Source of the DNA: an uncultured candidatus Porisulfidus sp.
GTDB lineage: Bacteria > Pseudomonadota > Gammaproteobacteria > Poriferisulfidales > Oxydemutatoraceae
DNA length: 64,000 nucleotides
Direction: 5' to 3'
NCBI GenBank assembly: GCA_965215765.1
Contig: OZ244118.1
Span: forward strand, 1,773,309 to 1,837,308
Part shown: in pieces, positions 1 to 64,000 of the stretch
Position numbering within the stretch: the first letter of the stretch is position 1
How the letters are laid out: every line of letters begins with the position of its first letter
Made by a program: the position numbers and the translations under genes
Notes under the pieces: generated by a model
Told to the model about the DNA's origin: nothing
The model's database searches: none
What the model saw: only the letters and a program-made list of their open reading frames with translations

Positions 1-394
1 GCCATGCCCAAATTTGCGGGCTGATGAAAAACAGCACCTTTACCCCCAAGACGCGCGCTTTGGTCGCCAGTTTCAAATTGAAATCCGGAAAATCAGCGAG
101 GATCAACAAGTCAACATTGTCCTTCATCTCGGTGTGCAATTTGTTAAATTTGTGGCGCAAGGTTCTGTAGACTTTCCCCACTTCAGAAATACCGACCACG
201 CTGGTTCCCGTGCAGTCTGCCAGCAGACTGACTCCTGCCTTGCGCATTTGCACCCCGCCCATGCCTGAAAACTCGTAGCGATCGGTTCGCCGTTTCAACG
301 CACTCACCAATTCGCCCAGATACGCATCACCCGACACCTCGCCCGCAACCAGCATCAACTTGCGCTTGCGCGGCGAAGTGTGTGCGGCGTTCAA
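1..394 (-). CDS. lpxB: lipid-A-disaccharide synthase (5' part; runs off the window)
   Basis: Manual minus-strand translation gives LMLVAGEVSGDAYLGELV...GMGGVQM...SVVGISEV...ADFPDFNLKLA...FFISPQIWAW, the characteristic LpxB N-terminal motifs. The TTG start overlaps the stop of the upstream gene. Confidence 0.9.
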   Translation of the reverse strand, partial: MNAAHTSPRKRKLMLVAGEVSGDAYLGELVSALKRRTDRYEFSGMGGVQMRKAGVSLLADCTGTSVVGISEVGKVYRTLRHKFNKLHTEMKDNVDLLILADFPDFNLKLATKARVLGVKVLFFISPQIWAW

Positions 395-1503
395 TCTGCT
401 ACCGCTTTCTGTATGACTTCGGCAATTCGCTCGATATCCTGCCTTTCAAGCTCCGGGTAAATCGGGAGCGACAAGCAGCTTCTGGACAGCTTCTCTGACT
501 GAAGACAGGATCCGACAACCCGTGTTTCCCCCGACAAAGAGGGTTGTTCGTGCATGGCCAGTGGGTAATAAACACAACTGCCAATTCCCTGTTCTCGCAA
601 AGCACTGGCAATGGCATCCCGCTTGTCAGAAAGAATCGTGAACTGGTTGTACACGTGGAGGTCTTCAGGCGTGTTAGCTGGCAAACACAGAGAATCTTCG
701 TTACGCAAAAATTCCGAATAGTCCTCAGCAAGTTTTATCCTGCGTCGGTTCTGGACTTCAACGTGACGCAGTTTGACGCGCAGAATCGCCGCCTGTATCT
801 CGTCAAGGCGGCTGTTGTAACCCAGCATCTGGTGCACGTGTCTGCCTTCGCTCCCGTGATTTCGCAATAAACGAATCTTTTCTGTCATGTCGGAATCATG
901 GGTCGTCACCATGCCTCCATCCCCACAGCCTCCCAGGTTTTTTGTCGGGAAAAAACTGTGGCAACCGACGTGTCCGATGCTGCCCACCTTCCTCTTCTGA
1001 GACTCTGCGCCGAATGCCTGGGCGCAATCTTCAATCAGCTTCAGACCCGCCTCGTTCGCGATTTCCATCAGCCAGCCCATATCCGCCGCCTGCCCAAAAA
1101 GATGAATCGCAATGATGGCCTTGGTGCGTTCGGTAAGTGCCTCGCCAACGGCAGCAGGGTCGATTGCAAAATTGTGCGGGCGCACATCGCAAAGCACGGG
1201 TGTGGCACCGGTATAAATCACCGCCTCAACAGGGGCGATAAATCCAAAGTCCGGAACGATTACTTCATCACCAGGCCCGATGTCCAAGGCGCGCATCGCC
1301 AAAAACAAGGCAGACGTGCCCGATGCACACCCCAAAGCGTGCGGCACCTGGAGATACTCGGCAACTTCGCTTTCAAAGTGACGGAGCTGAGTTCCAAGAA
1401 TGAACTTGCCGCTATCGAATACTTCCCGCAAACCCTCCTGTATAGGCTTCTCCAAACGCCGATGATGGGTTTTCAAACAAAAAAATGGAATTTCAGACTT
1501 CAC
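391..1503 (-). CDS. DegT/DnrJ/EryC1/StrS-family PLP aminotransferase (nucleotide-sugar transaminase, GnnB/WbpE-like)
   Basis: Motifs SGTSAL, IEDCAQA, SFFPTKNLG (PLP lysine), GYNSRLDEIQAA, LSLPIYPEL. GGGAG precedes GTG1503; the ORF track extends to 1536. Confidence 0.9.
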   Translation of the reverse strand: MKSEIPFFCLKTHHRRLEKPIQEGLREVFDSGKFILGTQLRHFESEVAEYLQVPHALGCASGTSALFLAMRALDIGPGDEVIVPDFGFIAPVEAVIYTGATPVLCDVRPHNFAIDPAAVGEALTERTKAIIAIHLFGQAADMGWLMEIANEAGLKLIEDCAQAFGAESQKRKVGSIGHVGCHSFFPTKNLGGCGDGGMVTTHDSDMTEKIRLLRNHGSEGRHVHQMLGYNSRLDEIQAAILRVKLRHVEVQNRRRIKLAEDYSEFLRNEDSLCLPANTPEDLHVYNQFTILSDKRDAIASALREQGIGSCVYYPLAMHEQPSLSGETRVVGSCLQSEKLSRSCLSLPIYPELERQDIERIAEVIQKAVAD

Positions 1504-1541
1504 CAAAGAAAGCTCCCGATTGATCGCACCACGCAAAGAAG

Positions 1542-2375
1542 TCAGTGACGATCCGGAAACGGTTCCGGAAAAAGCGCACTACTTTTCCCTGCCAAATAAT
1601 AAAACCCCAACCCGACCCATTCGTGAAGCGCCAGAGCCAACACCTGAAGTTTGTCAAAATCAGGGAGTCCAAGACGTAACCCCACATCCTCGCCAGTGTT
1701 GTAGTCCACGGGCACCGGGGTTACCTTCCAGCCAACTTTTCGAAACGTGCCGACGCTGCGTGGAACATGGTACGCAGAGGTCAACAGCAACCAGTTTTCG
1801 CTCGGCAGGGGATCCACCAAGCGGTAACTGTAAACCGCATTTTCCCACGTGTTTACGGCCTGATTTTCGTAGCGCACCCGTTCCGCCAAGCCAAAAGCAG
1901 AAAAAAATGCGCGCGCGGCATCGGCCTCACTCGACCCACTGTATCCCCACGAGCCGGAATAACCGCTGAACACGATTTCCAGGTCGGGATATTTTTTTGC
2001 CAGCAACAAGGTCTCCGTCAAGCGCTCTGCGGCACTGTTTGTTTGTACGGCACCATGATGGGCGCTCAAATCTTCCTTGATGGCTCCGCCCAACACGATG
2101 ATACCTTTTATGTCATTGCCTTTCGTGCCCTGCTGGGAATATGACGCATATTTGGGGAAGCGATGTTCCAAGGGATACAAAATCATTTGGTCAATATTCA
2201 AGAACAGAACCAGCAGCAACGTGACAAGTGCCAAAGAAAGCAGCCATCTTCCCAGGCGAAAAAACCTGCCCCACAACAGAATCCAGCCGATAAGGAATAA
2301 TGCCAGCAACAAGCTGGCAGGATGAAGAAAGAACCAGGAAATTTTGGCCATGGCAAAAAATGGGTCGCTTCCCAT
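1542..2375 (-). CDS. YdcF/DUF218 (ElyC-like) envelope protein
   Basis: Two N-terminal TM segments, then IIVLGG, ERL, NTWENA, LLTSAYHVPRS, PVPVDY, ALHEWVG. ATG2375 overlaps the mutM stop (TGATG). Confidence 0.85.
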   Translation of the reverse strand: MGSDPFFAMAKISWFFLHPASLLLALFLIGWILLWGRFFRLGRWLLSLALVTLLLVLFLNIDQMILYPLEHRFPKYASYSQQGTKGNDIKGIIVLGGAIKEDLSAHHGAVQTNSAAERLTETLLLAKKYPDLEIVFSGYSGSWGYSGSSEADAARAFFSAFGLAERVRYENQAVNTWENAVYSYRLVDPLPSENWLLLTSAYHVPRSVGTFRKVGWKVTPVPVDYNTGEDVGLRLGLPDFDKLQVLALALHEWVGLGFYYLAGKSSALFPEPFPDRH

Positions 2376-3190
2376 CAGCGCTGACAATAATCGCAGTAAA
2401 AAGTACCACGAGCAGACACGCAACGACGCTTCAGCGCTTTGCCGCATTGCACGCATGGCTCGCCTGCCCGCGCGTACACTCGTAGTTGCCTTTGGAAATA
2501 ACCGGGTTCGCTGTTCTCGCGAACAAAGTCACGCAGGCTGGTTCCTCCGGCTTGCAAAGCCTGGGTCAAAACTTCTTGTATGGCTTCGACCAACCGGACG
2601 TATCGCGTCCGGGAAATTTTCCCGGCTTGGCGCAAAGGGTGAACACCTCCCACAAAAAGTGCTTCGTTGGCATAAATGTTGCCGACTCCAACCACTGTGT
2701 GCGCATCCATTAAAAAGCTTTTGACGCATATTTTCCTTCCTTTGGATTTCTCGTACAAATAATCTCCATGGAACTGGTCGCCGAGTGGCTCCGGCCCCAG
2801 TGCTCTTAATAGCTTGTGCTCCAGAGGATTTGTTGTGATCCAAAGAATCAGACCGAACCTTCGGACATCACGAAACCGCAACAAGGTTTTGTCCTCAAAC
2901 ACCCAATCAACGTGATCGTGCGCAGTGGGTGGTGTTCCGGATTTCAGAATGCGCAAGCTCCCGCTCATGCCAAGATGCAGTAGCAGCGTCCCCCGCTCAC
3001 AATCAAAGAGCAGATACTTCCCCCTGCGGCGAATCGCGTGAATGCGGCTGTTTTTTAGACCCGTGACCATGCCACGCGTGATGGTCTGGCGCAAATCCCG
3101 GCGGCGCACGACAACCTTGGAAATGCACCTGCCCACCACGTGAGGGATCAGCCCGCAACGCGTCACTTCCACTTCTGGTAGTTCAGGCAC
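2375..3190 (-). CDS. mutM: formamidopyrimidine-DNA glycosylase
   Basis: N-terminal PELPEVE, RRGKYLL, HLGMSG, GVGNIYANEALF, and a C-terminal zinc finger CVQC...YCDYCQ. Confidence 0.97.
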   Translation of the reverse strand: MPELPEVEVTRCGLIPHVVGRCISKVVVRRRDLRQTITRGMVTGLKNSRIHAIRRRGKYLLFDCERGTLLLHLGMSGSLRILKSGTPPTAHDHVDWVFEDKTLLRFRDVRRFGLILWITTNPLEHKLLRALGPEPLGDQFHGDYLYEKSKGRKICVKSFLMDAHTVVGVGNIYANEALFVGGVHPLRQAGKISRTRYVRLVEAIQEVLTQALQAGGTSLRDFVRENSEPGYFQRQLRVYARAGEPCVQCGKALKRRCVSARGTFYCDYCQR

Positions 3191-3250
3191 CAGGCAAGTA
3201 ACCGCCGCTCATTCTTTTCCTGATTCCCAACTGCGGCAAATACAGAGCTT

Positions 3251-4255
3251 TTAGCAATGGAGCGTCTCAATTTCCACAGTGAGCTCAGGGCGACAGATAT
3301 CCCCTTTCAGCATGACCAATGCTTCCTGGTTTTTACAAAAGGGTGCCAGGTACGCACACGCTTTTTCGCTGTTGGCCGGATTTGACAAATAGACTTTGAG
3401 GAAGCGGCGCCTCATGGAGCATTGCCCACTCTTTGAGCACATCCCGCGCTCCAGGATTTCAAGATTTTTCTGGATTTCCCGCAACTCACCGACCAGGTTC
3501 CCGGCGCTACGCGACTCATGCCCAACGATGCTGGCTGTTCCGGACACAAAGGCCGTGCTGTTGTCCTGCCAAGGCTGAATGACGGCACGCGCAAACAAAG
3601 GACGTTCTGATTCAGCATAAATGGGGTAATCCCACGGTAGCGTTTGTCTCACGTTATTGACCAGTCGCCCGGCAGTTTTTGCCGCCAGAAAATGAAAAGC
3701 ACAGTAAGAAGCCTCCGTTCCAATGACGGTTGCCGCGCACAGTATGCGTTCTTTCCCTGAGCTTCGAGCCACACGCAACCTGCCATTGCAAAACTCCTGG
3801 TAAACGGAAAGACCCGCTTTGCGCCGATGAATGCCCGGCAAGTAATGCCAGGTTCTCACCAGCGCCGGATAACCCGCATCCTCAATCGTCAGCAAAATTT
3901 TCCGATATGCGTCTTCAACTCTGCCCGCGACATCTCCCGCTGTTTCCTGATAACACCAACCAAAAAGCAAGTCGTCGTTGACCGCGAAAAAAATGTCGCC
4001 GCTTTTCTCGCGTACAACCCTTGTGTCGCTATACCAGGTCTCTCGCCTGAACTTTCCAATCGCCGGAACACCAGTCTGGGCACAGGAATGACTTTCCAGC
4101 ATGCCCATATTCGCTTCAAAAGCGATTTCAACCAGCACCTGTTCTGAAAATTTTTGCGTGCTTTCAGAAAAACAGACACTGCAGCCGCCGATTCCGTCAG
4201 CAACGTTACCCGGCGAAGCTGGTGCTCTTATTGTGTTGTTGATCTGCTTTGCCAC
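3251..4255 (-). CDS. FkbO/Hyg5/XanB2-family chorismatase-like protein
   Basis: LVRTWHYLPGI, YQEFCNGR, AATVIG, RQTLPWDYP, PLFARA, FVSGTASIVGHES, GDICRPELTVEIE match the family pattern. Confidence 0.8.
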   Translation of the reverse strand: MAKQINNTIRAPASPGNVADGIGGCSVCFSESTQKFSEQVLVEIAFEANMGMLESHSCAQTGVPAIGKFRRETWYSDTRVVREKSGDIFFAVNDDLLFGWCYQETAGDVAGRVEDAYRKILLTIEDAGYPALVRTWHYLPGIHRRKAGLSVYQEFCNGRLRVARSSGKERILCAATVIGTEASYCAFHFLAAKTAGRLVNNVRQTLPWDYPIYAESERPLFARAVIQPWQDNSTAFVSGTASIVGHESRSAGNLVGELREIQKNLEILERGMCSKSGQCSMRRRFLKVYLSNPANSEKACAYLAPFCKNQEALVMLKGDICRPELTVEIETLHC

Positions 4256-4558
4256 CTTAGCCCACTACGGCCTTTTCATTCCAAAACCCAAACTGAAGGG
4301 GGGCATTATAAATGGGAGCATCAGGAAAAACGCAGTGCCCAAAGAAACAAGAAACCCGGTCTTGCAGCAAATTTTCACAAAAGTGCCGGGCGAACCCGGT
4401 AGTCGGAACTTGATGGCTGTTCATGCATTCTCTGTATTCTCCCCATTTTTCTGCCTTGGGAAAAACAGCTGTTCCCAAATGAGACAGAGCGAAGCGGATC
4501 ACTCTGCTCTCTCGGCTGCCCGTCAGAGTAGAATGGCGTGATATGACCTGGAACAAAG

Positions 4559-6562
4559 TTGCCAAAAAGCCCGGAAAATAAAAGCGTTCTGAACTGCGTT
4601 GGTGTTGACACAGGTGGCACCTTCACCGACCTCGTCGCTTGCGTCAATGGAAAGTTGCAGGTTCACAAGCAGCTTTCCACCCCGCACGCGCCGGAGAATG
4701 CGATTATTGCCGGTCTGAAAGCGCTCGGCATTCAGGAAAAGGAACCATTCCTGCTCATACACGGAACGACGGTCGGCACCAACGCCGTGCTGGAAAACAA
4801 AGGTGTGAAAACCGCTTATATCTGCAACCACGGCTTCGCAGACTTGCTCACCATTGGGCGCCAGAATCGTGACAGACTTTATGAGCTGGCTCCTGAACAT
4901 GAGCCACCCCCGGTTCCCCCGGAACTGTGCCTTGAAATCAGTGGCCGCCTGAGCGCAGACGGATCCATGCTGGAGCCTCTGAAGGCAGCGGATTTAACAG
5001 CACTAAAAGACAGAATTCGAAAGCTCAAGCCAAAAGCGGTCGCAATCAATATGCTGTTTTCATTTCTGCGTCCCGGCGTGGAAAAAGTGTTGGCAAAAGA
5101 ACTGGAAGAAGACTACTACGTGACTTGCTCTGCGGACGTGCTCGCCGAACGTGGTGAATACGAACGCGGCATCGCCACCTGGTTAAACAGTTACGTGGGA
5201 CCCATTATGGGGCGCTACCTCAAACATCTGCAGTCGCTACTGCCTCAAGCCAGGCTGCGCGTCATGCAGAGCAGCGGGAAAACCACCTCAGCGCAGGCAG
5301 CGTCCAGACTTCCTGTTCACCTTTTGCTGTCCGGCCCTGCAGGTGGCGCCATGGCTGCCAGACACCTGGGCAAGCAAGCCGGGCAGAAGCAAGTGCTCAG
5401 TTTTGACATGGGCGGGACTTCGACCGATGTGGCGCTGGTGGACAGTCACAGCCTGCGTTTAAGCAACGAAGGGAAGATTGGCAAATACCCTCTTGCCATA
5501 CCCATGATTGACATACGAACCGTAGGAGCCGGAGGCGGCTCTATTGCTTTCATCGACAAAGGTGGTTTTCTGCGCGCCGGCCCGCAATCGGCCGGAGCAG
5601 ATCCGGGACCCGCCTGCTATGGAAAGGGAGGAAAGTTGCCTACGGTCACTGATGCCAATTTAATTCTCGGCAGGCTGCCTGAAACCTTGGGGCAGCAGTT
5701 GCGGCTGTCACTTCCCGCGGCAAAAGAAGCGTTGGTGCCTATTGCGCAAACGCTCAACAAAACCATCTTTGACTGCGCAATGGGCGTGATTGACATTGTC
5801 AACGAACAAATGATCCAGACCCTGCGGCTCATAGCGACGCAGCAAGAAAGAGCGATCGCGACTTTGATGATGGCAGGTTTCGGAGCAACCGGAGGGACGC
5901 ACGCTTGTGCTTTGGCAGAAGGTCTGAAAATTGAATCGGTCATCATTCCGGCATACGCAGGTGTATTTTCTGCTTATGGCATGCTGCTTTCCCCCCAAGG
6001 CCTGCGTAAAACGCGCAGCCTGTGCGTGCCATTTGAAAAGCTGTCTGAACAACGCTTTCAAGAAGTTTTCGCGAGCTTGAAGCATTCGGCAGAACAAGAA
6101 ATACGTTCGCAAGGTATCCAGAAAATGCGCTTTCGCAAGCTTGTTGACCTGCGTTACCTGGGTCAGTCCCACGCCTTGGAGCTGGAGTACCAGCCCTTGG
6201 TTTCACTGGCGGAAAAGTTCCAGGAGCAACACCAGAAGCTGAGAGGCTATCGCCTTGAAACGCCCGTAGAAGTTGTCACGGCAAAAGTTGAAGCCTTCGC
6301 GCCAGCCGCTCTGGATGCAGACACGCCCTGCCGCTGGCGGAAGAAACACCGTGCCGTTCAGGAAAAAACGCATACCGGCACCCCGATCCATTTTCGTGAT
6401 GCCATGCCCCGAAATCAGCCCGCCATCGGGCCTGCGTTAGTCATTGACGATGTCTCAACAACCTGGGTCAGCAAGAATTGGGAAGCCAGGACAGACGAAC
6501 AAGCGAATCTGCACCTTTCCAAAACAAACGGGATTCAGAAGCACCTGGCCAGCACCCTGTAG
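4559..6562 (+). CDS. hydantoinase A / 5-oxoprolinase-family ATP-binding subunit
   Basis: GVDTGGTFTD, HGTTVGTNAVLE, LLSGPAGG, FDMGGTSTDV, GAGGGSIA, PQSAGADPGPACYG, PTVTDAN, DLRYLGQSH. Confidence 0.9.
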   Translation: MPKSPENKSVLNCVGVDTGGTFTDLVACVNGKLQVHKQLSTPHAPENAIIAGLKALGIQEKEPFLLIHGTTVGTNAVLENKGVKTAYICNHGFADLLTIGRQNRDRLYELAPEHEPPPVPPELCLEISGRLSADGSMLEPLKAADLTALKDRIRKLKPKAVAINMLFSFLRPGVEKVLAKELEEDYYVTCSADVLAERGEYERGIATWLNSYVGPIMGRYLKHLQSLLPQARLRVMQSSGKTTSAQAASRLPVHLLLSGPAGGAMAARHLGKQAGQKQVLSFDMGGTSTDVALVDSHSLRLSNEGKIGKYPLAIPMIDIRTVGAGGGSIAFIDKGGFLRAGPQSAGADPGPACYGKGGKLPTVTDANLILGRLPETLGQQLRLSLPAAKEALVPIAQTLNKTIFDCAMGVIDIVNEQMIQTLRLIATQQERAIATLMMAGFGATGGTHACALAEGLKIESVIIPAYAGVFSAYGMLLSPQGLRKTRSLCVPFEKLSEQRFQEVFASLKHSAEQEIRSQGIQKMRFRKLVDLRYLGQSHALELEYQPLVSLAEKFQEQHQKLRGYRLETPVEVVTAKVEAFAPAALDADTPCRWRKKHRAVQEKTHTGTPIHFRDAMPRNQPAIGPALVIDDVSTTWVSKNWEARTDEQANLHLSKTNGIQKHLASTL

Positions 6563-6636
6563 TTACCTCCAGGCAGACCACCTGGTTCCGAGGCGGCGGC
6601 CGGGTAGCCGCTTTTCGGCACCCCGCCGTGGTGTCG

Positions 6637-7845
6637 TCAGGCTTCGGAAGTGGCGGGGAAAGCGTTTGGCAACAAAAGCTGAACTTTTTTTGCAAACTTT
6701 CTGAGCACTTCCGGCTCCGCTTTTTCAGCCTTGTCACACCAGTCCATGAGTGCGGTGTGCAACTCGGCTTGCTCAAGACGAAACTTCTGCCAAAGCTGGT
6801 GCAAGGCACACTTGAACTCATAAACCACTGCCAAGGATTCACGCCCCTCAAAAGCGTTGTGCATCGCTTGCTTGTCTTCAGAGCTGATCATGCTTTCGTG
6901 GTGCATGAAAAACCCTCTGGCTCTGCGCAAAAGACCGCGCTCCTCACCATCGGCGAGCCTCAATTCCTTTTTCAGCACCGGCTGAACGACAGTGCTCATG
7001 TACTCATTCATCAGATGCAAACGAGAATTCAGGAGTTTTTTGATCCAGTCAATGTCATGCTTTTGCGAATGCTGCAGGGCTCGTTCGCGCGGCGCTGCTT
7101 TTATGTCGCTTGCCAACCCAAGAAACTCAAGGATTCGCACGTACAGCCAACCGATGTCAAATTCCCACGGTTTGAACGAAAACCTGGCAGAACCCGGAAA
7201 AGCGTGGTGGTTATTGTGCAACTCTTCGCCACCAATCAGGATTCCAAACGGCAAAAGGTTCCTGGAACAATCCTTGGTTTCGAAATTGCGATACCCGCTG
7301 TGATGCCCCAAGCCATTGATGACCCCGGCAGCAAAGAAAGGAATCCACATCATTTGCACTGACCATATAGCCACGCCCCAGAATCCAAAAAGCACAAACT
7401 CAAGGATCAGCAAGCTGACCAAGCCCCAGGTTTCGTGGCAGGAAAACAAACGCCTCTCAAGAAAATCATCGGGAGTTCCCGCGCCGTAGACATCAACAGT
7501 TTGCTGAATGTCTTTTTCTTTTATGTATAAGTCCGCCCCACAAAAGAGAACTTGTAAGACGCCTTTTACGCGAGGGCTGTGAGGGTCAGACTCAGTCTCT
7601 ACTTTATCGTGGTGTTTGCGGTGTATAGCCACCCATTCCCGGGTCACCATGCCGGTAGTCCCCCAAAGCCAAAAACGCATGAAAAGCGCAACCGCTGGAT
7701 GCAGACGCAAAGACCGATGGGTCTGGTGTCTGTGCAAATATACGGTGACGCAAACAATGGTTGTATGCGTTGCGATCAACAACACCAACAACAGACCCCA
7801 CCAAGGCAACGAGAGCACCCCGGCTCCCAGCAATATCTCAGACAT
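6637..7845 (-). CDS. desA: membrane acyl-CoA/acyl-lipid delta-9 fatty acid desaturase (DesA-type, with C-terminal helical tail)
   Basis: Three histidine boxes (YLHRHQTH, IHRKHH, ELHNNHH), DPHSP and WEFDIGW. Confidence 0.88.
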   Translation of the reverse strand: MSEILLGAGVLSLPWWGLLLVLLIATHTTIVCVTVYLHRHQTHRSLRLHPAVALFMRFWLWGTTGMVTREWVAIHRKHHDKVETESDPHSPRVKGVLQVLFCGADLYIKEKDIQQTVDVYGAGTPDDFLERRLFSCHETWGLVSLLILEFVLFGFWGVAIWSVQMMWIPFFAAGVINGLGHHSGYRNFETKDCSRNLLPFGILIGGEELHNNHHAFPGSARFSFKPWEFDIGWLYVRILEFLGLASDIKAAPRERALQHSQKHDIDWIKKLLNSRLHLMNEYMSTVVQPVLKKELRLADGEERGLLRRARGFFMHHESMISSEDKQAMHNAFEGRESLAVVYEFKCALHQLWQKFRLEQAELHTALMDWCDKAEKAEPEVLRKFAKKVQLLLPNAFPATSEA

Positions 7846-8085
7846 TCAAATCCCCTTTATGAAAAGAAAAGGAAGCAGCAACTCACACTACGCCTTCCAG
7901 CCAAACACTATACCAGCAAAAACAATCCAGACATACAACTTCAGCTAGAGGAAGACTGACCTCCAGCCCCGCCGTACTGTAACCGCAAACAAGCCAAAAA
8001 ACCAACTACAGATGCGGCCATTATGCACAGCCTTAAGGGCAAAACAGACTCATCTCTTTGCTACAATGGCACCTGCTTCAAACCC

Positions 8086-8442
8086 ATGGACACGGTTTTT
8101 ATACACAATCTTATCGCCCACCCGGTTGTCGGGGCTTTCGAATGGGAACAACGCATCCAGCAAAAAGTCATCATTAACCTGGAAATGCAAACCGATGTCC
8201 GGAAAAGCAGTACTCACGACAGCCTTGACAAAGCACTGGATTATAAGCTCGTCGCACAACAGGTCAAAAAATTTATCGAAAAAAGCCGGTTTGCCTTATT
8301 GGAAACCATGGCAGAAAAAACAGCCGAATTTGTGCTCAATGAGTTCACCACGAAGTGGGTTCGGGTGCGACTGGACAAGCCGTTTGCGGTGCGCGGTGCA
8401 GGAACGGTTGGCGTGACCATAGAAAGGGGGAACAAAAAATAG
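8086..8442 (+). CDS. folB: dihydroneopterin aldolase
   Basis: MDTVFI...VGAFEWEQRIQQ...ALDY...FALLETMAE...KPFAV..A..VGVTIER. Confidence 0.93.
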   Translation: MDTVFIHNLIAHPVVGAFEWEQRIQQKVIINLEMQTDVRKSSTHDSLDKALDYKLVAQQVKKFIEKSRFALLETMAEKTAEFVLNEFTTKWVRVRLDKPFAVRGAGTVGVTIERGNKK

Positions 8443-8496
8443 CAGCCCTCTCATCAACGCCCGAACCCAGAGGTCGTGTAAACCTGGGCGCCGCCA

Positions 8497-9255
8497 CTAC
8501 TGAAACAGGCTCCGCCCTCCGTCTATGGCAAGACATTGGCCGGTAACATAGTCTGCGCTAAAAACCAGAAAGGCGACGGCGTCGGCAATGTCTTTTGCTG
8601 TGCCGCTGCGCCGCAATGGGACTCTGGCGAGGATTTCCTTTCGGTCTTGTTGCGTGAGCGTTTTTTCCGGCCACAGCGTGGCACCCGGAGAAACTGCGTT
8701 ACACCGTACTTCGGGAGCCAGCTCGCGAGCCAAGGACAGGGTGAGCATGTTCAGACCGGATTTTGCGATGGAATAGATGGTGTGCCCCTTCAGCGGGCGT
8801 AATGCGTGGACATCCACGATGTTCACAATGCAACCGCGCGCTTTTTTTAGTGACTCGGCAAGAGAGATACTGAGAAACAATGGGGCTTTCAGGTTGACGT
8901 CGATAATTTCGTGCCAGGTCGTTTCGCTGACCTCGGGTACGGGCGTGGGATAAAAGACCGCCGCATTGTTCACCAAAACATCTATTCGACCCCAGCGTTC
9001 CCGAGCCTGTGTTGCCAACCGCTCGGAGCCGCCGCTTCGCGCCAGATCGGCGCGTATCACAAACGCTGAATCCGGACGCTTGCCATTCAGCTCCGCACCG
9101 AGACACTCCGCTTCCGGAAAGGAGCGAAAGGAATGCAAAATCACTTTCATGCCTTCAGTATGCAAGCGCGATACGATTGCCGCCCCGATACGACGACCCC
9201 CACCGGTCACCAAAGCAACTTTTTCGCTATGTTCGTCTAACTGCAGACCAGGCAT
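8497..9255 (-). CDS. pteridine reductase (SDR, FolM/PTR1-like)
   Basis: LVTGGGRRIG, LVNNAAVFYPTP, IVNIVD, YSIAK catalytic motif; adjacent to folB. Start uncertain (ORF extends to 9300). Confidence 0.85.
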   Translation of the reverse strand: MPGLQLDEHSEKVALVTGGGRRIGAAIVSRLHTEGMKVILHSFRSFPEAECLGAELNGKRPDSAFVIRADLARSGGSERLATQARERWGRIDVLVNNAAVFYPTPVPEVSETTWHEIIDVNLKAPLFLSISLAESLKKARGCIVNIVDVHALRPLKGHTIYSIAKSGLNMLTLSLARELAPEVRCNAVSPGATLWPEKTLTQQDRKEILARVPLRRSGTAKDIADAVAFLVFSADYVTGQCLAIDGGRSLFQ

Positions 9256-9439
9256 ACCACCGTTTGTTCCATACACAAATTTTTTGATATCCAGTTCCAC
9301 CGACTGCCTGCGCTTTCTTCCACGTGAAAGCGATGCACGGCTTCACTCCCGCTCGTATATTCAGCCCACCATCCCGGCAGACCGGGCAGCTCGATGCGGC
9401 ACCAGCACAGGCAATCCGTAAATTCCGCTTGAGCACATC

Positions 9440-10201
9440 TTGTTGCTGGCGCTGGCGCAGGCAGCAACTGAATTTTTGCCAGTATCCAGTACGGCTCATC
9501 TCATACTGATTCCTTTTTTCCTGGAATGGGAATTGCAAAAATTGAGCTTCGATATCGCGGTGCATTTGGGAACCCTTGCCGGACTGCTGGCCTATTACAG
9601 TAAAGCCTTGGTGCAAGGTGCCCCAGTATGGCATGAAGCCCCGAAGACAAGAAAATTGTTCGTGCTCGTCACCTTGGCCTCCCTGCCTCTCTTCGCTGCC
9701 GGCTACTTGCTTGCCTCATACGTTGCAAGCTACCTGCGCACCCCCGAAATCATTGCGTATGCGACCATTTTTTTCGGCATCGTATTGCTCCTTGCCGAAA
9801 AGACAAATGCGTCAAAAGGGAAATCACATTCTGCCACGCTCACCCTCAAAAAGGCCTTCTTGATTGGCTGCGCACAAATACTGGCACTGATCCCAGGGGC
9901 TTCTCGCTCGGGGGTCACTCTCAGCGCCGGCCTTTTCCTCGGACTGACAAAAGAGAGTGCCGCCCATTTTTCATTCATCATGGCCATCCCCGCGATTCTC
10001 GGCGCTTCTGCCTACTGGCTAATCAGCGCAGAAACCGAAAGCTCGCTTAGCTTGCCAACTCTTGCACTGGGCTTTTTTACAGCCGCCATCGTTTCACTGC
10101 TGAGTATCGGGATTTTTCTGAGATTGCTGAAAAGATTCGGACTGTTCCCTTTCGTGATCTACCGCTTTGCACTTGGCATCGCGATCCTGAGCATTTACTG
10201 A
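9440..10201 (+). CDS. uppP: undecaprenyl-diphosphate phosphatase (BacA family)
   Basis: [48 protein letters not shown]. Confidence 0.95.
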
Positions 10202-11370
10202 CTGCAAACGCCTTCCCCGGAAGTGTCACCTGCTATTGAAAGCAGTGCTCTGTGTCTGGCAGCTTTCACCAGCCCGGGCTTGTCCGATGGCTGCACATTT
10301 TTCAGCAAATCCCCCAGCTCCAAAGAACTGAGCCTGCTTCCGGCAGCCATAATTTTTTCTTTGAGTTGCACCACTTTTTCCAGCGCACAGGGGGCTCCTT
10401 CGGGAAGCGTGAATCTCGTCAAGGCGTGAACCAGTTGCCGCAAGCGTTCCGGATTACGGATGCCATCAAAGCACTCCACAATTTTCAAGAGTAGCTCTGA
10501 GCCGGAGTCAGGTGGGTTTTTCAACCATTCATACAGACGCCGGACGCTTTCAGCGGCTTTGCAGTATTGGCCAGGCATTTTCAAATTTCGGCACAGCCCG
10601 GTCAATGAAATGGAGCAGGCTCCCGCAGACAGTGCGAGCAAAAGAAAACGCTCAAGAACATCCACTTTTGCCCCGCCACTGCTGGCAAGTGCCGCCAGCG
10701 CAGACCTGTAGCAATCCGTTTTGGAAAAAGCGACAAAATCAGGAGACAACGCCGAAAGTGCTCCCACTGCTTCCAATTCCTCAAAAAAGCGCGCGGCATT
10801 GTCCTCACCCAGTGCTGATTGCATTTCTTTCCACACTCTTTCCGAAGTCAACGCCTCAGTCTCTCCCGACCGAACCATTTGCTTCATGAGCTCTCGGGTG
10901 CTTCTGTCTACCTTGAACCCCAACCCGGAAAAGCGAGCGGCGAAACGGGCGACCCGCAGCACACGCACCGGATCTTCGGAAAAAGCCTCGGAAACGTGGC
11001 GCAAAAGCCGTTTTTCAATGTCACGCATCCCTCCATACGGATCTATGTAGCGATCCTGTGACTCATCGTATGCCACTGCGTTAATCGTCAAGTCCCGGCG
11101 CCGCAGATCTTCCTCAAGCGTCACCCGTGGATCCGCGTTGAATGTGAACCCTCGGTAGCCATGAGACACTTTCCGCTCGGTTCGCGCCAACGCATATTCA
11201 CCATCGAAGCCGGGTTTGATAAACACCGGAAAACCTCTGCCAACTGCCTTGAACCCCGACGCCAGCATTGCCTCTGGTGTGGATCCGACCACAACCCAGT
11301 CTTCGTCAGCACAGATCGGCAGGTGCAACAGGCGGTCACGTACCGCACCGCCGACAAGATAGAGTTTCAT
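10195..11370 (-). CDS. cca: tRNA nucleotidyltransferase (CCA-adding enzyme)
   Basis: [63 protein letters not shown]. Confidence 0.93.
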
Positions 11371-12245
11371 CGCCTCCCCAGGTAACCAGGGACAATGTCT
11401 TCAACAGCAACAAGGCATTTCGCGGCAGCCGTACTGGCAGTACAAACACCGTCAAGCTGAAGAGAGCGATAGTTGTCAATGGTGAACAAGCGACCCGGCA
11501 AAAATCCAACGATGTGTGCCAGAGACCGGCTAAGCGCATCAGGCATATCAAAAAGCACCAATCGACGCTCGGACAACTCGACCAAATACTCAAAAATTTC
11601 TCTGAGCGTATAGACCTTCGGCCCACACAGTTCATAACTGGCACCAACGCACTCATCGTTCTCCAGACAATTCACCATGAACCGGGAAACATCCATTACG
11701 TAAACCGGAGACAGTCTGGCGTTCGGACAAGGTATCGCCAAAACCCCTGGCGCAAAGTTGACCAATTCATAAAAGCGACTAAAAAAACGATCCCCACGCC
11801 CGAAAATAACAGAGGGACGAAAAACAGTCACCGCCATACCCGCGCGATCCTGCACCAGCATTTCCCCTGCCCCCTTGGAAGACAGATAACGACTGGCAGC
11901 ATCCGGACTGGCATTGAGCGCGCTGACATGTAGCAGACGTTGCACACGAATCAACTGGCATGCATCCATTAGCCGGGTTACAAATTCGACGTGCGCCTTG
12001 TAAAAATCTTCGGGATACAACAATCCGGCGTTCAAAATGCCAACCAGATTCACGACTGCATGGCAACCATCCAGAGCGGCGGCCAGGCTGGCGCATGACC
12101 CCTTTCGATAAATGCGCCAATCCACCCCCTCGCGGGTGCGTTGGGAACGGCTCACAACACGCACTTCATAACCGTGTTGCTTCAGTGTTTCGCACAGTGC
12201 CATGCCCAGAAAACCGCTGCCGCCAACCAGTGCTACTTTTTTCAT
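11367..12245 (-). CDS. NAD(P)-binding epimerase/dehydratase, NDUFA9-like family
   Basis: [46 protein letters not shown]. This family commonly lies next to cca. Confidence 0.85.
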
Positions 12246-12383
12246 CTCTATCCTGATTATCAATCCAAAATGAAGGTGCTCGTTTCGTGCTGTGCTATTC
12301 TACCCATCGTCCAGCTATTCAACAGGGTTCATAAGCCGATTACTGAAAGCAAAGTGCGTGGTGTGCGCAGTTGCGGGTTATAC

Positions 12384-13232
12384 ATGGGAAAATTTCTTGC
12401 CTTACTGCTTGCTGTGTTGATGTTATGCCTCGGCAATCTGCAGGCGCAAGTGGATATTGCCAACAACCCGGTCTTTCATGAAGCCACGAAAGCCTACCAG
12501 TCTGGAGAAATGGAAAAAGCGCGTGCCGGGTATCAATCCTTGCTCGACAGCTATCCGGACAACATCATGCTGAAAAACAATCTCGCTGTGATTGCCGCAC
12601 GGCAGGGGCACACCGAAGAAGCCGAAAAAATGTTTCGCGACGTGCTCCACAGCAATGGAACGATTGCGACCAGCTACCACAATCTGACTGCACTTTACGC
12701 CTACCAGGCAGCACAAACTTACCGTTTGGCACTATCGTTGGACACCAACCAGTCTGAATTGCCTGATCTGGTATTGGCAGAGCCAAAACAATCCGCCGCT
12801 TCGCCACGTGACTTGGTAGCACGCCTTTTGGGCGAAGCCCAGGTTAACGAAGCGATTATTCAAGATCCACAGGCAGCGCAGAAAAAAAGCGGAGAAAGCG
12901 TGGACGTGCTTGAAACGCTTCAAATTTGGGCAAAAGCCTGGGCAAAACAGGATGTTGAGGCCTACCTGGCAAATTATATCCCAAACTTCAAGGGTCGTGA
13001 GGAGTCACACGAAGCGTGGCAAGCCATACGAAGCACGAGGTTGCGTAACCCACGGTTCATCAAGGTCAGTCTAAGCAATATCAAAACCCGTCTTGCGGAC
13101 AAGGACTCCGCTTCAGCAAGCTTTGTGCAGAGCTATCAATCAAACCTGATTAAAAGCACGGTTCGAAAACGAGTCACCATGCAAATGATTGGTGGGAAAT
13201 GGAAAATCTCCTCCGAGCGCGTTTCCGGCTAG
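12384..13232 (+). CDS. exported TPR protein with C-terminal NTF2-like (Csd6/Cds6 C-terminal) domain
   Basis: Signal peptide ending in AQ, TPR-like NNLAVIAA and YHNLTALY, C-terminal WAKAWAKQDVEAYLANY...FVQSYQS...WKISSE. Confidence 0.75.
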   Translation: MGKFLALLLAVLMLCLGNLQAQVDIANNPVFHEATKAYQSGEMEKARAGYQSLLDSYPDNIMLKNNLAVIAARQGHTEEAEKMFRDVLHSNGTIATSYHNLTALYAYQAAQTYRLALSLDTNQSELPDLVLAEPKQSAASPRDLVARLLGEAQVNEAIIQDPQAAQKKSGESVDVLETLQIWAKAWAKQDVEAYLANYIPNFKGREESHEAWQAIRSTRLRNPRFIKVSLSNIKTRLADKDSASASFVQSYQSNLIKSTVRKRVTMQMIGGKWKISSERVSG

Positions 13233-14389
13233 CAATCCTGCTACTGCCAGTTTTGCTCATGGGTGCAACAACTGCACTTTTGGCTTTGGAAAACAAAACC
13301 GAGCAGGATTTACGCAAAACGCTGGACTTGCTCCTTAGACACCAAAGTCAGGATGCTTTGGAATTCAGCAGAAATGCGTTACAGGAAACTCCAAAGTCGC
13401 GTTTGGCACACCTGCTACACGCTGACCTGCTTGCCGTTTATGCGCATCAGAGCCCATTATTTTCGGCACAGCATGCGCTACAGAAAAAGCGCGTGGCCGA
13501 CTTACGGGATGAATTGGCACTGAGAATGGCTTACGTGCCTCCGAAAAAAAACCACCTGCCGGACACAATTCTCAGAATGTCTCCTCAATACCCGTATATT
13601 CTGCTCCTTGACGCCGCAAAATCTCGCCTGTACCTGCTTCAGAATCAAAACTCTCGCCCTGCTTTGCTTACAAGCTATTACACCTCAGTGGGTTCTGAAG
13701 GTATGGGAAAAGCCCGGGAGGGGGACAATAAGACACCACTCGGGGTGTACCAAATTACGTCTTATTTGCCAGATGACACCCTTCCCGACCTGTACGGGAG
13801 AGGAGCGTGGCCGATAAACTTCCCCAATGGCTTCGACAGGCTCAGGGGTAAGAATGGTTCCGGAATCTGGTTACACGGGGTGCCGGGCAATTTCGAAAGC
13901 CGCCCGCCAGAAGACAGCCGGGGATGCATCATCCTCAATAACCTTGCTGTACGTGACCTGGAACAGTTTATTGAGCCACGAAAAACATCCTTGGTGCTGG
14001 CGGAACGAGTTCAATGGCTTTCTCCGGACGCATGGGAGACATCCGGAGACAGGATTTACCGGCACTTTCAACAGTGGCTGGCTGACTGGCAAAGTCTCAA
14101 CGTTGAGAAATACCTTTCCCACTATTCCACTACGTATCAGTCAAAAAACGCAGACTATCAAACATTTACCGAACGCACCCAGCGTAACGCCCGGCAAAAA
14201 ACCTTTGTTTCAGTCACAGCCAAGGCAGTAGAGGTTTTCCTGTATCCGGGTGCAAAAAACGCGTACTTGCTCGAATTTGACCAGAACTACCGCAGTAATA
14301 ACTATCAGACTGACTATCGGAAAAAACAATTATGGGAAGAACAAGGTGACGGACAATGGAAAATCATCTACGAGGGTCACGCCAACTGA
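13199..14389 (+). CDS. L,D-transpeptidase/carboxypeptidase (YkuD + NTF2-like domain, Csd6/Pgp2-like)
   Basis: KAREGDNKTPLGVY, GAWPINFPN.FD, GSGIWLHG, SRGCI catalytic Cys, C-terminal NTF2-like W..DWQS....YLSHY...WKIIYE. Confidence 0.85.
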   Translation: MENLLRARFRLAILLLPVLLMGATTALLALENKTEQDLRKTLDLLLRHQSQDALEFSRNALQETPKSRLAHLLHADLLAVYAHQSPLFSAQHALQKKRVADLRDELALRMAYVPPKKNHLPDTILRMSPQYPYILLLDAAKSRLYLLQNQNSRPALLTSYYTSVGSEGMGKAREGDNKTPLGVYQITSYLPDDTLPDLYGRGAWPINFPNGFDRLRGKNGSGIWLHGVPGNFESRPPEDSRGCIILNNLAVRDLEQFIEPRKTSLVLAERVQWLSPDAWETSGDRIYRHFQQWLADWQSLNVEKYLSHYSTTYQSKNADYQTFTERTQRNARQKTFVSVTAKAVEVFLYPGAKNAYLLEFDQNYRSNNYQTDYRKKQLWEEQGDGQWKIIYEGHAN

Positions 14390-14434
14390 GTGCCCCATCC
14401 GAGCACCTTACAGAAGGAGCAAAAAACGGAGATT

Positions 14435-15277
14435 TCAGGAGCCTGGGTCTAAATTCAACCGCAACCAGCGCACCAGATCTACCCACATGACTCTGTAATC
14501 CCTTTCGTCCGGCATACGACGAGATGAAGCAAATTCAATCGTCAGTACCGGTATGTTCAATTCTTCCCCTGCGTACCACCCCAGAGAACCCGGAAAATTG
14601 CCAAGATCTCCATAAAGCAGCGTCCCCAGCTTCGCAGGTGGTTGGATATTCTCTGGGCCATCGTAGTCCACCAAACCTAAAGGAGCGTGTAAGGCCACTA
14701 TGACATCTGGCCGGAACTGTTCTATTTTCCGGGTCAGCCATTCTGTTTCTATTTCGCTTTGGGCATTTTTTCCCGGATATTTTCGAGGGTTTGAATGTGC
14801 TTTTTGCTGCCAGAAAGCAAGGGCTTCTGCACCACTTCCCGCAGAGCCAAAATTACGGTTCAAATCGACCCCGTTGGCGTTGCCGCGCACCGCCGGGGCG
14901 GCCAACAGACCATCTGGATTCAATGCTGGAACAAAATACCAATGAAAAAGACCAGAGTGATGCTCGACTAAAGTCTTTAGCCACTTGAAAGCCACGCTAT
15001 AGGAGGCATATTCATCGCCATGTATACCCCCAAGCAAAAGCACTTTTCCACGCATCCCTGCTGAGGAGGGAGCAGGCAAGAACTCACGGCTCATAACAGG
15101 CATCCCGGAAACACGGGTGTGTGCGGCCACTTGCAAGTCAAGATCCAGACATTCCCCAACGCTGACAGAGCTAAGTGTATTGCCAATTCTCTGACACGCT
15201 TCTTTCACAGAGACTTCGACCGCACCCACCCTCAAGGCAAGAAAAACCAATCCTGACAGTAAAACCCGAAACACCAT
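14435..15277 (-). CDS. M14-family zinc carboxypeptidase, murein peptide amidase A (MpaA-like), with signal peptide
   Basis: GGIHGDE, LNPDG, NANGVDLNRNF, SEIET, VALHAP, PGSLG, LTIEF. Confidence 0.85.
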   Translation of the reverse strand: MVFRVLLSGLVFLALRVGAVEVSVKEACQRIGNTLSSVSVGECLDLDLQVAAHTRVSGMPVMSREFLPAPSSAGMRGKVLLLGGIHGDEYASYSVAFKWLKTLVEHHSGLFHWYFVPALNPDGLLAAPAVRGNANGVDLNRNFGSAGSGAEALAFWQQKAHSNPRKYPGKNAQSEIETEWLTRKIEQFRPDVIVALHAPLGLVDYDGPENIQPPAKLGTLLYGDLGNFPGSLGWYAGEELNIPVLTIEFASSRRMPDERDYRVMWVDLVRWLRLNLDPGS

Positions 15278-15816
15278 CACAGACTGATTGTTCACATCAA
15301 AAGTGGCGGGAATTTCCGCGCTCAAATCAGGCGTTCAAGCCCTGACCACGAAAACACAGTCTCTCTTCCTTGAACTCTTTTCCTGGACAGCAAGGGGGTT
15401 TTTGTCCAATGGGCACGAATTCATGAGACCGCACAACAACTCGCTTTAAGCATGTTTCGCTTGCCGGATCACGCCGACTGCTTCCTGCTTGCTTTCACCT
15501 GGCTCAAGCAAAGCCGAGCTCTTTTCGGCAACTCCTCACAGAACCGTTACCATCAAGCGTCAAGCACAAGCTGCCACCTTTCCATGAGGCTTGCGTGGGC
15601 AAAGACGATACGCCAACAGGGCAACCTGCACCCGGCTTTTGTTGATTGACTCTCCCCCAAGTGTCTGGTCAGCATCCGTATTTTCTGTGCCTGAAATCCG
15701 GCAGGAAGCCAAGTTGTTTCCTTGCAGTCGATTCCCCCTTCTCCCAAGGAGTAACACGCATCTTGACACGGATCGGATGGCTGAATTTTCCCGACAACTA
15801 CAATCAAAGCGGGCTA

Positions 15817-17643
15817 CTAAAGCAGGGAGTACTGAAGGTTGGTAATGCCAAGTTTCTCCTGCACCGCATCAATCGCGAATCTTGCCACATGGTCAATGAC
15901 GATATGGTTTACGCAGGCATCCAAATCCTTCTGGGTCAACGTGCACCCGTCTCCATGCACCTGCTCGTACTTCTGATTTGCTGCACGAAGAACACCTAAG
16001 CACAACGCCTTATCATGTTCCAACATGGCATCACGCAGAACCTGACAGCACTGGGTACCATCATCCGGTGTGCCTCCTTTTTTTATCGCAATGTCTACTA
16101 TTTGAGGGAAAGCCACCAGCTCCATTTCCGCAACATGGTACTTCAGAAAATTATTTTCCTGACCTTCAGGTGTCTCCATCTTTGACAGTAAATCTACAAG
16201 AAGGGCTTCATCCTCCGGCGCATCTCCACTCGCTTTATTCTTATCAAGAATGTCCTTCTGGAGACTAGCAAGAGAACCCAATTTACTTGTCAGGTCTGGG
16301 GGGGTATCTGGCAGATCAACGCCCTGAGCTTCTGCTACCTCACGAGCTTGAAACCATAACAAGGAAGCAACGGTCTGGGAAAGAAAATTCTGGACTTCCT
16401 CTTCGCTCGGAGACTCTACAGACCTTCTCTCTCCTCCAAAAAAATACAACAAGGCGATCCTCTGTGCGTGCTGCCTTGTGGCATCCATATCAAGACCAGA
16501 AAATTTCAAGGTTTCGGCAACGGGTTTATGCCCATCTTCGCACAAAGTCCACCTCAGCACATACAATGCGGGGAAGGCGCACTCATGCACAAACCGGTTT
16601 TCAGATACCCTGTCTGAGGCAGTCAGAGCCATCAAGTATTTCACCCCGGGATCATTCTTAAAAGGAGACATCCCTTTCATGACCTCCGCCTCATCCGGGG
16701 TTTTGGGTGTGGGTTCCGAATATGGGGCATGTTCCTGTTGAGAAGCCAGATCGCCGGAAGGGGAATCGCCCCTCTCCGAACGTTCCTCAACCAGACGCTC
16801 TGCCAGCTCTTCCAGGTTGTTTGACGGTGAACCTTCTCTCGTCAGATCGCGTCCAATCTCATCAATGCGCTCTGACTGCAGTTGTTCCAAGACCATGACC
16901 GTAGCCTCAACCCGCAATGTTTGCTTGTACGCCGCAGGGTCAGTGGAAAGATTAACAAGGTCAACGCCACCGGAAAGAATGGAGTGCGTAAATTTTTCCA
17001 GGCAACGTGAATGAAAGTTCTCAGCGTTCAAATTCGGGTGAGCGCGAAGAAACTCTTCGGCTCTTTGCCCGGAATCTTGTCCGGCTGTTTCCGACCCGTT
17101 TTCTTTCGGGTTCTGAGCGTTGTCGGCCATTTCGTTCAGCCTTTCAACGACAGGGGAAAACAAGTCCTTTTCTACATTGACCTTTGCCAATAAATTCTGA
17201 AGGCAAAGATCTGCCTCACAGTGAACAAGGGTGAGTTGGATATCTTGAGGTTGGATTATGCTTAGGAACGGCCTTGCGGTTGCTATTCTTTCATTCAGAG
17301 ACACCAGGTCTCTGTAACGCAGAATTTGATTTTTTCTCTGCTTGCGTTCGCATGTTTTTATAATTAATGCCCTCTGCTCCTCGCGTAGTGGTTCTGCTTC
17401 AATGGATTCAATCAGCTGCCCGAGTATGAGTTGATTGTTTCGTTTCCTGGTTTTTCCCACAAATATGGGAGATTTGTCTTCTAGCCAACAAACTATTCTG
17501 TCGAACCAGCCAGACCCCCGATCTTTGACAATAACTTCTTGACGATTCGTGTCGAAACGAACCTCACTCTGAGGACGCAACGGTGCTTCACTTCCGCCGT
17601 TAACCCTCGCATAAAAGTCTGTGAACGTCCCATATACAGGCAT
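15817..17643 (-). CDS. hypothetical 608-aa protein, candidate type III-secreted effector (paralog 2)
   Basis: Long intact ORF with an AAGGGAAG RBS-like site and a close paralog at 18344-20188. The N-terminal ~120 aa resemble the SptP chaperone-binding region by eye. No catalytic domain recognised. Confidence 0.75.
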   Translation of the reverse strand: MPVYGTFTDFYARVNGGSEAPLRPQSEVRFDTNRQEVIVKDRGSGWFDRIVCWLEDKSPIFVGKTRKRNNQLILGQLIESIEAEPLREEQRALIIKTCERKQRKNQILRYRDLVSLNERIATARPFLSIIQPQDIQLTLVHCEADLCLQNLLAKVNVEKDLFSPVVERLNEMADNAQNPKENGSETAGQDSGQRAEEFLRAHPNLNAENFHSRCLEKFTHSILSGGVDLVNLSTDPAAYKQTLRVEATVMVLEQLQSERIDEIGRDLTREGSPSNNLEELAERLVEERSERGDSPSGDLASQQEHAPYSEPTPKTPDEAEVMKGMSPFKNDPGVKYLMALTASDRVSENRFVHECAFPALYVLRWTLCEDGHKPVAETLKFSGLDMDATRQHAQRIALLYFFGGERRSVESPSEEEVQNFLSQTVASLLWFQAREVAEAQGVDLPDTPPDLTSKLGSLASLQKDILDKNKASGDAPEDEALLVDLLSKMETPEGQENNFLKYHVAEMELVAFPQIVDIAIKKGGTPDDGTQCCQVLRDAMLEHDKALCLGVLRAANQKYEQVHGDGCTLTQKDLDACVNHIVIDHVARFAIDAVQEKLGITNLQYSLL

Positions 17644-18343
17644 AAATCACTTCCCTTCGGCACGTAATTATTCGTGCCAATTCTAACACACCCCCACCCC
17701 TCGGGACAATATTTTCGGCTGTGAGCACGAAGGGCGTCGCCTTGGTCGGCTCAGCCAGAGTGAGCTTTTCAGTAACCGGGGAGCCGTAAAAAGATGCGCA
17801 ACCAAGCGGAAAGCTCAGGCTCTGCCGTCCCGACAGAAGCAGAAGGTGCAGGGAGAAAATAAAAGGAAACAAATAGCTACCCATCACCGTTTCGGAAGAC
17901 TGAAAAGCTTCCAAACGACAAAGGCCTCACCGTCAAGCGAGACCTTTGCCTGTGTGCCACAAATAGATCTGTGGCAAGAGCCGGCGTCTTTGCTTACATC
18001 ATCCCGTCCATGCCGACTGGCTCCTGCTTGCTTTCATCTGGCTCAAGCAGAGCCAGACCCTTTTCGGCATCTCCTCACAGGACGGCTGGCATCAGGCACC
18101 AAACACAGGCTGCCTCCGTTTCATGTGGCTGGCGTAGGCAAAGACGGTACGTCCACAGGGCAACATGCCCTCGGCTTTCGCCGATTGATTCTCCCCTAAA
18201 GGCCTGGTCAGCACCCGGTATTTTCTGCGCCTGAAATCCGGCAGGAAGCCAAGCTGTTTCCCTGCAGCCGATTCCCCCTTCTCCACAAGGGGAACACGCA
18301 TCTTGACCCGAATCGGATGTCCGGATTTTCCCGACAACTGCAA

Positions 18344-20188
18344 TCAGAGCGGGCCATAGGAGTACTGAGGATTAGGGACGCCAAGTTCTTCCCGCATCAC
18401 AACGAGCGCAAATGTTGCCACATAGTCAGAGACGACTTCACGCACGCAGACATCCAAAGCTTCTTGGGTCAGCGTACCCCCATCTCCATGCACCTGCTCG
18501 TACTTCTGATTTGCGGCACAAAGAACACGCGAGCACAACGCTTTATCATGTTTCAACACGGCATCATGCAAAATCTGACAGCACTGACTGGATTTTCCCA
18601 TTATGAATCCCTTTTCATTCCCAATACCTGTCATTGCTCTGAAAGCTACCGTCTCCATTTCCGCAACACAGTGCTCCAGAAATTTATTTTTCTGACCTTC
18701 AGGTGTCTCCAGTTCTGACAGTAAATTTACAAGAAGGGCTTCATTCTCCAGCACAACATGCGACGCATCTCCACTCCCTTTATTCTTATCAAGAATGTCC
18801 TTCTGGAGACTCGCAAGAGAACCCAATATTTTTGCCAGATTTGGGGGGTCATCTGGCAGATCAACGCCATGAACATCTGCCATCTCACGAGCTTGTAACC
18901 ATAACAAGGAAGCAACGGTCTCGGAAAGAAAATTCCGGACTTCCTCTTCGCTCGGAGACTCTACAGACCTTCTCCCTCCTCCAAAAAAATACAACAAGGC
19001 AATCCTATGTGCGTGCTGCCTTGTGGCTTCCATATCAAGACCAGAAACTTTCAAGGTTTCGGCAACGGATTTATGTCCATTCTCGCGCAAAGTCCACCTC
19101 AGCCCATACAGTGTGGGGACGACGCACTCATGCACAAACCGGTTTTCAGATACCCTGCCTGGGGCAGTCAGAGCCATCAAATACTGCACCCCGGGATCAT
19201 GCTTAAAAGGAGACATTGCCCTCATGACCCCCACCTCATCCGGGGTTTTGGATGTGGGTTCCGAATATGGGGCAAGTTCCTGTTGAGAAACCAGCTCCCC
19301 GGGAGGGGAATCGCCTCTCTCTGAACGTTCCACGACCAGACGCTCGGCCAGCTCTTCCAGGTTGTTTAACGGTGAATCTTCTCTCATCAGATCGCGTCCA
19401 ATCCCATCAATGCGCCCTGACTGTAGTTGCTCCAAGACCATGACCGTAGCCTCAACCTGAAATACTTGCTTGTACGCCGCAGGGTCAGTGGAAAGATTGA
19501 CAAGGTCAACGCCACCGGAAAGAATGGAGTGCGTTAATTTTTCCAGGCAACGTGAATGAAAGTTCTCAGCGTTCAAATTCGGGTGAGAGCGAAGAAACTC
19601 TTCGGCTCTTTGCCCGGCATCCTGTCCAACTGTTTCCGACCCGTTTTCTTTCGGGTTCTGAGCACTGTCTGCCATTTCGTTCAGCCTTTCAACGACGGGG
19701 AGAAACAAGTCTTTTTCTACGTTGACCTCTGCCAATAAATTCTGAAGGCAAAGATCTGCCTCACAGTGAACAAAGGTGGATTGGATATCTTGAGGTTGGG
19801 TTATGCTTAGGAACGGCCTTGCGGTTTCTATTCTTTCATTCAGAGACACCAAGTCTCTGTAACGCAGAATTTGATTTTTTCTCTGCTTGCGTTCGCATGT
19901 TTTTATAATTAATACCCTCTGCTCCGCGCATAGCGGTTCTGCTTCAATGGATTTAATCAGTTGCTCAAGTATGAGTTGATTGTTTCGTTTCCTGGTTTTT
20001 CCCACAAACATGGGAGATTTGTCTTCTAGCCAACAAACTATTCTGTCGAACCAGCCAGACCCCCGATCTTTGACGATAACTCGATGTCCATTCGCGTCGA
20101 AACAAACCTCACTCTGAGAACGCGGCAGTGTTGCACTTCTGCTGTTAACTCCCGCATAAAAGTCTGTGAACGTCCCACATACAGGCAT
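18344..20188 (-). CDS. hypothetical 614-aa protein, candidate type III-secreted effector (paralog 1)
   Basis: Long intact ORF with an AAGGGGA RBS-like site; colinear paralog of 15817-17643. Confidence 0.75.
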   Translation of the reverse strand: MPVCGTFTDFYAGVNSRSATLPRSQSEVCFDANGHRVIVKDRGSGWFDRIVCWLEDKSPMFVGKTRKRNNQLILEQLIKSIEAEPLCAEQRVLIIKTCERKQRKNQILRYRDLVSLNERIETARPFLSITQPQDIQSTFVHCEADLCLQNLLAEVNVEKDLFLPVVERLNEMADSAQNPKENGSETVGQDAGQRAEEFLRSHPNLNAENFHSRCLEKLTHSILSGGVDLVNLSTDPAAYKQVFQVEATVMVLEQLQSGRIDGIGRDLMREDSPLNNLEELAERLVVERSERGDSPPGELVSQQELAPYSEPTSKTPDEVGVMRAMSPFKHDPGVQYLMALTAPGRVSENRFVHECVVPTLYGLRWTLRENGHKSVAETLKVSGLDMEATRQHAHRIALLYFFGGGRRSVESPSEEEVRNFLSETVASLLWLQAREMADVHGVDLPDDPPNLAKILGSLASLQKDILDKNKGSGDASHVVLENEALLVNLLSELETPEGQKNKFLEHCVAEMETVAFRAMTGIGNEKGFIMGKSSQCCQILHDAVLKHDKALCSRVLCAANQKYEQVHGDGGTLTQEALDVCVREVVSDYVATFALVVMREELGVPNPQYSYGPL

Positions 20189-20462
20189 AAACCATTCCCC
20201 TTAGGCACTCAATTATCCATGCCAATTCTACCATACCCCCCACCCTTCGGGACAATATTTTCGGCCGTGAGCACGAATGGCGTCGCCTTGGCCGGCTCAG
20301 CCAGAGTGAGCTTTTCAGTAACCGGAGAGCAGTAAAAAGATGCGCAACCAAGCAGAAAGCTCGGGCTCTGCCGTCCTGACAGAAGCAGAAGGTGAAGAGT
20401 GAAAATAAAAGGGAGCAAATAGCTGCCCATCACCGTTTCGGAAGACTGAAAAGCCCCCAAAC

Positions 20463-20496
20463 GACAAAGGCCTCACCGTCAAGCGAGGCCTTTGTC
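20463..20496 (-). terminator. probable intrinsic terminator of groESL (degenerate copy at ~17917-17950)
   Basis: Perfect 12-bp stem gacaaaggcctc/gaggcctttgtc ~45 bp after the groEL stop; the following T tract is short. Confidence 0.7.
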
Positions 20497-20539
20497 TGTG
20501 TGCCACAAATAGATCTGTGGCAAGAACCTGCGTCTTTGC

Positions 20540-22210
<1,671 letters not shown>

Positions 22211-22504
22211 CTAGTCCAAAATCGCCATGATGTCGCTTTCGCGCATCACGACAAGATCATCACCATCCAACGTGACTTCCGTGCCTGAGTATTTCCCAAA
22301 CATGATGGTCTCACCTACTTTGACATCCATCGGCAATCTCTTGCCGTCATCAAGCACTTTCCCTTCACCTACGGCAAGAATCTCTCCTTTCATAGGCTTC
22401 TCCGCAGCACTGTCAGGAATGACAATGCCACCAGGACTGGTCTTTTCTTCTGCCACTCGCTTGACCACAACACGATCATGCAATGGGCGTAATTTCACAC
22501 TCAT
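22211..22504 (-). CDS. groS: co-chaperonin GroES
   Basis: [40 protein letters not shown]. Confidence 0.99.
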
Positions 22505-22870
22505 TTTTTTACTCCAAATTTATCTGAATAGGAACCGGGACGACAACCTGAACGGTTGCCACTTCCAATCTGCTCTACGGGGCTGCCGAGGAAGCAAACC
22601 CCTCACCAAAAGCTACTTCGAAACGCCAAAGTAGCCTCGGCATTGTACTTCGGCATCTCTGCGTGTCAATGACTTGCACACGACCAACTAAGCTCATGAC
22701 CCTACTTGAAGCCCAAGCTGGCTTTTAGCCGGGAATTTGGGTCAGCCGCTGCCGGCGGCGCTCATCCCCTGTTGAAAGAAGCTGTAAAACCAAGCCCTGA
22801 ACCGGTTCCAAAACATGAGCCCCTACGTGCCCGAAAAACTCCTGCCCGAAACAAGACCGGCCACAGACAA

Positions 22871-25800
22871 CTAACGAACCGCGCCACCGAGATATCCGCG
22901 CAACCGTAACCTCACACTGTCGGCTGGAGATGTACCTCCTGTCATAAATCCTTCTTCACGTGTGCCACCTGGCCCCACCGCATTTTGCGAAAATGTCACT
23001 ATCCGATATTGAGTCCCTGGCTTAAGGTCGGCAAAATCAAATATCACTGACGTTGAGGTCGTCTCCTTAACCGTACTGGCAATCTCTTTGCCACTGCCGT
23101 CAATAACCTTGACAACATAAGTCAAATTCAGGTCAATCCCATCAACTTGAGATCCATAGTCAGGATCCGTTGCCTTCCTGCCATACCCGTCGTTGTTGGA
23201 ACCTATGACCGTCACCTGTGCTGTGGTGGTTCCTATCCCTGTAGCAGTAACAGATGTTGGCGTACCCGGAACATCCAGAAGCGTAAATTCGGCAACAGAC
23301 GCAACCCCGTCACCTATGGCATTGACCGCCCGCACTGAATAGGCGATAGCCGCCCCTCCCTCATAGACGCCACGTATGCTGCGTAACACCGTGGGGGCAA
23401 CGTCATGCATAGTGGCGTTGGAGCTCAGCTGTATCGTTGAACCCGCCGTTGTATCACCGCTGACTGTCACCACATACGTCGTAATTGTGGATCCACCGTG
23501 ATGTGGTGCTGTCCAACTCAACACCAAGCTCTGCGTACTCTTCCAAACCGGATCCAAGAGTTCCGGCATTCCGGGCTCCACGGCATTCGTCTTAAATGCT
23601 CCCTCAAGTGAATCACTTGCCCCCACCGCATTTTGTACAAACGTCACTATCTGATATTGAGTCCCCGCCCTAAGACCATCCAATTCAATCGTCACGGATG
23701 CCTCGGTTGAGAGCATAGTCACACTCGAAACTATCTGATCGCCATTAAGAATGCTGACCTTATAGGCAAAGTTCAGATCAACCTTGTCAACAATAGAACC
23801 GTAGGTGGTAGTATCCGCTGCCTTTCTGCCATAACCATCGTTGTCGGGACCTATGACCGTCACCTGTACTGTGGTGGTTCCTATCCCTGTAGCAGTAACA
23901 GATGTTGGTGTACCCGGAACATCCAGAAGAACAAATGTACCGATGGACAGGCTCCCGTCACCTGCAGCATTGACTGCCTGCACCGAATAAGTGATTGTGT
24001 CCCCACCCTGAAAGCTCCTGCGTAAGGTCGTGGGACCAACGTCATGCATAGTGGAGTTGGAACCCAGCCGTGTCGTTGATTCCGCCGCCGTACTACTACC
24101 GACTGTCACCACATACGCCGTAGTTGCGGATCCACCATTAGGTGACGCTGTCCAACTCAACACCAAGCTCTGCGTACTCTTCCAAACCGGATCCAAGAGT
24201 TCCGGCATTCCGGGCTCCACGGCATTCGTCTTAAATGCTCCCTCAAGTGAATCACTTGCCCCCACCGCATTTTGTACAAACGTCACTATCTGATATTGAG
24301 TCCCTGGCTTAAGGTCGGCAAAATCAAATATCACTGACGTTGAGGTCGTCTCCTGATCCGTACTCGCAATCTCTTTGCCACTCCCGTCAAAAACCTTGAC
24401 AACATAAGTCAAATTCAGGTCAATCCCATCGACTTGAGACCCATAGTCAGGATCCGTTGCCTTCCTGCCATAACCATCGTTGTCGGAACCTATGACCGTC
24501 ACCCGCACGGTGTTGGCTCCTGACCCTGAAACTGTAACAGTTGTTGGCGCACTTGGAACATTCAGAATAGTAGATACGACAGTGCCCGCACTCCCGTTAC
24601 CAATATCATTGGTAGCCCGCACCGAATAAGTGATTGTGTCTCCACCTTGAAAATCCGCGTAGGCATCTACCCGGTGTTCGGCGGGAATAGAAGGAGCAAA
24701 CGTTGTTTCCGGGGCGATAATTTCTATATCATGAGGACCGATTTCGCCACCAAAAAAGTTGTATTTCGTAATTGCGGATCCACCATCGTATGGCTCATCC
24801 CAACTGAACACCTCCTTCAGCGTGGTCTCCCAGAACGAAACCACAATTGGTGCATCTGGTACGCCGACATTTGTCGTAAGTGGCTCCTCAAGCGCATTGC
24901 CTTCTCCCACCACGTTTCGTGCAGATACCACTGTCTGATATTGAGTCCCCGCCCTAAGGCCATCAAAGACAATCATCACTGACGTTAAGGTCGTCACCCG
25001 AACCATACTTGCAACCTCTTTGCCACTCCCGTCAAGAACCTTGACAACGTAGGCAAAATCCAGATCAACCTCACCGACTTTAGACCCATAGTCAGGATCC
25101 GCTAGCTCCCTGCCATAACCATCGTTGTCAGGACCACTGACCATCACTCGCACTTTTCTGGTCGCTGCTGAACCTGCCGTAACGTCTGAAGCTGTAACAA
25201 CTGTTGGCGCACCCGGAACATCCAAGAGAGTAAATGTCTCGTTCGCCGTACTCCCGGAACCGACCGCATTGAGTGCCCGCACCGTATAGGCGATTGTGTC
25301 CCCGCCCTGAAAGTCGCTGCGCAACGTCGTGGGAACAACGACATACATCGTAGTAGAACCCAGCTGTATCGGCGCAGTACCATTGACTGTCACCACATAC
25401 GTCGTAATCGTGGAACCACCATTATGTGGTGCTGTCCAACTCAACACCAGGCTCTGCGTACTCTTCCAAACCGGATCCAAGAGTTCCGGCATTCCGGGCT
25501 CCACGGCATTCGTCTTAAATGCCCCCTCAAGTGAATCACTTGCCCCCACCGCATTTTGTACAAACGTCACTATCTGATATTGAGTCCCCACCTTAAGACC
25601 ACCCAAGACGAGCGTCACAGATGTCGCGGTTGTGGCCTTGGTCATACTCGAAACCGAGTCACCATTAATAACATCCGTAACGTTGACAACATAAGCAAAA
25701 TTCAGTGCAACCTTGTCAACAATAGAACCGTAGGTGGTCGTATTCGTTGCCTTCCTGCCATAACCATCGTTGTCTGGTGCGTTGACCGTCACCTGCACTG

Positions 25801-28800
25801 TGGTGGTTCCTATCCCTGTAGCAGTAACAGATGTTGGCGTACCCGGAACATCCAAGAGAGTAAATGTCTCGTTCGCCGTACTCCCGTCACCTACAGCATT
25901 GACTGCCTGTACCGAATAGGCGATTGAGCCCCCACCCTGAAAGACGCTGCGTAAGGTCGATGGGTCAACTACAAGCATCGTGGAGCCAGAATCAAGCCGT
26001 GTCGTTGATTCCGCCTCCGTATCACCACCAACTGTCACCACATACGCCGTAATGGTGGAGCCACCATGATGGGGTGCTGACCAACTCAACACCAGGCTCT
26101 GCGTGGTTCCCCAGGACGAAGCTGTCATTGGTGCTTCTGGCACGCCGGCACTTGTTGTAAAAGATCTCATACGCACGCCACCTGACCCCAGCACATTTCG
26201 TACAAATGCCCTTACCGTATATTGAGTCCCCGCACTGAGACCATCAAAGTCAATCATCACTGACGTTGAGGCCGTCTTCCTGACCGTACTTGCAATCTCT
26301 ATACCACTACCATCAAGAACTTTGACAACGTAAGCAAAATTCAGGACAACCCCATCGACTTGGGTTCCATAATCAGGATCCGTTGGCCCCCTGCCATAAC
26401 CATCGTTGCCCGGACCGTTGACCGTCACCCGCACGGTGTTGGCTCCTGACCCTGAAACTGTAACAGTTGTTGGCGCACCCGGAACGTCCAGAAAAGCAAA
26501 TGCGGCAGTGGACTCACTCCCGGCACCAACATCATTGACTGCCTGCAGAAAAAAAGCCACTCCCTTGAGCCCGCCTTGAGAAGACCCTAAGCCAATAGGT
26601 TCATGAGCATCAAAAACAAACCGCGTTTGTGTGGCAGGCAGGGTTTGAAATCCGCCTGAACCCAAAGTACGCCTTCTGTATGACGTAATGGTGGATCCAC
26701 CATCGTATGGTGCTTCCCAACTGAACACCACCCTCAGCGTGTTCTCCCAGAACGGAGCGATAATTGGTGCTTCTGGCACGCCGGCACTTGTCGTAAATTC
26801 TCCCTCAAGCGTACCACCTGATCCCACCACGTTTCGTGCAGATGCCTTTACCGTATATTGAGTCCCCGCCTTAAGACCGTCCAAGACAATCATCACTGAC
26901 GTTGAGGTCGTCTCCTGAACCGTACTGGCAACCTCTATACCACTCCCGTCAAGAATCTTGACAACGTAGGCAAAATTCAGATCAACCCCATCAACTTGAG
27001 ATCCATAGTCAGAATCCGCTGCCTGCCTGCCATAACCATCGTTGTCGGGACCACTGACCGTCACTCGCACTTTTCTGGTCGCTGCTGAACCTGCCGTAAC
27101 GTCTGAAGCTGTAACAGATGTTGGCGTACCCGGCACATCCAGCAAAGTAAAACTCCCGAAAAACGGAGGACTCACTATCTCCGTCACTATCTGCGTATTC
27201 ACATTGCCGTCACCACTTGGAGGATTCACAACCCTCATCTCGCTACTGATGCGCACCGTATAAGAGACCGAGTCACCTCCCGCAAGATTCCCGCGCAGTT
27301 CCCGAGAAAGGTTGCCCAACTCAAAATTCGGTGAACGAGCCAAAAGAACCGTCGAACTTTCACCTACTTCCAATCCCAGCTCATAGTAGGTCGCGACACT
27401 CGCCGATCGCAGAACCAGGCTGTTTGTCGTACTCCACTCAAGCGACACGTCTGTTGGCGTAGCAGGTATCCGGGTCAGTGCTTTTAGTACTGGCAACGTA
27501 TGAGTACTGCCGAAATACCAAATATCAGAATCCCAGCCAGCGAAAGTTTCGGGTTCGCCTTCGGCACAGAAGCGCGAAGAAGCGGTGGGACACCGAAGTT
27601 GCGACAAAGTACGAGTTGAGCTTCCGGTAATCGTTCCTGAATTGTCACCAGCAAGTGTCGTAGGAATTTCCCCATTAACCGTGCCCGCCGCATAACTGCC
27701 TTCAATGGTTCCGCCTTGTTCCTCACTTTGAATGTTGGCTCCGGCTTGACCGTTGAGCCCAACAAAAATACTTAAGCCGGTCAACCCCGACGGGTTTCTT
27801 GGTGTCACGACGCTGTACGCATAGCTATTGCTGATGGTGCTTTGGTTTACACCCACAAGGCCCCCGACCGAGCCGTCTCCCCCAACCCTGACCCAAGCGT
27901 AGCTGTTCTCTACAAGAGCACCTTCCCGGACATGACCCACAAGGCCTCCAACCTCATAATCTCTCTCCGGGTCCCCAACAACCCCCGTCGCATAAGACTG
28001 CCTAATAACGCCACCACCCAAGAGATGACCCACAAGGCCACCCAACTCTCTTCCTTCAGCTTCGTCCGACCCTGTAACTACAATTCCAATTGCCTCGCTT
28101 CCCTGAACCATTCCACCTCCCACGAAGCCAGCCACGCCGCCTCCCTCACGTTCTGCTCCTATCGTGGAATCTGTCACACGCACGGTGGAGATACGACCAT
28201 CAGCCAGGTGACCCGCAACACCGCCAACGCCGAAGCTCCCTGTTATCGTGGAGGCCGTCACACGCGCAGCGGAGAGGGAGGCACTAATTCCGTGCAGGTC
28301 ACCTATAACGCCGCCTACCAGCTCGCCTCCTGTCACCACAGAGTTCGTCGCTGTGATTCTGGATATTGTGCTGTCTGCTGCACGACCCGCAACACCGCCC
28401 ACTCTGGTGTCTCCTGCCACCACAGAATCCGTCACTGTGATTCTGGATATTGTGCCATCTGTTGCACTACCTGCGAGAGTGCCCACTCTGGTGCTTCCTG
28501 TCACTACAGAACCCGTCACTGTGATTCTGGATATTGTGCTATCTGCTGCACGACCCACAACACCGCCAACATCTGCCTGCCCCGTTACCATGGAAGCTGT
28601 CACACGCGCGGGGAAGACACCGGATCTGTGCAGATCGCCTGTAATGCTGCCCACCAGTTCTGCTCCTGTCACTACAGAGTTCGTCACCGTGATGTTGGAT
28701 ATTGTGCTATCTAGTGCGCGACCTGCGAGAATGCCCACTCCGGTGCTTCCTGTCACTTTGGCTTCGAAAAAAATCAAATTCCTGATATCAGCAGCAGCAG

Positions 28801-29281
28801 ACAAGCGGGCAAACAAACCCACATCCTCTTCACCAAGACGGTAGATGAACAAGTTGGAAATTCGGTAACCCCTGCCATCAAAAGTCCCGGAAAAACCTGG
28901 ACTGCCGGTTCGTTGCCCGGTGACGCTGTAGGTGGCTCCTATAGGGGCAAAACCCTTACCATTGTTCCACCTGGGTGTCTGTGTCTCTCCTGCATCAATA
29001 TCAGTGCCCAGCCGGAAAGTCGGATTAGCGGGGACAAACGGCATCTCTAAAAATGCAGACAGGCTCTGTAACTGGCAAATATTGCTGATCTGATAGGTTC
29101 CAACTTCGCCTATTACTTGGGTGGGAAATTCCCCAAGCATGCACCCCACCCTGGCAGGTTGGGCGAAAAGTCCGGAACTCAGAGCCAGGCAAACCGCCAG
29201 CAGTACAAGCCTGCACCACGCTTCAGACGCACTCTGCACGTAGAAAGATTTGCTTTCAAAGTAACGATAACTTCTATTCAC
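22871..29281 (-). CDS. large secreted GLUG/ZmpB-like beta-helix + multiple fibronectin type III domain protein (adhesin A)
   Basis: Signal-like LVLLAVCLALSSGLFA|Q; WNNGKGFAPIG, FSGTFDGRGYRISNL, repeated VGGLVG; Fn3 patterns (LSWTAP..GGSTIT.Y, GL..GTQY). GAGG precedes GTG29281; the ORF track extends to 29404. Confidence 0.85.
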   Translation of the reverse strand: MNRSYRYFESKSFYVQSASEAWCRLVLLAVCLALSSGLFAQPARVGCMLGEFPTQVIGEVGTYQISNICQLQSLSAFLEMPFVPANPTFRLGTDIDAGETQTPRWNNGKGFAPIGATYSVTGQRTGSPGFSGTFDGRGYRISNLFIYRLGEEDVGLFARLSAAADIRNLIFFEAKVTGSTGVGILAGRALDSTISNITVTNSVVTGAELVGSITGDLHRSGVFPARVTASMVTGQADVGGVVGRAADSTISRITVTGSVVTGSTRVGTLAGSATDGTISRITVTDSVVAGDTRVGGVAGRAADSTISRITATNSVVTGGELVGGVIGDLHGISASLSAARVTASTITGSFGVGGVAGHLADGRISTVRVTDSTIGAEREGGGVAGFVGGGMVQGSEAIGIVVTGSDEAEGRELGGLVGHLLGGGVIRQSYATGVVGDPERDYEVGGLVGHVREGALVENSYAWVRVGGDGSVGGLVGVNQSTISNSYAYSVVTPRNPSGLTGLSIFVGLNGQAGANIQSEEQGGTIEGSYAAGTVNGEIPTTLAGDNSGTITGSSTRTLSQLRCPTASSRFCAEGEPETFAGWDSDIWYFGSTHTLPVLKALTRIPATPTDVSLEWSTTNSLVLRSASVATYYELGLEVGESSTVLLARSPNFELGNLSRELRGNLAGGDSVSYTVRISSEMRVVNPPSGDGNVNTQIVTEIVSPPFFGSFTLLDVPGTPTSVTASDVTAGSAATRKVRVTVSGPDNDGYGRQAADSDYGSQVDGVDLNFAYVVKILDGSGIEVASTVQETTSTSVMIVLDGLKAGTQYTVKASARNVVGSGGTLEGEFTTSAGVPEAPIIAPFWENTLRVVFSWEAPYDGGSTITSYRRRTLGSGGFQTLPATQTRFVFDAHEPIGLGSSQGGLKGVAFFLQAVNDVGAGSESTAAFAFLDVPGAPTTVTVSGSGANTVRVTVNGPGNDGYGRGPTDPDYGTQVDGVVLNFAYVVKVLDGSGIEIASTVRKTASTSVMIDFDGLSAGTQYTVRAFVRNVLGSGGVRMRSFTTSAGVPEAPMTASSWGTTQSLVLSWSAPHHGGSTITAYVVTVGGDTEAESTTRLDSGSTMLVVDPSTLRSVFQGGGSIAYSVQAVNAVGDGSTANETFTLLDVPGTPTSVTATGIGTTTVQVTVNAPDNDGYGRKATNTTTYGSIVDKVALNFAYVVNVTDVINGDSVSSMTKATTATSVTLVLGGLKVGTQYQIVTFVQNAVGASDSLEGAFKTNAVEPGMPELLDPVWKSTQSLVLSWTAPHNGGSTITTYVVTVNGTAPIQLGSTTMYVVVPTTLRSDFQGGDTIAYTVRALNAVGSGSTANETFTLLDVPGAPTVVTASDVTAGSAATRKVRVMVSGPDNDGYGRELADPDYGSKVGEVDLDFAYVVKVLDGSGKEVASMVRVTTLTSVMIVFDGLRAGTQYQTVVSARNVVGEGNALEEPLTTNVGVPDAPIVVSFWETTLKEVFSWDEPYDGGSAITKYNFFGGEIGPHDIEIIAPETTFAPSIPAEHRVDAYADFQGGDTITYSVRATNDIGNGSAGTVVSTILNVPSAPTTVTVSGSGANTVRVTVIGSDNDGYGRKATDPDYGSQVDGIDLNLTYVVKVFDGSGKEIASTDQETTSTSVIFDFADLKPGTQYQIVTFVQNAVGASDSLEGAFKTNAVEPGMPELLDPVWKSTQSLVLSWTASPNGGSATTAYVVTVGSSTAAESTTRLGSNSTMHDVGPTTLRRSFQGGDTITYSVQAVNAAGDGSLSIGTFVLLDVPGTPTSVTATGIGTTTVQVTVIGPDNDGYGRKAADTTTYGSIVDKVDLNFAYKVSILNGDQIVSSVTMLSTEASVTIELDGLRAGTQYQIVTFVQNAVGASDSLEGAFKTNAVEPGMPELLDPVWKSTQSLVLSWTAPHHGGSTITTYVVTVSGDTTAGSTIQLSSNATMHDVAPTVLRSIRGVYEGGAAIAYSVRAVNAIGDGVASVAEFTLLDVPGTPTSVTATGIGTTTAQVTVIGSNNDGYGRKATDPDYGSQVDGIDLNLTYVVKVIDGSGKEIASTVKETTSTSVIFDFADLKPGTQYRIVTFSQNAVGPGGTREEGFMTGGTSPADSVRLRLRGYLGGAVR

Positions 29282-29690
29282 CAGAGATTTCCTCGAGACA
29301 TGTGATAGCGTAGCAGAAAAAAGCGGCTTTACCAACTTTCGCGATTTTCGCACCTTATCATGGTTAAAAATAAATGCGTACTCACAAGAAGGGGTACCCC
29401 CCAATCAATTCTGTTGAGCCAGCACCCGAACAGTACCAAAGGTCAGGCCAAGACATCACCTTCTCATCAGGATGAATGCATAAGTACCCGTACACCGACC
29501 CCCCGGTTTTTTTCCTGACTTGGCAGCCCTGCCTGAAGCCTGCTTTTAGCCAGAAATTTTAAGCTAGCCTCTGTCGGCGGAGCTCCTTCCCCGTTGAAAG
29601 AAGCTGTAAAACCAAGTTCTGGGTGGTTCAAAACATGAGCTCCTACGTGCCTGAAAAAACCTTGCCCGAAACAAGACTGACCATAGACAA
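29282..29690. repeat. conserved ~400-bp intergenic module between adhesin genes (copy 1)
   Basis: Highly similar to 32649-33030 and 37930-38326. Its parts match 22705-22870, 40415-40626 and 40975-40994. Confidence 0.9.
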
Positions 29691-32648
29691 CTAACGAACC
29701 GCGCCACCGAGATATCCGCGCAAGCGCAATCTCACCCTGTCAGTTGTAGGCGTACCTCTTGTCATAAATTCTCTTTGATGCGTACCACCTGGCCCCAACG
29801 CATTTTGTACAAATGCCACTACCGTATATTGAGTCTCTGGCTCAAGACCACCCAAGACAAGCGTCATTGACGTCGATCGCGTCTCCATAACCGTGCTGGC
29901 AATTGCTTTGCCACTACTATCAGTAACGCTGACGACATAAGCAAATTTCAGGTCAACCCCTTCGGCTTCAGAGCCGTAGGCAGTATCCGTTGTCCTCCGG
30001 CCATAACCATCGTTGTCGGGGGCGTAGACCGTCACCCGCACCGTGGTGATCCCCGCCGTAACCTGAACCTGAGTAAAAGTTAACGTGCCCGGAAAAGCCA
30101 AGAGAGTAAATGTGCCGGTAGACAGGCTCCCAGTGCCCTTAGCATTTTCTGCCCGCACCGAATAAAAGATTTTGTCCCCACCCCGAGAGATGCTGCGTAT
30201 GCTGCTTAACATCGTGGAGTCAACGACAAACACCGTGGAGGCAGAATCCAGCCGTATCGTTAATTTCGCCACCGTATCACCACCGACTGTCACCACATAC
30301 GCCGTAATGGTGGATCCACCATGATGTGGCGCTGTCCAACTCAGCACCAGACGTTGTGTGGTCTCCCGAGTCGTAACTACAATTGGCGCTTCTGGCTCTC
30401 CGTCAAGAGTCTTAAAGTATTCAGAAAAAAGCTTGCCACCTGCTCCCACCGCGTTTTGCGCAAATGCCACTATCCGATACTGAGTCCCCGCCCTGAGACC
30501 ATCCAAGTCAATCGTCACGGATGCCGCGGTTGAAGACATGGTCACACCCGGAACCAAGTTGTCACTGTCATCAGTAGCACTGACAACATAAGCAAAATTC
30601 AGATCAACCTCACCGACTTTAGATCCATAGTCAGGATCCGTTGCCCCCCTGCCATAGCCATCGTTGGCAGGGGCACCAACTGTCACCCGCACGGTGGTGG
30701 CTCCCTCTGGAGTGCTCACCATGGTTGGCGTACCCGGTACATCCAGCAAAATAAAACTCCCGGTAGACGGAGGACTCACTATCTCCGTCACTATCTGCGT
30801 ATTCTCGTTGCCGTCACCACTTGGAGGATTCACAACTCTCGTCTCGCTACTGACGCGCACCGTATAAGAAACCGAGTCACCTCCCGCAAAGTTCCCGCGC
30901 AGTTCCCGAGAAAGATCGTTCAGCTCAAAATTTGGCGAACGAGCAAAAAGGACTGTCGAACTTTCACCTACCTCCAACCCCAGCTTATAGTAGGTCACAT
31001 CAGGGGTGCTCGCTGAGCGCAGAACCAGGCTGTTTGCCGAACTCCATTCAAGCGACACGTCTGTTGGCGTAGCAGGTATCCGTGTCAGTCCTTTTAGCAC
31101 TGGCAACGTGTGAGCACTGCCAAAATACCAAATATCAGGGTTCCAGCCAGCGAAGGTTAAGGATTCGGGTGTGGCTCCGACACAAGAACTCGAAGGAGAG
31201 ACGGGACACCGAAGTTGCGACAAAGTGCGAGTTGAACTTTCAGTAATCGTTCCTGCTTCTTCGTCTGTAACAGCATAGGAACCAGCAAGTCTCACAGGAG
31301 TTGCCCCATTAACCTTGCCCGCCACATAACTGCCTTCAATCGCGCCTGTTACGGAATTAAAGTCTGGACCGTTAGAACCAACAAGAGCACCCAAGTAGCT
31401 TGGCCCGCCTGCTGGTGTCACGACGCTATATGCGTATGTATTTCTGATAGTGCCCAGGTTAGCACCCACAAGGCCCCCAATCGGGCTATCTCCTGCAACC
31501 CCAACCCATGCGTAGCTGTTTTCTACAAGAGCACCTGGCTGGAGGTAGCCTACAAGGCCTCCAACCCCAAGTCCTGTTGCCAGTCTCCCAACAAGCCCCG
31601 TCGCATAAGACTGCCTAATAACGCCTTTACCCAAGAGACGACCCACAAGACCACCCAGTTGTCTTCCTTGAAACGGCTTTCCTCTTGATACAAATCCACC
31701 TTTAATTAAAATTCCGATTGCCGCACTTCCCTGAATTATTCCACCACTCATGATGCCAACCATGCCGCCTCCCTTGTTTGTTGCTGTTATCGTGGAAGCT
31801 GTCACACGCGCGGTGGAGATACGACCATCAAGTTGGCGACCCGCAACACCGCCAACAAAGGATTTCCCTGTTATCCTGGAAGCCGTCACACGTACGTCAG
31901 AAACATCGACTCCGTTCGAGTCACCTATAACGCCGCCCACTACCTGTGCACTTCCCGTCACTTCAGAATTCGTCACCGTGATGTTGGAAATTGTGCTATT
32001 ACCTTCTGCACGACCTGCGAGAATGCCCACTTCAGAGTCTCCTGCCACTACAGAATTCGTCACCGTGATGTTGGAAATTGTGCTACCTGCTGCTCGGCCT
32101 GTGAGAACACCCACCCTATTGCCTCCTGCCACATCAGCTTTGGAAAAAACCAGGTTCTTGACAACAGCACCATCCAGGCGAGCAAACAAACCTGCATCAT
32201 CTTCACTAGTGTGGTGGATGAGTATGTCGAAAATTTGGTGACCGTCACCATCCAAAACCCCGGAAAATGCACGACTATCGATTGGCTCCCTGATTCCAGG
32301 GTAAAAGATGACTCCAATAGGAAAAAAGCCTGAAAAACGGTCAAAAAAACCGCCGACCATGGTGGTTCTGGTCTCACTCGCGTCAATGTCGGTCACTAGC
32401 AGGTAGTTCGCTGTCAGGGTTGTGATGTTTTGCAACTGCCGAATATTGCAGATCTTATAGGGATCCATTTTAGTCCCGGCACCTGCATTGGGTTTCGAAC
32501 TACCGGAGTCGCACGGGGTATTGTCTTGCGCGAAAAGCCCGGTACTCAGGGTCAGGCAAACCGTCAGCAATACAAGCCTGCACCGCGCTTCAGACACACT
32601 CTGTACGTAGGAAGATGTGCTTTCAAAGTAACGATAACTTCTATTCAC
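29691..32648 (-). CDS. secreted GLUG/beta-helix + Fn3 domain protein (adhesin B)
   Basis: Same architecture: GAGTKMDPYKICNIRQLQ, FSGVLDGDGHQI, VGGLVG repeats, Fn3 domains, same C-terminus. GAGG precedes GTG32648. Confidence 0.85.
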   Translation of the reverse strand: MNRSYRYFESTSSYVQSVSEARCRLVLLTVCLTLSTGLFAQDNTPCDSGSSKPNAGAGTKMDPYKICNIRQLQNITTLTANYLLVTDIDASETRTTMVGGFFDRFSGFFPIGVIFYPGIREPIDSRAFSGVLDGDGHQIFDILIHHTSEDDAGLFARLDGAVVKNLVFSKADVAGGNRVGVLTGRAAGSTISNITVTNSVVAGDSEVGILAGRAEGNSTISNITVTNSEVTGSAQVVGGVIGDSNGVDVSDVRVTASRITGKSFVGGVAGRQLDGRISTARVTASTITATNKGGGMVGIMSGGIIQGSAAIGILIKGGFVSRGKPFQGRQLGGLVGRLLGKGVIRQSYATGLVGRLATGLGVGGLVGYLQPGALVENSYAWVGVAGDSPIGGLVGANLGTIRNTYAYSVVTPAGGPSYLGALVGSNGPDFNSVTGAIEGSYVAGKVNGATPVRLAGSYAVTDEEAGTITESSTRTLSQLRCPVSPSSSCVGATPESLTFAGWNPDIWYFGSAHTLPVLKGLTRIPATPTDVSLEWSSANSLVLRSASTPDVTYYKLGLEVGESSTVLFARSPNFELNDLSRELRGNFAGGDSVSYTVRVSSETRVVNPPSGDGNENTQIVTEIVSPPSTGSFILLDVPGTPTMVSTPEGATTVRVTVGAPANDGYGRGATDPDYGSKVGEVDLNFAYVVSATDDSDNLVPGVTMSSTAASVTIDLDGLRAGTQYRIVAFAQNAVGAGGKLFSEYFKTLDGEPEAPIVVTTRETTQRLVLSWTAPHHGGSTITAYVVTVGGDTVAKLTIRLDSASTVFVVDSTMLSSIRSISRGGDKIFYSVRAENAKGTGSLSTGTFTLLAFPGTLTFTQVQVTAGITTVRVTVYAPDNDGYGRRTTDTAYGSEAEGVDLKFAYVVSVTDSSGKAIASTVMETRSTSMTLVLGGLEPETQYTVVAFVQNALGPGGTHQREFMTRGTPTTDRVRLRLRGYLGGAVR

Positions 32649-33030
32649 CAGCGATTTCCTCGAGACCTCTGACAGCGCAACTGAAAAAAGCGGATTTTCG
32701 CGATTAAAAATAAACGCATACTCACAAGTAAAGGGTACATGCCCCAATCCATCCTGTTGAGTCAGCACCCGAATAGTACCAAGGGTCAGGCTAAGACATC
32801 ACCTTCTCATCAGGATGAATGCATAAGTACCTGTACACCGGCTCCCGGTTTTTTCCTGACTTGGCAGCCCAGCCTGAAGCCCGCTTTTAGCCAGAAATTT
32901 GGGTCAGCCGCTGTCGGCGGTGCTCCTCCCCTGTTGAAAGAAGCTGTGAAACCAAGTTCTGGGTGGTTCAAAACATGAGCTCCTACGTGCCTGAAAAAAC
33001 CTTGCCCGAAACAAGACTGACCATAGACAA
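32649..33030. repeat. conserved intergenic module between adhesin genes (copy 2)
   Basis: Direct sequence similarity to copies 1 and 3. Confidence 0.9.
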
Positions 33031-36000
33031 CTAACGAACCGCTCCACCGAGATATCCGCGCAAGCGCAATCTCACCCTGTCAGCTGCAGATGTACCTCCT
33101 GTCGTAAATCCTTCTTCATGTGTGCCACCTGGCCCCACCGCATTTTGTACAAATGCCACTATCTGATATCGAGTTCCCGCCTTAAGGCCGTTCAAGACAA
33201 GCGTCACCGATGTTGCGGTTGTGGTCTCTGTCATACTCGAAACCGAGTTGCCGCCACCATCAATAACGCTGACAACATAAGCAAAATCCAGTTCAACCTT
33301 GTCAACAATGGAACCGTAGGTGGTTGTGTCCGTTGCCTTCCTGCCATAACCATCGTTATCAGTGGCGTTGACTGTCACCCGAACCGTGGTGACCCCCGTC
33401 GTAACCTGAACCTGAGTAGCAGCTAACGTACCCGGTACATCCAGAAGCGTAAATTCGGCAACAGACGGAACCCCGTCACCTATAGCATTGATCGCCCGCA
33501 CCGAATAAGGGATTTTGTCCCCACCCCGAGAGATGCTGCGTATGCTGCTTAACACCGTGGAGTCAACGACACGCATCGTGGAGTCAGAATCAAGCCGTGT
33601 CGTTGATTCCGCCTCCGTACTACCACCAACTGTCACCACATACGCCGTAATTGTGGACCCACCGTGATGTGGTGCTGTCCAACTCAACACCAGACGTTGT
33701 GTGCCCTCCCAGACCGAAGCAATCACTGGTGCTTCTGGCACCCCGACACCGGTCGTAAATCCTCCTTCATTCGCGCCACCTGATCCCACCGCATTTTGTA
33801 CAAGTGTCACTATCCGGTATTGTGTCCCTGCCCTAAGTCCAGCCAAGTCAATCATCACCGATGCCTCGGTTGTGACCCTGGTCATACTCGAAACCGAGTT
33901 GCCGCCACCATCAATAACGCTGACAACATAAGCAAAGTTCAGATCAACCTTGTCAACAATGGAACCGTAGGTGGTCGTGTCCGTTGCCTTCCTGCCATAA
34001 CCATCGTTGTCAGGGGCGTTGACAGTCACCCGAACCGTGGTGACCCCCGTCGTAACCTGAACCTGAGTAGCAGTTAACGTGCCCGGTACATCCAGAAGCG
34101 TAAATTCGGCAACAGACGTAACCCCGTCACCTATGGCATTGATCGCCCGCACCGAATAAGGGATTTTGTCCCCACCCCGAGAGATGCTGCGTATGCTGCT
34201 TAACACCGTGGAGTCAACGACACGCATCGTGGAGTCAGAATCAAGCCGTGTCGTTGATTCCGCCTCCGTACTACCACCAACTGTCACCTCATAACCCATA
34301 ATTGTGGATCCACCGTGATGTGGTGCTGTCCAACTCAACACCAGACGTTGTGTGCCCTCCCAGACCGAAGCAATCACTGGTGCTTCTGGCACCCCGGCAC
34401 CGGTCGTAAATCCCCCTTCATACGCGACACCTGCTCCCACTACGTTTTGTACAAATGTCACTATCCGGTATTGAGTTCCTGCCCTAAGTCCAGCCAAGTC
34501 AATCATCACCGATGCCTCGGTTGTGACCCTGGTCATACTCGAAACCGAGTTGCCGCCACCATCAATAACGCTGACAACATAAGCAAAGTTCAGATCAACC
34601 TTGTCAACAATGGAACCGTAGGTGGTCGTGTCCGTTGCCTTCCTGCCATAACCATCGTTGTCAGGGGCGTTGACAGTCACCCGAACCGTGGTGACCCCCG
34701 TCGTAACCTGAACCTGAGTAGCAGCTAACGTACCCGGTACATCCAGAAGCGTAAATTCGGCAACAGACGTAACCCCGTCACCTATGGCATTGATCGCCCG
34801 CACCGAATAAGGGATTTTGTCCCCACCCCGAGAGATGCTGCGTATGCTGCTTAACACCGTGGAGTCAACGACACGCATCGTGGAGTCAGAATCAAGCCGT
34901 GTCGTTGATTCCGCCTCCGTACTACCACCAACTGTCACCTCATAACCCATAATTGTGGATCCACCGTGATGTGGTGCTGTCCAACTCAACACCAGACGTT
35001 GTGTGCCCTCCCAGACCGAAGCAATCACTGGTGCTTCTGGCACCCCGGCACCGGTCGTAAATCCCCCTTCATACGCGACACCTGCTCCCACTACGTTTTG
35101 TACAAATGTCACTATCCGGTATTGAGTTCCTGCCCTAAGTCCAGCCAAGTCAATCATCACCGATGCCTCGGTTGTGACCCTGGTCATACTCGAAACCGAG
35201 TTGCCGCCACCATCAATAACGCTGACAACATAAGCAAAGTTCAGATCAACCTTGTCAACAATGGAACCGTAGGTGGTCGTGTCCGTTGCCTTCCTGCCAT
35301 AACCATCGTTGTCAGGGGCGTTGACAGTCACCCGAACCGTGGTGACCCCCGTCGTAACCTGAACCTGAGTAGCAGCTAACGTACCCGGTACATCCAGAAG
35401 CGTAAATTCGGCAACAGACGTAACCCCGTCACCTATGGCATTGATCGCCCGCACCGAATAAGGGATTTTGTCCCCACCCCGAGAGATGCTGCGTATGCTG
35501 CTTAACACCGTGGAGTCAACGACACGCATCGTGGAGTCAGAATCAAGCCGTGTCGTTGATTCCGCCTCCGTACTACCACCAACTGTCACCTCATACGCCG
35601 TAATGGTGGACCCACCGTCGTATGGTGCTGTCCAACTCAACACCAGACGTTGTGTGCCCTCCCAGACCGAAGCAATCACTGGTACTTCTGGCACCCCGGC
35701 ACCGGTCGTAAATCCCCCTTCATACGCGCCACCTGCTCCCACTACGTTTTGTACAAATGTCACTATCCGGTATTGAGTTCCTGCCCTAAGTCCAGCCAAG
35801 TCAATCATCACCGATGCCTCGGTTGTGACCCTGGTCATACTCGAAACCGAGTTGCCGCCACCATCAATAACGCTGACAACATAAGCAAAGTTCAGATCAA
35901 CCTTGTCAACAATGGAACCGTAGGTGGTCGTGTCCGTTGCCTTCCTGCCATAACCATCGTTGTCAGGGGCGTTGACAGTCACCCGAATCGTGGTGACCCC

Positions 36001-37929
36001 CGTCGTAACCTGAACCTGAGTAGCAGCTAACGTACCCGGTACATCCAGCAAAATAAAACTTCCTAAAAGCGGAGGACTCACTATCTCCGTCACTATCTGC
36101 GTATTCTCGTTGCCGTCACCACTTGGAGAATTCACAACTCTCGTCTCGCTACTGACGCGCACCGTATAAGAAACCGAGTCACCTCCCGCAAGATTTCCGC
36201 GTAGTTCCCGAGAAAGGTCGCCCAACTCAAAATTTGGTGAACGAGCTAACAGGACTGTCGAACTTTCACCCACCTCCAACCCCAGCTCATAGTAGGTCAC
36301 ATCAGGGGTACTCGCCGATCGCAGAACCAGGCTGTTTGTCGTACTCCATTCAAGCGACACGTCTGTTGGCACAGCAGGTATCCGGGTCAGTGCTTTTAGT
36401 ACTGGCAACGTATGAGTACTGCCGAAATACCAAATATCAGAATCCCAGCCAGCGAAAGTTTCGGGTTCGCCTTCGGCACAGAAGCGCGAAGAAGCGGTGG
36501 GACACCGAAGTTGCAACAAAGTACGAGTTGAGCTTCCGGTAATCGTTCCTGAATTGTCACCAGTAAGTGTCGTAGGAATTTCCCCATTAACCGTGCCCGC
36601 CGCATAACTGCCTTCAATGGTTCCGCCTTGTTCCACACTTTGAATGTCGGCTCCGGCTTGACCGTTGAGCCCAACAAAAATACTTAAGCCGGTCAACGCC
36701 GACGGGTTTCTTGGTGTCACAACGCTGTACGCATAGCTATTGCTGATGGTGCTTTGGTTTACACCCACAAGGCCCCCGACCGAGCCGTCTCCCCCAACCC
36801 TGACCCAAGCGTAGCTGTTCTCTACAAGAGCACCTTCCCGGACATGACCCACAAGGCCTCCAACCTCATAATCTCTCTCCGGGTCCCCAACAACCCCCGT
36901 CGCATAAGACTGCCTAATAACGCCACCTTTTATGAGATGACCCACAAGGCCACCCAACTCTTTTCCTCCATCTTCTTCCGACCCTGTAACTACAATTCCA
37001 ATTGCCTCGCTTCCCTGAATTCCACCTCCCACGGAGCCAGCCACGCCACCTCCCTCACGTTCTGCTCCTATCGTGGAATCTGTCACACGCACGGTGGAGA
37101 TACGAGCATCAGCCAGGTAACCCGCAACACCGCCAACCTCTGCCTGCCCTGTTATCGTGGAAGCCGTCACGCGCGCAGCGGAGAGGGAGGCGCCAATTCC
37201 GCTAAACTCCCCTATAACACCGCCTACCAGCTCGCCTCCTGCCACCACAGAGTTCGTCACTGCGATGTCGGATATTGTGCCATGTAGTGCACGACCTGCG
37301 AGAGTGCCCACTCTGGTGCGCCCAGTGGAGCTTCCTGTCACTACAGAACCTGTCACTGTGATTCCGGATATTGTGCTTTGTAGTGCATGACCTGCGAGAA
37401 TGCCCACTCTGGTTCTTCCTGTCACTTTGGCTGTGGAAAAAGTCAAGTTCTTGATATCAGCAGTATGAGAGAAGGCAAACAAACCCACACCCTCTTCAAC
37501 GGGGCGGTCAATGAACAAGTTGGAAATTCGGTAACCCCCACCATCAAAAGCCCCGGAAAAACCTGGGCTGTCTGGACTGTCGGTTCGTAGCCCGGTGGTG
37601 CTGTAGGTGGCTCCAATGGGGGCAAAACCCTTATCACCGTTCAAATCCTTGGTGGTACTCGCGTCAATGTCGGTCACTAGCACGTAGTGCGCTGTCAGGG
37701 TTGTGATGTTTTGCAGCTGCTGAATATTGCAGATCTTATAGGGATTAGTTTCAATCCCGGCACCTGCATTGGGTTTCAAACTACCGGAGTCGCACGGGGT
37801 AATGTCTTGCGCGAAAAGCCCGGTACTCAGGGTCAGGCAAACCGTCAGCAGCACAAGCCTGCACCACGCTTCAGACGCACTCTGCACGTAGAAAGATTTG
37901 CTTTCAAAGTAACGATAACTCCCATTCAT
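33031..37929 (-). CDS. secreted GLUG/beta-helix + tandem Fn3 repeat protein (adhesin C)
   Basis: Same architecture with ~4.5 copies of a 217-aa unit. GAGG precedes ATG37929. Confidence 0.85.
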   Translation of the reverse strand: MNGSYRYFESKSFYVQSASEAWCRLVLLTVCLTLSTGLFAQDITPCDSGSLKPNAGAGIETNPYKICNIQQLQNITTLTAHYVLVTDIDASTTKDLNGDKGFAPIGATYSTTGLRTDSPDSPGFSGAFDGGGYRISNLFIDRPVEEGVGLFAFSHTADIKNLTFSTAKVTGRTRVGILAGHALQSTISGITVTGSVVTGSSTGRTRVGTLAGRALHGTISDIAVTNSVVAGGELVGGVIGEFSGIGASLSAARVTASTITGQAEVGGVAGYLADARISTVRVTDSTIGAEREGGGVAGSVGGGIQGSEAIGIVVTGSEEDGGKELGGLVGHLIKGGVIRQSYATGVVGDPERDYEVGGLVGHVREGALVENSYAWVRVGGDGSVGGLVGVNQSTISNSYAYSVVTPRNPSALTGLSIFVGLNGQAGADIQSVEQGGTIEGSYAAGTVNGEIPTTLTGDNSGTITGSSTRTLLQLRCPTASSRFCAEGEPETFAGWDSDIWYFGSTHTLPVLKALTRIPAVPTDVSLEWSTTNSLVLRSASTPDVTYYELGLEVGESSTVLLARSPNFELGDLSRELRGNLAGGDSVSYTVRVSSETRVVNSPSGDGNENTQIVTEIVSPPLLGSFILLDVPGTLAATQVQVTTGVTTIRVTVNAPDNDGYGRKATDTTTYGSIVDKVDLNFAYVVSVIDGGGNSVSSMTRVTTEASVMIDLAGLRAGTQYRIVTFVQNVVGAGGAYEGGFTTGAGVPEVPVIASVWEGTQRLVLSWTAPYDGGSTITAYEVTVGGSTEAESTTRLDSDSTMRVVDSTVLSSIRSISRGGDKIPYSVRAINAIGDGVTSVAEFTLLDVPGTLAATQVQVTTGVTTVRVTVNAPDNDGYGRKATDTTTYGSIVDKVDLNFAYVVSVIDGGGNSVSSMTRVTTEASVMIDLAGLRAGTQYRIVTFVQNVVGAGVAYEGGFTTGAGVPEAPVIASVWEGTQRLVLSWTAPHHGGSTIMGYEVTVGGSTEAESTTRLDSDSTMRVVDSTVLSSIRSISRGGDKIPYSVRAINAIGDGVTSVAEFTLLDVPGTLAATQVQVTTGVTTVRVTVNAPDNDGYGRKATDTTTYGSIVDKVDLNFAYVVSVIDGGGNSVSSMTRVTTEASVMIDLAGLRAGTQYRIVTFVQNVVGAGVAYEGGFTTGAGVPEAPVIASVWEGTQRLVLSWTAPHHGGSTIMGYEVTVGGSTEAESTTRLDSDSTMRVVDSTVLSSIRSISRGGDKIPYSVRAINAIGDGVTSVAEFTLLDVPGTLTATQVQVTTGVTTVRVTVNAPDNDGYGRKATDTTTYGSIVDKVDLNFAYVVSVIDGGGNSVSSMTRVTTEASVMIDLAGLRAGTQYRIVTLVQNAVGSGGANEGGFTTGVGVPEAPVIASVWEGTQRLVLSWTAPHHGGSTITAYVVTVGGSTEAESTTRLDSDSTMRVVDSTVLSSIRSISRGGDKIPYSVRAINAIGDGVPSVAEFTLLDVPGTLAATQVQVTTGVTTVRVTVNATDNDGYGRKATDTTTYGSIVDKVELDFAYVVSVIDGGGNSVSSMTETTTATSVTLVLNGLKAGTRYQIVAFVQNAVGPGGTHEEGFTTGGTSAADRVRLRLRGYLGGAVR
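33100..36050. repeat. intragenic 651-bp tandem repeat, ~4.5 copies
   Basis: cgt(a/g)cccggtacatccag recurs at ~33427, 34078, 34729, 35380 and 36031 (period 651). Confidence 0.95.
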
Positions 37930-38326
37930 TAACGATTTCCTCAAGGTCTCAAACAGCGCAACTGGAAAAGGCAACTTTACCAACTTTTGCGATTTTCGTG
38001 GTTAAAAATAAATGCGTACTCACAAGAAGGGGTACCCCCCAATCAATTCTGTTGAGCCAGCACCCGAATAGTACCAAAGGTCAGGCCAAGACACCACCTT
38101 CTCATCAGGATGAATGCATAAGTACCCGTACACCGACCCCCGGTTTTTTTCCTGACTTGGCAGCCCTGCCTGAAGCTTGCTTTTAGCCAGAAATTTGGGT
38201 CAGCCACTGTCGGCGGCGCTCCTCCCCCGTTGAAAGAAGCTGTGAAACCAAGTTCTGGGTGGTTCAAAACATGAGCTCCTACGTGCCTGAAAAAACCTTG
38301 CCCGAAACAAGACTGACCATAGACAA
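37930..38326. repeat. conserved intergenic module between adhesin genes (copy 3)
   Basis: Direct sequence similarity to copies 1 and 2. Confidence 0.9.
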
Positions 38327-40412
38327 CTAACGAACCGCGCCACCGAGATATCCGCGCAAGCGCAATCTCACCCTGTCAGCTGCAGATGTACCTCCTGTCG
38401 TAAATTCCTCTTCATGCATAGCACCTGACCCCACCGCATTTTGTACAAATGCCTCTACCGCATATCGAGTCTCTGGCTCAAGCCCCCCCAAGGCAAGCGT
38501 CACCGATGTTGCGGTTGTGGCCTTGGTCATACTCGGAACCGAGTTGCCATTAATAACATCCGTAACCTTGACAACATAGGCAAAATTCAGTGCAACCTTG
38601 TCAACAATAGAACCGTAGGTGGTCGTGTTCGTTGCCTTCCTGCCATAACCATCGTTGTCGGGGGCGTAGGCTGTCACCCGCACCGTGGTGATCCCCGCCG
38701 TAACCCGAACCTGAGTAACAGTTAACGTGCCCGGAACAGCCAAGAGAGTAAATGTACCGGTATACAGGCTCCCAGTGCCCTCAGCATTTTCTGCCCGCAC
38801 TGAATAAGGGATTTTGTCCCCACCCGCAGACACGCTGCGTATGCTACGTAACACCGTGGAGTCAACGACAAGCATCGTGGAGGCAGAATCCAGCCGTGTC
38901 GTCAATTTCGCCACCGTATCACCACCGACTGTCACCACATACGCCGTAATGGCAGATCCACCATCGTCTGGCACTTTCCAACTCAGCACCAGACTCTGCG
39001 TACTCTCCTAGACCGAAGCTGTCACTGATGGTGCCAGCACCCCGGGCACCTCAGCAGTGCCCGTAAAAAATCCTGCCAGTGCAGCACCGGCACCCACCGC
39101 GTTTCGTACCCTGGCCTCCAGCTGATAGTCTGCCACTCGCACCAGATCAAGCCCGGCAAAGGTCACGGATGTTGAGGTCGTCTGCGTACTGTCCAGCACG
39201 TCACCGCCGCTAATCACGCTCACCACATAGACCAAATTCAGATCAACATCATCAACTTGCACACCGTGCCCGGCTACCCCTGCCGTACGCCCATATCCGT
39301 CGTTGTCCAGACCGCTGACCGTCACCCGCACGGTGCTGGCTCCAATCTCGACAGTGCTCACCGCAGTCGGCGTACCCGGCACGTTCAGCAACCTGAATGT
39401 CCCACTCGCCGTACTCCCGAAACCGGCCGCATTTTCTGCCCGCACCGTATAGGCGATGTTCTCCCCACCCGCAGACACGCTGCGCAACGTCGTCGGATCA
39501 AAGTCAAGACTCGTGGAGTTGGAGTTCATCTGTACCATCGACTCACCGCCGACTCTCACCTCATAATCCGTAATCGCCGAGCCGCCTTCCGCCTCCGGTG
39601 CTGTCCAACTCAGCACCAGACGTTGCGTGCCCGCCCAACGCGCAGCCACAAGTCCCGGGTCCCCGGGCACCTTGGCGATCGTAAAGGCTCCCGTCTGCGC
39701 AGCACCGGCACCCACCGCGTTTCGTACCCTGGCCTCCAGCTGATAGTCTGCCACTCGCACCAGATCAAGCCCGGCAAAGGTCACGGATGTTGAGGTCGTC
39801 TGCGTACTGTCCAGCACGTCACCGCCGCTAATCACGCTCACCACATAGACCAAATTCAGATCAACATCATCAACTTGCACACCGTGCCCGACTACCCCTG
39901 CCGTACGCCCATATCCGTCGTTGTCCAGACCGCTGACCGTCACCCGCACGGTGCTGGCTCCAATCTCGACAGCGCTCACCGCAGTCGGCGTACCCGGTAC
40001 ATCCAGCAAGGTAAATGTCCCGCTCGCCACACTCCCGGAACCGACCGCATTGAGTGCCCGCACCGTGTAAGTGATGTCCTCCCCACCCACAGAGACGCTA
40101 CGCAACGTCATCGGATCAAAGTCAAGACTCGTGGAGTTGGGTCTCAGCTGTATCGGCAACCCATCGCCGACGCTCACCTCGTAGCCCAATCGCCGAGCCG
40201 CCGTCCGCCTCCGGCGCACTCCAGCTCAGCACCAGACGCTCCGTACCCGCCCAACGCGCATCTATAAGTTCCAGCTCCCCAGGAACCACGGTATTTGTGG
40301 AACCTTGCGCGAAAAGTCCGGTACTCAGGGTCAGGCAAACCGTCAGCAATACAAGGCTGCACCACGCTTCAGGCACGCTCCGCACACAGGAAGTTTTTCC
40401 TTGTCTTTTCAC
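38327..40412 (-). pseudogene. Fn3-only adhesin paralog D, disrupted (frameshift near 40187, TGG>TAG at 39008-39010)
   Basis: Split over three ORFs (40122-40559, 39008-40219, 38327-38989). Same signal peptide and C-terminus as A-C. Internal 618-bp repeat (matching positions 39081 and 39699). Confidence 0.82.
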
Positions 40413-40462
40413 CGGCGGTTTTTCCCGAGTTCTCTGACGGCGCAACTGAAAAAAGCGGCTTT

Positions 40463-40506
40463 TACCAACTTTCGCGATTTTTGCGCCTTTCGCGGTTAAA
40501 AATAAA
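40463..40506 (-). promoter_or_regulatory. 44-bp shared upstream motif TTTATTTTTAACCGCGAAAGGCGCAAAAATCGCGAAAGTTGGTA (function unknown)
   Basis: 41/44 identical to 54678-54721 (+). Variants at ~29330-29373, ~32697-32714, ~37978-38012 (-) and ~46633-46667, ~47830-47858, ~53536-53570 (+). Confidence 0.55.
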
Positions 40507-41069
40507 CGCAAGCTCACCAGATAGTGCGTACGCCCCAATCGATTCTGTTGAGTCAGCATCCGTATAGTACTAAAGGCCAGACTAAAATATCACCTTTTCA
40601 TCAGGGTGAGTGCATAAGTACCCGTATCCCACGAGCGACGCCCCGTAAGCCGCATTGCCCCCAAACATATCTGCACGGCACCTGAATCCAAACCCGGCTC
40701 CACAACCGCCCGGACTTTTGGAAAAAAGGCAGCGTTGAGCCGCAAAAGTGCTTCAGAAGACTATGCCGACAGCCAAACGCCATACGCCGTTTTCTGCTTG
40801 GCAGCACCGGTTGGAACTGAACCGGGCATACGTTGATGTGCGGTTGTTTTCCAATAGACAGCTTGCTAGCATTACCGATCAAATACGGTAGGTCGTGTGG
40901 TACGTTATGCGGGATGGAATGATGAAACCCGCATTTAGGAAATAGGGGTGCTGGCAAGCGGTTCACACAGAAATCCCCCGATTTTTTTCCTGACAGAGTT
41001 GTCCCTCAGCCAGTTTGCTGTGGGCAGCGTTTTGTATTTATTTTTAATGAGGTAAACGAAATAACAAAA

Positions 41070-41387
41070 ATGATAGTTCATGTCACTGACGAAACTTTTG
41101 AGGAGCAGGTGCTCAAGTCCGACCTGCCTGCCCTTGTGGATTTTTGGGCTGAGTGGTGCGGCCCTTGCAAGTCGATCGCCAAAATTCTCGTGGAGGCGGA
41201 CAAAGAATACGAAGGCAAACTGAAAGTCTTCAAATTGGACGTCGATGAAAATAAAAAGAGCCCGGAAAGATACGGCGTCCGGGGCATTCCAACCTTGATA
41301 ATTTTCAAAAACGGAGAACGTGTTGCGACACAGGTGGGCGCTGTGACCAAATCACAGTTGGTGGCTTTTATTGCCCAAGCCATCTGA
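41070..41387 (+). CDS. trxA: thioredoxin
   Basis: VDFWAEWCGPCK, YGVRGIPTL; lies upstream of rho. Confidence 0.97.
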   Translation: MIVHVTDETFEEQVLKSDLPALVDFWAEWCGPCKSIAKILVEADKEYEGKLKVFKLDVDENKKSPERYGVRGIPTLIIFKNGERVATQVGAVTKSQLVAFIAQAI

Positions 41388-41554
41388 GCCCCCTGACCGC
41401 ACCGCTCAGAAAACATGCTACAATCCCTCTGCCGGTGCTCCCAAACGCCGGCAGAGGGTTGCACCTCCGAAAAGCAACGAGGTTGCACTAACGTTCGGAC
41501 AAGGCTCTCATCTCAATCCCATCTACATTCGACCAAGAGGTGGTTGCATACGCA

Positions 41555-42811
41555 ATGAATCTGACAGAACTTAAAAAACAGCCAGCACCGCAGTTGCTGG
41601 CAATGGCGGAAAAACTAGGAATAGAGGATCTTTCAAGGGCTCGCCGACAGGATATTGTCTTTTCAATCCTGAGAGCCACCTCACAAAATCGGGAAGATAT
41701 TACTGGCGACGGGGTTCTGGAAATACTGCAGAACGGGTTTGGATTTTTACGTTCAGAAGGGGGTTCATACCTGGCTGGACCTGACGATATTTATATATCT
41801 CCCAGTCAAATCAGACGCTTCGGCTTGCGCACTGGCGACACCGTATCGGGTCGGGTGCGTCCACCCAAGGAAGACGAGCGCTACTTTGCAATGCTGAAAG
41901 TGCAGACTGTCAATGGCGAGCAATCGGAAAACGCCCAGAACAAAATTCTGTTTGAAAACCTGACCCCGCTGCACCCCGAAGAAATGCTCACGCTGGAACG
42001 TGGCAACGGTAGCAAGGAAGACATAACTGCCCGCATCATCGATATCGTGGCACCTATTGGCAGAGGGCAGAGAGGGCTGATTGTTTCTCCGCCGAAAGCT
42101 GGAAAAACCATCATGTTGCAAAACATTGCCCAGAGCATCGCTTCCAATGCCCCGGAATGCTACTTGATCGTGTTGCTGATAGACGAGCGGCCCGAAGAAG
42201 TCACGGAAATGGCTCGCATGGTGAATGGAGAGGTCGTTTCCAGTACTTTTGACGAACCCGCCTCACGGCACGTGCAGGTGTCGGACATGGTGATCGAAAA
42301 AGCCAAACGGTTGACAGAGCACAAACGCGATGTCGTGATTCTGCTGGATTCGATAACCCGTCTGGCAAGAGCGCATAACACCGTATCGCCGGCTTCGGGG
42401 AAAATATTAACCGGCGGCGTGGATGCCAACGCACTGCACCGCCCAAAACGCTTTTTTGGTGCCGCGCGAAACCTGGAGGAAGGTGGAAGCCTGACCATCA
42501 TCGCCACAGCACTCGTTGATACCGGGTCGAAAATGGACGAGGTCATTTACGAGGAATTCAAAGGCACCGGGAATATGGAAATTCACCTTGACCGCCGAAT
42601 TACCGAACGCCGGGTTTTCCCGGGGATCAACATCAACCGTTCCGGCACCCGGCGCGAGGAATTGCTCGTTGAGCCGGACGAGTTACAGAAAATCAGAGTG
42701 TTAAGAAAGTTCCTGAACCAAATGGACGAATGCGAAGCCATGGAGTTCATGCTGAAAAAGCTTCAAGCCACCAAGACCAACAAAGAGTTTTTTGAAGCAA
42801 TGACTCGCTGA
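41555..42811 (+). CDS. rho: transcription termination factor Rho
   Basis: [67 protein letters not shown]. Confidence 0.99.
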
Positions 42812-42829
42812 GCCCGCCTTCTTCAGGCT

Positions 42830-43750
42830 GGCGCGCTTTTCAGAACAAGGCGATATCCTCACGGTAGAAAGCGCCTTTCCAAGAGGTTTTCTTGCAACAT
42901 TGGCAGGCTCGCTGTCTGCCCGAAGCATAATCAACGCCGAGAGCCGTAACACACAAAACCCTGCCTCCGGTTGTCACGATGGAGCCACCAGAATCTTCCC
43001 GGGTGCCGGAATGAAAAACCTTCACCGAGTCTCCGCCATTGCTTTCTGTCAGCCCATCAATTTTCTTGCCTCGCAGATATTCTCCCGGATAGCCTTGCGA
43101 AGCCATTACGACTCCTACCGCAACTTGCTCATCCCAGTTCGACGCGCTTTTCAGAACAAGGCGATATCTTCACGGTAGAAAGCACCTTCCCAGCGGTTTT
43201 TCTTGCAACATTGGCAGGCTCGCTGTCTGCCCGAATCATAATCAACGCCGAGAGCAGTAACACACAAAACCCTGCCTCCGGTGGCCACGATGGAGCCATC
43301 AGAATCTTCCCGGGTGCCGGAATGAAAAACCTTCACCGAGTCTCCGCCATTGCTTTCTGTCAGCCCACTAATTTTCTTGCCTCGCAGGTATTCTCCCGGA
43401 TAGCCTTGCGAAGCCATTACCTGCTCATCCCGGTTCGGCGCGCTTTTCAGAACAAGGCGATATCTTCACGGTAGAAAGCGCCTTCCCAGCGGTTTTTCTT
43501 GCAACATTGGTAGGCTCGCTGTCTGCCCGAAGCATAATCAACGCCGAGAGCAGTAACACACAAAACCCTGCCTCCGGTTGCCACGATGGAGCCATCAGAA
43601 TCTTCCCGAGTGCCGGAATGAAAAACCTTCACCGTGTCTTCGCCATTGCTTTCTGTCAGCCCAGGAATTTTCTTGCCTCGCAGGTATTCTCCCGGATAGC
43701 CTTGCGAAGCCATTACGACTCCTACCGCAACTTGCTCATCCCAGTTCGGC
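42830..43750 (-). repeat. triplicated 3' end of purD (units of 311 and 296 bp), giving two extra 88-aa ORFs at 42840-43106 and 43151-43417
   Basis: Three copies of MASQGYPGEYLRGKKI...GAFYREDIALF* with scattered substitutions. The middle copy lacks 15 bp upstream of its ATG. Confidence 0.95.
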
Positions 43751-44724
43751 TCCGGGCTACCTTCTTCAGCAAAGGTCAGGAGCAGTTCCAGAAAGTCGCT
43801 CCGCATGCGCATGAGAATCGGCTGTGTCTCGGGATCCCCCAAGCGGCAATTGAATTCCAGGACAGCCGGATTTTTATGTTCATCAATCATCAGGCCGACG
43901 TACAGAAAACCAGAAAACGGAGAGCCTTCCCTCACCATGCCTTCCAGCGTAGGCGTGATGATCTGCTTGATGACCTTCTCCTGTAGTTCGGAGTCCATAA
44001 AAGGAGCCGGAGAACAAGCCCCCATCCCACCCGTGTTGGGGCCACACCCGTTTTCGTCTCGGGCTTTGTAGTCACAGGCAGACGCCAAAGGCAAAAAACG
44101 TGTGCCATCAACCATGCACATAAAGCTCGCTTCCCTGCCGGGCAAAAATTCTTCAAGCAATATCTTTCTTCCAGCTTCACCATGAATGTCCGCAACCAAC
44201 ATGGCATTAATCGCCCGCTGCGCCTCAGCGAGATCTCTTGCGACCACCACTCCCTTCCCCGCTGCCAGACCATCCGCTTTTATCACCAGAGGCAAAGCAC
44301 ATCGGGATGCGTAAGCCATCGCCTCCTCGGCATCTTCAAAGGCCGCACTGGCTGCGCAAGGAATGTGATTCTTATGCATAAAATGCTTGCTGAACGCTTT
44401 TGAAGATTCAAGGCGCGCGGCCATCTGTCGTGGGCCGAAAATCGCAAGCCCTTTCTCTTGGAAACGATCCACGATACCGAGTGCCAAAGGAATTTCCGGG
44501 CCGACCACCGTTAAATCCACGGAGTGTGCTTGCGCAAAAGCCAGCAAAGCACTGACATCATCCGCCTGAAGAGGGACATTCTCCGCCTTCGGTTCCCGCA
44601 TGGTTCCCGCATTGCCAGGGGCGACGAAAACCCTTTTTGCCAAAGGGCTTTTGGCGAGCTTCCATACCAAGGCATGCTCTCTCCCGCCACCGCCGACCAC
44701 CAATATATTCAGATTATTCTTCAC
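43447..44724 (-). CDS. purD: phosphoribosylamine--glycine ligase
   Basis: LVVGGGGREHAL, VVGPEIPL, LESSKAFSK, KADGLAAGKGV, GPNTGGMGA, EFNCRLGDPETQ. Confidence 0.98.
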   Translation of the reverse strand: MKNNLNILVVGGGGREHALVWKLAKSPLAKRVFVAPGNAGTMREPKAENVPLQADDVSALLAFAQAHSVDLTVVGPEIPLALGIVDRFQEKGLAIFGPRQMAARLESSKAFSKHFMHKNHIPCAASAAFEDAEEAMAYASRCALPLVIKADGLAAGKGVVVARDLAEAQRAINAMLVADIHGEAGRKILLEEFLPGREASFMCMVDGTRFLPLASACDYKARDENGCGPNTGGMGACSPAPFMDSELQEKVIKQIITPTLEGMVREGSPFSGFLYVGLMIDEHKNPAVLEFNCRLGDPETQPILMRMRSDFLELLLTFAEEGSPEPNWDEQVAVGVVMASQGYPGEYLRGKKIPGLTESNGEDTVKVFHSGTREDSDGSIVATGGRVLCVTALGVDYASGRQRAYQCCKKNRWEGAFYREDIALF

Positions 44725-44967
44725 GAATGTGACTCCCTGTCCCTGACAAAAATAAGGCATGTCCGCGAGCTTTGCCACAGGGTATCCGGCGACACCAGCA
44801 CCCCGACTTGTCGGGAATCACCCGGCCAGATGACTGTGACACACCGTTCTGGCAGTCCATGGTCAGGACATCCCGAAAAAATCGCCGGCCACCAGCATCG
44901 GCAGGGATCAAACAACAGGGCACCGCACCAGCGGTCGTGCCGCTTCAAGACCAAAGCAGGCTCGGGC

Positions 44968-46512
44968 TCAGTGGTGAAAATGACGAATGCCGGTAAATAC
45001 CATAGCAACACCTCGAGCGTCTGCGGTCGCCACAATTTGCTCGTCTCGTTTTGAACCACCCGGCTGAATCACCGCCACCACTCCCGCATCACAGGCAATC
45101 TCCAGGGCATCTGGAAAAGGGAAAAAAGCATCTGAAGCCATGACTGGCGGTGAAACATGCGCTGGCGACTTCTGCACCGCCAATCGCACCGCTTCAACAC
45201 GAGAAGTCTGCCCTCCTCCGATACCAGTTGTACACAGACCACTTGCCAGCACGATCGCATTGGATCTGACGTATTTGGCAACCCGCCAGGCAAACTTCAA
45301 ATCCATCCATTCCGTCTCCGATGGCTGGCATCTGGTTACGCACCGCAATAACTCGCTGTTGAAGTCCACGTCATTTTCTTCCTGAACAAGAACCCCGCCG
45401 GCGACACGGCGATACTGAACCCCCCCGGCATTCGCCGTGGCAGCCACCACACGCAGTGCCGGCTTGGCGGCAAAGCAGTTCAAAGCCTCATCCGCCACGC
45501 TTGGAGCCACGACCAATTCCACAAATTGCCGTGCCAGCACCTCCTGCGCAACAGGCAAGTCAACTGCGTGATTGAATGCGACAATTCCCCCGTAAGCAGA
45601 CTCAGAGTCCGCCTCACAGGCGCGAACATAAGCACCTTGCAAATCTTGAGCGCAGGCCGCACCACACGGGGTCGCATGTTTCACGATCACACAGGCCGCC
45701 TGCTCAAACTGCGACACGCAACGCAAGGCCACATCCATGTCCGCAATGTTGTTAAAAGAAAGATCCTTCCCCCGCAGTTGCACCATGCTCCCTGTGCTGT
45801 TGCAGTCGGCATAAAGCGCACTGGCCTGATGCGGATTCTCACCGTAACGAAGCTCGTTCTTTTTAAGAAACACTGGTGACAAAAACTCCGGAAAAACTTC
45901 GTCTTTTTTTGCGAACCAGTTACTGATTTCAGCATCGTAGCGCGTGGTCACCGCAAAGGCTTTGGCAGCCAGTCTGCGGCGCAAACTGACCGGCAAAGTG
46001 CCGGAATTTTCCTGCAAGGTCTTTTCGATGACCGGGTAGTCTTCCGGATCACTTAATACCGCCACATAACGATGATTTTTCGCACCAGCCCTCAACAGCG
46101 CCACCCCACCAATATCAATATTTTCCAGCGCAGCCTGAAAATCATCCGGGAAGTTCGCCACGGTTTCTGCAAAAGGGTATAAATTCACGACCACCATATC
46201 TATTCCCTGTATTCCCGAAGCTTCCATTTCCGCATGGTGCTGCGCCCGATCCGCCAACAGCCCACCATGAATTTTCGGATGCAGGGTCTTGACCCGCCCA
46301 CCAAAAAATTCCGGGCTACCGGTATAGTCACAAACCTCAACAACTTCGACACCCTCCGCACTCAGCGCCTTGGCGGTCGCCCCGGTTGACAAAATTTCCA
46401 CCCCATGCGCGGAAAGAAAACGCGCGAACGATGCAATCCCTTCCTTGTCCGACACGCTCAGCAAGGCGCGGCGCACAGGGAGAAAATCATCCTGCAAAAC
46501 AGATTTTTTCAT
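44968..46512 (-). CDS. purH: bifunctional AICAR formyltransferase/IMP cyclohydrolase
   Basis: RRALLSVSDK, GGRVKTLHPKIHGG, VNLYPF, IDIGG, LRYGENPHQ, IVKHATPCG, ASDAFFPF, TGIRHFHH. Confidence 0.98.
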   Translation of the reverse strand: MKKSVLQDDFLPVRRALLSVSDKEGIASFARFLSAHGVEILSTGATAKALSAEGVEVVEVCDYTGSPEFFGGRVKTLHPKIHGGLLADRAQHHAEMEASGIQGIDMVVVNLYPFAETVANFPDDFQAALENIDIGGVALLRAGAKNHRYVAVLSDPEDYPVIEKTLQENSGTLPVSLRRRLAAKAFAVTTRYDAEISNWFAKKDEVFPEFLSPVFLKKNELRYGENPHQASALYADCNSTGSMVQLRGKDLSFNNIADMDVALRCVSQFEQAACVIVKHATPCGAACAQDLQGAYVRACEADSESAYGGIVAFNHAVDLPVAQEVLARQFVELVVAPSVADEALNCFAAKPALRVVAATANAGGVQYRRVAGGVLVQEENDVDFNSELLRCVTRCQPSETEWMDLKFAWRVAKYVRSNAIVLASGLCTTGIGGGQTSRVEAVRLAVQKSPAHVSPPVMASDAFFPFPDALEIACDAGVVAVIQPGGSKRDEQIVATADARGVAMVFTGIRHFHH

Positions 46513-46768
46513 AGGAAACAGGCGGAACTCAGCCCGGTTGCAAAACACACAAAAAAGATGAAGCCGGTAGTGTACATTCACCAGCCGCTGAAATCACAAA
46601 CGCTGCCCCGAGGCATCTACGAGCGAAGCCCCTTATTTTTAACCGCGAAAAACGCGAAAGTCAGTATTTGCAGTCCTGCTGCGCAGGTGGGGTAGCAGGT
46701 GGGGTAGAGTAGTCAAAAAATTTTGCCGGGTTTACCAAAGTCATCCTGGGCAACAGGAGGAAGTTAAG

Positions 46769-47359
46769 ATGAAATCCATTTCAGTTGGACTGGCTCTCTT
46801 GGTCGCGGCTTTCGTGCTGCCGGCAGCTTACGGAGGTTCCTCCAAGTCTGCTTCGCCGGAAAACTCTCGAACATTGAACAAAAGTTACGATGATGTGTGG
46901 CGCACTGTTGGCAACTATGTCAGCACCTCCTCATTCGTAATTGATGAATTCGAGAAAGACTCGGGGCTGATCACATTTTCTTTCGGACAAAGCGACATCT
47001 CGAAGTACGTCGATTGTGGGCAGTGGACTGAACCAAAATCCAGGTGGGGTGACTCCGAATCCAGGTTCGAAGGGCACTACGCTGACTATCTTGAGCGCTC
47101 TTCCAAAGGAACCCTGTCAGGAAAGATGAATATTTCTGTTCGAGAGATATCTGAATACAAAACCTCTGTAAAAACCGATGCTCAATATATTCTTACCGCT
47201 TTTTTCTACAACCCTCTAAACTACCTGAATCCTGTCCGAATCACTTGGGGTTTTAGCAGTGGCAGTTACGAAGATGATGGCTATGGTGGTGCCACCCACA
47301 GATGTCAACCCACGTATTTTCTGGAAAAGAGCATCCTGGACGCAGCGTCGTCAGACTAA
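46769..47359 (+). CDS. exported hypothetical protein, lipoprotein-family paralog 1 (lipobox Cys absent)
   Basis: Strong RBS (aggaggaagttaag ATG), hydrophobic signal, conserved SYDDVW/EKDSGLIT/YVDCG/CQPT. Differs from 53672-54262 at 3 residues. Confidence 0.8.
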   Translation: MKSISVGLALLVAAFVLPAAYGGSSKSASPENSRTLNKSYDDVWRTVGNYVSTSSFVIDEFEKDSGLITFSFGQSDISKYVDCGQWTEPKSRWGDSESRFEGHYADYLERSSKGTLSGKMNISVREISEYKTSVKTDAQYILTAFFYNPLNYLNPVRITWGFSSGSYEDDGYGGATHRCQPTYFLEKSILDAASSD

Positions 47360-47431
47360 AACATCCTCCCAACCAATCCTTCTTTGGCTTAAAAATCTTT
47401 GGGTCAGTTGGTCAACGCCAGAAACGTGAGT

Positions 47432-47507
47432 TGGCGCGCCCAGCAGGATTCGAACCTGCGACTTCTGCCTCCGGAGGGCAGCACTCTATCCACTGAGCTA
47501 CGGGCGC
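47432..47507 (-). tRNA. tRNA-Arg(CCG), variant copy with two C>T changes
   Basis: 76-nt cloverleaf with anticodon loop CTCCGGA, GGTTCGAATCC and encoded CCA. The changes create G7:U66 and G10:U25 pairs. Confidence 0.88.
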
Positions 47508-47603
47508 ACAAAAGGGGAGCTTGGCTGATCCACAAGGTGCAAATCCAGGCACATGCAACTAATAGTGAACATTAGGCTCCAAGGTGCTTATAATCAGGAC
47601 TCC

Positions 47604-47858
47604 AATGCGCGGAAAGAAAACGCACGAACGATGCAGCCCACGCCTTGTTCTGCGCGTTCAGCAAAGTGCCCGTACAGAGAGGAAATTATCCTGCAAAGTA
47701 GATTTTTTCATAGGAAATTGGCGGAACTCAGCTTGGTTGCGAAGCACTCTAAAAGACGAAATCAGTAGTGTGCATTTACCGGTCGTTGAAATCACAAACG
47801 CAGCTCCGAGACACCCACAAGCGAAGCCTTTTATTTTTAACCGCGAAAGACGTGAGAA
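47604..47858 (-). repeat. decayed copy of the purH 5' end and upstream region (another at ~54506-54725)
   Basis: atgcgcggaaagaaaacgcacgaacgatgca...gattttttcataggaaa...aaatcacaaacg aligns to 46405-46660. Confidence 0.85.
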
Positions 47859-47941
47859 GAAGGTGCAACCAGAAGAGCCAATGGAATCATCTAAGCAAGG
47901 CACACCTTACTTGGGTAGCCTTCAACACCGGAACCATGAAT

Positions 47942-47974
47942 TGGTGCGCCCGGCAGGACTCGAACCTGCGACTT
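47942..47974 (-). repeat. 33-nt 3' fragment of tRNA-Arg (att-like remnant)
   Basis: tggtgcgcccggcaggactcgaacctgcgactt matches the tRNA 3' end with 2 mismatches; AT-rich cargo starts directly after it. Confidence 0.8.
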
Positions 47975-48070
47975 GTGCAAAACGCGCCTTTTTCGCATAA
48001 GTTTGACCCTGAAAATTATCTTGAAATGCTATGCTACGTTAAATAAAATTAACTTGATTTACTGCTGTTT

Positions 48071-49063
48071 ATGAATTACTTAGAATCATTAAATTCCCTT
48101 TCCCCACAGAATTGTCAAAATGCAGAGTTTGTTGCTCTGGACTTGTTCGCGGGTTGTGGTGGTCTTTCACTGGGTTTTGAGAGTGCTGGAATTAAGACAA
48201 TAGGAATAGAAAAAGATGCCGCCTGCGTTGAAACTTATAAATCAAATTTATCAGGAGATTGCTTCGAACAATTTATTGATACCGACTTTGACTTTCCTTA
48301 TGCGGACATTGTGATTGGAGGACCACCTTGCCAACCATTCAGTGTAGGAGGTAAGCAGCTGGGGCTCAGAGATTCCAGGGATGGGTTCCCAGCTTTCATA
48401 CGAGCAATTGAACAGTTAAGACCTCGCATTTTTATTATTGAGAATGTCCGCGGCATGAAGTTCAGAAGTAGGTCTTATTTTGGTGAAGTTTTAAAATCTC
48501 TATCCAAATTGAATTACGATATTCAATATGAGATTCTAAACGCAAAGATGTACGGAGTTCCACAAAATAGAGAACGCCTATTTGTTGCCGCCACCAAGAA
48601 TACTCGGTTCGAATTTCCAGCCCCAGAGGCGCATGTTTACTCAGCGCGTGACGCTATTGCAGATACTGCTTTTAATTATGGTGCCGACGACATTTTCCTT
48701 ACCTCAAGTCAGGATGCCTACGTCGCGAAGTACGAGAAAGCATCGAAATGTGTCAATCCGCGTGACCTTAATTTAGACAAGCCCGCTCGAACGCTTACAT
48801 GCCGTAATCTTGCGGGTGCAACTGGAGACATGCATAGATTATTAATGCCTGATGGTAGAAGGAGGAGGTTATCCGTCAGGGAGAGTGCCCGTCTACAGAG
48901 TTTTCCTGATTGGTTCAGATTCTCAGGAACCAAGGCTTCTCAATTTTACCAAATTGGGAACGCAGTTCCTCCAGTCCTGTCTTATAAATTTGGTGTTAAA
49001 GTTTTGGATGCACTTTACGGCAGGAGTGGTAATTCAAGAAGACAGTTACCGTTGAAAATATAG
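48071..49063 (+). CDS. DNA (cytosine-5) methyltransferase of a type II R-M system
   Basis: DLFAGCGG, GGPPCQPFS, IENVRG, GVPQNRERLF, RESARLQSFPD, QIGNAVPP; AT-rich. Confidence 0.95.
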   Translation: MNYLESLNSLSPQNCQNAEFVALDLFAGCGGLSLGFESAGIKTIGIEKDAACVETYKSNLSGDCFEQFIDTDFDFPYADIVIGGPPCQPFSVGGKQLGLRDSRDGFPAFIRAIEQLRPRIFIIENVRGMKFRSRSYFGEVLKSLSKLNYDIQYEILNAKMYGVPQNRERLFVAATKNTRFEFPAPEAHVYSARDAIADTAFNYGADDIFLTSSQDAYVAKYEKASKCVNPRDLNLDKPARTLTCRNLAGATGDMHRLLMPDGRRRRLSVRESARLQSFPDWFRFSGTKASQFYQIGNAVPPVLSYKFGVKVLDALYGRSGNSRRQLPLKI

Positions 49064-50025
49064 TGGATACAAAAAAGAAAAAGAAAGTTGAAGAGGCAAT
49101 TCAAGTTCTCATTGAATTAGGTATGCCAAAAGAACAGCAAAATGACCGCTCAGCACTTTGTTTGCTGGCACTCCTGAATTTACCGGAAAATGTAGCTTGG
49201 TCTAATTCTGGCAGGCCCATGTTGGGTGTCACTCCAATTATGGAGTGGATAAAAAAATACTATGAAACGACTTACGCGCCAAACACCAGGGAGATCTTTA
49301 GAAGACAGACGCTACACCAGTTTATGGAAGGTAGCATCGTTGAGTATAATCCTGATGACCCGGGACGCCCTGTTAACAGCCCTAAGGCGTGTTATCGGAT
49401 CACCGAAGAGACCCATAATTTGCTGACCCAATATGGATCAGCGAGTTGGAGAAAAAGCGCGAAGCAATGGAAAGGAAATAAAAGAACGCTTTCGCAAAAA
49501 TACGCACAGGAAAGAAACCTAAATAAAGTTCCCGTCTCATTTCAAGGTAGGCAGGTACTGCTCAGCCCTGGCGTTCATAGCAAGTTAATAGAGACAGTTG
49601 TGTCAGAATTTGGTTCTAGATTTGCGCCAGGAGCAATTGTAGTTTATCTCGGTGATACAGGCGCAAAGCAAGAACTTCTTGACCAAAAAACATTACTATC
49701 GCTTGGAATGAAGGTTGCTAAAAAAGGAAAACTGCCTGATGTGGTTTTATACCTTGAAGACAAGAATTGGTTATTTCTTATTGAGGCGGTAACAAGTCAT
49801 GGCCCGATTGATGAGAAACGATTACAAGAACTAAAAAATTTATTTGGCGATTGTCTGGCGAATTTGGTTTTTGTTAGTGCGTTTTCAGACAAACAGACGA
49901 TGGCTAAGTATATGCCTCAGTTGGCATGGGAAACCGAGGTGTGGATTTCTGAGGCTCCAAGCCACATGATACACTTTAACGGGGAAAAATTCCTGGCTTC
50001 TTATTCATCCGGCGGGCAATCCTGA
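49063..50025 (+). CDS. BsuBI/PstI-family type II restriction endonuclease
   Basis: YAPNTREIFRRQTLHQF, RPVNSPK, LSPGVHSKL, YLGDTG, GKLPDVV, IEAVTSHGP, LAWETEVW, HMIHFNGEKFL. The start overlaps the MTase stop. Confidence 0.92.
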   Translation: MDTKKKKKVEEAIQVLIELGMPKEQQNDRSALCLLALLNLPENVAWSNSGRPMLGVTPIMEWIKKYYETTYAPNTREIFRRQTLHQFMEGSIVEYNPDDPGRPVNSPKACYRITEETHNLLTQYGSASWRKSAKQWKGNKRTLSQKYAQERNLNKVPVSFQGRQVLLSPGVHSKLIETVVSEFGSRFAPGAIVVYLGDTGAKQELLDQKTLLSLGMKVAKKGKLPDVVLYLEDKNWLFLIEAVTSHGPIDEKRLQELKNLFGDCLANLVFVSAFSDKQTMAKYMPQLAWETEVWISEAPSHMIHFNGEKFLASYSSGGQS

Positions 50026-50929
50026 CTTGCAATTCCCGCTATTTTGCGATAAAGCAAAACTGTTTGACGAAGCCATCTATTCAAGGATTTCCCAAAAAAT
50101 TCAATTCTTCAACCACTGTTTTTAGATTTCATATCGGGTCTTTCACTTGTTAAAGACCCCAACACGTGAAAGAGGTGTATAAGAACTATTCTGTCTTCCT
50201 GATTAAATCTACCTGCTCGCAAATATCTTTAAAACCGCCTTGTGTTTTTTCATATATTCTTCCAAGTCATCTAACGGTTTCTCCTTGAATTTCTGTCGTG
50301 TAGGCTTGAAATGTCTTGCAGCACCATTTCAATGTTTCTTTGCATTACGAGGAATACAAGAAGAGCACTTTTACGAATGAGACGGGACTCATTTAGTTCT
50401 TCTGGTTCCGGGATCTGTTTTTGGAGGAGTAATTGGCTGGCATCTTTGTCCACTTACAAACTCTGCAATGCAAAAGGTTGGCTAAAATGTAAAAGACGAT
50501 TCGTGATGGTTCAGCAACTCGCATGTCCAAGACTATATTCCACGGGCAGAGCAGTTCCATTTGACTGTGTAAAGGCCGTTCACGTTGAGAGCCAAGTGGC
50601 AGTCTGGCGTACTCTGCACATTGTCTTTGGCTCCTGTTTCACTGACGGCCAGAGCGAATACTTTAAAATTTATGAAATACTAACAAGCCTGCTTTTGAAG
50701 CAACTTGACCATGAAGCGGCACCCTACAGGCTAATAATAAGAATAAAGCAATTGATGCGTAGTCTCGCGAGGCGGCAAAGTGACTTTCATTCAGGAAACC
50801 GACCCTGAACTTTGCTGGAATGTCTATCCTGACTAACTCTGTTCTTGCAGCGGTCAATTTTAACCACACACCTGAGGTTTCTGACCCGGAGAAGCCACCT
50901 TCCGTGATAAAAACCAGAAGGAAGTTAAG

Positions 50930-51653
50930 ATGAAATTAATTTCAGCTGGATTGGTTCCCTTGGTCGCAACTTGGCATCCACGCATCGTACCGGCATGGAT
51001 GTCTTGTACAAGGCTGCTTCGGGAGGTCTGAACGCCATGCCACCCAGAGTGGCCGCACGGGCTTGCCTGATGCTGACATAAAAGTAGCAGTGGATTACAT
51101 GATTCAATCCGCACTTGAAACAGCCACAGATGCAGGCGTAGGAAGCGTGACCAAAAAGACCAAGACCGCTGGCGCAACATGCCTGCCGGCTCCCCGGAAA
51201 ACTCTATGCCGGCTGAATTGGGAACGCCGGAATACTCTCGAACATTGAACAAAAGTTACGATGAGGTGTGGCGTACAGCTGCGAAGCTACGTCAGTGCCT
51301 CCTCATTCGCAATTGATGATTTCGAGAAAGACTCGGGTCTGATCACATTTTCTTTCGGGCAAAGCGACATCTCGAAGTACGTCGATTGTGGGCAGTGGAC
51401 TGAACCCGAATCCAAGTTCGAAGGACACTACGCTGACTATCTTGGGTGCTCTTCCAAAGGAACCCTGTCAGGAAAGATGAATATTTCTGTTCGACAAATA
51501 TCTGAAAACAAAATCTCCGTAAAGGTTAATGCTCGGTATGCCTTTAGTGCCTTTTCATCTGAAAGTGGCAACCTTGACGAAGTTAATGGCTTCAGGTGCC
51601 GACCCACTTATGTCCTCGAAAAAGGCATCTTGGACGCAGTGTCGTCGAACTAA
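50930..51653 (+). pseudogene. disrupted lipoprotein-family paralog containing an inserted, decayed cytochrome c5 fragment (~50977-51172)
   Basis: gaagttaag ATG AAA TTA ATT TCA GCT GGA start, then sequence homologous to the 58911-59747 gene (...LPDADIKVAVDYM...), then a frameshifted lipoprotein body (FAIDDFEKDSGLITFSFGQSDISKYVDCGQ). Confidence 0.82.
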
Positions 51654-51924
51654 AACCCCTTCCCAACTGACCACTCTTTGGCTTAAAAATCTTTGGGACT
51701 GTTGGTCAACGCCAGAAACGTGAGCTGGCGCACCTGAGCGGAGAAAGCTCAAGCACCCTGTTTGACATTCTCGCTCAATGGAATCAGGTGCTGGCTGCCA
51801 TTCAAAAACCTGCAAATGGCTCCTTACGTGACATTTGCGGGGTAGCTTGATGACAAAAAAGACGCCACTCTTCTCCTTCAAACTGATTTTTGAAGAACGC
51901 GCCCAGCTTAAAGAGTTCACCGGA

Positions 51925-52050
51925 GACACGCCGTTCTGGATCGAGTTATCGACAAACCACGCAGGCAAACCAGGATTTGTAATTAAGATGGGGGAGATTG
52001 GATAGAACAATAACGCCGGGTCGGATATTTACGGAGTTAACCTGAGCCAT
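51925..52050 (-). pseudogene. truncated, frameshifted N-terminus of a GHKL/MORC-like ATPase
   Basis: ATG overlaps the dcm stop: MAQVNSVNIRPGVIVLSNLPHLNYKSWFA-[shift]-AWFVDNSIQ, matching the LNYxxWxALAEFVDNS N-box pattern. Confidence 0.65.
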
Positions 52051-53351
52051 TACTTCACCTCGGCTACTACAGTTTCTGTGGTCTCAAGGCCGGTTCGCTT
52101 TGTCAGAGCGTCAAAGATGTTCAAAACCACATCAACATTGACCGCGTTTCCAAGCACCTTGTACGCATCGTTCTTCGAGTCTGGAAGGTGTTTAAGTCCG
52201 CCCATACTTTGCAGTCGGCTGCATTCGCGTGGTGTCATGTAACGCTTTTGCGATGCCGCTATCGGCACCTGGCTGGTGGTCATCGCGATAAGCGATGGGG
52301 CAGTGTCTTCCCTCTTCACGCGGATGCCGCTTGCCCGGAATTGAAGCAGGTGCTTCCAAATATTCCGCTCGCTGCCTTTGCAGTTCCATTCAAGCTTCTG
52401 GAAACTCGGCGGAAAACCCCTGATCTTGTGTAGCCAGCCATCGATCTGATCCTGATGACGGTCGTAAAAACACCGGTTCTTTTGAATGAAGCTAATCTTC
52501 CAGTCGGGGAACTTGTCCATCTCCGTTCGGGCATAGCCAGGAAGCGCATCCTTAACAACCTCGGGTGACAAGCTTTTAAGGGGTTGCCCGAATGCACCCT
52601 TGAAAACATCCAGCCCTGTATAGCCGCGCTTGTGGGGTGTCAAGCCGTCAAGCGGGTAGTCAGCCCCGAATTCCATTGCCCAGATAGGAAATGACGGAAG
52701 GTCTTCGTTCACTGGAAAGGCTGCGATGAATTCCTGCCAGGTTTCGAGATAAGCGATGTGTTTTTCATTCAGCGTGTGCTCATCTTCGGGGTCTTTATCA
52801 AGGATTGTGTGTATTGACGTCTCCGGAAAAGCGTCCGGCACCGGCCACTTGAACCCACTCAGCCCCTGTCGATCACCGACGATGAAGGCGCGCTCCCGTT
52901 TTTGCGGAATCCCGAACATATGGGGGGACAATTTCTCATGGCTTATGTCGTAGTCCTCACGAAGTTGAGAACACACGGTTTTCCACGTCTCACCCCCCTT
53001 ATGCTTTATCAGATTTGGCACATTTTCGATGATGAAATAGCGCGGCTGCTTGAGCGTCAGGATCTTGACAACATAGTCAAAGAGATCTCCCCATTGTGGG
53101 CATTCCAATCCCTTTTGATCTCCTGCTTTGGAGAAAGGCTGGCATGGAAAACCTGCGCAAAGAACGTCGTGCTCGGGAATAGACGAAGGGTGGACATCGC
53201 GAATATCGCGGTGCGCCCGAATGCCGAAGTTCTTTTCGTATAGGCTTGAAAGATGAGTGTTGAGTTCGGACGCAAAAACGCACTCCGCTCCGCGCTTAAT
53301 TAACGCTTGATGAAAACCGCCTAGGCCAGCGAAAAGATCAATGAATTTCAT
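52050..53351 (-). CDS. DNA (cytosine-5) methyltransferase, now orphan
   Basis: FIDLFAGLGGF, LCAGFPCQPFSKAG, IENVPNL, GIPQKRERAF, QFRASGIRVK, TPRECSRLQ, LGNAVNV. Confidence 0.95.
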   Translation of the reverse strand: MKFIDLFAGLGGFHQALIKRGAECVFASELNTHLSSLYEKNFGIRAHRDIRDVHPSSIPEHDVLCAGFPCQPFSKAGDQKGLECPQWGDLFDYVVKILTLKQPRYFIIENVPNLIKHKGGETWKTVCSQLREDYDISHEKLSPHMFGIPQKRERAFIVGDRQGLSGFKWPVPDAFPETSIHTILDKDPEDEHTLNEKHIAYLETWQEFIAAFPVNEDLPSFPIWAMEFGADYPLDGLTPHKRGYTGLDVFKGAFGQPLKSLSPEVVKDALPGYARTEMDKFPDWKISFIQKNRCFYDRHQDQIDGWLHKIRGFPPSFQKLEWNCKGSERNIWKHLLQFRASGIRVKREDTAPSLIAMTTSQVPIAASQKRYMTPRECSRLQSMGGLKHLPDSKNDAYKVLGNAVNVDVVLNIFDALTKRTGLETTETVVAEVK

Positions 53352-53671
53352 TTAACTGGATTACCCGACTTTTCCATTCATCATACACTCGCAAGTTGAA
53401 AGCTAGTACAGGCAAGGCACCGGTTCTCAACTCACAAGGTTCTGTAAACAGCAGTGTTTACGCGGAAAGAAGGTGCAGTCAGGAAGGTCGCTGAAATCAC
53501 AAACGCTGCCCCGAGGCATCTACGAGCGAAGCCCCTTATTTTTAACCGCGAAAAACGCGAAAGTCAGTATTTGCAATCCTGCTGCGCAGGTGGGGTAGCA
53601 GGTGGGGTAGAGTAGTCAAAAAATTTTGCCGGGTTTACCAAAGTCATCTTGGGCAACAGGAGGAAGTTAAG

Positions 53672-54262
53672 ATGAAATCCATTTCAGTTGGACTGGCTCT
53701 CTTGGTCGCGGCTTTCGTGTTGCCGGCAGCTTACGGAGGTTCCTCCAAGTCTGCTTCGCCGGAAAACTCTCGAACATTGAACAAAAGTTACGATGATGTG
53801 TGGCGCACTGTTGGCAACTATGTCAGCACCTCCTCATTCGTAATTGATGATTTCGAGAAAGACTCAGGTTTGATCACATTTTCTTTCGGACAAAGCGACA
53901 TCTCGAAGTACGTCGATTGTGGGCAGTGGACTGAACCAAAATCCAGGTGGGGTAACTCCGAATCCAGGTTCGAAGGGCACTACGCTGACTATCTTGAGCA
54001 CTCTTCCAAAGGAACCCTGTCAGGAAAGATGAATATTTCTGTTCGAGAGATATCTGAATACAAAACCTCTGTAAAAACAGATGCTCAATATATTCTTACC
54101 GCTTTTTTCTACAACCCTCTAAACTACCTGAATCCTGTCCGAATCACTTGGGGTTTTAGCAGTGGCAGTTACGAAGATGATGGCTATGGTGGTGCCACCC
54201 ACAGATGCCAACCCACGTATTTTCTGGAAAAGAGCATCCTGGACGCAGCGTCGTCAGACTAA
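53672..54262 (+). CDS. exported hypothetical protein, lipoprotein-family paralog 2 (lipobox Cys absent)
   Basis: Near-identical to 46769-47359, within a ~1 kb direct repeat (about 46586-47591 vs 53489-54494). Confidence 0.8.
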   Translation: MKSISVGLALLVAAFVLPAAYGGSSKSASPENSRTLNKSYDDVWRTVGNYVSTSSFVIDDFEKDSGLITFSFGQSDISKYVDCGQWTEPKSRWGNSESRFEGHYADYLEHSSKGTLSGKMNISVREISEYKTSVKTDAQYILTAFFYNPLNYLNPVRITWGFSSGSYEDDGYGGATHRCQPTYFLEKSILDAASSD

Positions 54263-54334
54263 AACATCCTCCCAACCAATCCTTCTTTGGCTTAAAAATC
54301 TTTGGGTCAGTTGGTCAACGCCAGAAACGTGAGT

Positions 54335-54410
54335 TGGCGCGCCCGGCAGGATTCGAACCTGCGACTTCTGCCTCCGGAGGGCAGCGCTCTATCCACTGAG
54401 CTACGGGCGC
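54335..54410 (-). tRNA. tRNA-Arg(CCG)
   Basis: GCGCCCGTAGCTCAGTGGATAGAGCGCTGCCCTCCGGAGGCAGAAGTCGCAGGTTCGAATCCTGCCGGGCGCGCCA. Confidence 0.95.
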
Positions 54411-54823
54411 ACAAAAGGGGAGCTTGGCTGATCCACAAGGTGCAGATCCAGGCACATGCAACTAATAGTGAACATTAGGCTCCAAGGTGCTTATAGCCGG
54501 GATTCCATTACGCGAAAAGAAAACTCACGAACGATACAGCCCCAGCCTTGTTCAGCTCGTTCAGCAAGGTGCACGCGCAGAGAGAAAATTATCCTGCAAA
54601 AAGACGAAATCGGTAGTGTGCATTTACCAGTCGCTGAAGTCACAAACGCTGCTCCGAGACACCCACAAGCGAAGCCTTTTATTTTTAACCGCGAAAGGCG
54701 CAAAAATCGTGAAAATCGGTATTTGCAACCCGGTTGTGTAGTCGTGATTAGTAGATAGTGTAAAGTAGCTGAAAATTTTTGCCAAGTTTCCCAAGGTCAC
54801 CTGAGCGTTAGGAGGAAGTTAAG

Positions 54824-55477
54824 ATGAAATACATTTTAGTTGGATTGGTTCTTTTGGTCGCAGCTTGCGGAGGTTACGCCAATCCTGCCCTGTCGGAATA
54901 CTCTATGCCTGCTGAATCGAAAACGCCGGAGTATTTTCGAACTTTGAACAAAAGTTATGATGATGTGTGGCACTCTGTTATCAACTACGTCAGTGCTACG
55001 TCATTCGCAATTGATGATTTCGAGAAAGAATCGGGTCTAATCACACTTACTTTCGGGCAGAGTGACATCTCCAAGTATGTCGATTGTGGGCAGTTGAACA
55101 TAACAAAGCACGAGTATAATACAGCCGGTTTCGCGACCAAAATGAAGTTTGAAGGGAGCTACACTGACTACCTTGTGAGCTACTCTGACGCTACCCTATC
55201 GGGAAAGATGAATATTTCTGTAAGAGAGGTGTCTGAAAACAAATCTTGGCTGTTTTTCGGAGACGACAAAACCTATGTAAGGGCTAATGTTCTGTATATT
55301 CTTAGAGCTTCCCCCCTTTTTAGTTCTTTTTCCTACACTTGGAATTTTGTTAGTGGTAGCAGTGATATAGAAACGAGAGGATATGATGACACCATCAACT
55401 ATGGCACTGACGTCATCAAGTGCCAGCCTACATATTTTCTGGAAAAAAGCATTTTGGACGCTGCGACGGCAAACTAA
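54824..55477 (+). CDS. lipoprotein, diverged paralog 3 (intact lipobox VAAC)
   Basis: MKYILVGLVLLVAA|CGG lipobox; same RBS and core motifs as paralogs 1 and 2. Confidence 0.82.
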   Translation: MKYILVGLVLLVAACGGYANPALSEYSMPAESKTPEYFRTLNKSYDDVWHSVINYVSATSFAIDDFEKESGLITLTFGQSDISKYVDCGQLNITKHEYNTAGFATKMKFEGSYTDYLVSYSDATLSGKMNISVREVSENKSWLFFGDDKTYVRANVLYILRASPLFSSFSYTWNFVSGSSDIETRGYDDTINYGTDVIKCQPTYFLEKSILDAATAN

Positions 55478-55603
55478 GACACCCTTACAGCCAATCCCTC
55501 TTTGGCTTAAAAACCTTTGGAGCTGTTAGTCGACGCCAGAAACATGGGGCAGCTTCTCAAAATCGCGGCAGACGCATGGCTAAAAAAACGGAGGTCTAAT
55601 TAA

Positions 55604-56470
55604 GTGGGAACATCAAGTCGATATATTGGCCCTAAACACGGGGTGGATGATGAACCTGCTGATGGAAGAGGCACCCCCAACCCTACGCCGACTGCTACGG
55701 GCGCAGGAAACGGAGGCGATGCTGGAGCAGACAAAATCGCTGCGCCGAATAACGTGGCACTTGGCACGTCTTCGCTGCCCATAGCACTCGCCTCCCAGCC
55801 AACGGTTCCGTTCAGTAAGGCAAGACGTGATTTCACAAGGTTCACGAAAACAGGGGACAAGCAGGCACTTTTCCGTGCAATTTCAGGGTACGTTAAGAGT
55901 TCAGGCGGTTTAAGAGGTGTCCTTCGTAGGATGCGGAGTTCAATCAAAATCGCACTTGGCTTCGCTTCGCTTGCTTTGAGTTTCGCGCGAGTTGGACCAG
56001 TGGAAGCACTACGCCGCTTCAAGCTACAGGACTTGGCTGGGAAGCCTGCGTCCGAAGTCTTCGAACGATTGGTAGATGAACTCTGTCATGAAGGTGGCAC
56101 GCTTGACGAAGCCGTGGCTCGAAATGCCTTTATCGACATCATCAAAGCATTTGCCGAGCAGGAAGTTGTCAATTTCGATCAGCTGACACCATATCTAATG
56201 AAGGAACTCCTTGCCGAATTGATAACTAACTGCATCGTCAGTAAGGTGCTCAGCGAAATCGGGACGAACAGCCTACATAGTTCGGCGAATGATAATCTTT
56301 GCCGCAAAGCTGAAGCCGCACTGAGAAAACATACGTCTGATGCGGTTTGCAGCAAACTCGTGGCTCCTCTTGATCCCTCCACATCCGCAGAGAGACTAGA
56401 AGCCATTATCAGTGAGATTTTCGTAGCATCTTTTGATACCCTTCAGTCGGGGTTGGAGGAGAAGTCCTGA
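55604..56470 (+). CDS. qatB: Qat anti-phage system protein QatB
   Basis: MGTSS..GP N-terminus, P/A-rich linker, FSKARRDFTRF, GGTLDEAVARNA; directly upstream of QueC-like and TatD genes. Confidence 0.78.
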   Translation: MGTSSRYIGPKHGVDDEPADGRGTPNPTPTATGAGNGGDAGADKIAAPNNVALGTSSLPIALASQPTVPFSKARRDFTRFTKTGDKQALFRAISGYVKSSGGLRGVLRRMRSSIKIALGFASLALSFARVGPVEALRRFKLQDLAGKPASEVFERLVDELCHEGGTLDEAVARNAFIDIIKAFAEQEVVNFDQLTPYLMKELLAELITNCIVSKVLSEIGTNSLHSSANDNLCRKAEAALRKHTSDAVCSKLVAPLDPSTSAERLEAIISEIFVASFDTLQSGLEEKS

Positions 56471-56490
56471 AAGGAGCCAAGAAATATGAG

Positions 56491-57828
56491 TTGTGTGTGA
56501 GGCTCGGAGAACACGATGATCCGCCTACAAGCGTTATCAAAGACCTCGAAAACGTCAAGTACCTCGATCTTATTGATACGACCGGCAAACTCGGCTGTGG
56601 CGTCGGAAAGTTCATCCAATCGCTAGAGAAGCACGGTGGATCGCTTGAAGAGTCCGCTGTTGATCTGCTGGTCGTTGCCTTAGCGGTCGACCTGTGCGAC
56701 AAAAGTTTCTCACGCCGTGAGACCTATGATCGATGGACCAGAGACTTCTTGGTGTACATCCCTGTCTCTGATCCCTCGCTATGGACGGATGCAACCGAGC
56801 ATTTATCCAAGATGCTCAAGTTTCTGACGGGTGATTCTTGGTCATTCAAGTTCAGGCCGCGTCCCGACAAACATGGGCAACTTACCGAGGAACAAAGGAA
56901 GCTCGATCTTACCGCATACCATCAAGTGTCACTGTTTTCCGGAGGACTCGACAGTCTCATTGGAGCCATCAACCTAATCACCAAAGGCGAAAAACCACTA
57001 CTCATCGCCCACTACTGGGATGTCCAGACGGCATCAGCACAAAAAGACTTGCGCGCCGAAATGAAGAAAAAATTTGGGGGGAACTCCTTTGCGATAGTTC
57101 GCGGGCGTATTGGTGCAGACAAAGTTGTTCTGGAAGGCGCAGGGTCGGAAAACACACACCGCTCACGGAGCTTCTTGTTCTACTCGATGGCGGCGGCGGC
57201 GGCGACCCTGCCAACCACGAATACTGTATTGATACCGGAAAACGGGTTTATCGCTTTGAATGTACCTATGGAACGTATGCGACTAGGGGCATTGAGCACC
57301 CGTACCACCCACCCGCACTTTATTGGCTGCATGAACAGCTTAACCACCTCCATTGGAGTTCCGGCTGACTTTTCGAATCCTTATCGCTTCAAGACGAAGG
57401 GAGAAATGGCCGCAGAATGCGCCGACCGAGATTTCCTCTTTCAGGTATCCAAACATTCGATGTCCTGCTCCTCCTCCGGGAAAGCATGTTGGCATAAAAA
57501 GCCACCGCAGCACTGCGGATACTGTGTGCCATGCCTGATCCGGCGTGCAGCACTGTTGGCTGGGTTGTCGGGTAAAGATCCCACAGATTACCTTCTGCAA
57601 GATCTGAGGGAAAAGGCTTGGGATTCGAGAAAAGCCAAAGGTCGTGACATCCGCTCGTTTCTTTTTGCTTCGCGGACAATTATGAGAGCACCAAGAAAAG
57701 CAAAGTTTTTTGTAAGGAAACCCGGACCCCTGCCCGCAGATGACGTGGAGAAGTATGCCAGAATGTACCGGCGTGGTATGGCTGAAGTTGCCAAACTCCT
57801 GAAAGGCGTGAGGTCAGGTGGTGGATGA
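56491..57828 (+). CDS. qatC: Qat anti-phage system QueC-like protein QatC
   Basis: PP-loop LFSGGLDS, RSRSFLF, PENGFIALNVP, STRTTHP, NPYRFKTKGEM, HCGYCVPCLIRRAA. An in-frame CTG at 56467 may be the real start. Confidence 0.9.
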   Translation: MCVRLGEHDDPPTSVIKDLENVKYLDLIDTTGKLGCGVGKFIQSLEKHGGSLEESAVDLLVVALAVDLCDKSFSRRETYDRWTRDFLVYIPVSDPSLWTDATEHLSKMLKFLTGDSWSFKFRPRPDKHGQLTEEQRKLDLTAYHQVSLFSGGLDSLIGAINLITKGEKPLLIAHYWDVQTASAQKDLRAEMKKKFGGNSFAIVRGRIGADKVVLEGAGSENTHRSRSFLFYSMAAAAATLPTTNTVLIPENGFIALNVPMERMRLGALSTRTTHPHFIGCMNSLTTSIGVPADFSNPYRFKTKGEMAAECADRDFLFQVSKHSMSCSSSGKACWHKKPPQHCGYCVPCLIRRAALLAGLSGKDPTDYLLQDLREKAWDSRKAKGRDIRSFLFASRTIMRAPRKAKFFVRKPGPLPADDVEKYARMYRRGMAEVAKLLKGVRSGGG

Positions 57829-58636
57829 TCTGAATCTCGTCGATTTTCACTGCCATCTCGATCTTCATCAAGATATGGAAGCAGCCTTCCGACGCTGTGA
57901 CGAGATCGGATGCACAACATTTACCGTGACGACAACTCCGAGAACCTATCCTCGCAATATTGAGTTCGCGAACCGCACGGATCACGTCAAAGCTGCACTG
58001 GGTCTTCATCCGCAATTAGTCGCAAAACTGGGCAAAGAGATCGCTCTTTTTGAGGAGTTAGCGAAGACGACTCAGTGCATCGGAGAAATTGGACTCGACG
58101 CAAGCCGAGCTCACTACGCATCATTCGAACAACAAAGAGAGGTCTTCGAAAAGGCACTACTAATTTGCGCATCACAGGGTGAGAAAGTGATCAGCATTCA
58201 CAGTGTCAGGTGTGCCCGACAGGTTCTGGACTATATCGAGGCAACAGCAGTTTTCCAGTCTAATGTCGTTGTCCTTCATTGGTTTTCTGCGAGCAAAACG
58301 GAACTTAAAAGGGCTATCGATCTTGGCTGTTGGTTCTCAGTAAACGAACAAATGTTGAAATCAGTGTCCGGGCAAAATGTGGTGGCAATGTCTCCCCGGG
58401 ATCGGCTTCTCACGGAGACAGACGCTCCGTTTATACGGGTCGGGGACAGACTCGCTCGTGGGGGCGAAGTTCGAGGTGCGCTGAAAAAGATCGCCGAAAT
58501 ATGGGGGCAAGACATCGGTGCTGTAGCTGCCAAAATAGTTGCCAATGCAAAAAATGCTCTCGGCTGCGTGAGAAACCAAGCTTGTGTAATATCCCAAAGG
58601 ACAGTCTCTGCGATGCGGCGGACGGCCACTTTGTAA
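57818..58636 (+). CDS. qatD: Qat anti-phage system TatD-family nuclease QatD
   Basis: VDFHCHLDL, TVTTTP, ALGLHPQL, IGEIGLD, SIHSVR, VLHWFS, LLTETDAPF. Confidence 0.9.
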   Translation: MVDDLNLVDFHCHLDLHQDMEAAFRRCDEIGCTTFTVTTTPRTYPRNIEFANRTDHVKAALGLHPQLVAKLGKEIALFEELAKTTQCIGEIGLDASRAHYASFEQQREVFEKALLICASQGEKVISIHSVRCARQVLDYIEATAVFQSNVVVLHWFSASKTELKRAIDLGCWFSVNEQMLKSVSGQNVVAMSPRDRLLTETDAPFIRVGDRLARGGEVRGALKKIAEIWGQDIGAVAAKIVANAKNALGCVRNQACVISQRTVSAMRRTATL

Positions 58637-58707
58637 CGAGATCTCCACTTAGGTTTGAAATTGTTAACCCGGCGAAGCAAGCATTGTCACTTAAATTCTT
58701 GAAAAAC

Positions 58708-58783
58708 TGGCGCGCCCGGCAGGATTCGAACCTGCGACTTCTGCCTCCGGAGGGCAGCGCTCTATCCACTGAGCTACGGGCGC
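58708..58783 (-). tRNA. tRNA-Arg(CCG), probable native copy
   Basis: Identical to 54335-54410; its upstream flank continues into the cytochrome c5 intergenic region. Confidence 0.95.
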
Positions 58784-58910
58784 ACAAAAGGGGAGCTTGG
58801 CTGATCCACAAGGTGCAGATCCAGGCACATGCAACTAATAGTGAACATTAGGCTCCAAGGTGCTTATAATCAGGGCTTCATTATAACCTTCGTGACAGGA
58901 GTCTTTCTTT

Positions 58911-59747
58911 ATGGATGACAAACATTTTTACCAGCAGTTTTCTGTTCTGGTGGTTTTCATGATCGTAACAGTGGCAGTGATTCTCATCATTGCTCGCTTG
59001 CTTAGTGGCGGGCCTGGCAATATCAGCGTCATGCAGACTATGGCAATTGAGGAACGGATCAAGCCATTGGGGTCGGTCTTTACGGGCGTACCCCCGGTAG
59101 CAAAAGCTTCGGCTCCCGGCAGTGCGGTTGCTGCTGCGGGACAGGGAGGTGCCGGGGTTGGCAAAAGTACTTATGAGCAGGTGTGTGCTGCGTGCCATGT
59201 CAGTGGTGTCGCCGGTGCTCCGAAGTTTGGCGACAAAGCGGCCTGGGAACCTCGTATCGCTACGGGCATGGGTACCTTGTACAAGGCGGCTTTGGAAGGT
59301 CTGAACGCCATGCCTGCCAAGGGTGGCCGTACGGACTTGCCTGATGCCGACATAAAAGCGGCAGTGGATTACATGGTTCAAGACGTACATGGAACAGCGA
59401 CCGATGCAGACGCAGGAAGCATGGCTGAAAAGAAGGTCGCAGGCGCAGGAAGCATGGCTGAAAAGAAGGTAGCTGCCGCTGCGCCGACCACAGCAGCAGG
59501 GGGTTCAAAAAAAGGCAAAGAGACCTACACTCAGGCTTGCTCCGTATGCCATGCCGCTGGCATCGCCGGTGCTCCGAAGTTTGGCGACAAGGTGGCTTGG
59601 CAGCCACGCATCGCTACCGGCATGGCCGCCATGTACAAGGCGGCTTTGGAAGGTCTGAACGCCATGCCTCCCAAGGGTGGCCGCACGGACTTGCCTGATG
59701 CCGACGTAAAAGCGGCAGTGGACTACATGGTCAAAGCCGCGCAGTAA
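58911..59747 (+). CDS. membrane-anchored diheme cytochrome c5
   Basis: N-terminal TM, ERIKPLG, two c5 domains (CAACH, CSVCH; GAPKFGDK.AW.PRI; NAMP.KGG). The linker has a 33-bp tandem duplication (AGSMAEKKVAx twice). Confidence 0.92.
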   Translation: MDDKHFYQQFSVLVVFMIVTVAVILIIARLLSGGPGNISVMQTMAIEERIKPLGSVFTGVPPVAKASAPGSAVAAAGQGGAGVGKSTYEQVCAACHVSGVAGAPKFGDKAAWEPRIATGMGTLYKAALEGLNAMPAKGGRTDLPDADIKAAVDYMVQDVHGTATDADAGSMAEKKVAGAGSMAEKKVAAAAPTTAAGGSKKGKETYTQACSVCHAAGIAGAPKFGDKVAWQPRIATGMAAMYKAALEGLNAMPPKGGRTDLPDADVKAAVDYMVKAAQ

Positions 59748-60158
59748 AAATCAGTGCCTTTGGCTCATTCTTCCCTGTGCTGAAAACCCATCTTTCTGCA
59801 AGGAACAAAGCGACGACCGTCCCAGCCGGCATAGATCTGGTGAATGAGCAGAAACTGACTTGGTACCGCGCCGTTTGCAGTCGCGGGTCTCGATAAATTT
59901 CGACCCCCACCTTTCCACCATTGCGCTGACCGGAATATGACGTTGCGACAAGGCCTCGGCAAACATGAGACTCAGCCTTTGTCCCGAAACGGCTCATCTC
60001 TTGCTTCCGCTTGATGCCATGGAAAACTCCGGCACCTGAAAACCTGGCCGACTCATTGCATAAGTTTGCAAAGTTTTTTCAAAACTTTCGGTGTGCTTCT
60101 GCTCTGTTCATGAGCTTGCAATGCACTTCAAGGAAATTGACTTGGGGAGACTCGGCGA

Positions 60159-60950
60159 ATGGCAATTAATCGTTTAATCAAAAACGCGCGGCAAATAGAA
60201 AAAATGCGCACTGCCGGGAAGCTGGCGGCAAAAGTCCTTGAAGCGCTGGAAGGAAAAATCGTCCCGGGAACCAGCACGGAAGAGATCAATGTTTTTTGCC
60301 ACCGCTTTATCGTTGAGGAACTCGGTTGCATCCCTGCCCCTCTAAACTATAAGGGCTTTCCCAAGTCTGTCTGCACTTCGGTCAACCATCAGGTGTGCCA
60401 CGGAATTCCAGGGGAGAGGCGCTTAAGGTCTGGTGACATCATCAACGTTGATGTCACTGTTATCAAAGAAGGTTTTCACGGTGACACCAGTAAAATGTTT
60501 GCCGTCGGCAAACCAAGCGTGCTTGCCCGACGCCTTATGGAAATCACACATCACGCCATGTGGGAGGGAATAAGGCAGGTTGCGCCGGGAGCGAGGCTGG
60601 GAGACATTGGCCATGCCATTCAAAGCTTTGCCGAAAAAGCGAGGTTCAGCGTGGTTCGGGAATACTGCGGGCACGGAATCGGGTTGGGATTTCACGAGGA
60701 GCCCAGAATTCTTCACTACGGCACCCTGCGCAGCGGCAGCAAGATTCTCCCGGGGATGACCTTTACCATTGAACCCATGATCAACGCTGGCAAAAGGCAC
60801 GTGAGGTTGCTGCCTGACGGGTGGACCGTGGTCACCAAAGACCATTCTCTGTCGGCGCAATGGGAGCACACAATCCTGGCGACCGAAGAGGGTTACGAAG
60901 TGCTGACTTTGCGGCAGGAAGAGCACACTGACGTAGCGGAGCCGGGATGA
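60159..60950 (+). CDS. map: methionine aminopeptidase, type I
   Basis: FPKSVCTSVNHQVCHGIP, INVDVTV, HGDTSKM, YCGHGIG, FHEEP, FTIEPMIN, SAQWEHT. Confidence 0.98.
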   Translation: MAINRLIKNARQIEKMRTAGKLAAKVLEALEGKIVPGTSTEEINVFCHRFIVEELGCIPAPLNYKGFPKSVCTSVNHQVCHGIPGERRLRSGDIINVDVTVIKEGFHGDTSKMFAVGKPSVLARRLMEITHHAMWEGIRQVAPGARLGDIGHAIQSFAEKARFSVVREYCGHGIGLGFHEEPRILHYGTLRSGSKILPGMTFTIEPMINAGKRHVRLLPDGWTVVTKDHSLSAQWEHTILATEEGYEVLTLRQEEHTDVAEPG

Positions 60951-62155
60951 CAGTGAACCCGGGGCTGGCAAAACTCTACCAGTACCCTTTTGAGCGACTG
61001 TCCGGATTGCTCAAGAACATCCCCTGCCCTGATGACCTCATCCGGCTTTCAGTCGGAGAACCAAAACACAAGCCACCCGCTTTTGTTACTGCCCTGCTAC
61101 GGGAAGAAAACACTGGTTTGGGCAGTTATCCACCCACGCGCGGGTACGAGGAAACACGGAACGCTTGTGCCTCATGGCTGTGCAGGCGCTTTGGATTGCC
61201 TGACACGTCCATAACGGGCGAACGCCACGTGCTACCCGTAAACGGAACCCGCGAGGCCTTGTTTGCCATCGCGCAGTGCTTGATAGACAGCACTGAAAAC
61301 GGGTTGGTCATGCTCCCAAATCCGTTTTACCAAATCTATGAAGGAGCCGCGTTGCTTGCCGGTGCTGAACCCTTTTATTTGAACTGCCTCGCTGAAAATG
61401 ATTTTCTGCCTGACTTTGAAGACGCGAGCGAAAGCGACTGGAGACGCTGTCAACTGGTCTATATATGCTCACCCGGCAACCCCGCAGGGAAAGTGATGCC
61501 GCAGGAAATGTTGACAGAACTGATCCGCTTGGCGCACCGTTATGACTTCTGCATCATCTCAGACGAGTGCTATTCGGAAATCTACCTGGACGAAAGCACA
61601 CCACCGCATGGGCTGCTCAATGCTTCCCTGAACTTGTGTGACGACCATTACTCCCGCTGTCTTGCCTTATACAGCCTTTCCAAGCGTTCCAATCTGCCGG
61701 GCATGCGCTCCGGCTTTGTGGCCGGAGACCCGCAGTTGATTGCGTCTTTTGCGAAATACCGGAGCTATCACGGATGCGCCATGTCGCCCCTGTTTCAAAA
61801 ACTCAGCACCGCTGCCTGGTCTGACGAGGAGCATGTGCGTGAAAGCCGGGCGGCTTACCAAAGGAAGTTCCGGAACTTCAAAAATATCGTCTCCGAGCGC
61901 TTCGGGTTTAACGTTCCCGAAGGGGGCTTTTATTTCTGGCCGGGTGTCCGCTGCGCAGACGAAGACTTCACGCGTCGACTGTATGGTGCAAAAGGCCTGG
62001 AAGTCTTGCCTGGCTCCTATCTTTCGCGCTCGGTTCGAGGTTGCGACCCCGGTGCCGGACGCGTCCGCATTGCGCTGGTGCCGGAGGAAAAAACCTGCCA
62101 GGAAGCGGCGCACCGGTTACAGGAATTCCTGGAAGCTGAACACCCGCTTCATTGA
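60947..62155 (+). CDS. dapC: succinyldiaminopimelate transaminase
   Basis: YPFERL, GEPKH, VLPVNGTREALF, PNPFYQIYEGAA, SDECYSE, SLSKRSNLPGMRSGF, YHGCAM; clustered with dapD/E. Confidence 0.93.
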   Translation: MTVNPGLAKLYQYPFERLSGLLKNIPCPDDLIRLSVGEPKHKPPAFVTALLREENTGLGSYPPTRGYEETRNACASWLCRRFGLPDTSITGERHVLPVNGTREALFAIAQCLIDSTENGLVMLPNPFYQIYEGAALLAGAEPFYLNCLAENDFLPDFEDASESDWRRCQLVYICSPGNPAGKVMPQEMLTELIRLAHRYDFCIISDECYSEIYLDESTPPHGLLNASLNLCDDHYSRCLALYSLSKRSNLPGMRSGFVAGDPQLIASFAKYRSYHGCAMSPLFQKLSTAAWSDEEHVRESRAAYQRKFRNFKNIVSERFGFNVPEGGFYFWPGVRCADEDFTRRLYGAKGLEVLPGSYLSRSVRGCDPGAGRVRIALVPEEKTCQEAAHRLQEFLEAEHPLH

Positions 62156-62445
62156 GGCGGGCGTGGCGAAACATCTGCCACTTTGAACCACCTTCATCAT
62201 TTTTGCGCATCAAACGTGCTTCAGACGCACAGCAAAGCTTCTGAATGCTCATAAGCCGAGGCAGTCAGTGCTCATTAGCCCCGCTTTCCCTCAATGCCGG
62301 CAGTTTGTCATTTGTCATACTCCCGTCCTTGCACCATGAATCATGAGTTTTCCTTACAATAGAGCTCGCCTTGCTTTATCTGGAAGTTCCAAAAGGAAGT
62401 AAAGGGATATCTCTACTCACCCCATAAGTCCACAAGACAGGATGC

Positions 62446-63276
62446 ATGATGACTGAAACATTGAAAAGAACCATTGAGGCGGCTTATGAAGACCGCCTTT
62501 CCATTCAACCTGAAGACAACTCTCACCCGGCACGAAGTGCTGTTGAGGACTGTCTGGCGAAGCTGGATCAGGGAACACTGCGCGTCGCGGAGAAAATCAA
62601 CGGAGAATGGCAGGTGCATCAGTGGCTGAAAAAAGCCGTGCTGCTTGCCTTCAGATTCAAGAAAAGCAAAGTGACTGAAGCGGGCTATACGCGTTTTTTT
62701 GACAAGCTGGATCTGCGCTTCGCCTCATACGACGAAGCTCAATTCCAAAAAGAAAAAGTCCGGGTGGTTCCGGGGGCGACAGTCCGTAGAGGCTCTTACA
62801 TCGCGCCAAATGTTATTTTGATGCCCAGCTACGTCAACATTGGTGCCTATGTGGATTCCGGCACGATGGTGGACACTTGGGTCACGGTAGGCTCCTGTGC
62901 GCAAATCGGCAAGAACGTACACATCTCCGGTGGAGTGGGAATTGGCGGAGTGCTTGAACCTCTGCAGGCAAATCCCACGATCATAGAAGACGACTGTTTC
63001 ATCGGTGCCCGCTCGGAAATTGTGGAAGGAGTCGTGGTTGAAAGCGGTAGTGTCATTTCCATGGGCGTATATATCGGGAAAAGCACACGGATTTATGATC
63101 GCGAAAGCGGGAACATCTTTTATGGTCGTATCCCCTCAGGCTCGGTGGTCGTGTCCGGGTCGATCCCGTCGAAAGACGGTTCACACAGCCTTTACTGCGC
63201 TGTCATCGTCAAGAGAGTGGACGAAAAGACCCGGTCGAAAACGAGTATCAACCAGCTGCTTCGCCTGGCGGACTGA
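62446..63276 (+). CDS. dapD: tetrahydrodipicolinate N-succinyltransferase
   Basis: [64 protein letters not shown]. Confidence 0.98.
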
Positions 63277-64000
63277 TGAAAACGCTTGAGTTGACACGGG
63301 CTTTGATCCAGAAGCCCTCAGTCACTCCGGACGACTGTGGTTGCCAGGCTCTGATCGCGGATCGGCTCGCCAAGGTCGGCTTTGACATTCAGACCATGAA
63401 CTGCGAAGGCGTTTCCAATCTGTGGGCACGGCTGGGCAATGAACCGCCGCTGCTGGCATTTGCCGGACACACAGATGTTGTGCCAACCGGCGACCCAGCA
63501 ACGTGGAAGCACCCGCCTTTTGACGCTGTAGTAGAGGGCGATATCCTGTATGGGCGCGGCGCGGCAGATATGAAAAGCGGCGTGGCAGCGATGGTGGTGG
63601 CAAGCGAGCGTTTTGCCCCTCATCTGACTCATGGCTCACTCGCCTTGCTTTTGACCAGTGACGAAGAAGGTCCGGCTACATACGGAACGAAGCACGTGAT
63701 CCATAGCCTGCAGAAATCCGGCACAGAAATAGATTGGTGCGTGATCGGGGAACCTTCCTGTTCCGTTTCTTTTGGTGACTGCATCAAGCATGGACGGCGT
63801 GGCTCGTTAACCGGCTACCTGCGCATCAACGGAGTACAGGGTCACGTCGCCTACCCGGAAAAAACGCGCAACCCCATCCATGAATCCGCGCCATTTTTCA
63901 AAAAATTGTGCGCCGAAAGATGGGATGAGGGAAACAGCGATTTTCCTCCGACCCGTTTGCAAATTGTTGAAATACACGCCGGGGTCGGAGTTGACAATGT
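63276..64000 (+). CDS. dapE: succinyl-diaminopimelate desuccinylase (5' part; runs off the window)
   Basis: Manual translation gives [24 protein letters not shown]...FAGHTDVVPTG...GRGAADMKSG...TSDEEGPA...GEP...GRRGSL...GVQGHVAYP. ATG overlaps the dapD stop. Confidence 0.95.
   Translation, partial: MKTLELTRALIQKPSVTPDDCGCQALIADRLAKVGFDIQTMNCEGVSNLWARLGNEPPLLAFAGHTDVVPTGDPATWKHPPFDAVVEGDILYGRGAADMKSGVAAMVVASERFAPHLTHGSLALLLTSDEEGPATYGTKHVIHSLQKSGTEIDWCVIGEPSCSVSFGDCIKHGRRGSLTGYLRINGVQGHVAYPEKTRNPIHESAPFFKKLCAERWDEGNSDFPPTRLQIVEIHAGVGVDN

Follow-up and report, generated by a model that had tools for sequence, protein, structure and literature searches.

The LPXTG, PEP-CTERM and GlyGly-CTERM signals and the C-terminal domain of type IX secretion (T9SS) were each discovered as a peptide common to many proteins of one genome, and each then led to a dedicated machine. 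Several described systems share features with the tag reported here. The LPXTG/sortase and PEP-CTERM/exosortase signals likewise sit at the extreme C-terminus, are lineage-specific and mark many surface proteins per genome; they themselves need a transmembrane (TM) helix, a basic tail and a dedicated transpeptidase. The T9SS domain (Por_Secre_tail) is also a C-terminal signal of Sec-exported cargo, often giant adhesins or proteases with Ig/Fn3 repeats, that becomes attached to the surface; it folds as a domain of roughly 70-100 residues and occurs in Bacteroidota. In the beta-signal read by BamA/BamD, a Sec-exported protein offers a short, amphipathic beta-strand at its C-terminus for strand pairing; in outer-membrane proteins this strand has an aromatic last residue and belongs to a beta-barrel. 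Type V systems (autotransporter and two-partner) are Sec-dependent and have very long beta-helical passengers that need outer-membrane passage, and type I substrates are without a Sec signal peptide, have an uncleaved C-terminal signal and often carry RTX repeats. In pilus docking (PapD-type chaperones on the C-terminal carboxylate of subunits; PilY1/minor pilins) a terminal beta-strand with a free carboxylate docks, which would allow many adhesins one common scaffold.

The GlyGly-CTERM/rhombosortase system, exemplified by VesB of Vibrio cholerae, resembles the present case in several respects. As described in three papers (PMC6219818, PMC3237569, PMC12369372), it operates in Gammaproteobacteria, its Sec-exported cargo ends at the cell surface, and one C-terminal tag is borne by many different proteins per genome, in a many-to-one relation with the reader. 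Among the cargo, which is secreted by type II secretion (T2SS) and retained at the surface, is a serine protease with an Ig-like domain after it. The signal has three parts: a Gly/Ser motif, then a membrane-spanning helix, then a basic cluster.

The window (the whole stretch of DNA that was analysed, 64,000 nucleotides) contains an array of genes for exported proteins that share one C-terminal peptide. Its features are as follows:

22701..22870, minus strand: conserved family-specific 3' flank of gene 1, about 170 nt (alignment)
29521-29690, 32861-33030 and 38157-38326, minus strand: the same block of about 170 nt, 3' of genes 2-4 (alignment)
22871..29404, minus strand: gene 1, a 2177-codon ORF for an exported GLUG beta-helix and Fn3-repeat protein, which closes the array (translation, Pfam)
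22874..22915, minus strand: tail 1, 14 codons, VRLRLRGYLGGAVR, with its stop codon at 22871-22873 (ORF translation and DNA)
29162..29221, minus strand: signal-peptide core of gene 1, AWCRLVLLAVCLALSSGLFA, followed by Q (translation and hydrophobic-segment scan; cleavage site inferred)
29691..32768, minus strand: gene 2, a 1025-codon ORF, GLUG and Fn3 (translation, Pfam)
29694..29735, minus strand: tail 2, 14 residues, VRLRLRGYLGGAVR (ORF translation and DNA)
32529..32588, minus strand: signal-peptide core of gene 2, ARCRLVLLTVCLTLSTGLFA, followed by Q (translation and hydrophobic-segment scan)
33031..37983, minus strand: gene 3, a 1650-codon ORF, GLUG and Fn3 repeats (translation, Pfam)
33034..33075, minus strand: tail 3, 14 residues, VRLRLRGYLGGAVR, with GGA instead of GGC (ORF translation and DNA)
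37810..37869, minus strand: signal-peptide core of gene 3 (translation and hydrophobic-segment scan)
38327..40559, minus strand: gene 4, broken into three pieces, Fn3 only, without the GLUG part
38330..38371, minus strand: tail 4, 14 residues, VRLRLRGYLGGAVR (ORF translation and DNA)

A sequence-only reading of this DNA had reported four secreted GLUG/Fn3 proteins with the same last 14 residues, and all four ends were indeed found to read VRLRLRGYLGGAVR followed by a stop. Its codon count was exact (AGG/AGA, TTA/TTG, CGG/CGC and GGC/GGA; four synonymous differences, no replacements), and the linker ahead of the tails varies as it had said (TSPADS, TPTTDR, TSAADR and TSAADR in genes 1-4). The genes themselves are three intact and one broken: gene 4 is counted as broken because its signal-peptide piece (40125-40559) lies in another frame than the next piece (39008-40219), and an in-frame TAG at 39008-39010 parts the latter from the last piece (38327-38989). 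The Pfam scores of gene 1 are 4e-39 for fn3 and 9e-14 for Glug.

Synonymous-only change is weak evidence by itself here, because the four copies are young paralogs whose DNA similarity runs past the stop codon and through about 170 nt downstream. This 3' flank is part of the duplicated gene unit and separate from the peptide tag; its fold is weak (z = -2.2) and it matched no Rfam family. Conservation in this region is nevertheless highest in the tail, with 4 of 42 sites variable, versus 129 of 300 in the coding sequence just upstream and 43 of 170 downstream. In the window family an 8-residue linker separates the tail from the G-strand of the last Fn3 domain (EEGFMT), and in the internal repeats the next domain starts where the terminal copy has linker and tag. 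The one AlphaFold model gives the tail low confidence (pLDDT <50 for residues 185-220), and at that confidence it neither places the tail inside the last Fn3 domain nor rules this out.

The tag extends far beyond the window. A six-frame scan for [FYW][LIVM][GD]G..[RK] at ORF ends gave 87 matches, of which five were removed by eye for want of the upstream LR.R part, leaving at least 82 tagged ORFs in the 3.0-Mb genome that together occupy about 15.0% of it; the reversed motif at ORF starts gave 2 matches. The peptide is thus not confined to the four window paralogs. In this genus its consensus is L-R-[LVI]-[RK]-x-[FY]-L-G-G-[AM]-[VI]-R-stop, 12 residues, to which the window family adds VR in front. 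L7, G9 and R12 are invariant in 82/82 tags, which comprise 27 peptides in 62 distinct 36-nt spellings: all six Leu codons are used for Leu1, and five Arg codons each for Arg2 and Arg12. These copies are not independent, since many are recent tandem paralogs. In 4 of the 82 the stop codon is mutated to CGA and the tail runs two residues longer (...RRE), which, if these copies still function, argues that the Arg carboxylate is not strictly required.

Across the genera, the proteins that carry the tag range from fewer than 300 to about 5,900 residues; in this genome they belong to at least three unlinked passenger families. Single-linkage BLAST of the tagged ORFs left three unconnected groups of 51, 5 and 8 ORFs, and two tagged families have neither a credible Pfam match nor a BLAST link to GLUG. 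In a related public metagenome-assembled genome (MAG), 12 of the 36 tagged proteins scanned match cadherin, He_PIG, Big_9, Fn3, InlB-B or SCAB-Ig and 24 match none. The tag thus occurs on unrelated passengers: the GLUG/Fn3 giants, the two non-GLUG families, and the cadherin, He_PIG, Big_9 and Fn3 proteins of the MAG. Sec-type signal-peptide-like N-termini were found in 62/74 tagged called genes versus 431/2299 others, and these signal peptides are of at least five different types with A-x-A-like ends. The 15 residues preceding the tag are rich in Pro (14.3%) and Thr (11.9%) compared with 4.4% and 5.7% genome-wide, and linkers and 3' flanks around the tag differ between cargo families. With its place behind the last Fn3 domain in the window family, this Pro/Thr-rich approach makes the tag look like an appended element, outside any domain.

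Within the order, 9 genomes are tail-positive and 44 tail-negative. A loose tail pattern occurs 74 times in G000, 24 in G001, 6 in G002, 216 in G004 and 5-12 in genomes of genus g4, versus 0-2 in the other 44 genomes and 0-2 in control genomes. In G004 the matches listed and fetched read LRLR[LIV]FLEGPLR, and the tails fetched from public contigs have EGPLR in 147/147. The giants of g4, about 5,900 residues long, terminate in ...RV[FL][LP]EGLLR. The sequence-only reading had likened the tail to 'L(R/K)VFLEGA/P' strands in other surface proteins; these are real, as sister-genus proteins end in ...LRVFLEGPLR and ...RVFLEGLLR. GLUG giants end in GG[AM]VR here, in EGLLR in g4 and in EGPLR in g3, and in a public MAG of the EGPLR type small Ig-like proteins share the EGPLR end. 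By these sequences, the version of the tag follows the genome and not the cargo. A tail-negative genus retains two 45-codon remnants, without a start, that end in RIRMFLEGPLP; loss of the tag system leaves such decayed debris. The related public records are, by title, MAGs of sponge symbionts.

By the features tested, the tag departs from each of the described systems. It has no LPXTG or PEP motif and no TM segment, and neither sortase (PF04203) nor exosortase (PF09721) was found in the genomes searched (0/5 each). The tripartite GlyGly-CTERM signal is absent as well: the protein stops 3 residues past G-G, without TM helix or basic cluster, sister genera have E-G instead, and no NCBIfam model matches. 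The conserved unit is 12 residues in a gammaproteobacterium, unlike the T9SS domain, and no such Pfam domain was detected in the 19 G000 proteins scanned. A BAM beta-signal is rejected since the last residue of the motif is Arg in 82/82 and there is no barrel domain. Type I secretion is rejected on the 62/74 signal-peptide-like N-termini and the lack of an RTX match in Pfam. The C-terminal 12-stranded autotransporter barrel (PF03797) gave no match above cut-off in any of 5 genomes and none in the window proteins. The earlier statement that barrel, RTX repeats and TM tail are lacking agrees with both Pfam and sequence. Two-partner secretion is likewise rejected: no TpsB/TamA was found beside the single PF01103 (Omp85) match of G000 (a 794-residue frame, BamA size), and G001 and G002 likewise have one match each, of BamA size. 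A chaperone-usher subunit is ruled out by the absence of the usher PF00577 from 5/5 genomes, the E. coli control being positive.

Among the remaining candidates for a reader, none was seen to follow the tag. The T2SS and type IV pilus (T4P)-like secretin clusters have equal gene content in tail-positive (G004, G005, G009) and tail-negative (G003, G006, G007, G008) genomes, so that the T4P-like cluster, unlike what pilus docking would lead one to expect, is not restricted to tail-positive genomes. Just two secretin systems are present in all tail-positive genera examined, that of type II secretion being one of them. The PilY1 domain PF05567 was found in 0/21 genomes, but it was also silent in all 14 control genomes. 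At the level of the family, a rhomboid match is present in 5/5 genomes, two of them tail-negative. S41 protease, PDZ proteins, M14 carboxypeptidase, DUF3108, DUF3450 and rhomboid showed no difference between tail-positive and tail-negative genomes, and where tagged genes stand alone in G001 and G002, they are flanked by housekeeping genes. Among the families and clusters searched we found no candidate translocator, scaffold or reader. The earlier proposal of a sorting or anchoring peptide under selection is supported by the tag's presence on unrelated passengers, the sign that it had itself named; its specific mechanism, a strand handed to a translocator or scaffold, gained no candidate partner.

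What is shown is that selection acts on the tag as a peptide, that its cargo is varied, adhesin-like and exported by Sec, and that from genus to genus it changes in a concerted way. It looks like an undescribed cell-surface address label on dozens to hundreds of adhesin-like proteins in a few sponge-symbiont bacteria. We consider it probable that it is a C-terminal signal for sorting or anchoring, particular to this lineage, and that all cargo of a genome shares one reader, an envelope component specific to that genome. For the protein reader, binding mode and route we infer the following. Sec would export the tagged protein and the signal peptide would be removed; the proline/threonine-rich linker may keep the tag clear of the last folded domain. 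The tag would then present a short amphipathic beta-strand, with Leu/Val on one face and Arg/Lys/aromatic residues on the other, followed by a turn, G-G or E-G, and an end formed by a hydrophobic residue, Arg and the carboxylate. In each genome a single envelope component, common to all cargo, would bind it, most plausibly by edge-strand addition together with recognition of the terminal Arg and carboxylate, and would either pass the C-terminal end of the rod-like adhesins to an outer-membrane exit or tether the adhesins at the surface. More tentatively, and with more doubt than belief, the tag may define a new Gram-negative envelope-sorting pathway, in which a non-membrane-spanning 12-residue peptide sends Sec-exported proteins through the outer membrane or onto it, the reader of the peptide lies outside the known sorting-enzyme and translocator families, and tag and reader co-evolve (GG-x-VR, EGPLR, EGLLR). 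A founder effect with lineage-specific expansion could also yield genus-specific tag versions without a co-evolving reader.

Several readings dispense with a sorting receptor. A Leu/Arg strand lying at the outer-membrane/LPS interface, Leu in lipid and Arg/Lys on phosphates, might hold an adhesin unaided: L-R-L-R-x-F-L alternates strictly, no dedicated reader gene was found, and alternating Leu-Lys peptides reportedly adopt an amphiphilic beta-sheet structure at interfaces (DeGrado and Lear, 1985). This is unlikely, as the most invariant part of the tag is its non-amphipathic end (GG[AM]VR; EGPLR in 147/147), unneeded at a lipid interface, and the g4 tails VNIRVFPEGLLR carry a net charge of only about +1. 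Less probable again is a C-terminal pro-peptide. A tail-reading protease of the periplasm, either a C-terminal processing peptidase of the S41 family or a PDZ protease of the DegP/Q type, would use it as a handle; it would be cut off in maturation and govern folding or turnover, not location. Short C-terminal extensions cut by S41 enzymes are an established class, and an S41 peptidase and several PDZ proteases occur in all five genomes tested; these five, however, include tail-negative relatives with the same enzymes, the terminal Arg differs from the small or hydrophobic residue that S41/DegP-type PDZ pockets usually accept, and why 15% of a reduced genome should keep such a handle on adhesins alone is not obvious. 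That the strand of one cargo protein docks into a second one, or that tags pair among themselves, giving a coat or fibres of mixed adhesins, would suit the failure to find a separate receptor and the fact that the tag is the only element common to all cargo families, but these unrelated families have no common acceptor module and their N-termini differ, which makes self-assembly a distinctly improbable account.

The shared ends might also have no sorting role and have arisen incidentally, as tandem duplication and gene conversion copied 3' gene ends in an array-prone genome. The 3' flank was duplicated together with the genes, and arrays of 52-78-codon tail-bearing fragments lie at genome positions 306.9-308.1 kb and 408.0-408.5 kb. 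Yet the peptide is kept across families despite synonymous DNA differences (the 62 spellings; the six Leu codons at position 1), different families have neither linkers nor 3' flanks in common, and the tag occurs on otherwise dissimilar families and in three genera; this explanation is already disfavoured and we give it very little credence. We give just as little to a host-directed motif, in which the exposed hydrophobic-Arg-COOH end would be the ligand of a sponge receptor and a bacterial reader would be unnecessary. The sponge-symbiont titles of the related records and the adhesin-like cargo suit it; it is pure speculation, and concerted change in all proteins between bacterial genera is unexpected for a host ligand.

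A reduced symbiont genome devotes about 15% of its DNA to tagged proteins, and a relative has 216 pattern matches, yet no usher, autotransporter barrel, second Omp85, sortase or exosortase was found in the genomes searched. If a new component reads the tag, it would account for the display of very large adhesin sets by these uncultured sponge symbionts, and for the exit from the periplasm of beta-helical, Sec-dependent proteins of about 600 kDa in cells that lack a type V transporter. As a practical marker, the 12-residue pattern would retrieve the whole surface-protein repertoire of these symbionts by sequence alone. We found the tag described in no paper and in no model of Pfam or NCBIfam; in NCBIfam, three 40-residue tails out of three gave 0 matches at E<=1 and six full-length proteins contained no signal model. 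A profile of 36 tails searched against 1.84 billion proteins returned 7 matches, six of them at the extreme C-terminus, and all six are of these tail types.

The minus-strand array of GLUG/Fn3 genes in the window (22871-40559) contains four genes, and the sequence-only reading had claimed that all of them end identically. Both ORF translation and the DNA confirm this:

22871-29404, minus strand: GLUG/Fn3 ORF of 2177 aa, ending VRLRLRGYLGGAVR then TAG
29691-32768, minus strand: GLUG/Fn3 ORF of 1025 aa, ending VRLRLRGYLGGAVR then TAG
33031-37983, minus strand: GLUG/Fn3 ORF of 1650 aa, ending VRLRLRGYLGGAVR then TAG
38327-38989, minus strand: last piece of the broken fourth gene, ending VRLRLRGYLGGAVR then TAG

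In the fourth gene, 39008-40219 is read in a different frame from the signal-peptide piece (40125-40559), and an in-frame TAG (39008-39010) lies ahead of the final piece. The tail DNA of the four copies has 4 variable sites among 42 coding bases, all synonymous and exactly the four codon differences that had been listed from the sequence, and the linkers preceding the tail vary, as had also been stated. In Pfam, the three long proteins match GLUG and Fn3, and no match resembles an autotransporter barrel, RTX repeats or a T9SS domain; the earlier reading had likewise seen neither of the first two.

DNA similarity among the four copies extends about 170 nt beyond the stop codon. The tail is the conservation peak of this 3' region, with variable sites at 4/42 positions, compared with 129/300 directly upstream and 43/170 in the downstream block. 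The block had no match in an Rfam search and folds weakly (z = -2.2), and we regard it as belonging to the duplicated gene unit. Because the paralogs share the whole 3' unit, synonymous-only differences among them are weak evidence when taken alone.

The genome-wide pattern is more informative on this point. The wider scan for the C-terminal motif that had been proposed was run in six frames on the single contig of 2,997,607 bp that contains the window (genome G000), where 87 ORF ends match [FYW][LIVM][GD]G..[RK], against 2 for the control, the reversed motif at ORF starts. Removing 5 matches with a missing upstream part left 82 tagged ORFs, which make up 15.0% of the genome; this number is a lower bound, as at least two more ends have Leu at position 6 (LLGGAVR). 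Lengths range widely (24 ORFs of at least 3,000 residues, 26 of 1,000-2,999, 23 of 300-999, and 9 short fragments). The consensus is L-R-[LVI]-[RK]-x-[FY]-L-G-G-[AM]-[VI]-R, with L7, G9 and R12 invariant over the 82 tags. These comprise 27 peptides written in 62 distinct 36-nt spellings, using all six Leu codons at Leu1 and five Arg codons each at Arg2 and Arg12. It is therefore from this codon variety, rather than from the four-paralog comparison on which the claim of peptide-level selection had originally been built, that we conclude that the peptide itself is what is conserved.

Genome-wide, the 15 residues preceding the tag are rich in Pro (14.3%) and Thr (11.9%), compared with 4.4% and 5.7% overall. 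In the window family an 8-residue linker separates the tag from the G-strand of the final Fn3 domain, and the tag occupies the point where, in internal repeats, the next domain begins; this arrangement suggests a tag added on after the folded part of the protein. A single AlphaFold model, built with 5 sequences, has a mean pLDDT of 56.7 and falls below 50 at residues 185-220, which include the tail. Tail-only ORFs of 52-78 codons, consisting of the linker and tail of a neighbouring giant gene, form a run of four at 306916-308071 and a run of two at 408065-408462 (both minus strand of G000), and arose by tandem duplication of 3' gene ends. At about 2758300-2761000 (locus L044:17330-20000), tandem units of about 600 bp give overlapping repeated ORFs (...LNRAGSDKGPLLRIHAVGFGSGVHVPASFTLLMRELSYRNNGTFIGLK), and this array appears to copy the end of a neighbouring gene.

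The presence of the tag on unrelated passengers had been named in advance as support for a sorting signal. With the tail removed, BLAST divides the longer tagged ORFs into three unlinked groups of 51, 5 and 8 members, the largest of which is joined through shared GLUG and Fn3 modules. For the two small families, of about 750 and 850 residues, Pfam gave nothing credible (of three members scanned, one showed scattered weak matches to unrelated families), and a PDB sequence search with them returned 0 matches. A signal-peptide-like N-terminus was found in 62/74 tag-bearing called genes, compared with 431/2299 other genes; several of the 12 unflagged genes show a signal peptide on visual inspection, and at least five signal-peptide types with A-x-A-like ends occur among the tagged genes.

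Across the three genomes of the window's genus, the strict DNA pattern of the tag occurs at 70, 18 and 7 sites; in 38 other relatives it occurs at 0 (controls 0). A looser tail pattern extends this distribution, with 74, 24 and 6 matches in the three genomes of the genus, 216 in G004 (genus g3), 5-12 in each g4 genome and 0-2 in each of 44 other genomes of the order (controls 0-2). Giant GLUG proteins of g4 (G005, G009, G015 and G017) end ...V[NHQ][IV]RV[FL][LP]EGLLR and those of g3 end ...IRIRLRVFLEGPLR, so that the 'VFLEG' motif half-remembered in the sequence-only reading turns up at the ends of giant proteins in both genera. In a tail-negative genus, two start-less 45-codon ORF remnants 748 bp apart (G013:C1:1226613-1227498; locus L200:10613-11498) end ...RIRMFLEGPLP and appear to be what is left of lost tagged genes; this genus is the closest to the window's genus, judged from few proteins. 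Together, the remnants and the kinship suggest that the ancestor of the family already had the tag system and that losses followed more than once. In sister genera, G003, G005, G009, G012 and G017 carry GLUG-repeat open frames 10,000 to about 19,000 codons long; the one C-terminus examined from tail-negative G003 lacks the tag and ends ...VPVSACDVCLPPLE.

In public collections, a scan for R-x-FLEGPLR-stop in one genome per species (185,579 species) gave 119 stretches. Among the 80 matches listed, 73 came from one MAG, 'Candidatus Oxydemutatoraceae bacterium', of a family that NCBI places in Gammaproteobacteria, and the remaining 7 were singletons in unrelated phyla, with an estimated 17 or so expected by chance. 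At the R-x-FLEGPLR loci, 147 tails read [LIV]FLEGPLR, including 134 LRLR[LIV]FLEGPLR, mostly on proteins of 290-960 residues with signal peptides; 12 of the 36 such proteins scanned match cadherin, He_PIG, Big_9, Fn3, InlB-B or SCAB-Ig, and 24 match none. A profile of 36 tails, which is short and so has little power, had 7 matches among 1.84 billion proteins at E<=0.001: six at the extreme C-terminus, all of the G-G/E-G tail types, and one in an internal repeat of an unrelated protein. Homology searching with the C-terminal 246 residues of a window protein returned 10 proteins, 8 of them ending VRLRLR[GA]YLGGAVR, and with both approaches tails were found in the same lineage only. None of the NCBIfam signal models matches the tail, and a full-text literature search for tail strings of the G-G and E-G types returned unrelated papers only.

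The tag is thus a real, strongly selected and undescribed feature of the repertoire of exported adhesins in a small set of Gammaproteobacteria living as sponge symbionts. We consider it most likely, with moderate confidence, a sorting or anchoring signal. Across the sequences compared, the version of the tag tracks the genome rather than the cargo family: among GLUG giants it is GG[AM]VR in the window's genus, EGLLR in g4 and EGPLR in g3, and small Ig-like proteins of the public EGPLR-type MAG also carry EGPLR. Such tracking is expected if one component, drifting with its ligand, reads all the tagged proteins of a cell. A founder effect with later expansion within each lineage could also give genus-specific versions, and we regard this as the weaker alternative to a common reader. 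Such a reader would meet a strand of seven residues whose two faces are Leu/Val and Arg/Lys/aromatic, respectively, followed by a G-G or E-G turn and then by a hydrophobic residue and an Arg with a free carboxylate; from this physical layout, we favour docking by edge-strand addition together with end-group recognition as the probable mode.

The tag resembles the many-to-one C-terminal sorting signals LPXTG, PEP-CTERM, GlyGly-CTERM and the T9SS domain, but it lacks the defining features of each, having no membrane helix, folded domain or model match and no cognate enzyme among the sortase and exosortase families searched. The outer-membrane beta-signal ends in an aromatic residue, whereas the tag ends in Arg, and the features that define type V and type I secretion are likewise missing.

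We searched for the reader among envelope components. Each genome has one Omp85 match, with no second Omp85 (TpsB/TamA) found; ushers, exosortases and sortases were found in 0/5 genomes, and no autotransporter barrel scored above cut-off. A PilY1 family search gave 0/21 genomes, with equally silent controls. G000 has four secretins: a canonical T2SS, two in T4P-like clusters, one directly downstream of a tagged-gene array and an odd one between two arrays, and one T3SS-like. Only the canonical T2SS and the array-downstream T4P-like cluster are shared with G004, and neither is tag-specific, their gene content being identical in tail-negative relatives. The T3SS-like secretin, with an SPI-1-type N0 and a C-terminal SPOR domain, adjoins a YscD/CdsD-like protein (G000 2827561-2831305, plus strand, locus L045), giving this symbiont a T3SS-like pair; such secretins occur in genera g1 (the window's own), g4 and g6 and were not found in g3.

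S41 peptidase, rhomboid, the DUF3450/ExbB/TonB cluster and PDZ proteins including GspC were rejected because their distributions do not follow the tag, as was the M14 carboxypeptidase of the window, present in 12/12 family relatives searched. According to a 2025 paper (PMC12369372), the GspC/EpsC PDZ domain of Vibrio cholerae is required only for VesB, which combines a protease with an Ig fold and bears a C-terminal sorting tag; this precedent would make GspC-PDZ a candidate worth testing. A secreted 834-residue protein outside the window (G000 1033179-1035683, minus strand; locus L216:1498-4002) has a signal peptide and an N-terminal PDZ domain, then a helical middle section and about 12 GDDxY/GDDxF beta-helix-like repeats. 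It is full length only in the three genomes of the window's genus, with weak PDZ-level matches elsewhere, and its absence from other tail-positive genera rules it out as a general reader.

DUF3108 was also dismissed, having one conserved copy everywhere (one match in each of the other four genomes tested) plus co-duplicated fragments in the G000 arrays. In one array (2100630-2144266, minus strand) such fragments lie just 3' of several tagged genes, with a full copy at 2137782-2138639; the duplication unit evidently took in the neighbouring DUF3108 gene. Thirteen isolated tagged genes in G001 and G002, the other genomes of the genus, have only housekeeping neighbours. Subtracting the nearest tail-negative genome from G000 left 158 signal-peptide-like 'absent' ORFs, an unreliable list because of false absences: it covered 88% of that genome, and genes located in the other 12%, essential ones among them (such as LptD, SurA, TolB and DUF3450), were wrongly scored as absent.

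Several other features of the window were recorded. Just 3' of the tagged-gene array, between GroEL and the M14 carboxypeptidase, lie two paralogous minus-strand ORFs (15817-17643 and 18344-20188; 608 and 614 residues) that share 78% identity and lack both a signal peptide and a Pfam family; G002 has a 42%-identical relative at the same location. Adjoining the M14 zinc carboxypeptidase gene, the genes at 12141-14386 (plus strand) and 14435-15325 (minus strand) encode Cds6_C NTF2-like domains, one fused to a YkuD L,D-transpeptidase domain. The minus-strand ORF 6637-7845 joins a fatty-acid desaturase domain (residues 15-218) to an ISL3 transposase fragment (residues 281-389); probably an insertion-sequence remnant has interrupted or lengthened the gene. 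Further along the window, three repeated small ORFs each lie near one of three tRNA genes:

46769-47359, plus strand: signal-peptide ORF of 196 aa
53672-54262, plus strand: signal-peptide ORF of 196 aa
54824-55477, plus strand: signal-peptide ORF of 217 aa
47435-47507, minus strand: tRNA gene
54338-54410, minus strand: tRNA gene
58711-58783, minus strand: tRNA gene

The small proteins start MKSISVGLALLVAAF... or MKYILVGLVLLVAA..., and two of the tRNA genes have identical scores. Two C5 DNA methylases and a BsuBI/PstI-type restriction enzyme (48071-50022, 52050-53351) lie between these ORFs, and the region looks like a locally duplicated segment with restriction-modification genes.

Follow-up and report, generated by a model that had tools for sequence, protein, structure and literature searches.

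Defence genes are said to gather in islands, or hot spots, flanked by conserved core genes, as is reported from the work of Makarova in 2011 and from hot-spot studies in E. coli, Pseudomonas and Vibrio. An integron consists of the integrase IntI, an attI site, promoterless cassettes bounded by attC sites, and the promoter Pc. An element that integrates into the 3' end of a tRNA gene leaves the tRNA restored, and the known route is accretion in tandem at a single tRNA, as described in PMC5704250 and 10.1101/2020.12.28.424599. In this work, we consider the interval between purH and a dihaem cytochrome c gene in an uncultured, symbiont-like bacterium (candidatus Porisulfidus sp.), which lies in a window of 64 kb (the whole stretch of DNA that was analysed). 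The array found there is a variant of the tRNA-linked defence islands known in many bacteria and is mostly explainable; in it, host flanks and whole tRNAs are amplified inside the island. On balance, we favour reading the interval as a defence island that is linked to tRNA-Arg(CCG) and rests on a scaffold duplicated in tandem.

The array contains three intact tRNA-Arg(CCG) genes, one 37-nt tRNA 3' fragment and one 9-nt remnant, five incomplete copies of a segment of ~1.2 kb with the order purH–lipoprotein–tRNA–cytochrome, and three unique inserts recognized by Pfam and PADLOC: a type II restriction-modification (R-M) pair, an orphan Dcm, and QatBCD. The first-pass annotation had called these inserts defence cargo, which is borne out, and each is single-copy in a search of the genome. 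It had also described five successive versions of one unit. Self-BLAST confirms the repeats but not five full versions, since the purH scrap is present only in units 2 and 5 and unit 2 has no lipoprotein gene (exp).

On the left, the true purH gene (AICARFT/IMPCHase; 44968..46581, minus strand) is identified by Pfam and has 92% amino acid identity to purH of the congener G001; alignments place its likely ATG near 46512 and show its first ~111 nt to be the source of the purH' scraps. Unit 1 (46586..47601, plus strand; ARAGORN, Rfam, self-BLAST) consists of an upstream region with a 31-44-nt motif, the lipoprotein gene exp1 (46769-47359), a spacer, a tRNA-Arg(CCG) (47432-47507, minus strand; ARAGORN, Rfam 66.7 bits) that differs from the other copies by two substitutions, and a cytochrome-upstream scrap (47508-47601). 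Unit 4 (53456..54504, plus strand) is made up of an upstream part, exp4 (53672-54262), a spacer, a tRNA-Arg(CCG) (54335-54410, minus strand; ARAGORN, Rfam 72.6 bits), a scrap, and the second copy of a junction, J, that is described below. Both units are empty and hold whole tRNAs, as had been noticed at first pass, and the cytochrome-upstream scrap occurs in these two units only.

Unit 2 is a remnant (47602..47978, plus strand; self-BLAST, alignments) composed of a frameshifted purH' scrap with an upstream part (47602-47855), a decayed spacer (47856-47941), and the tRNA 3' fragment (47942-47978; 34/37 identical), whose length is 37 nt rather than the 33 nt given earlier. The R-M block expected after this fragment is present: cargo 2 (47979..50914, plus strand; Pfam/PADLOC) contains a C5 DNA methyltransferase (48071-49063, plus strand; PF00145, 2e-61) and a BsuBI/PstI-family restriction endonuclease (49063-50025, plus strand; PF06616 and PF17728, 6e-56 and 2e-49), which are adjacent and overlap at 49063. 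By gene content, the pair is predicted to be a type II restriction-modification system. The block is compositionally foreign, with 42% GC in cargo 2 and a GC3 of 0.37-0.40 in the R-M genes compared with 0.54 GC and 0.55-0.62 GC3 in core genes. The 884-bp tail of cargo 2 contains broken frames only and gave no family match in profile searches.

Unit 3 (50915..51734, plus strand; self-BLAST, alignments) is a broken chimera without the purH scrap and the upstream part. It holds the RBS and signal peptide of exp (50916-50973), a cytochrome c fragment of ~200 bp inside the lipoprotein gene (50970-51176), the remaining exp (51195-51653), a spacer, and a 9-nt tRNA end, TGGCGCACC (51726-51734). The cytochrome c fragment matches 59244-59447, 59596-59740 and the G001 cytochrome at 80-86%; it requires an additional unseen junction, and this counts against the reading favoured here. 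Cargo 3 (51735..53455, minus strand; Pfam/PADLOC) contains Dcm, an orphan C5 methyltransferase (52050-53351, minus strand), and a 315-bp remnant (51735-52049) that adjoins the tRNA remnant. The 9-nt end and dcm were thus annotated correctly, but the ATPase stub that had been placed next to them is dropped, as 51735-52010 contains no Walker A motif in six frames and has no Pfam, NCBIfam or PADLOC match.

The left part of unit 5 (54505..55546, plus strand) consists of a purH' scrap with an upstream part (54505-54823), which has the 1-nt deletion of unit 2 and a 55-nt deletion, the divergent lipoprotein gene exp5 (54824-55477), in which the lipobox Cys is retained, and a spacer to 55546. It is followed by cargo 5 (55547..58707, plus strand; PADLOC) with qatB (55604-56470, E 7e-53), qatC (56491-57828, E 4e-153) and qatD (57818-58636, E 3e-93), all on the plus strand, and then by the third intact tRNA-Arg(CCG) (58708-58783, minus strand; ARAGORN, Rfam 72.6 bits), which together with the native cytochrome upstream region occupies 58708..58880 (minus strand). 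This order of spacer, qatBCD and intact tRNA agrees with the first reading of unit 5. The right core flank is the dihaem c-type cytochrome gene (58911..59747, plus strand), with two Cytochrome_CBB3 domains in Pfam and synteny with G001 and a second congener, G002.

The Qat insert begins 57 nt before qatB, where qatA would sit, and no tRNA remnant is seen at this edge. A 57-nt open frame runs up to the qatB start and is possibly the tail of qatA. Only qatB, qatC and qatD of the four-gene qatA-D operon are present at cargo 5; the full qatABCD is found in a comparison genome, G244. The queries used, among them the G244 QatA protein, did not recover a qatA anywhere in the genome, and a KAP_NTPase query gave a weak match only, at 166 kb. 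Both qatB and qatC are intact, and according to 10.1101/2025.09.03.674047 QatBC is sufficient against some phages. The same source names an MGTS motif of QatB, which the N-terminus here (V/M-G-T-S) matches.

The direct repeats of the array are far above chance expectation in self-BLAST: 46586-47697 is 97.1% identical to 53489-54600 (1112 bp), 46552-47428 is 68.7% identical to 54598-55546 (967 columns), and 46854-47172 aligns with 51225-51523 at 85.9%. Units 1 and 4 are 98.6% identical over 46590-47589, and a tRNA with 85 further nucleotides is repeated with 100% identity as a 161-bp direct repeat (54335-54495 and 58708-58868). Junction J, in which the cytochrome-upstream scrap is fused to the purH 5' scrap, exists in two copies (47601/47602 and ~54504/54505). 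The purH scraps of units 2 and 5 have a common 1-nt deletion that causes a frameshift. Over 37 codons, the differences of the unit 2 scrap from purH by codon position are 10/7/4, whereas those of the functional G002 orthologue over the same codons are 2/4/12 (Fisher p=0.004). Judged by this pattern, the scraps look like a decaying pseudogene of the genome's own purH and not like an imported functional gene. J arose once, and the scraps, which share the frameshift, decayed neutrally.

A metagenome assembly might string together variants of one locus from co-existing strains, and here the source sample is metagenome-sized, strain variants are visible, and short unitigs do not reach the order and number of the units. 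However, J ties a purH scrap that is frameshifted and neutrally decayed to DNA from upstream of the cytochrome gene, a combination that the simple locus of a strain would not hold, and the unit divergences of 68-86% are far past strain level. Moreover, every unique junction is spanned by short-read unitigs, which come from four runs on a single sample (47600-51263, 51662-52559, 52786-53518, 54680-56201, and 56648-58874), CheckM-type contamination is 0.77%, and similar arrays are present in sister genomes. An artefact of this kind is highly improbable.

In the congener comparison (n=2 genomes, G001 and G002), both intervals have the same purH and cytochrome flanks around a single tRNA in an empty unit, without cargo and without J; the G001 interval also has a single exp gene, and the G002 interval is exp-less. 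A tRNA-bearing host segment has been amplified in the array, as was claimed earlier. An R-M pair, a methyltransferase and QatBCD that are absent in these congeners lie between conserved core flanks, as in a defence hot spot. No donor genome carrying array units was found.

Amplification of the unit follows a genome-wide habit of tandem duplication and is not tRNA-specific. When HSPs of at least 250 bp are counted, local repeats in the genome amount to 5064 direct and 6 inverted HSPs, which form 120 clusters (12 of them listing a tRNA) and cover 44.9% of the genome. In 10 x 40-kb samples, repeat coverage is 11.6% in G001 (81 direct, 0 inverted) and 48.1% in G000 (784 direct, 0 inverted). The tRNA-Val locus, too, is duplicated, as a plain 367-bp tandem copy that holds no cargo. 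J itself has the form of a gene-boundary tandem duplication: it runs head to tail, straddles gene ends, leaves a purH scrap, and is absent in the sisters.

Alternatively, the diverged units may be pieces of this locus that stem from foreign strains or lineages and were brought in with the cargo, so that the array stacks alternative alleles of one hot spot. Flanking DNA could be captured by transient tRNA-integrating elements in a way resembling specialised transduction, as in the published model for tycheposon islands (10.1101/2020.12.28.424599), or circularised fragments could recombine into the conserved tRNA through one crossover. Unit 5 provides evidence of this type. The dS is 0.83 for exp5-exp1 and 0.72 for exp5-G001, compared with 0.40 for exp1-G001 and 0.24-0.34 for the flanking core genes of G000 and G001; exp5 falls outside the pair formed by exp1 and the G001 orthologue, and it groups with a protein of another assembly (tree support 93/94). 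With these dS values, exp5 is much older than J permits if unit 5 arose in place. Its grouping and the low GC of unit 5 (43.9% vs 49%) indicate that unit 5, at least in part, may be imported or anciently paralogous, which counts against the in-place duplication reading. In addition, unit 5 and Qat lie between the 161-bp identical direct repeats, as a single crossover would leave.

Further points in favour of import come from exp and from the repeats. In 4 of 16 distant loci, genes of the exp family stand no more than 700 nt from various tRNAs (Val, Pro, Lys, Met), so that exp has the behaviour of island cargo, and relative to G002 the ~800-bp block of upstream part, exp and spacer is an insertion at the tRNA end. 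The identity spectrum of local repeats contains few young copies. At tRNA-Ser(TGA), a Zorya block lies between 310-bp diverged direct repeats of the host flank, and the G001 site is uninterrupted. On the other hand, the purH scraps, with few third-position changes and a common frameshift, resemble a decayed purH of the own lineage; J arose once and not per import; and neither a donor genome with such units nor a driving integrase in this genome was found. We regard import as a possible but rather unlikely account of the array.

The first-pass annotation had proposed that amplified tRNA units act as landing pads: each copy would supply a fresh attB, to be loaded in trans by tyrosine-integrase islands and later trimmed, giving a selected integron-like array. 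Three intact tRNAs and three different cargoes at the spacer/tRNA boundary suit this proposal, and the boundary position claimed for the cargo holds: relative to the tRNA 3' end, the left edges lie 37 nt in (unit 2), 9 nt in (unit 3) and at 0±2 nt (unit 5). On its right, cargo 5 runs directly up to position 58708, the last 3' base of an intact tRNA, so that the insertion lies at the 3' end of a tRNA gene that remains whole. The proposal is not supported, however, by the cargo edges, of which only one, that of the R-M insert, keeps an integrase-type scar. A tRNA 3' direct repeat of the attL/attR type (37 nt, 34/37) is seen for cargo 2 only; this classical displaced fragment has a score of 62, which was reached by 0 of 2000 shuffles, whereas a tRNA remnant beyond 9 nt in unit 3 or at the unit 5 edge is not significant (equally high scores came from 1276/2000 and 1040/2000 shuffles). 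In units 3 and 5, the cargo edges lie 0-9 nt from the tRNA end, closer to it than random deletions predict, and the scaffold reading has no account of this.

The tRNA end in question is used elsewhere. In 12 of the 20 matching viral-contig loci, its 28-nt 3' end stands alone, with no full tRNA beside it, and one viral contig bears it at both ends; such ends therefore serve as att sites, here for proviruses, in keeping with landing pads and likewise with the favoured reading. Nevertheless, integration itself restores attB (PMC5704250 and 10.1101/2020.12.28.424599), so the duplication is not needed to regenerate it. Cargo 2 and cargo 3 are followed by neither a tRNA nor a downstream scrap nor J, so that the proposal needs extra deletions. 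As noted at first pass, the array has no integrase: no recombinase domain was found in the array ORFs tested. When the genome was scanned in six frames with PF00589, all matches lay at 239-254 kb or 1704 kb, outside the window. Besides two full-length tyrosine recombinases (321 and 332 aa), the genome contains decayed scraps and, at 1.17 Mb, two small resolvases; six-frame scans yielded no candidate for the trans-acting island integrase that had been postulated.

Five further tRNA loci are duplicated in the same genome. Four of them were examined, and three (Ser-TGA, Met, Ser-CGA) have HMM-supported defence cargo with no integrase match, which also speaks for landing pads. In the tRNA-Ser(TGA) and tRNA-Met arrays, however, cargo occupies the unit borders, 450-770 nt away from the tRNA, instead of the tRNA 3' end. 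Considering also that duplication occurs genome-wide, we find the landing-pad proposal quite improbable, and its integron-like aspect is not borne out by the comparison given below.

The favoured reading gives the tandemly duplicated scaffold the following history. One illegitimate event joined a segment of ~1.2 kb, from inside purH to the cytochrome upstream region, head to tail as J. Afterwards, the copies would have undergone unequal recombination or gene conversion, and this, with deletions, would have produced the five partial units and three intact tRNAs. The defence modules probably entered separately at the spacer/tRNA-3' boundary, a putative hot spot: the R-M module by way of a classical tRNA-targeting integrase that left the displaced fragment, and the Dcm and Qat modules in ways now obscured by what appear to be deletion or illegitimate junctions. 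Present-day reshuffling would depend only on homologous recombination between the repeats of the array. More tentatively, and with considerably less confidence, the array might be an integrase-free, homology-driven cassette system in which the duplicated tRNA and flanks are portable homology arms. If so, in a genome with such a high rate of head-to-tail duplication, RecA-type recombination alone would allow alternative contents of one hot spot (R-M, Dcm, Qat) to accumulate, disappear and pass from strain to strain, and the same principle would apply at several tRNA loci (Zorya II, a Thoeris-like TIR pair, PD-Lambda-4).

Among known systems, CIME accretion of the ICESt1 type, as described in PMC5704250, is similar in that serial cargo blocks stand at one tRNA 3' end with no integrase left and a displaced tRNA 3' fragment (37 nt here) marks one block. 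Here, however, whole tRNAs and up to 1.2 kb of host flank are repeated, not att cores alone, and two of the three blocks are without att repeats. The Prochlorococcus tycheposon islands, as described in 10.1101/2020.12.28.424599, likewise grow next to tRNAs by repeated use of a site and contain partial tRNAs, decayed elements and flanking DNA of other hosts in mostly integrase-free DNA. In contrast, no tycheposon-like integrase or replication genes are seen in this genome, and the purH scraps look home-grown, not foreign.

In its outcome the array resembles an integron, since small adaptive modules are lined up in a row at a single site. It differs in that it has no IntI and no attC-like hairpins at the cargo borders (an inverted-repeat scan of 47600-59000 gave three pairs, all within cargo 2), its repeats are host segments of 0.2-1.2 kb, and its modules are blocks of one to three genes in mixed orientation, dcm being on the minus strand and R-M and qat on the plus strand. 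As in defence hot spots, several systems lie between conserved flanks (purH and the cytochrome gene) that are empty in relatives, but the flanks themselves are amplified inside the island. Finally, like the gene-boundary tandem duplications of this genome, J starts in the 5' end of a gene and ends before the next gene, leaving both flanking genes intact; unlike them, its unit is 1.2 kb long as against 100-500 bp, holds a tRNA and a gene, and took up foreign cargo.

The reading that we favour for the purH-cytochrome c interval is a tRNA-linked defence island on a tandem-duplicated scaffold, which would have been multiplied by the general tandem-duplication process of this genome. The interval is flanked by purD, purH, a dihaem c-type cytochrome gene, map and an aminotransferase gene (Pfam). 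The haem domain of the cytochrome gene is itself duplicated internally with a 354-bp period (59160-59385 versus 59514-59739, 83-88% identity), and the congener G002 has three matches to it, spaced by about 318 bp (L015, 6721-7578).

Self-BLAST and a repeat finder show that the array is dense in direct repeats: 46586-47697 matches 53489-54600 (97.1% over 1112 bp), 46552-47428 matches 54598-55546 (68.7%), 46854-47172 matches 51225-51523 (85.9%), and 46402-46657 matches 47602-47855 (80.5%). Two further repeats, 47432-47604 versus 58708-58880 (97.1%) and the 161-bp pair 54335-54495 versus 58708-58868 (100%), contain tRNA genes. ARAGORN places three copies of tRNA-Arg(CCG) on the minus strand, at 47432-47507 (Rfam 66.7 bits), 54335-54410 and 58708-58783 (both 72.6 bits); the first differs from the other two by two substitutions when compared by eye.

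The first-pass annotation parsed the region into five successive versions of one unit. The repeats and the two empty units are borne out, but the units are less regular than claimed, and units 2 and 3 are partial. Units 1 (46586-47601) and 4 (53456-54504) have all their parts and carry no cargo. Of unit 2, only a purH scrap, some of the upstream region, a decayed spacer and a 37-nt 3' fragment of the tRNA are present. Unit 3 runs from the ribosome-binding site of the lipoprotein-like gene, here called exp, to a point 9 nt inside the tRNA; its copy of exp is broken and carries an embedded cytochrome c domain fragment of about 200 bp (50970-51176), which points to a further duplication junction into the cytochrome gene, now lost. 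In unit 5, a purH scrap and the upstream region are followed by a copy of exp that has diverged but is intact (exp5), then by the spacer, the Qat genes and an intact tRNA. A junction designated J, in which DNA from upstream of the cytochrome gene is fused to a piece of the purH 5' interior, occurs at 47601/47602 and at about 54504/54505.

Each cargo had been said to begin at the tRNA 3' end. The left edges do lie within 0-37 nt of it, namely at +37 (unit 2), +9 (unit 3) and 0±2 nt (unit 5), but only the scar in unit 2 is significant. This fragment, previously given as 33 nt, is identical to the tRNA at 34 of its 37 positions, and none of 2000 shuffled sequences scored as high in local alignment. 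The same procedure found no further tRNA remnant past this fragment (785 of 2000 shuffles scored as high), past the 9 nt of unit 3 (1040 of 2000) or at the edge of unit 5 (1276 of 2000). An integrase-type scar survives in one insert; the edges of the other two are of the deletion type.

An array of this kind could in principle be produced by misassembly. The stretch is present in four short-read runs from one sample, in which unitigs span every unique junction, although they cannot reveal how many units there are or how these are ordered. We therefore consider an assembly artefact unlikely; the structure is real and unusual in its detail. The depth of the unitigs over unit 5 and Qat is about 0.5-0.7 of that over the restriction-modification and Dcm genes in the four runs of this sample, where depth does not equal copy number; the Qat unit may be polymorphic, which we treat only as a lead. 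A loose end at 54678, seen in all four runs, was rejected as a structural variant because it coincides with a 31-nt motif that has eight copies in the genome. This motif is the core of a 44-bp motif described in the first-pass annotation, and its eight sites (at most 5 mismatches) are mostly intergenic: 47828 and 54676 on the plus strand and 37984 and 40478 on the minus strand of the window, plus four elsewhere.

The three cargo blocks have no second copy in the genome. Cargo 2 encodes a C5 methyltransferase and a BsuBI/PstI-family endonuclease (Pfam and PADLOC), followed by an 884-bp tail (50031-50914) that contains broken frames only; it matches no Pfam family at E≤1, and its PADLOC match, to PDC-S57 on an implausible plus-strand ORF, is weak (2e-7). 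Cargo 3 comprises an orphan Dcm and 315 bp of DNA unassignable by Pfam or PADLOC; neither a motif nor a family was found for the "ATPase stub" proposed at 51735-52010. Cargo 5 encodes QatB, QatC and QatD (PADLOC). A complete qatABCD operon is present in a distant relative (G244), and a search of the source genome with the QatA protein of that relative gave no match; the only KAP_NTPase match is a weak one at 166 kb. An 18-codon frame ahead of qatB was considered as the tail of qatA and rejected, its likeness to the C-terminus of that QatA being non-significant (375 of 2000 shuffles). QatB begins here with V/M-G-T-S. One report describes the MGTS start of QatB as conserved and QatB with QatC as sufficient for protection against some phages (10.1101/2025.09.03.674047). 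Together, the start motif and this sufficiency suggest that the Qat module may still work without a detected qatA.

The exp product is lipoprotein-like and belongs to no family; its BamC-like signals are weak (Pfam Lipoprotein_18 at E 0.006; best Foldseek matches of the model, pLDDT 78, to BamC at E≥6e-3 and TM 0.25), and in the Atlas it falls in lipoprotein clusters without a name. The lipobox cysteine is kept in exp5, in the orthologue of the congener G001 and in other relatives, and is replaced by phenylalanine in exp1 (46769-47359) and exp4 (53672-54262), so that, judging from the sequence, these two products are probably not lipidated. The gene is present in 3 of 41 related genomes, the source genome included. 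In 4 of 16 loci of distant homologues in other taxa (30-38% identity; L017, L023, L027 and L032), many of the 16 being short contigs, a tRNA-Val, -Pro, -Lys or -Met gene lies less than 700 nt away. This proximity to diverse tRNAs suggests that exp is not a core gene but behaves like cargo of tRNA islands, and that it represents a recurrent tRNA-adjacent accessory family.

The two congeners show simpler arrangements. In G001, the order is purD-purH-exp-tRNA-Arg-cytochrome-map-aminotransferase, with a single empty unit. In G002, purH is followed by about 90 bp, tRNA-Arg and the cytochrome gene, without exp, and relative to this arrangement the block of upstream region, exp and spacer is an insertion of about 800 bp at the tRNA 3' end. 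Between purD and purH of G002, the purH 3' end (last ~54 codons) is repeated eight times in tandem, in copies of 249 bp that each hold a TGA (L015, 2592-4491). A search for relatives or donors found three loci in genome contigs, G001 being the only close one, and 14 in metagenome contigs, none above 36% identity. QatC occurs in 4 of 400 other genomes of the class (best identity 50%), and the restriction endonuclease in 9 of 52 other genomes of the order (≤54% identity, full-length ≤50%), none of them in the genus. Among these genomes, no relative was found whose restriction-modification or Qat cargo is similar enough to judge contiguity.

The purH scraps record part of the history of the array. 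Both share a 1-nt deletion, which indicates that J arose once and was then copied. Over 37 codons, a comparison of purH with the unit 2 scrap gives 10, 7 and 4 differences at codon positions 1, 2 and 3, versus 2, 4 and 12 for the functional G002 gene (Fisher p=0.004); the corresponding count for the unit 5 scrap is inflated by a misaligned start. This distribution suggests that the scraps are decayed copies, about 20% diverged, of a purH like that of the lineage itself. About 14 of 1000 positions distinguish units 1 and 4, whose similarity falls steeply at J. The dS between exp1 and exp4 is 0.046, compared with 0.40 between exp1 and the G001 gene, 0.83 between exp5 and exp1, and 0.24-0.34 for flanking core genes between the source genome and G001; omega is about 0.33 in every pair that includes exp5 or the G001 gene. 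A protein tree groups exp5 with a protein of another assembly (93/94 support), and the GC content of unit 5 is reduced. Taken together, these data point to a mixed history that combines an old in-place duplication, recent copying or conversion, and one or more components, exp5 among them, of either anciently paralogous or imported origin.

Local duplication is not confined to the array. The source genome is a single contig of 3.0 Mb. Its closest neighbour in the collection, a MAG of 1.92 Mb, bears the label Candidatus Oxydemutatoraceae, a family placed by the NCBI taxonomy in Gammaproteobacteria under Chromatiales; a literature search on the family found no paper naming it. Self-comparison in 40-kb chunks, which counts only repeats within about 40 kb, yielded 5064 direct and 6 inverted HSPs of at least 250 bp, in 120 clusters with 63-100% identity within them, covering 44.9% of the genome. 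Many of these are paralogous giant genes in tandem and within-gene repeats. J, a head-to-tail duplication that spans gene ends, fits this genome-wide pattern. In equal 400-kb samples, the cover is 48.1% for the source genome versus 11.6% for G001 (L051-L070), and head-to-tail repeats probably explain much of the extra ~1 Mb over the 1.9-Mb G001. In the window, three large paralogous ORFs (2177, 1025 and 1650 aa) at 22871-37983 on the minus strand make up a further local repeat cluster (genome positions 1796023-1813934; 50 HSPs, 64-94% identity). At 2.44-2.59 Mb, about 12 genes that each encode ~3500 aa form an array of 148 kb.

Duplication within 0.4-5.4 kb also affects five tRNA loci other than tRNA-Arg. 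That of tRNA-Val is a simple 367-bp tandem copy. In or beside the duplicated tRNA-Ser(TGA), unique DNA encodes ZorA, ZorB and ZorE of Zorya II (genome 1736635-1739479; L039, 9636-12480), ZorE matching only positions 106-279 of its profile; the block has diverged direct repeats of host flank (~310 bp) on both sides, and the site is uninterrupted in G001. Two diverged tRNA-Met units enclose the genes for a ThsB-like TIR protein and a TPR-S/MAP3K_TRAF_bd protein (genome 2632789-2634547; L041, 7790-9548); PD-Lambda-4_A (1280 aa) and an XendoU-LTD protein follow the second unit (genome 2639283-2644893; L041, 14284-19894), and tRNA-Met 3' fragments are found further along. A three-unit tRNA-Ser(CGA) array contains an N6/N4 methyltransferase-HNH fusion (genome 2885273-2886553; L042, 8274-9554), a tRNA fragment of 77-82 nt and a diverged pseudo-copy. 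In the tRNA-Ser(TGA) and tRNA-Met arrays, the tRNA 3' end is not the site of the cargo, which sits 450-770 nt away from the tRNA where units border on each other.

The array had also been described as integron-like. It is not an integron: PF00589 matches occur in the genome only at 239-254 kb and 1704 kb, and no inverted repeats mark the cargo borders. Two of these matches are full-length (open frames of 321 and 332 aa) and the others are split or scraps; PF00239 matches occur only at 1.17 Mb. The exact 37-nt tRNA end has no match in viral contigs. The 28-nt 3' end of tRNA-Arg(CCG) is found at 20 viral-contig loci, of which 12 lack a full tRNA, and one contig carries this sequence at both of its ends, which indicates that tRNA ends of this type act as genuine att sites in nature.

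The usual explanation for a defence island at a tRNA gene is a site-specific integrase. In the present genome, searches revealed no island integrase, the island grows on a host tRNA segment that is itself copied in tandem, and duplicated tRNA units with defence cargo occur at no fewer than three further tRNA loci of the same genome. The boldest reading, that cassette arrays driven by homology and free of integrases recur at several tRNA loci, seems to us rather doubtful. If the unit copies do act as homology arms, immune modules would be gathered and shuffled without the recombinases of mobile elements, and a genome-wide duplication habit would be tied to immune diversity. If not, the array would be a well-documented case of a tRNA island that accreted and decayed, in an unusual, duplication-prone genome. 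Among known systems, those that come closest are tandem accretion with CIMEs (PMC5704250) and tycheposon-type islands, which accumulate flanking DNA (10.1101/2020.12.28.424599).
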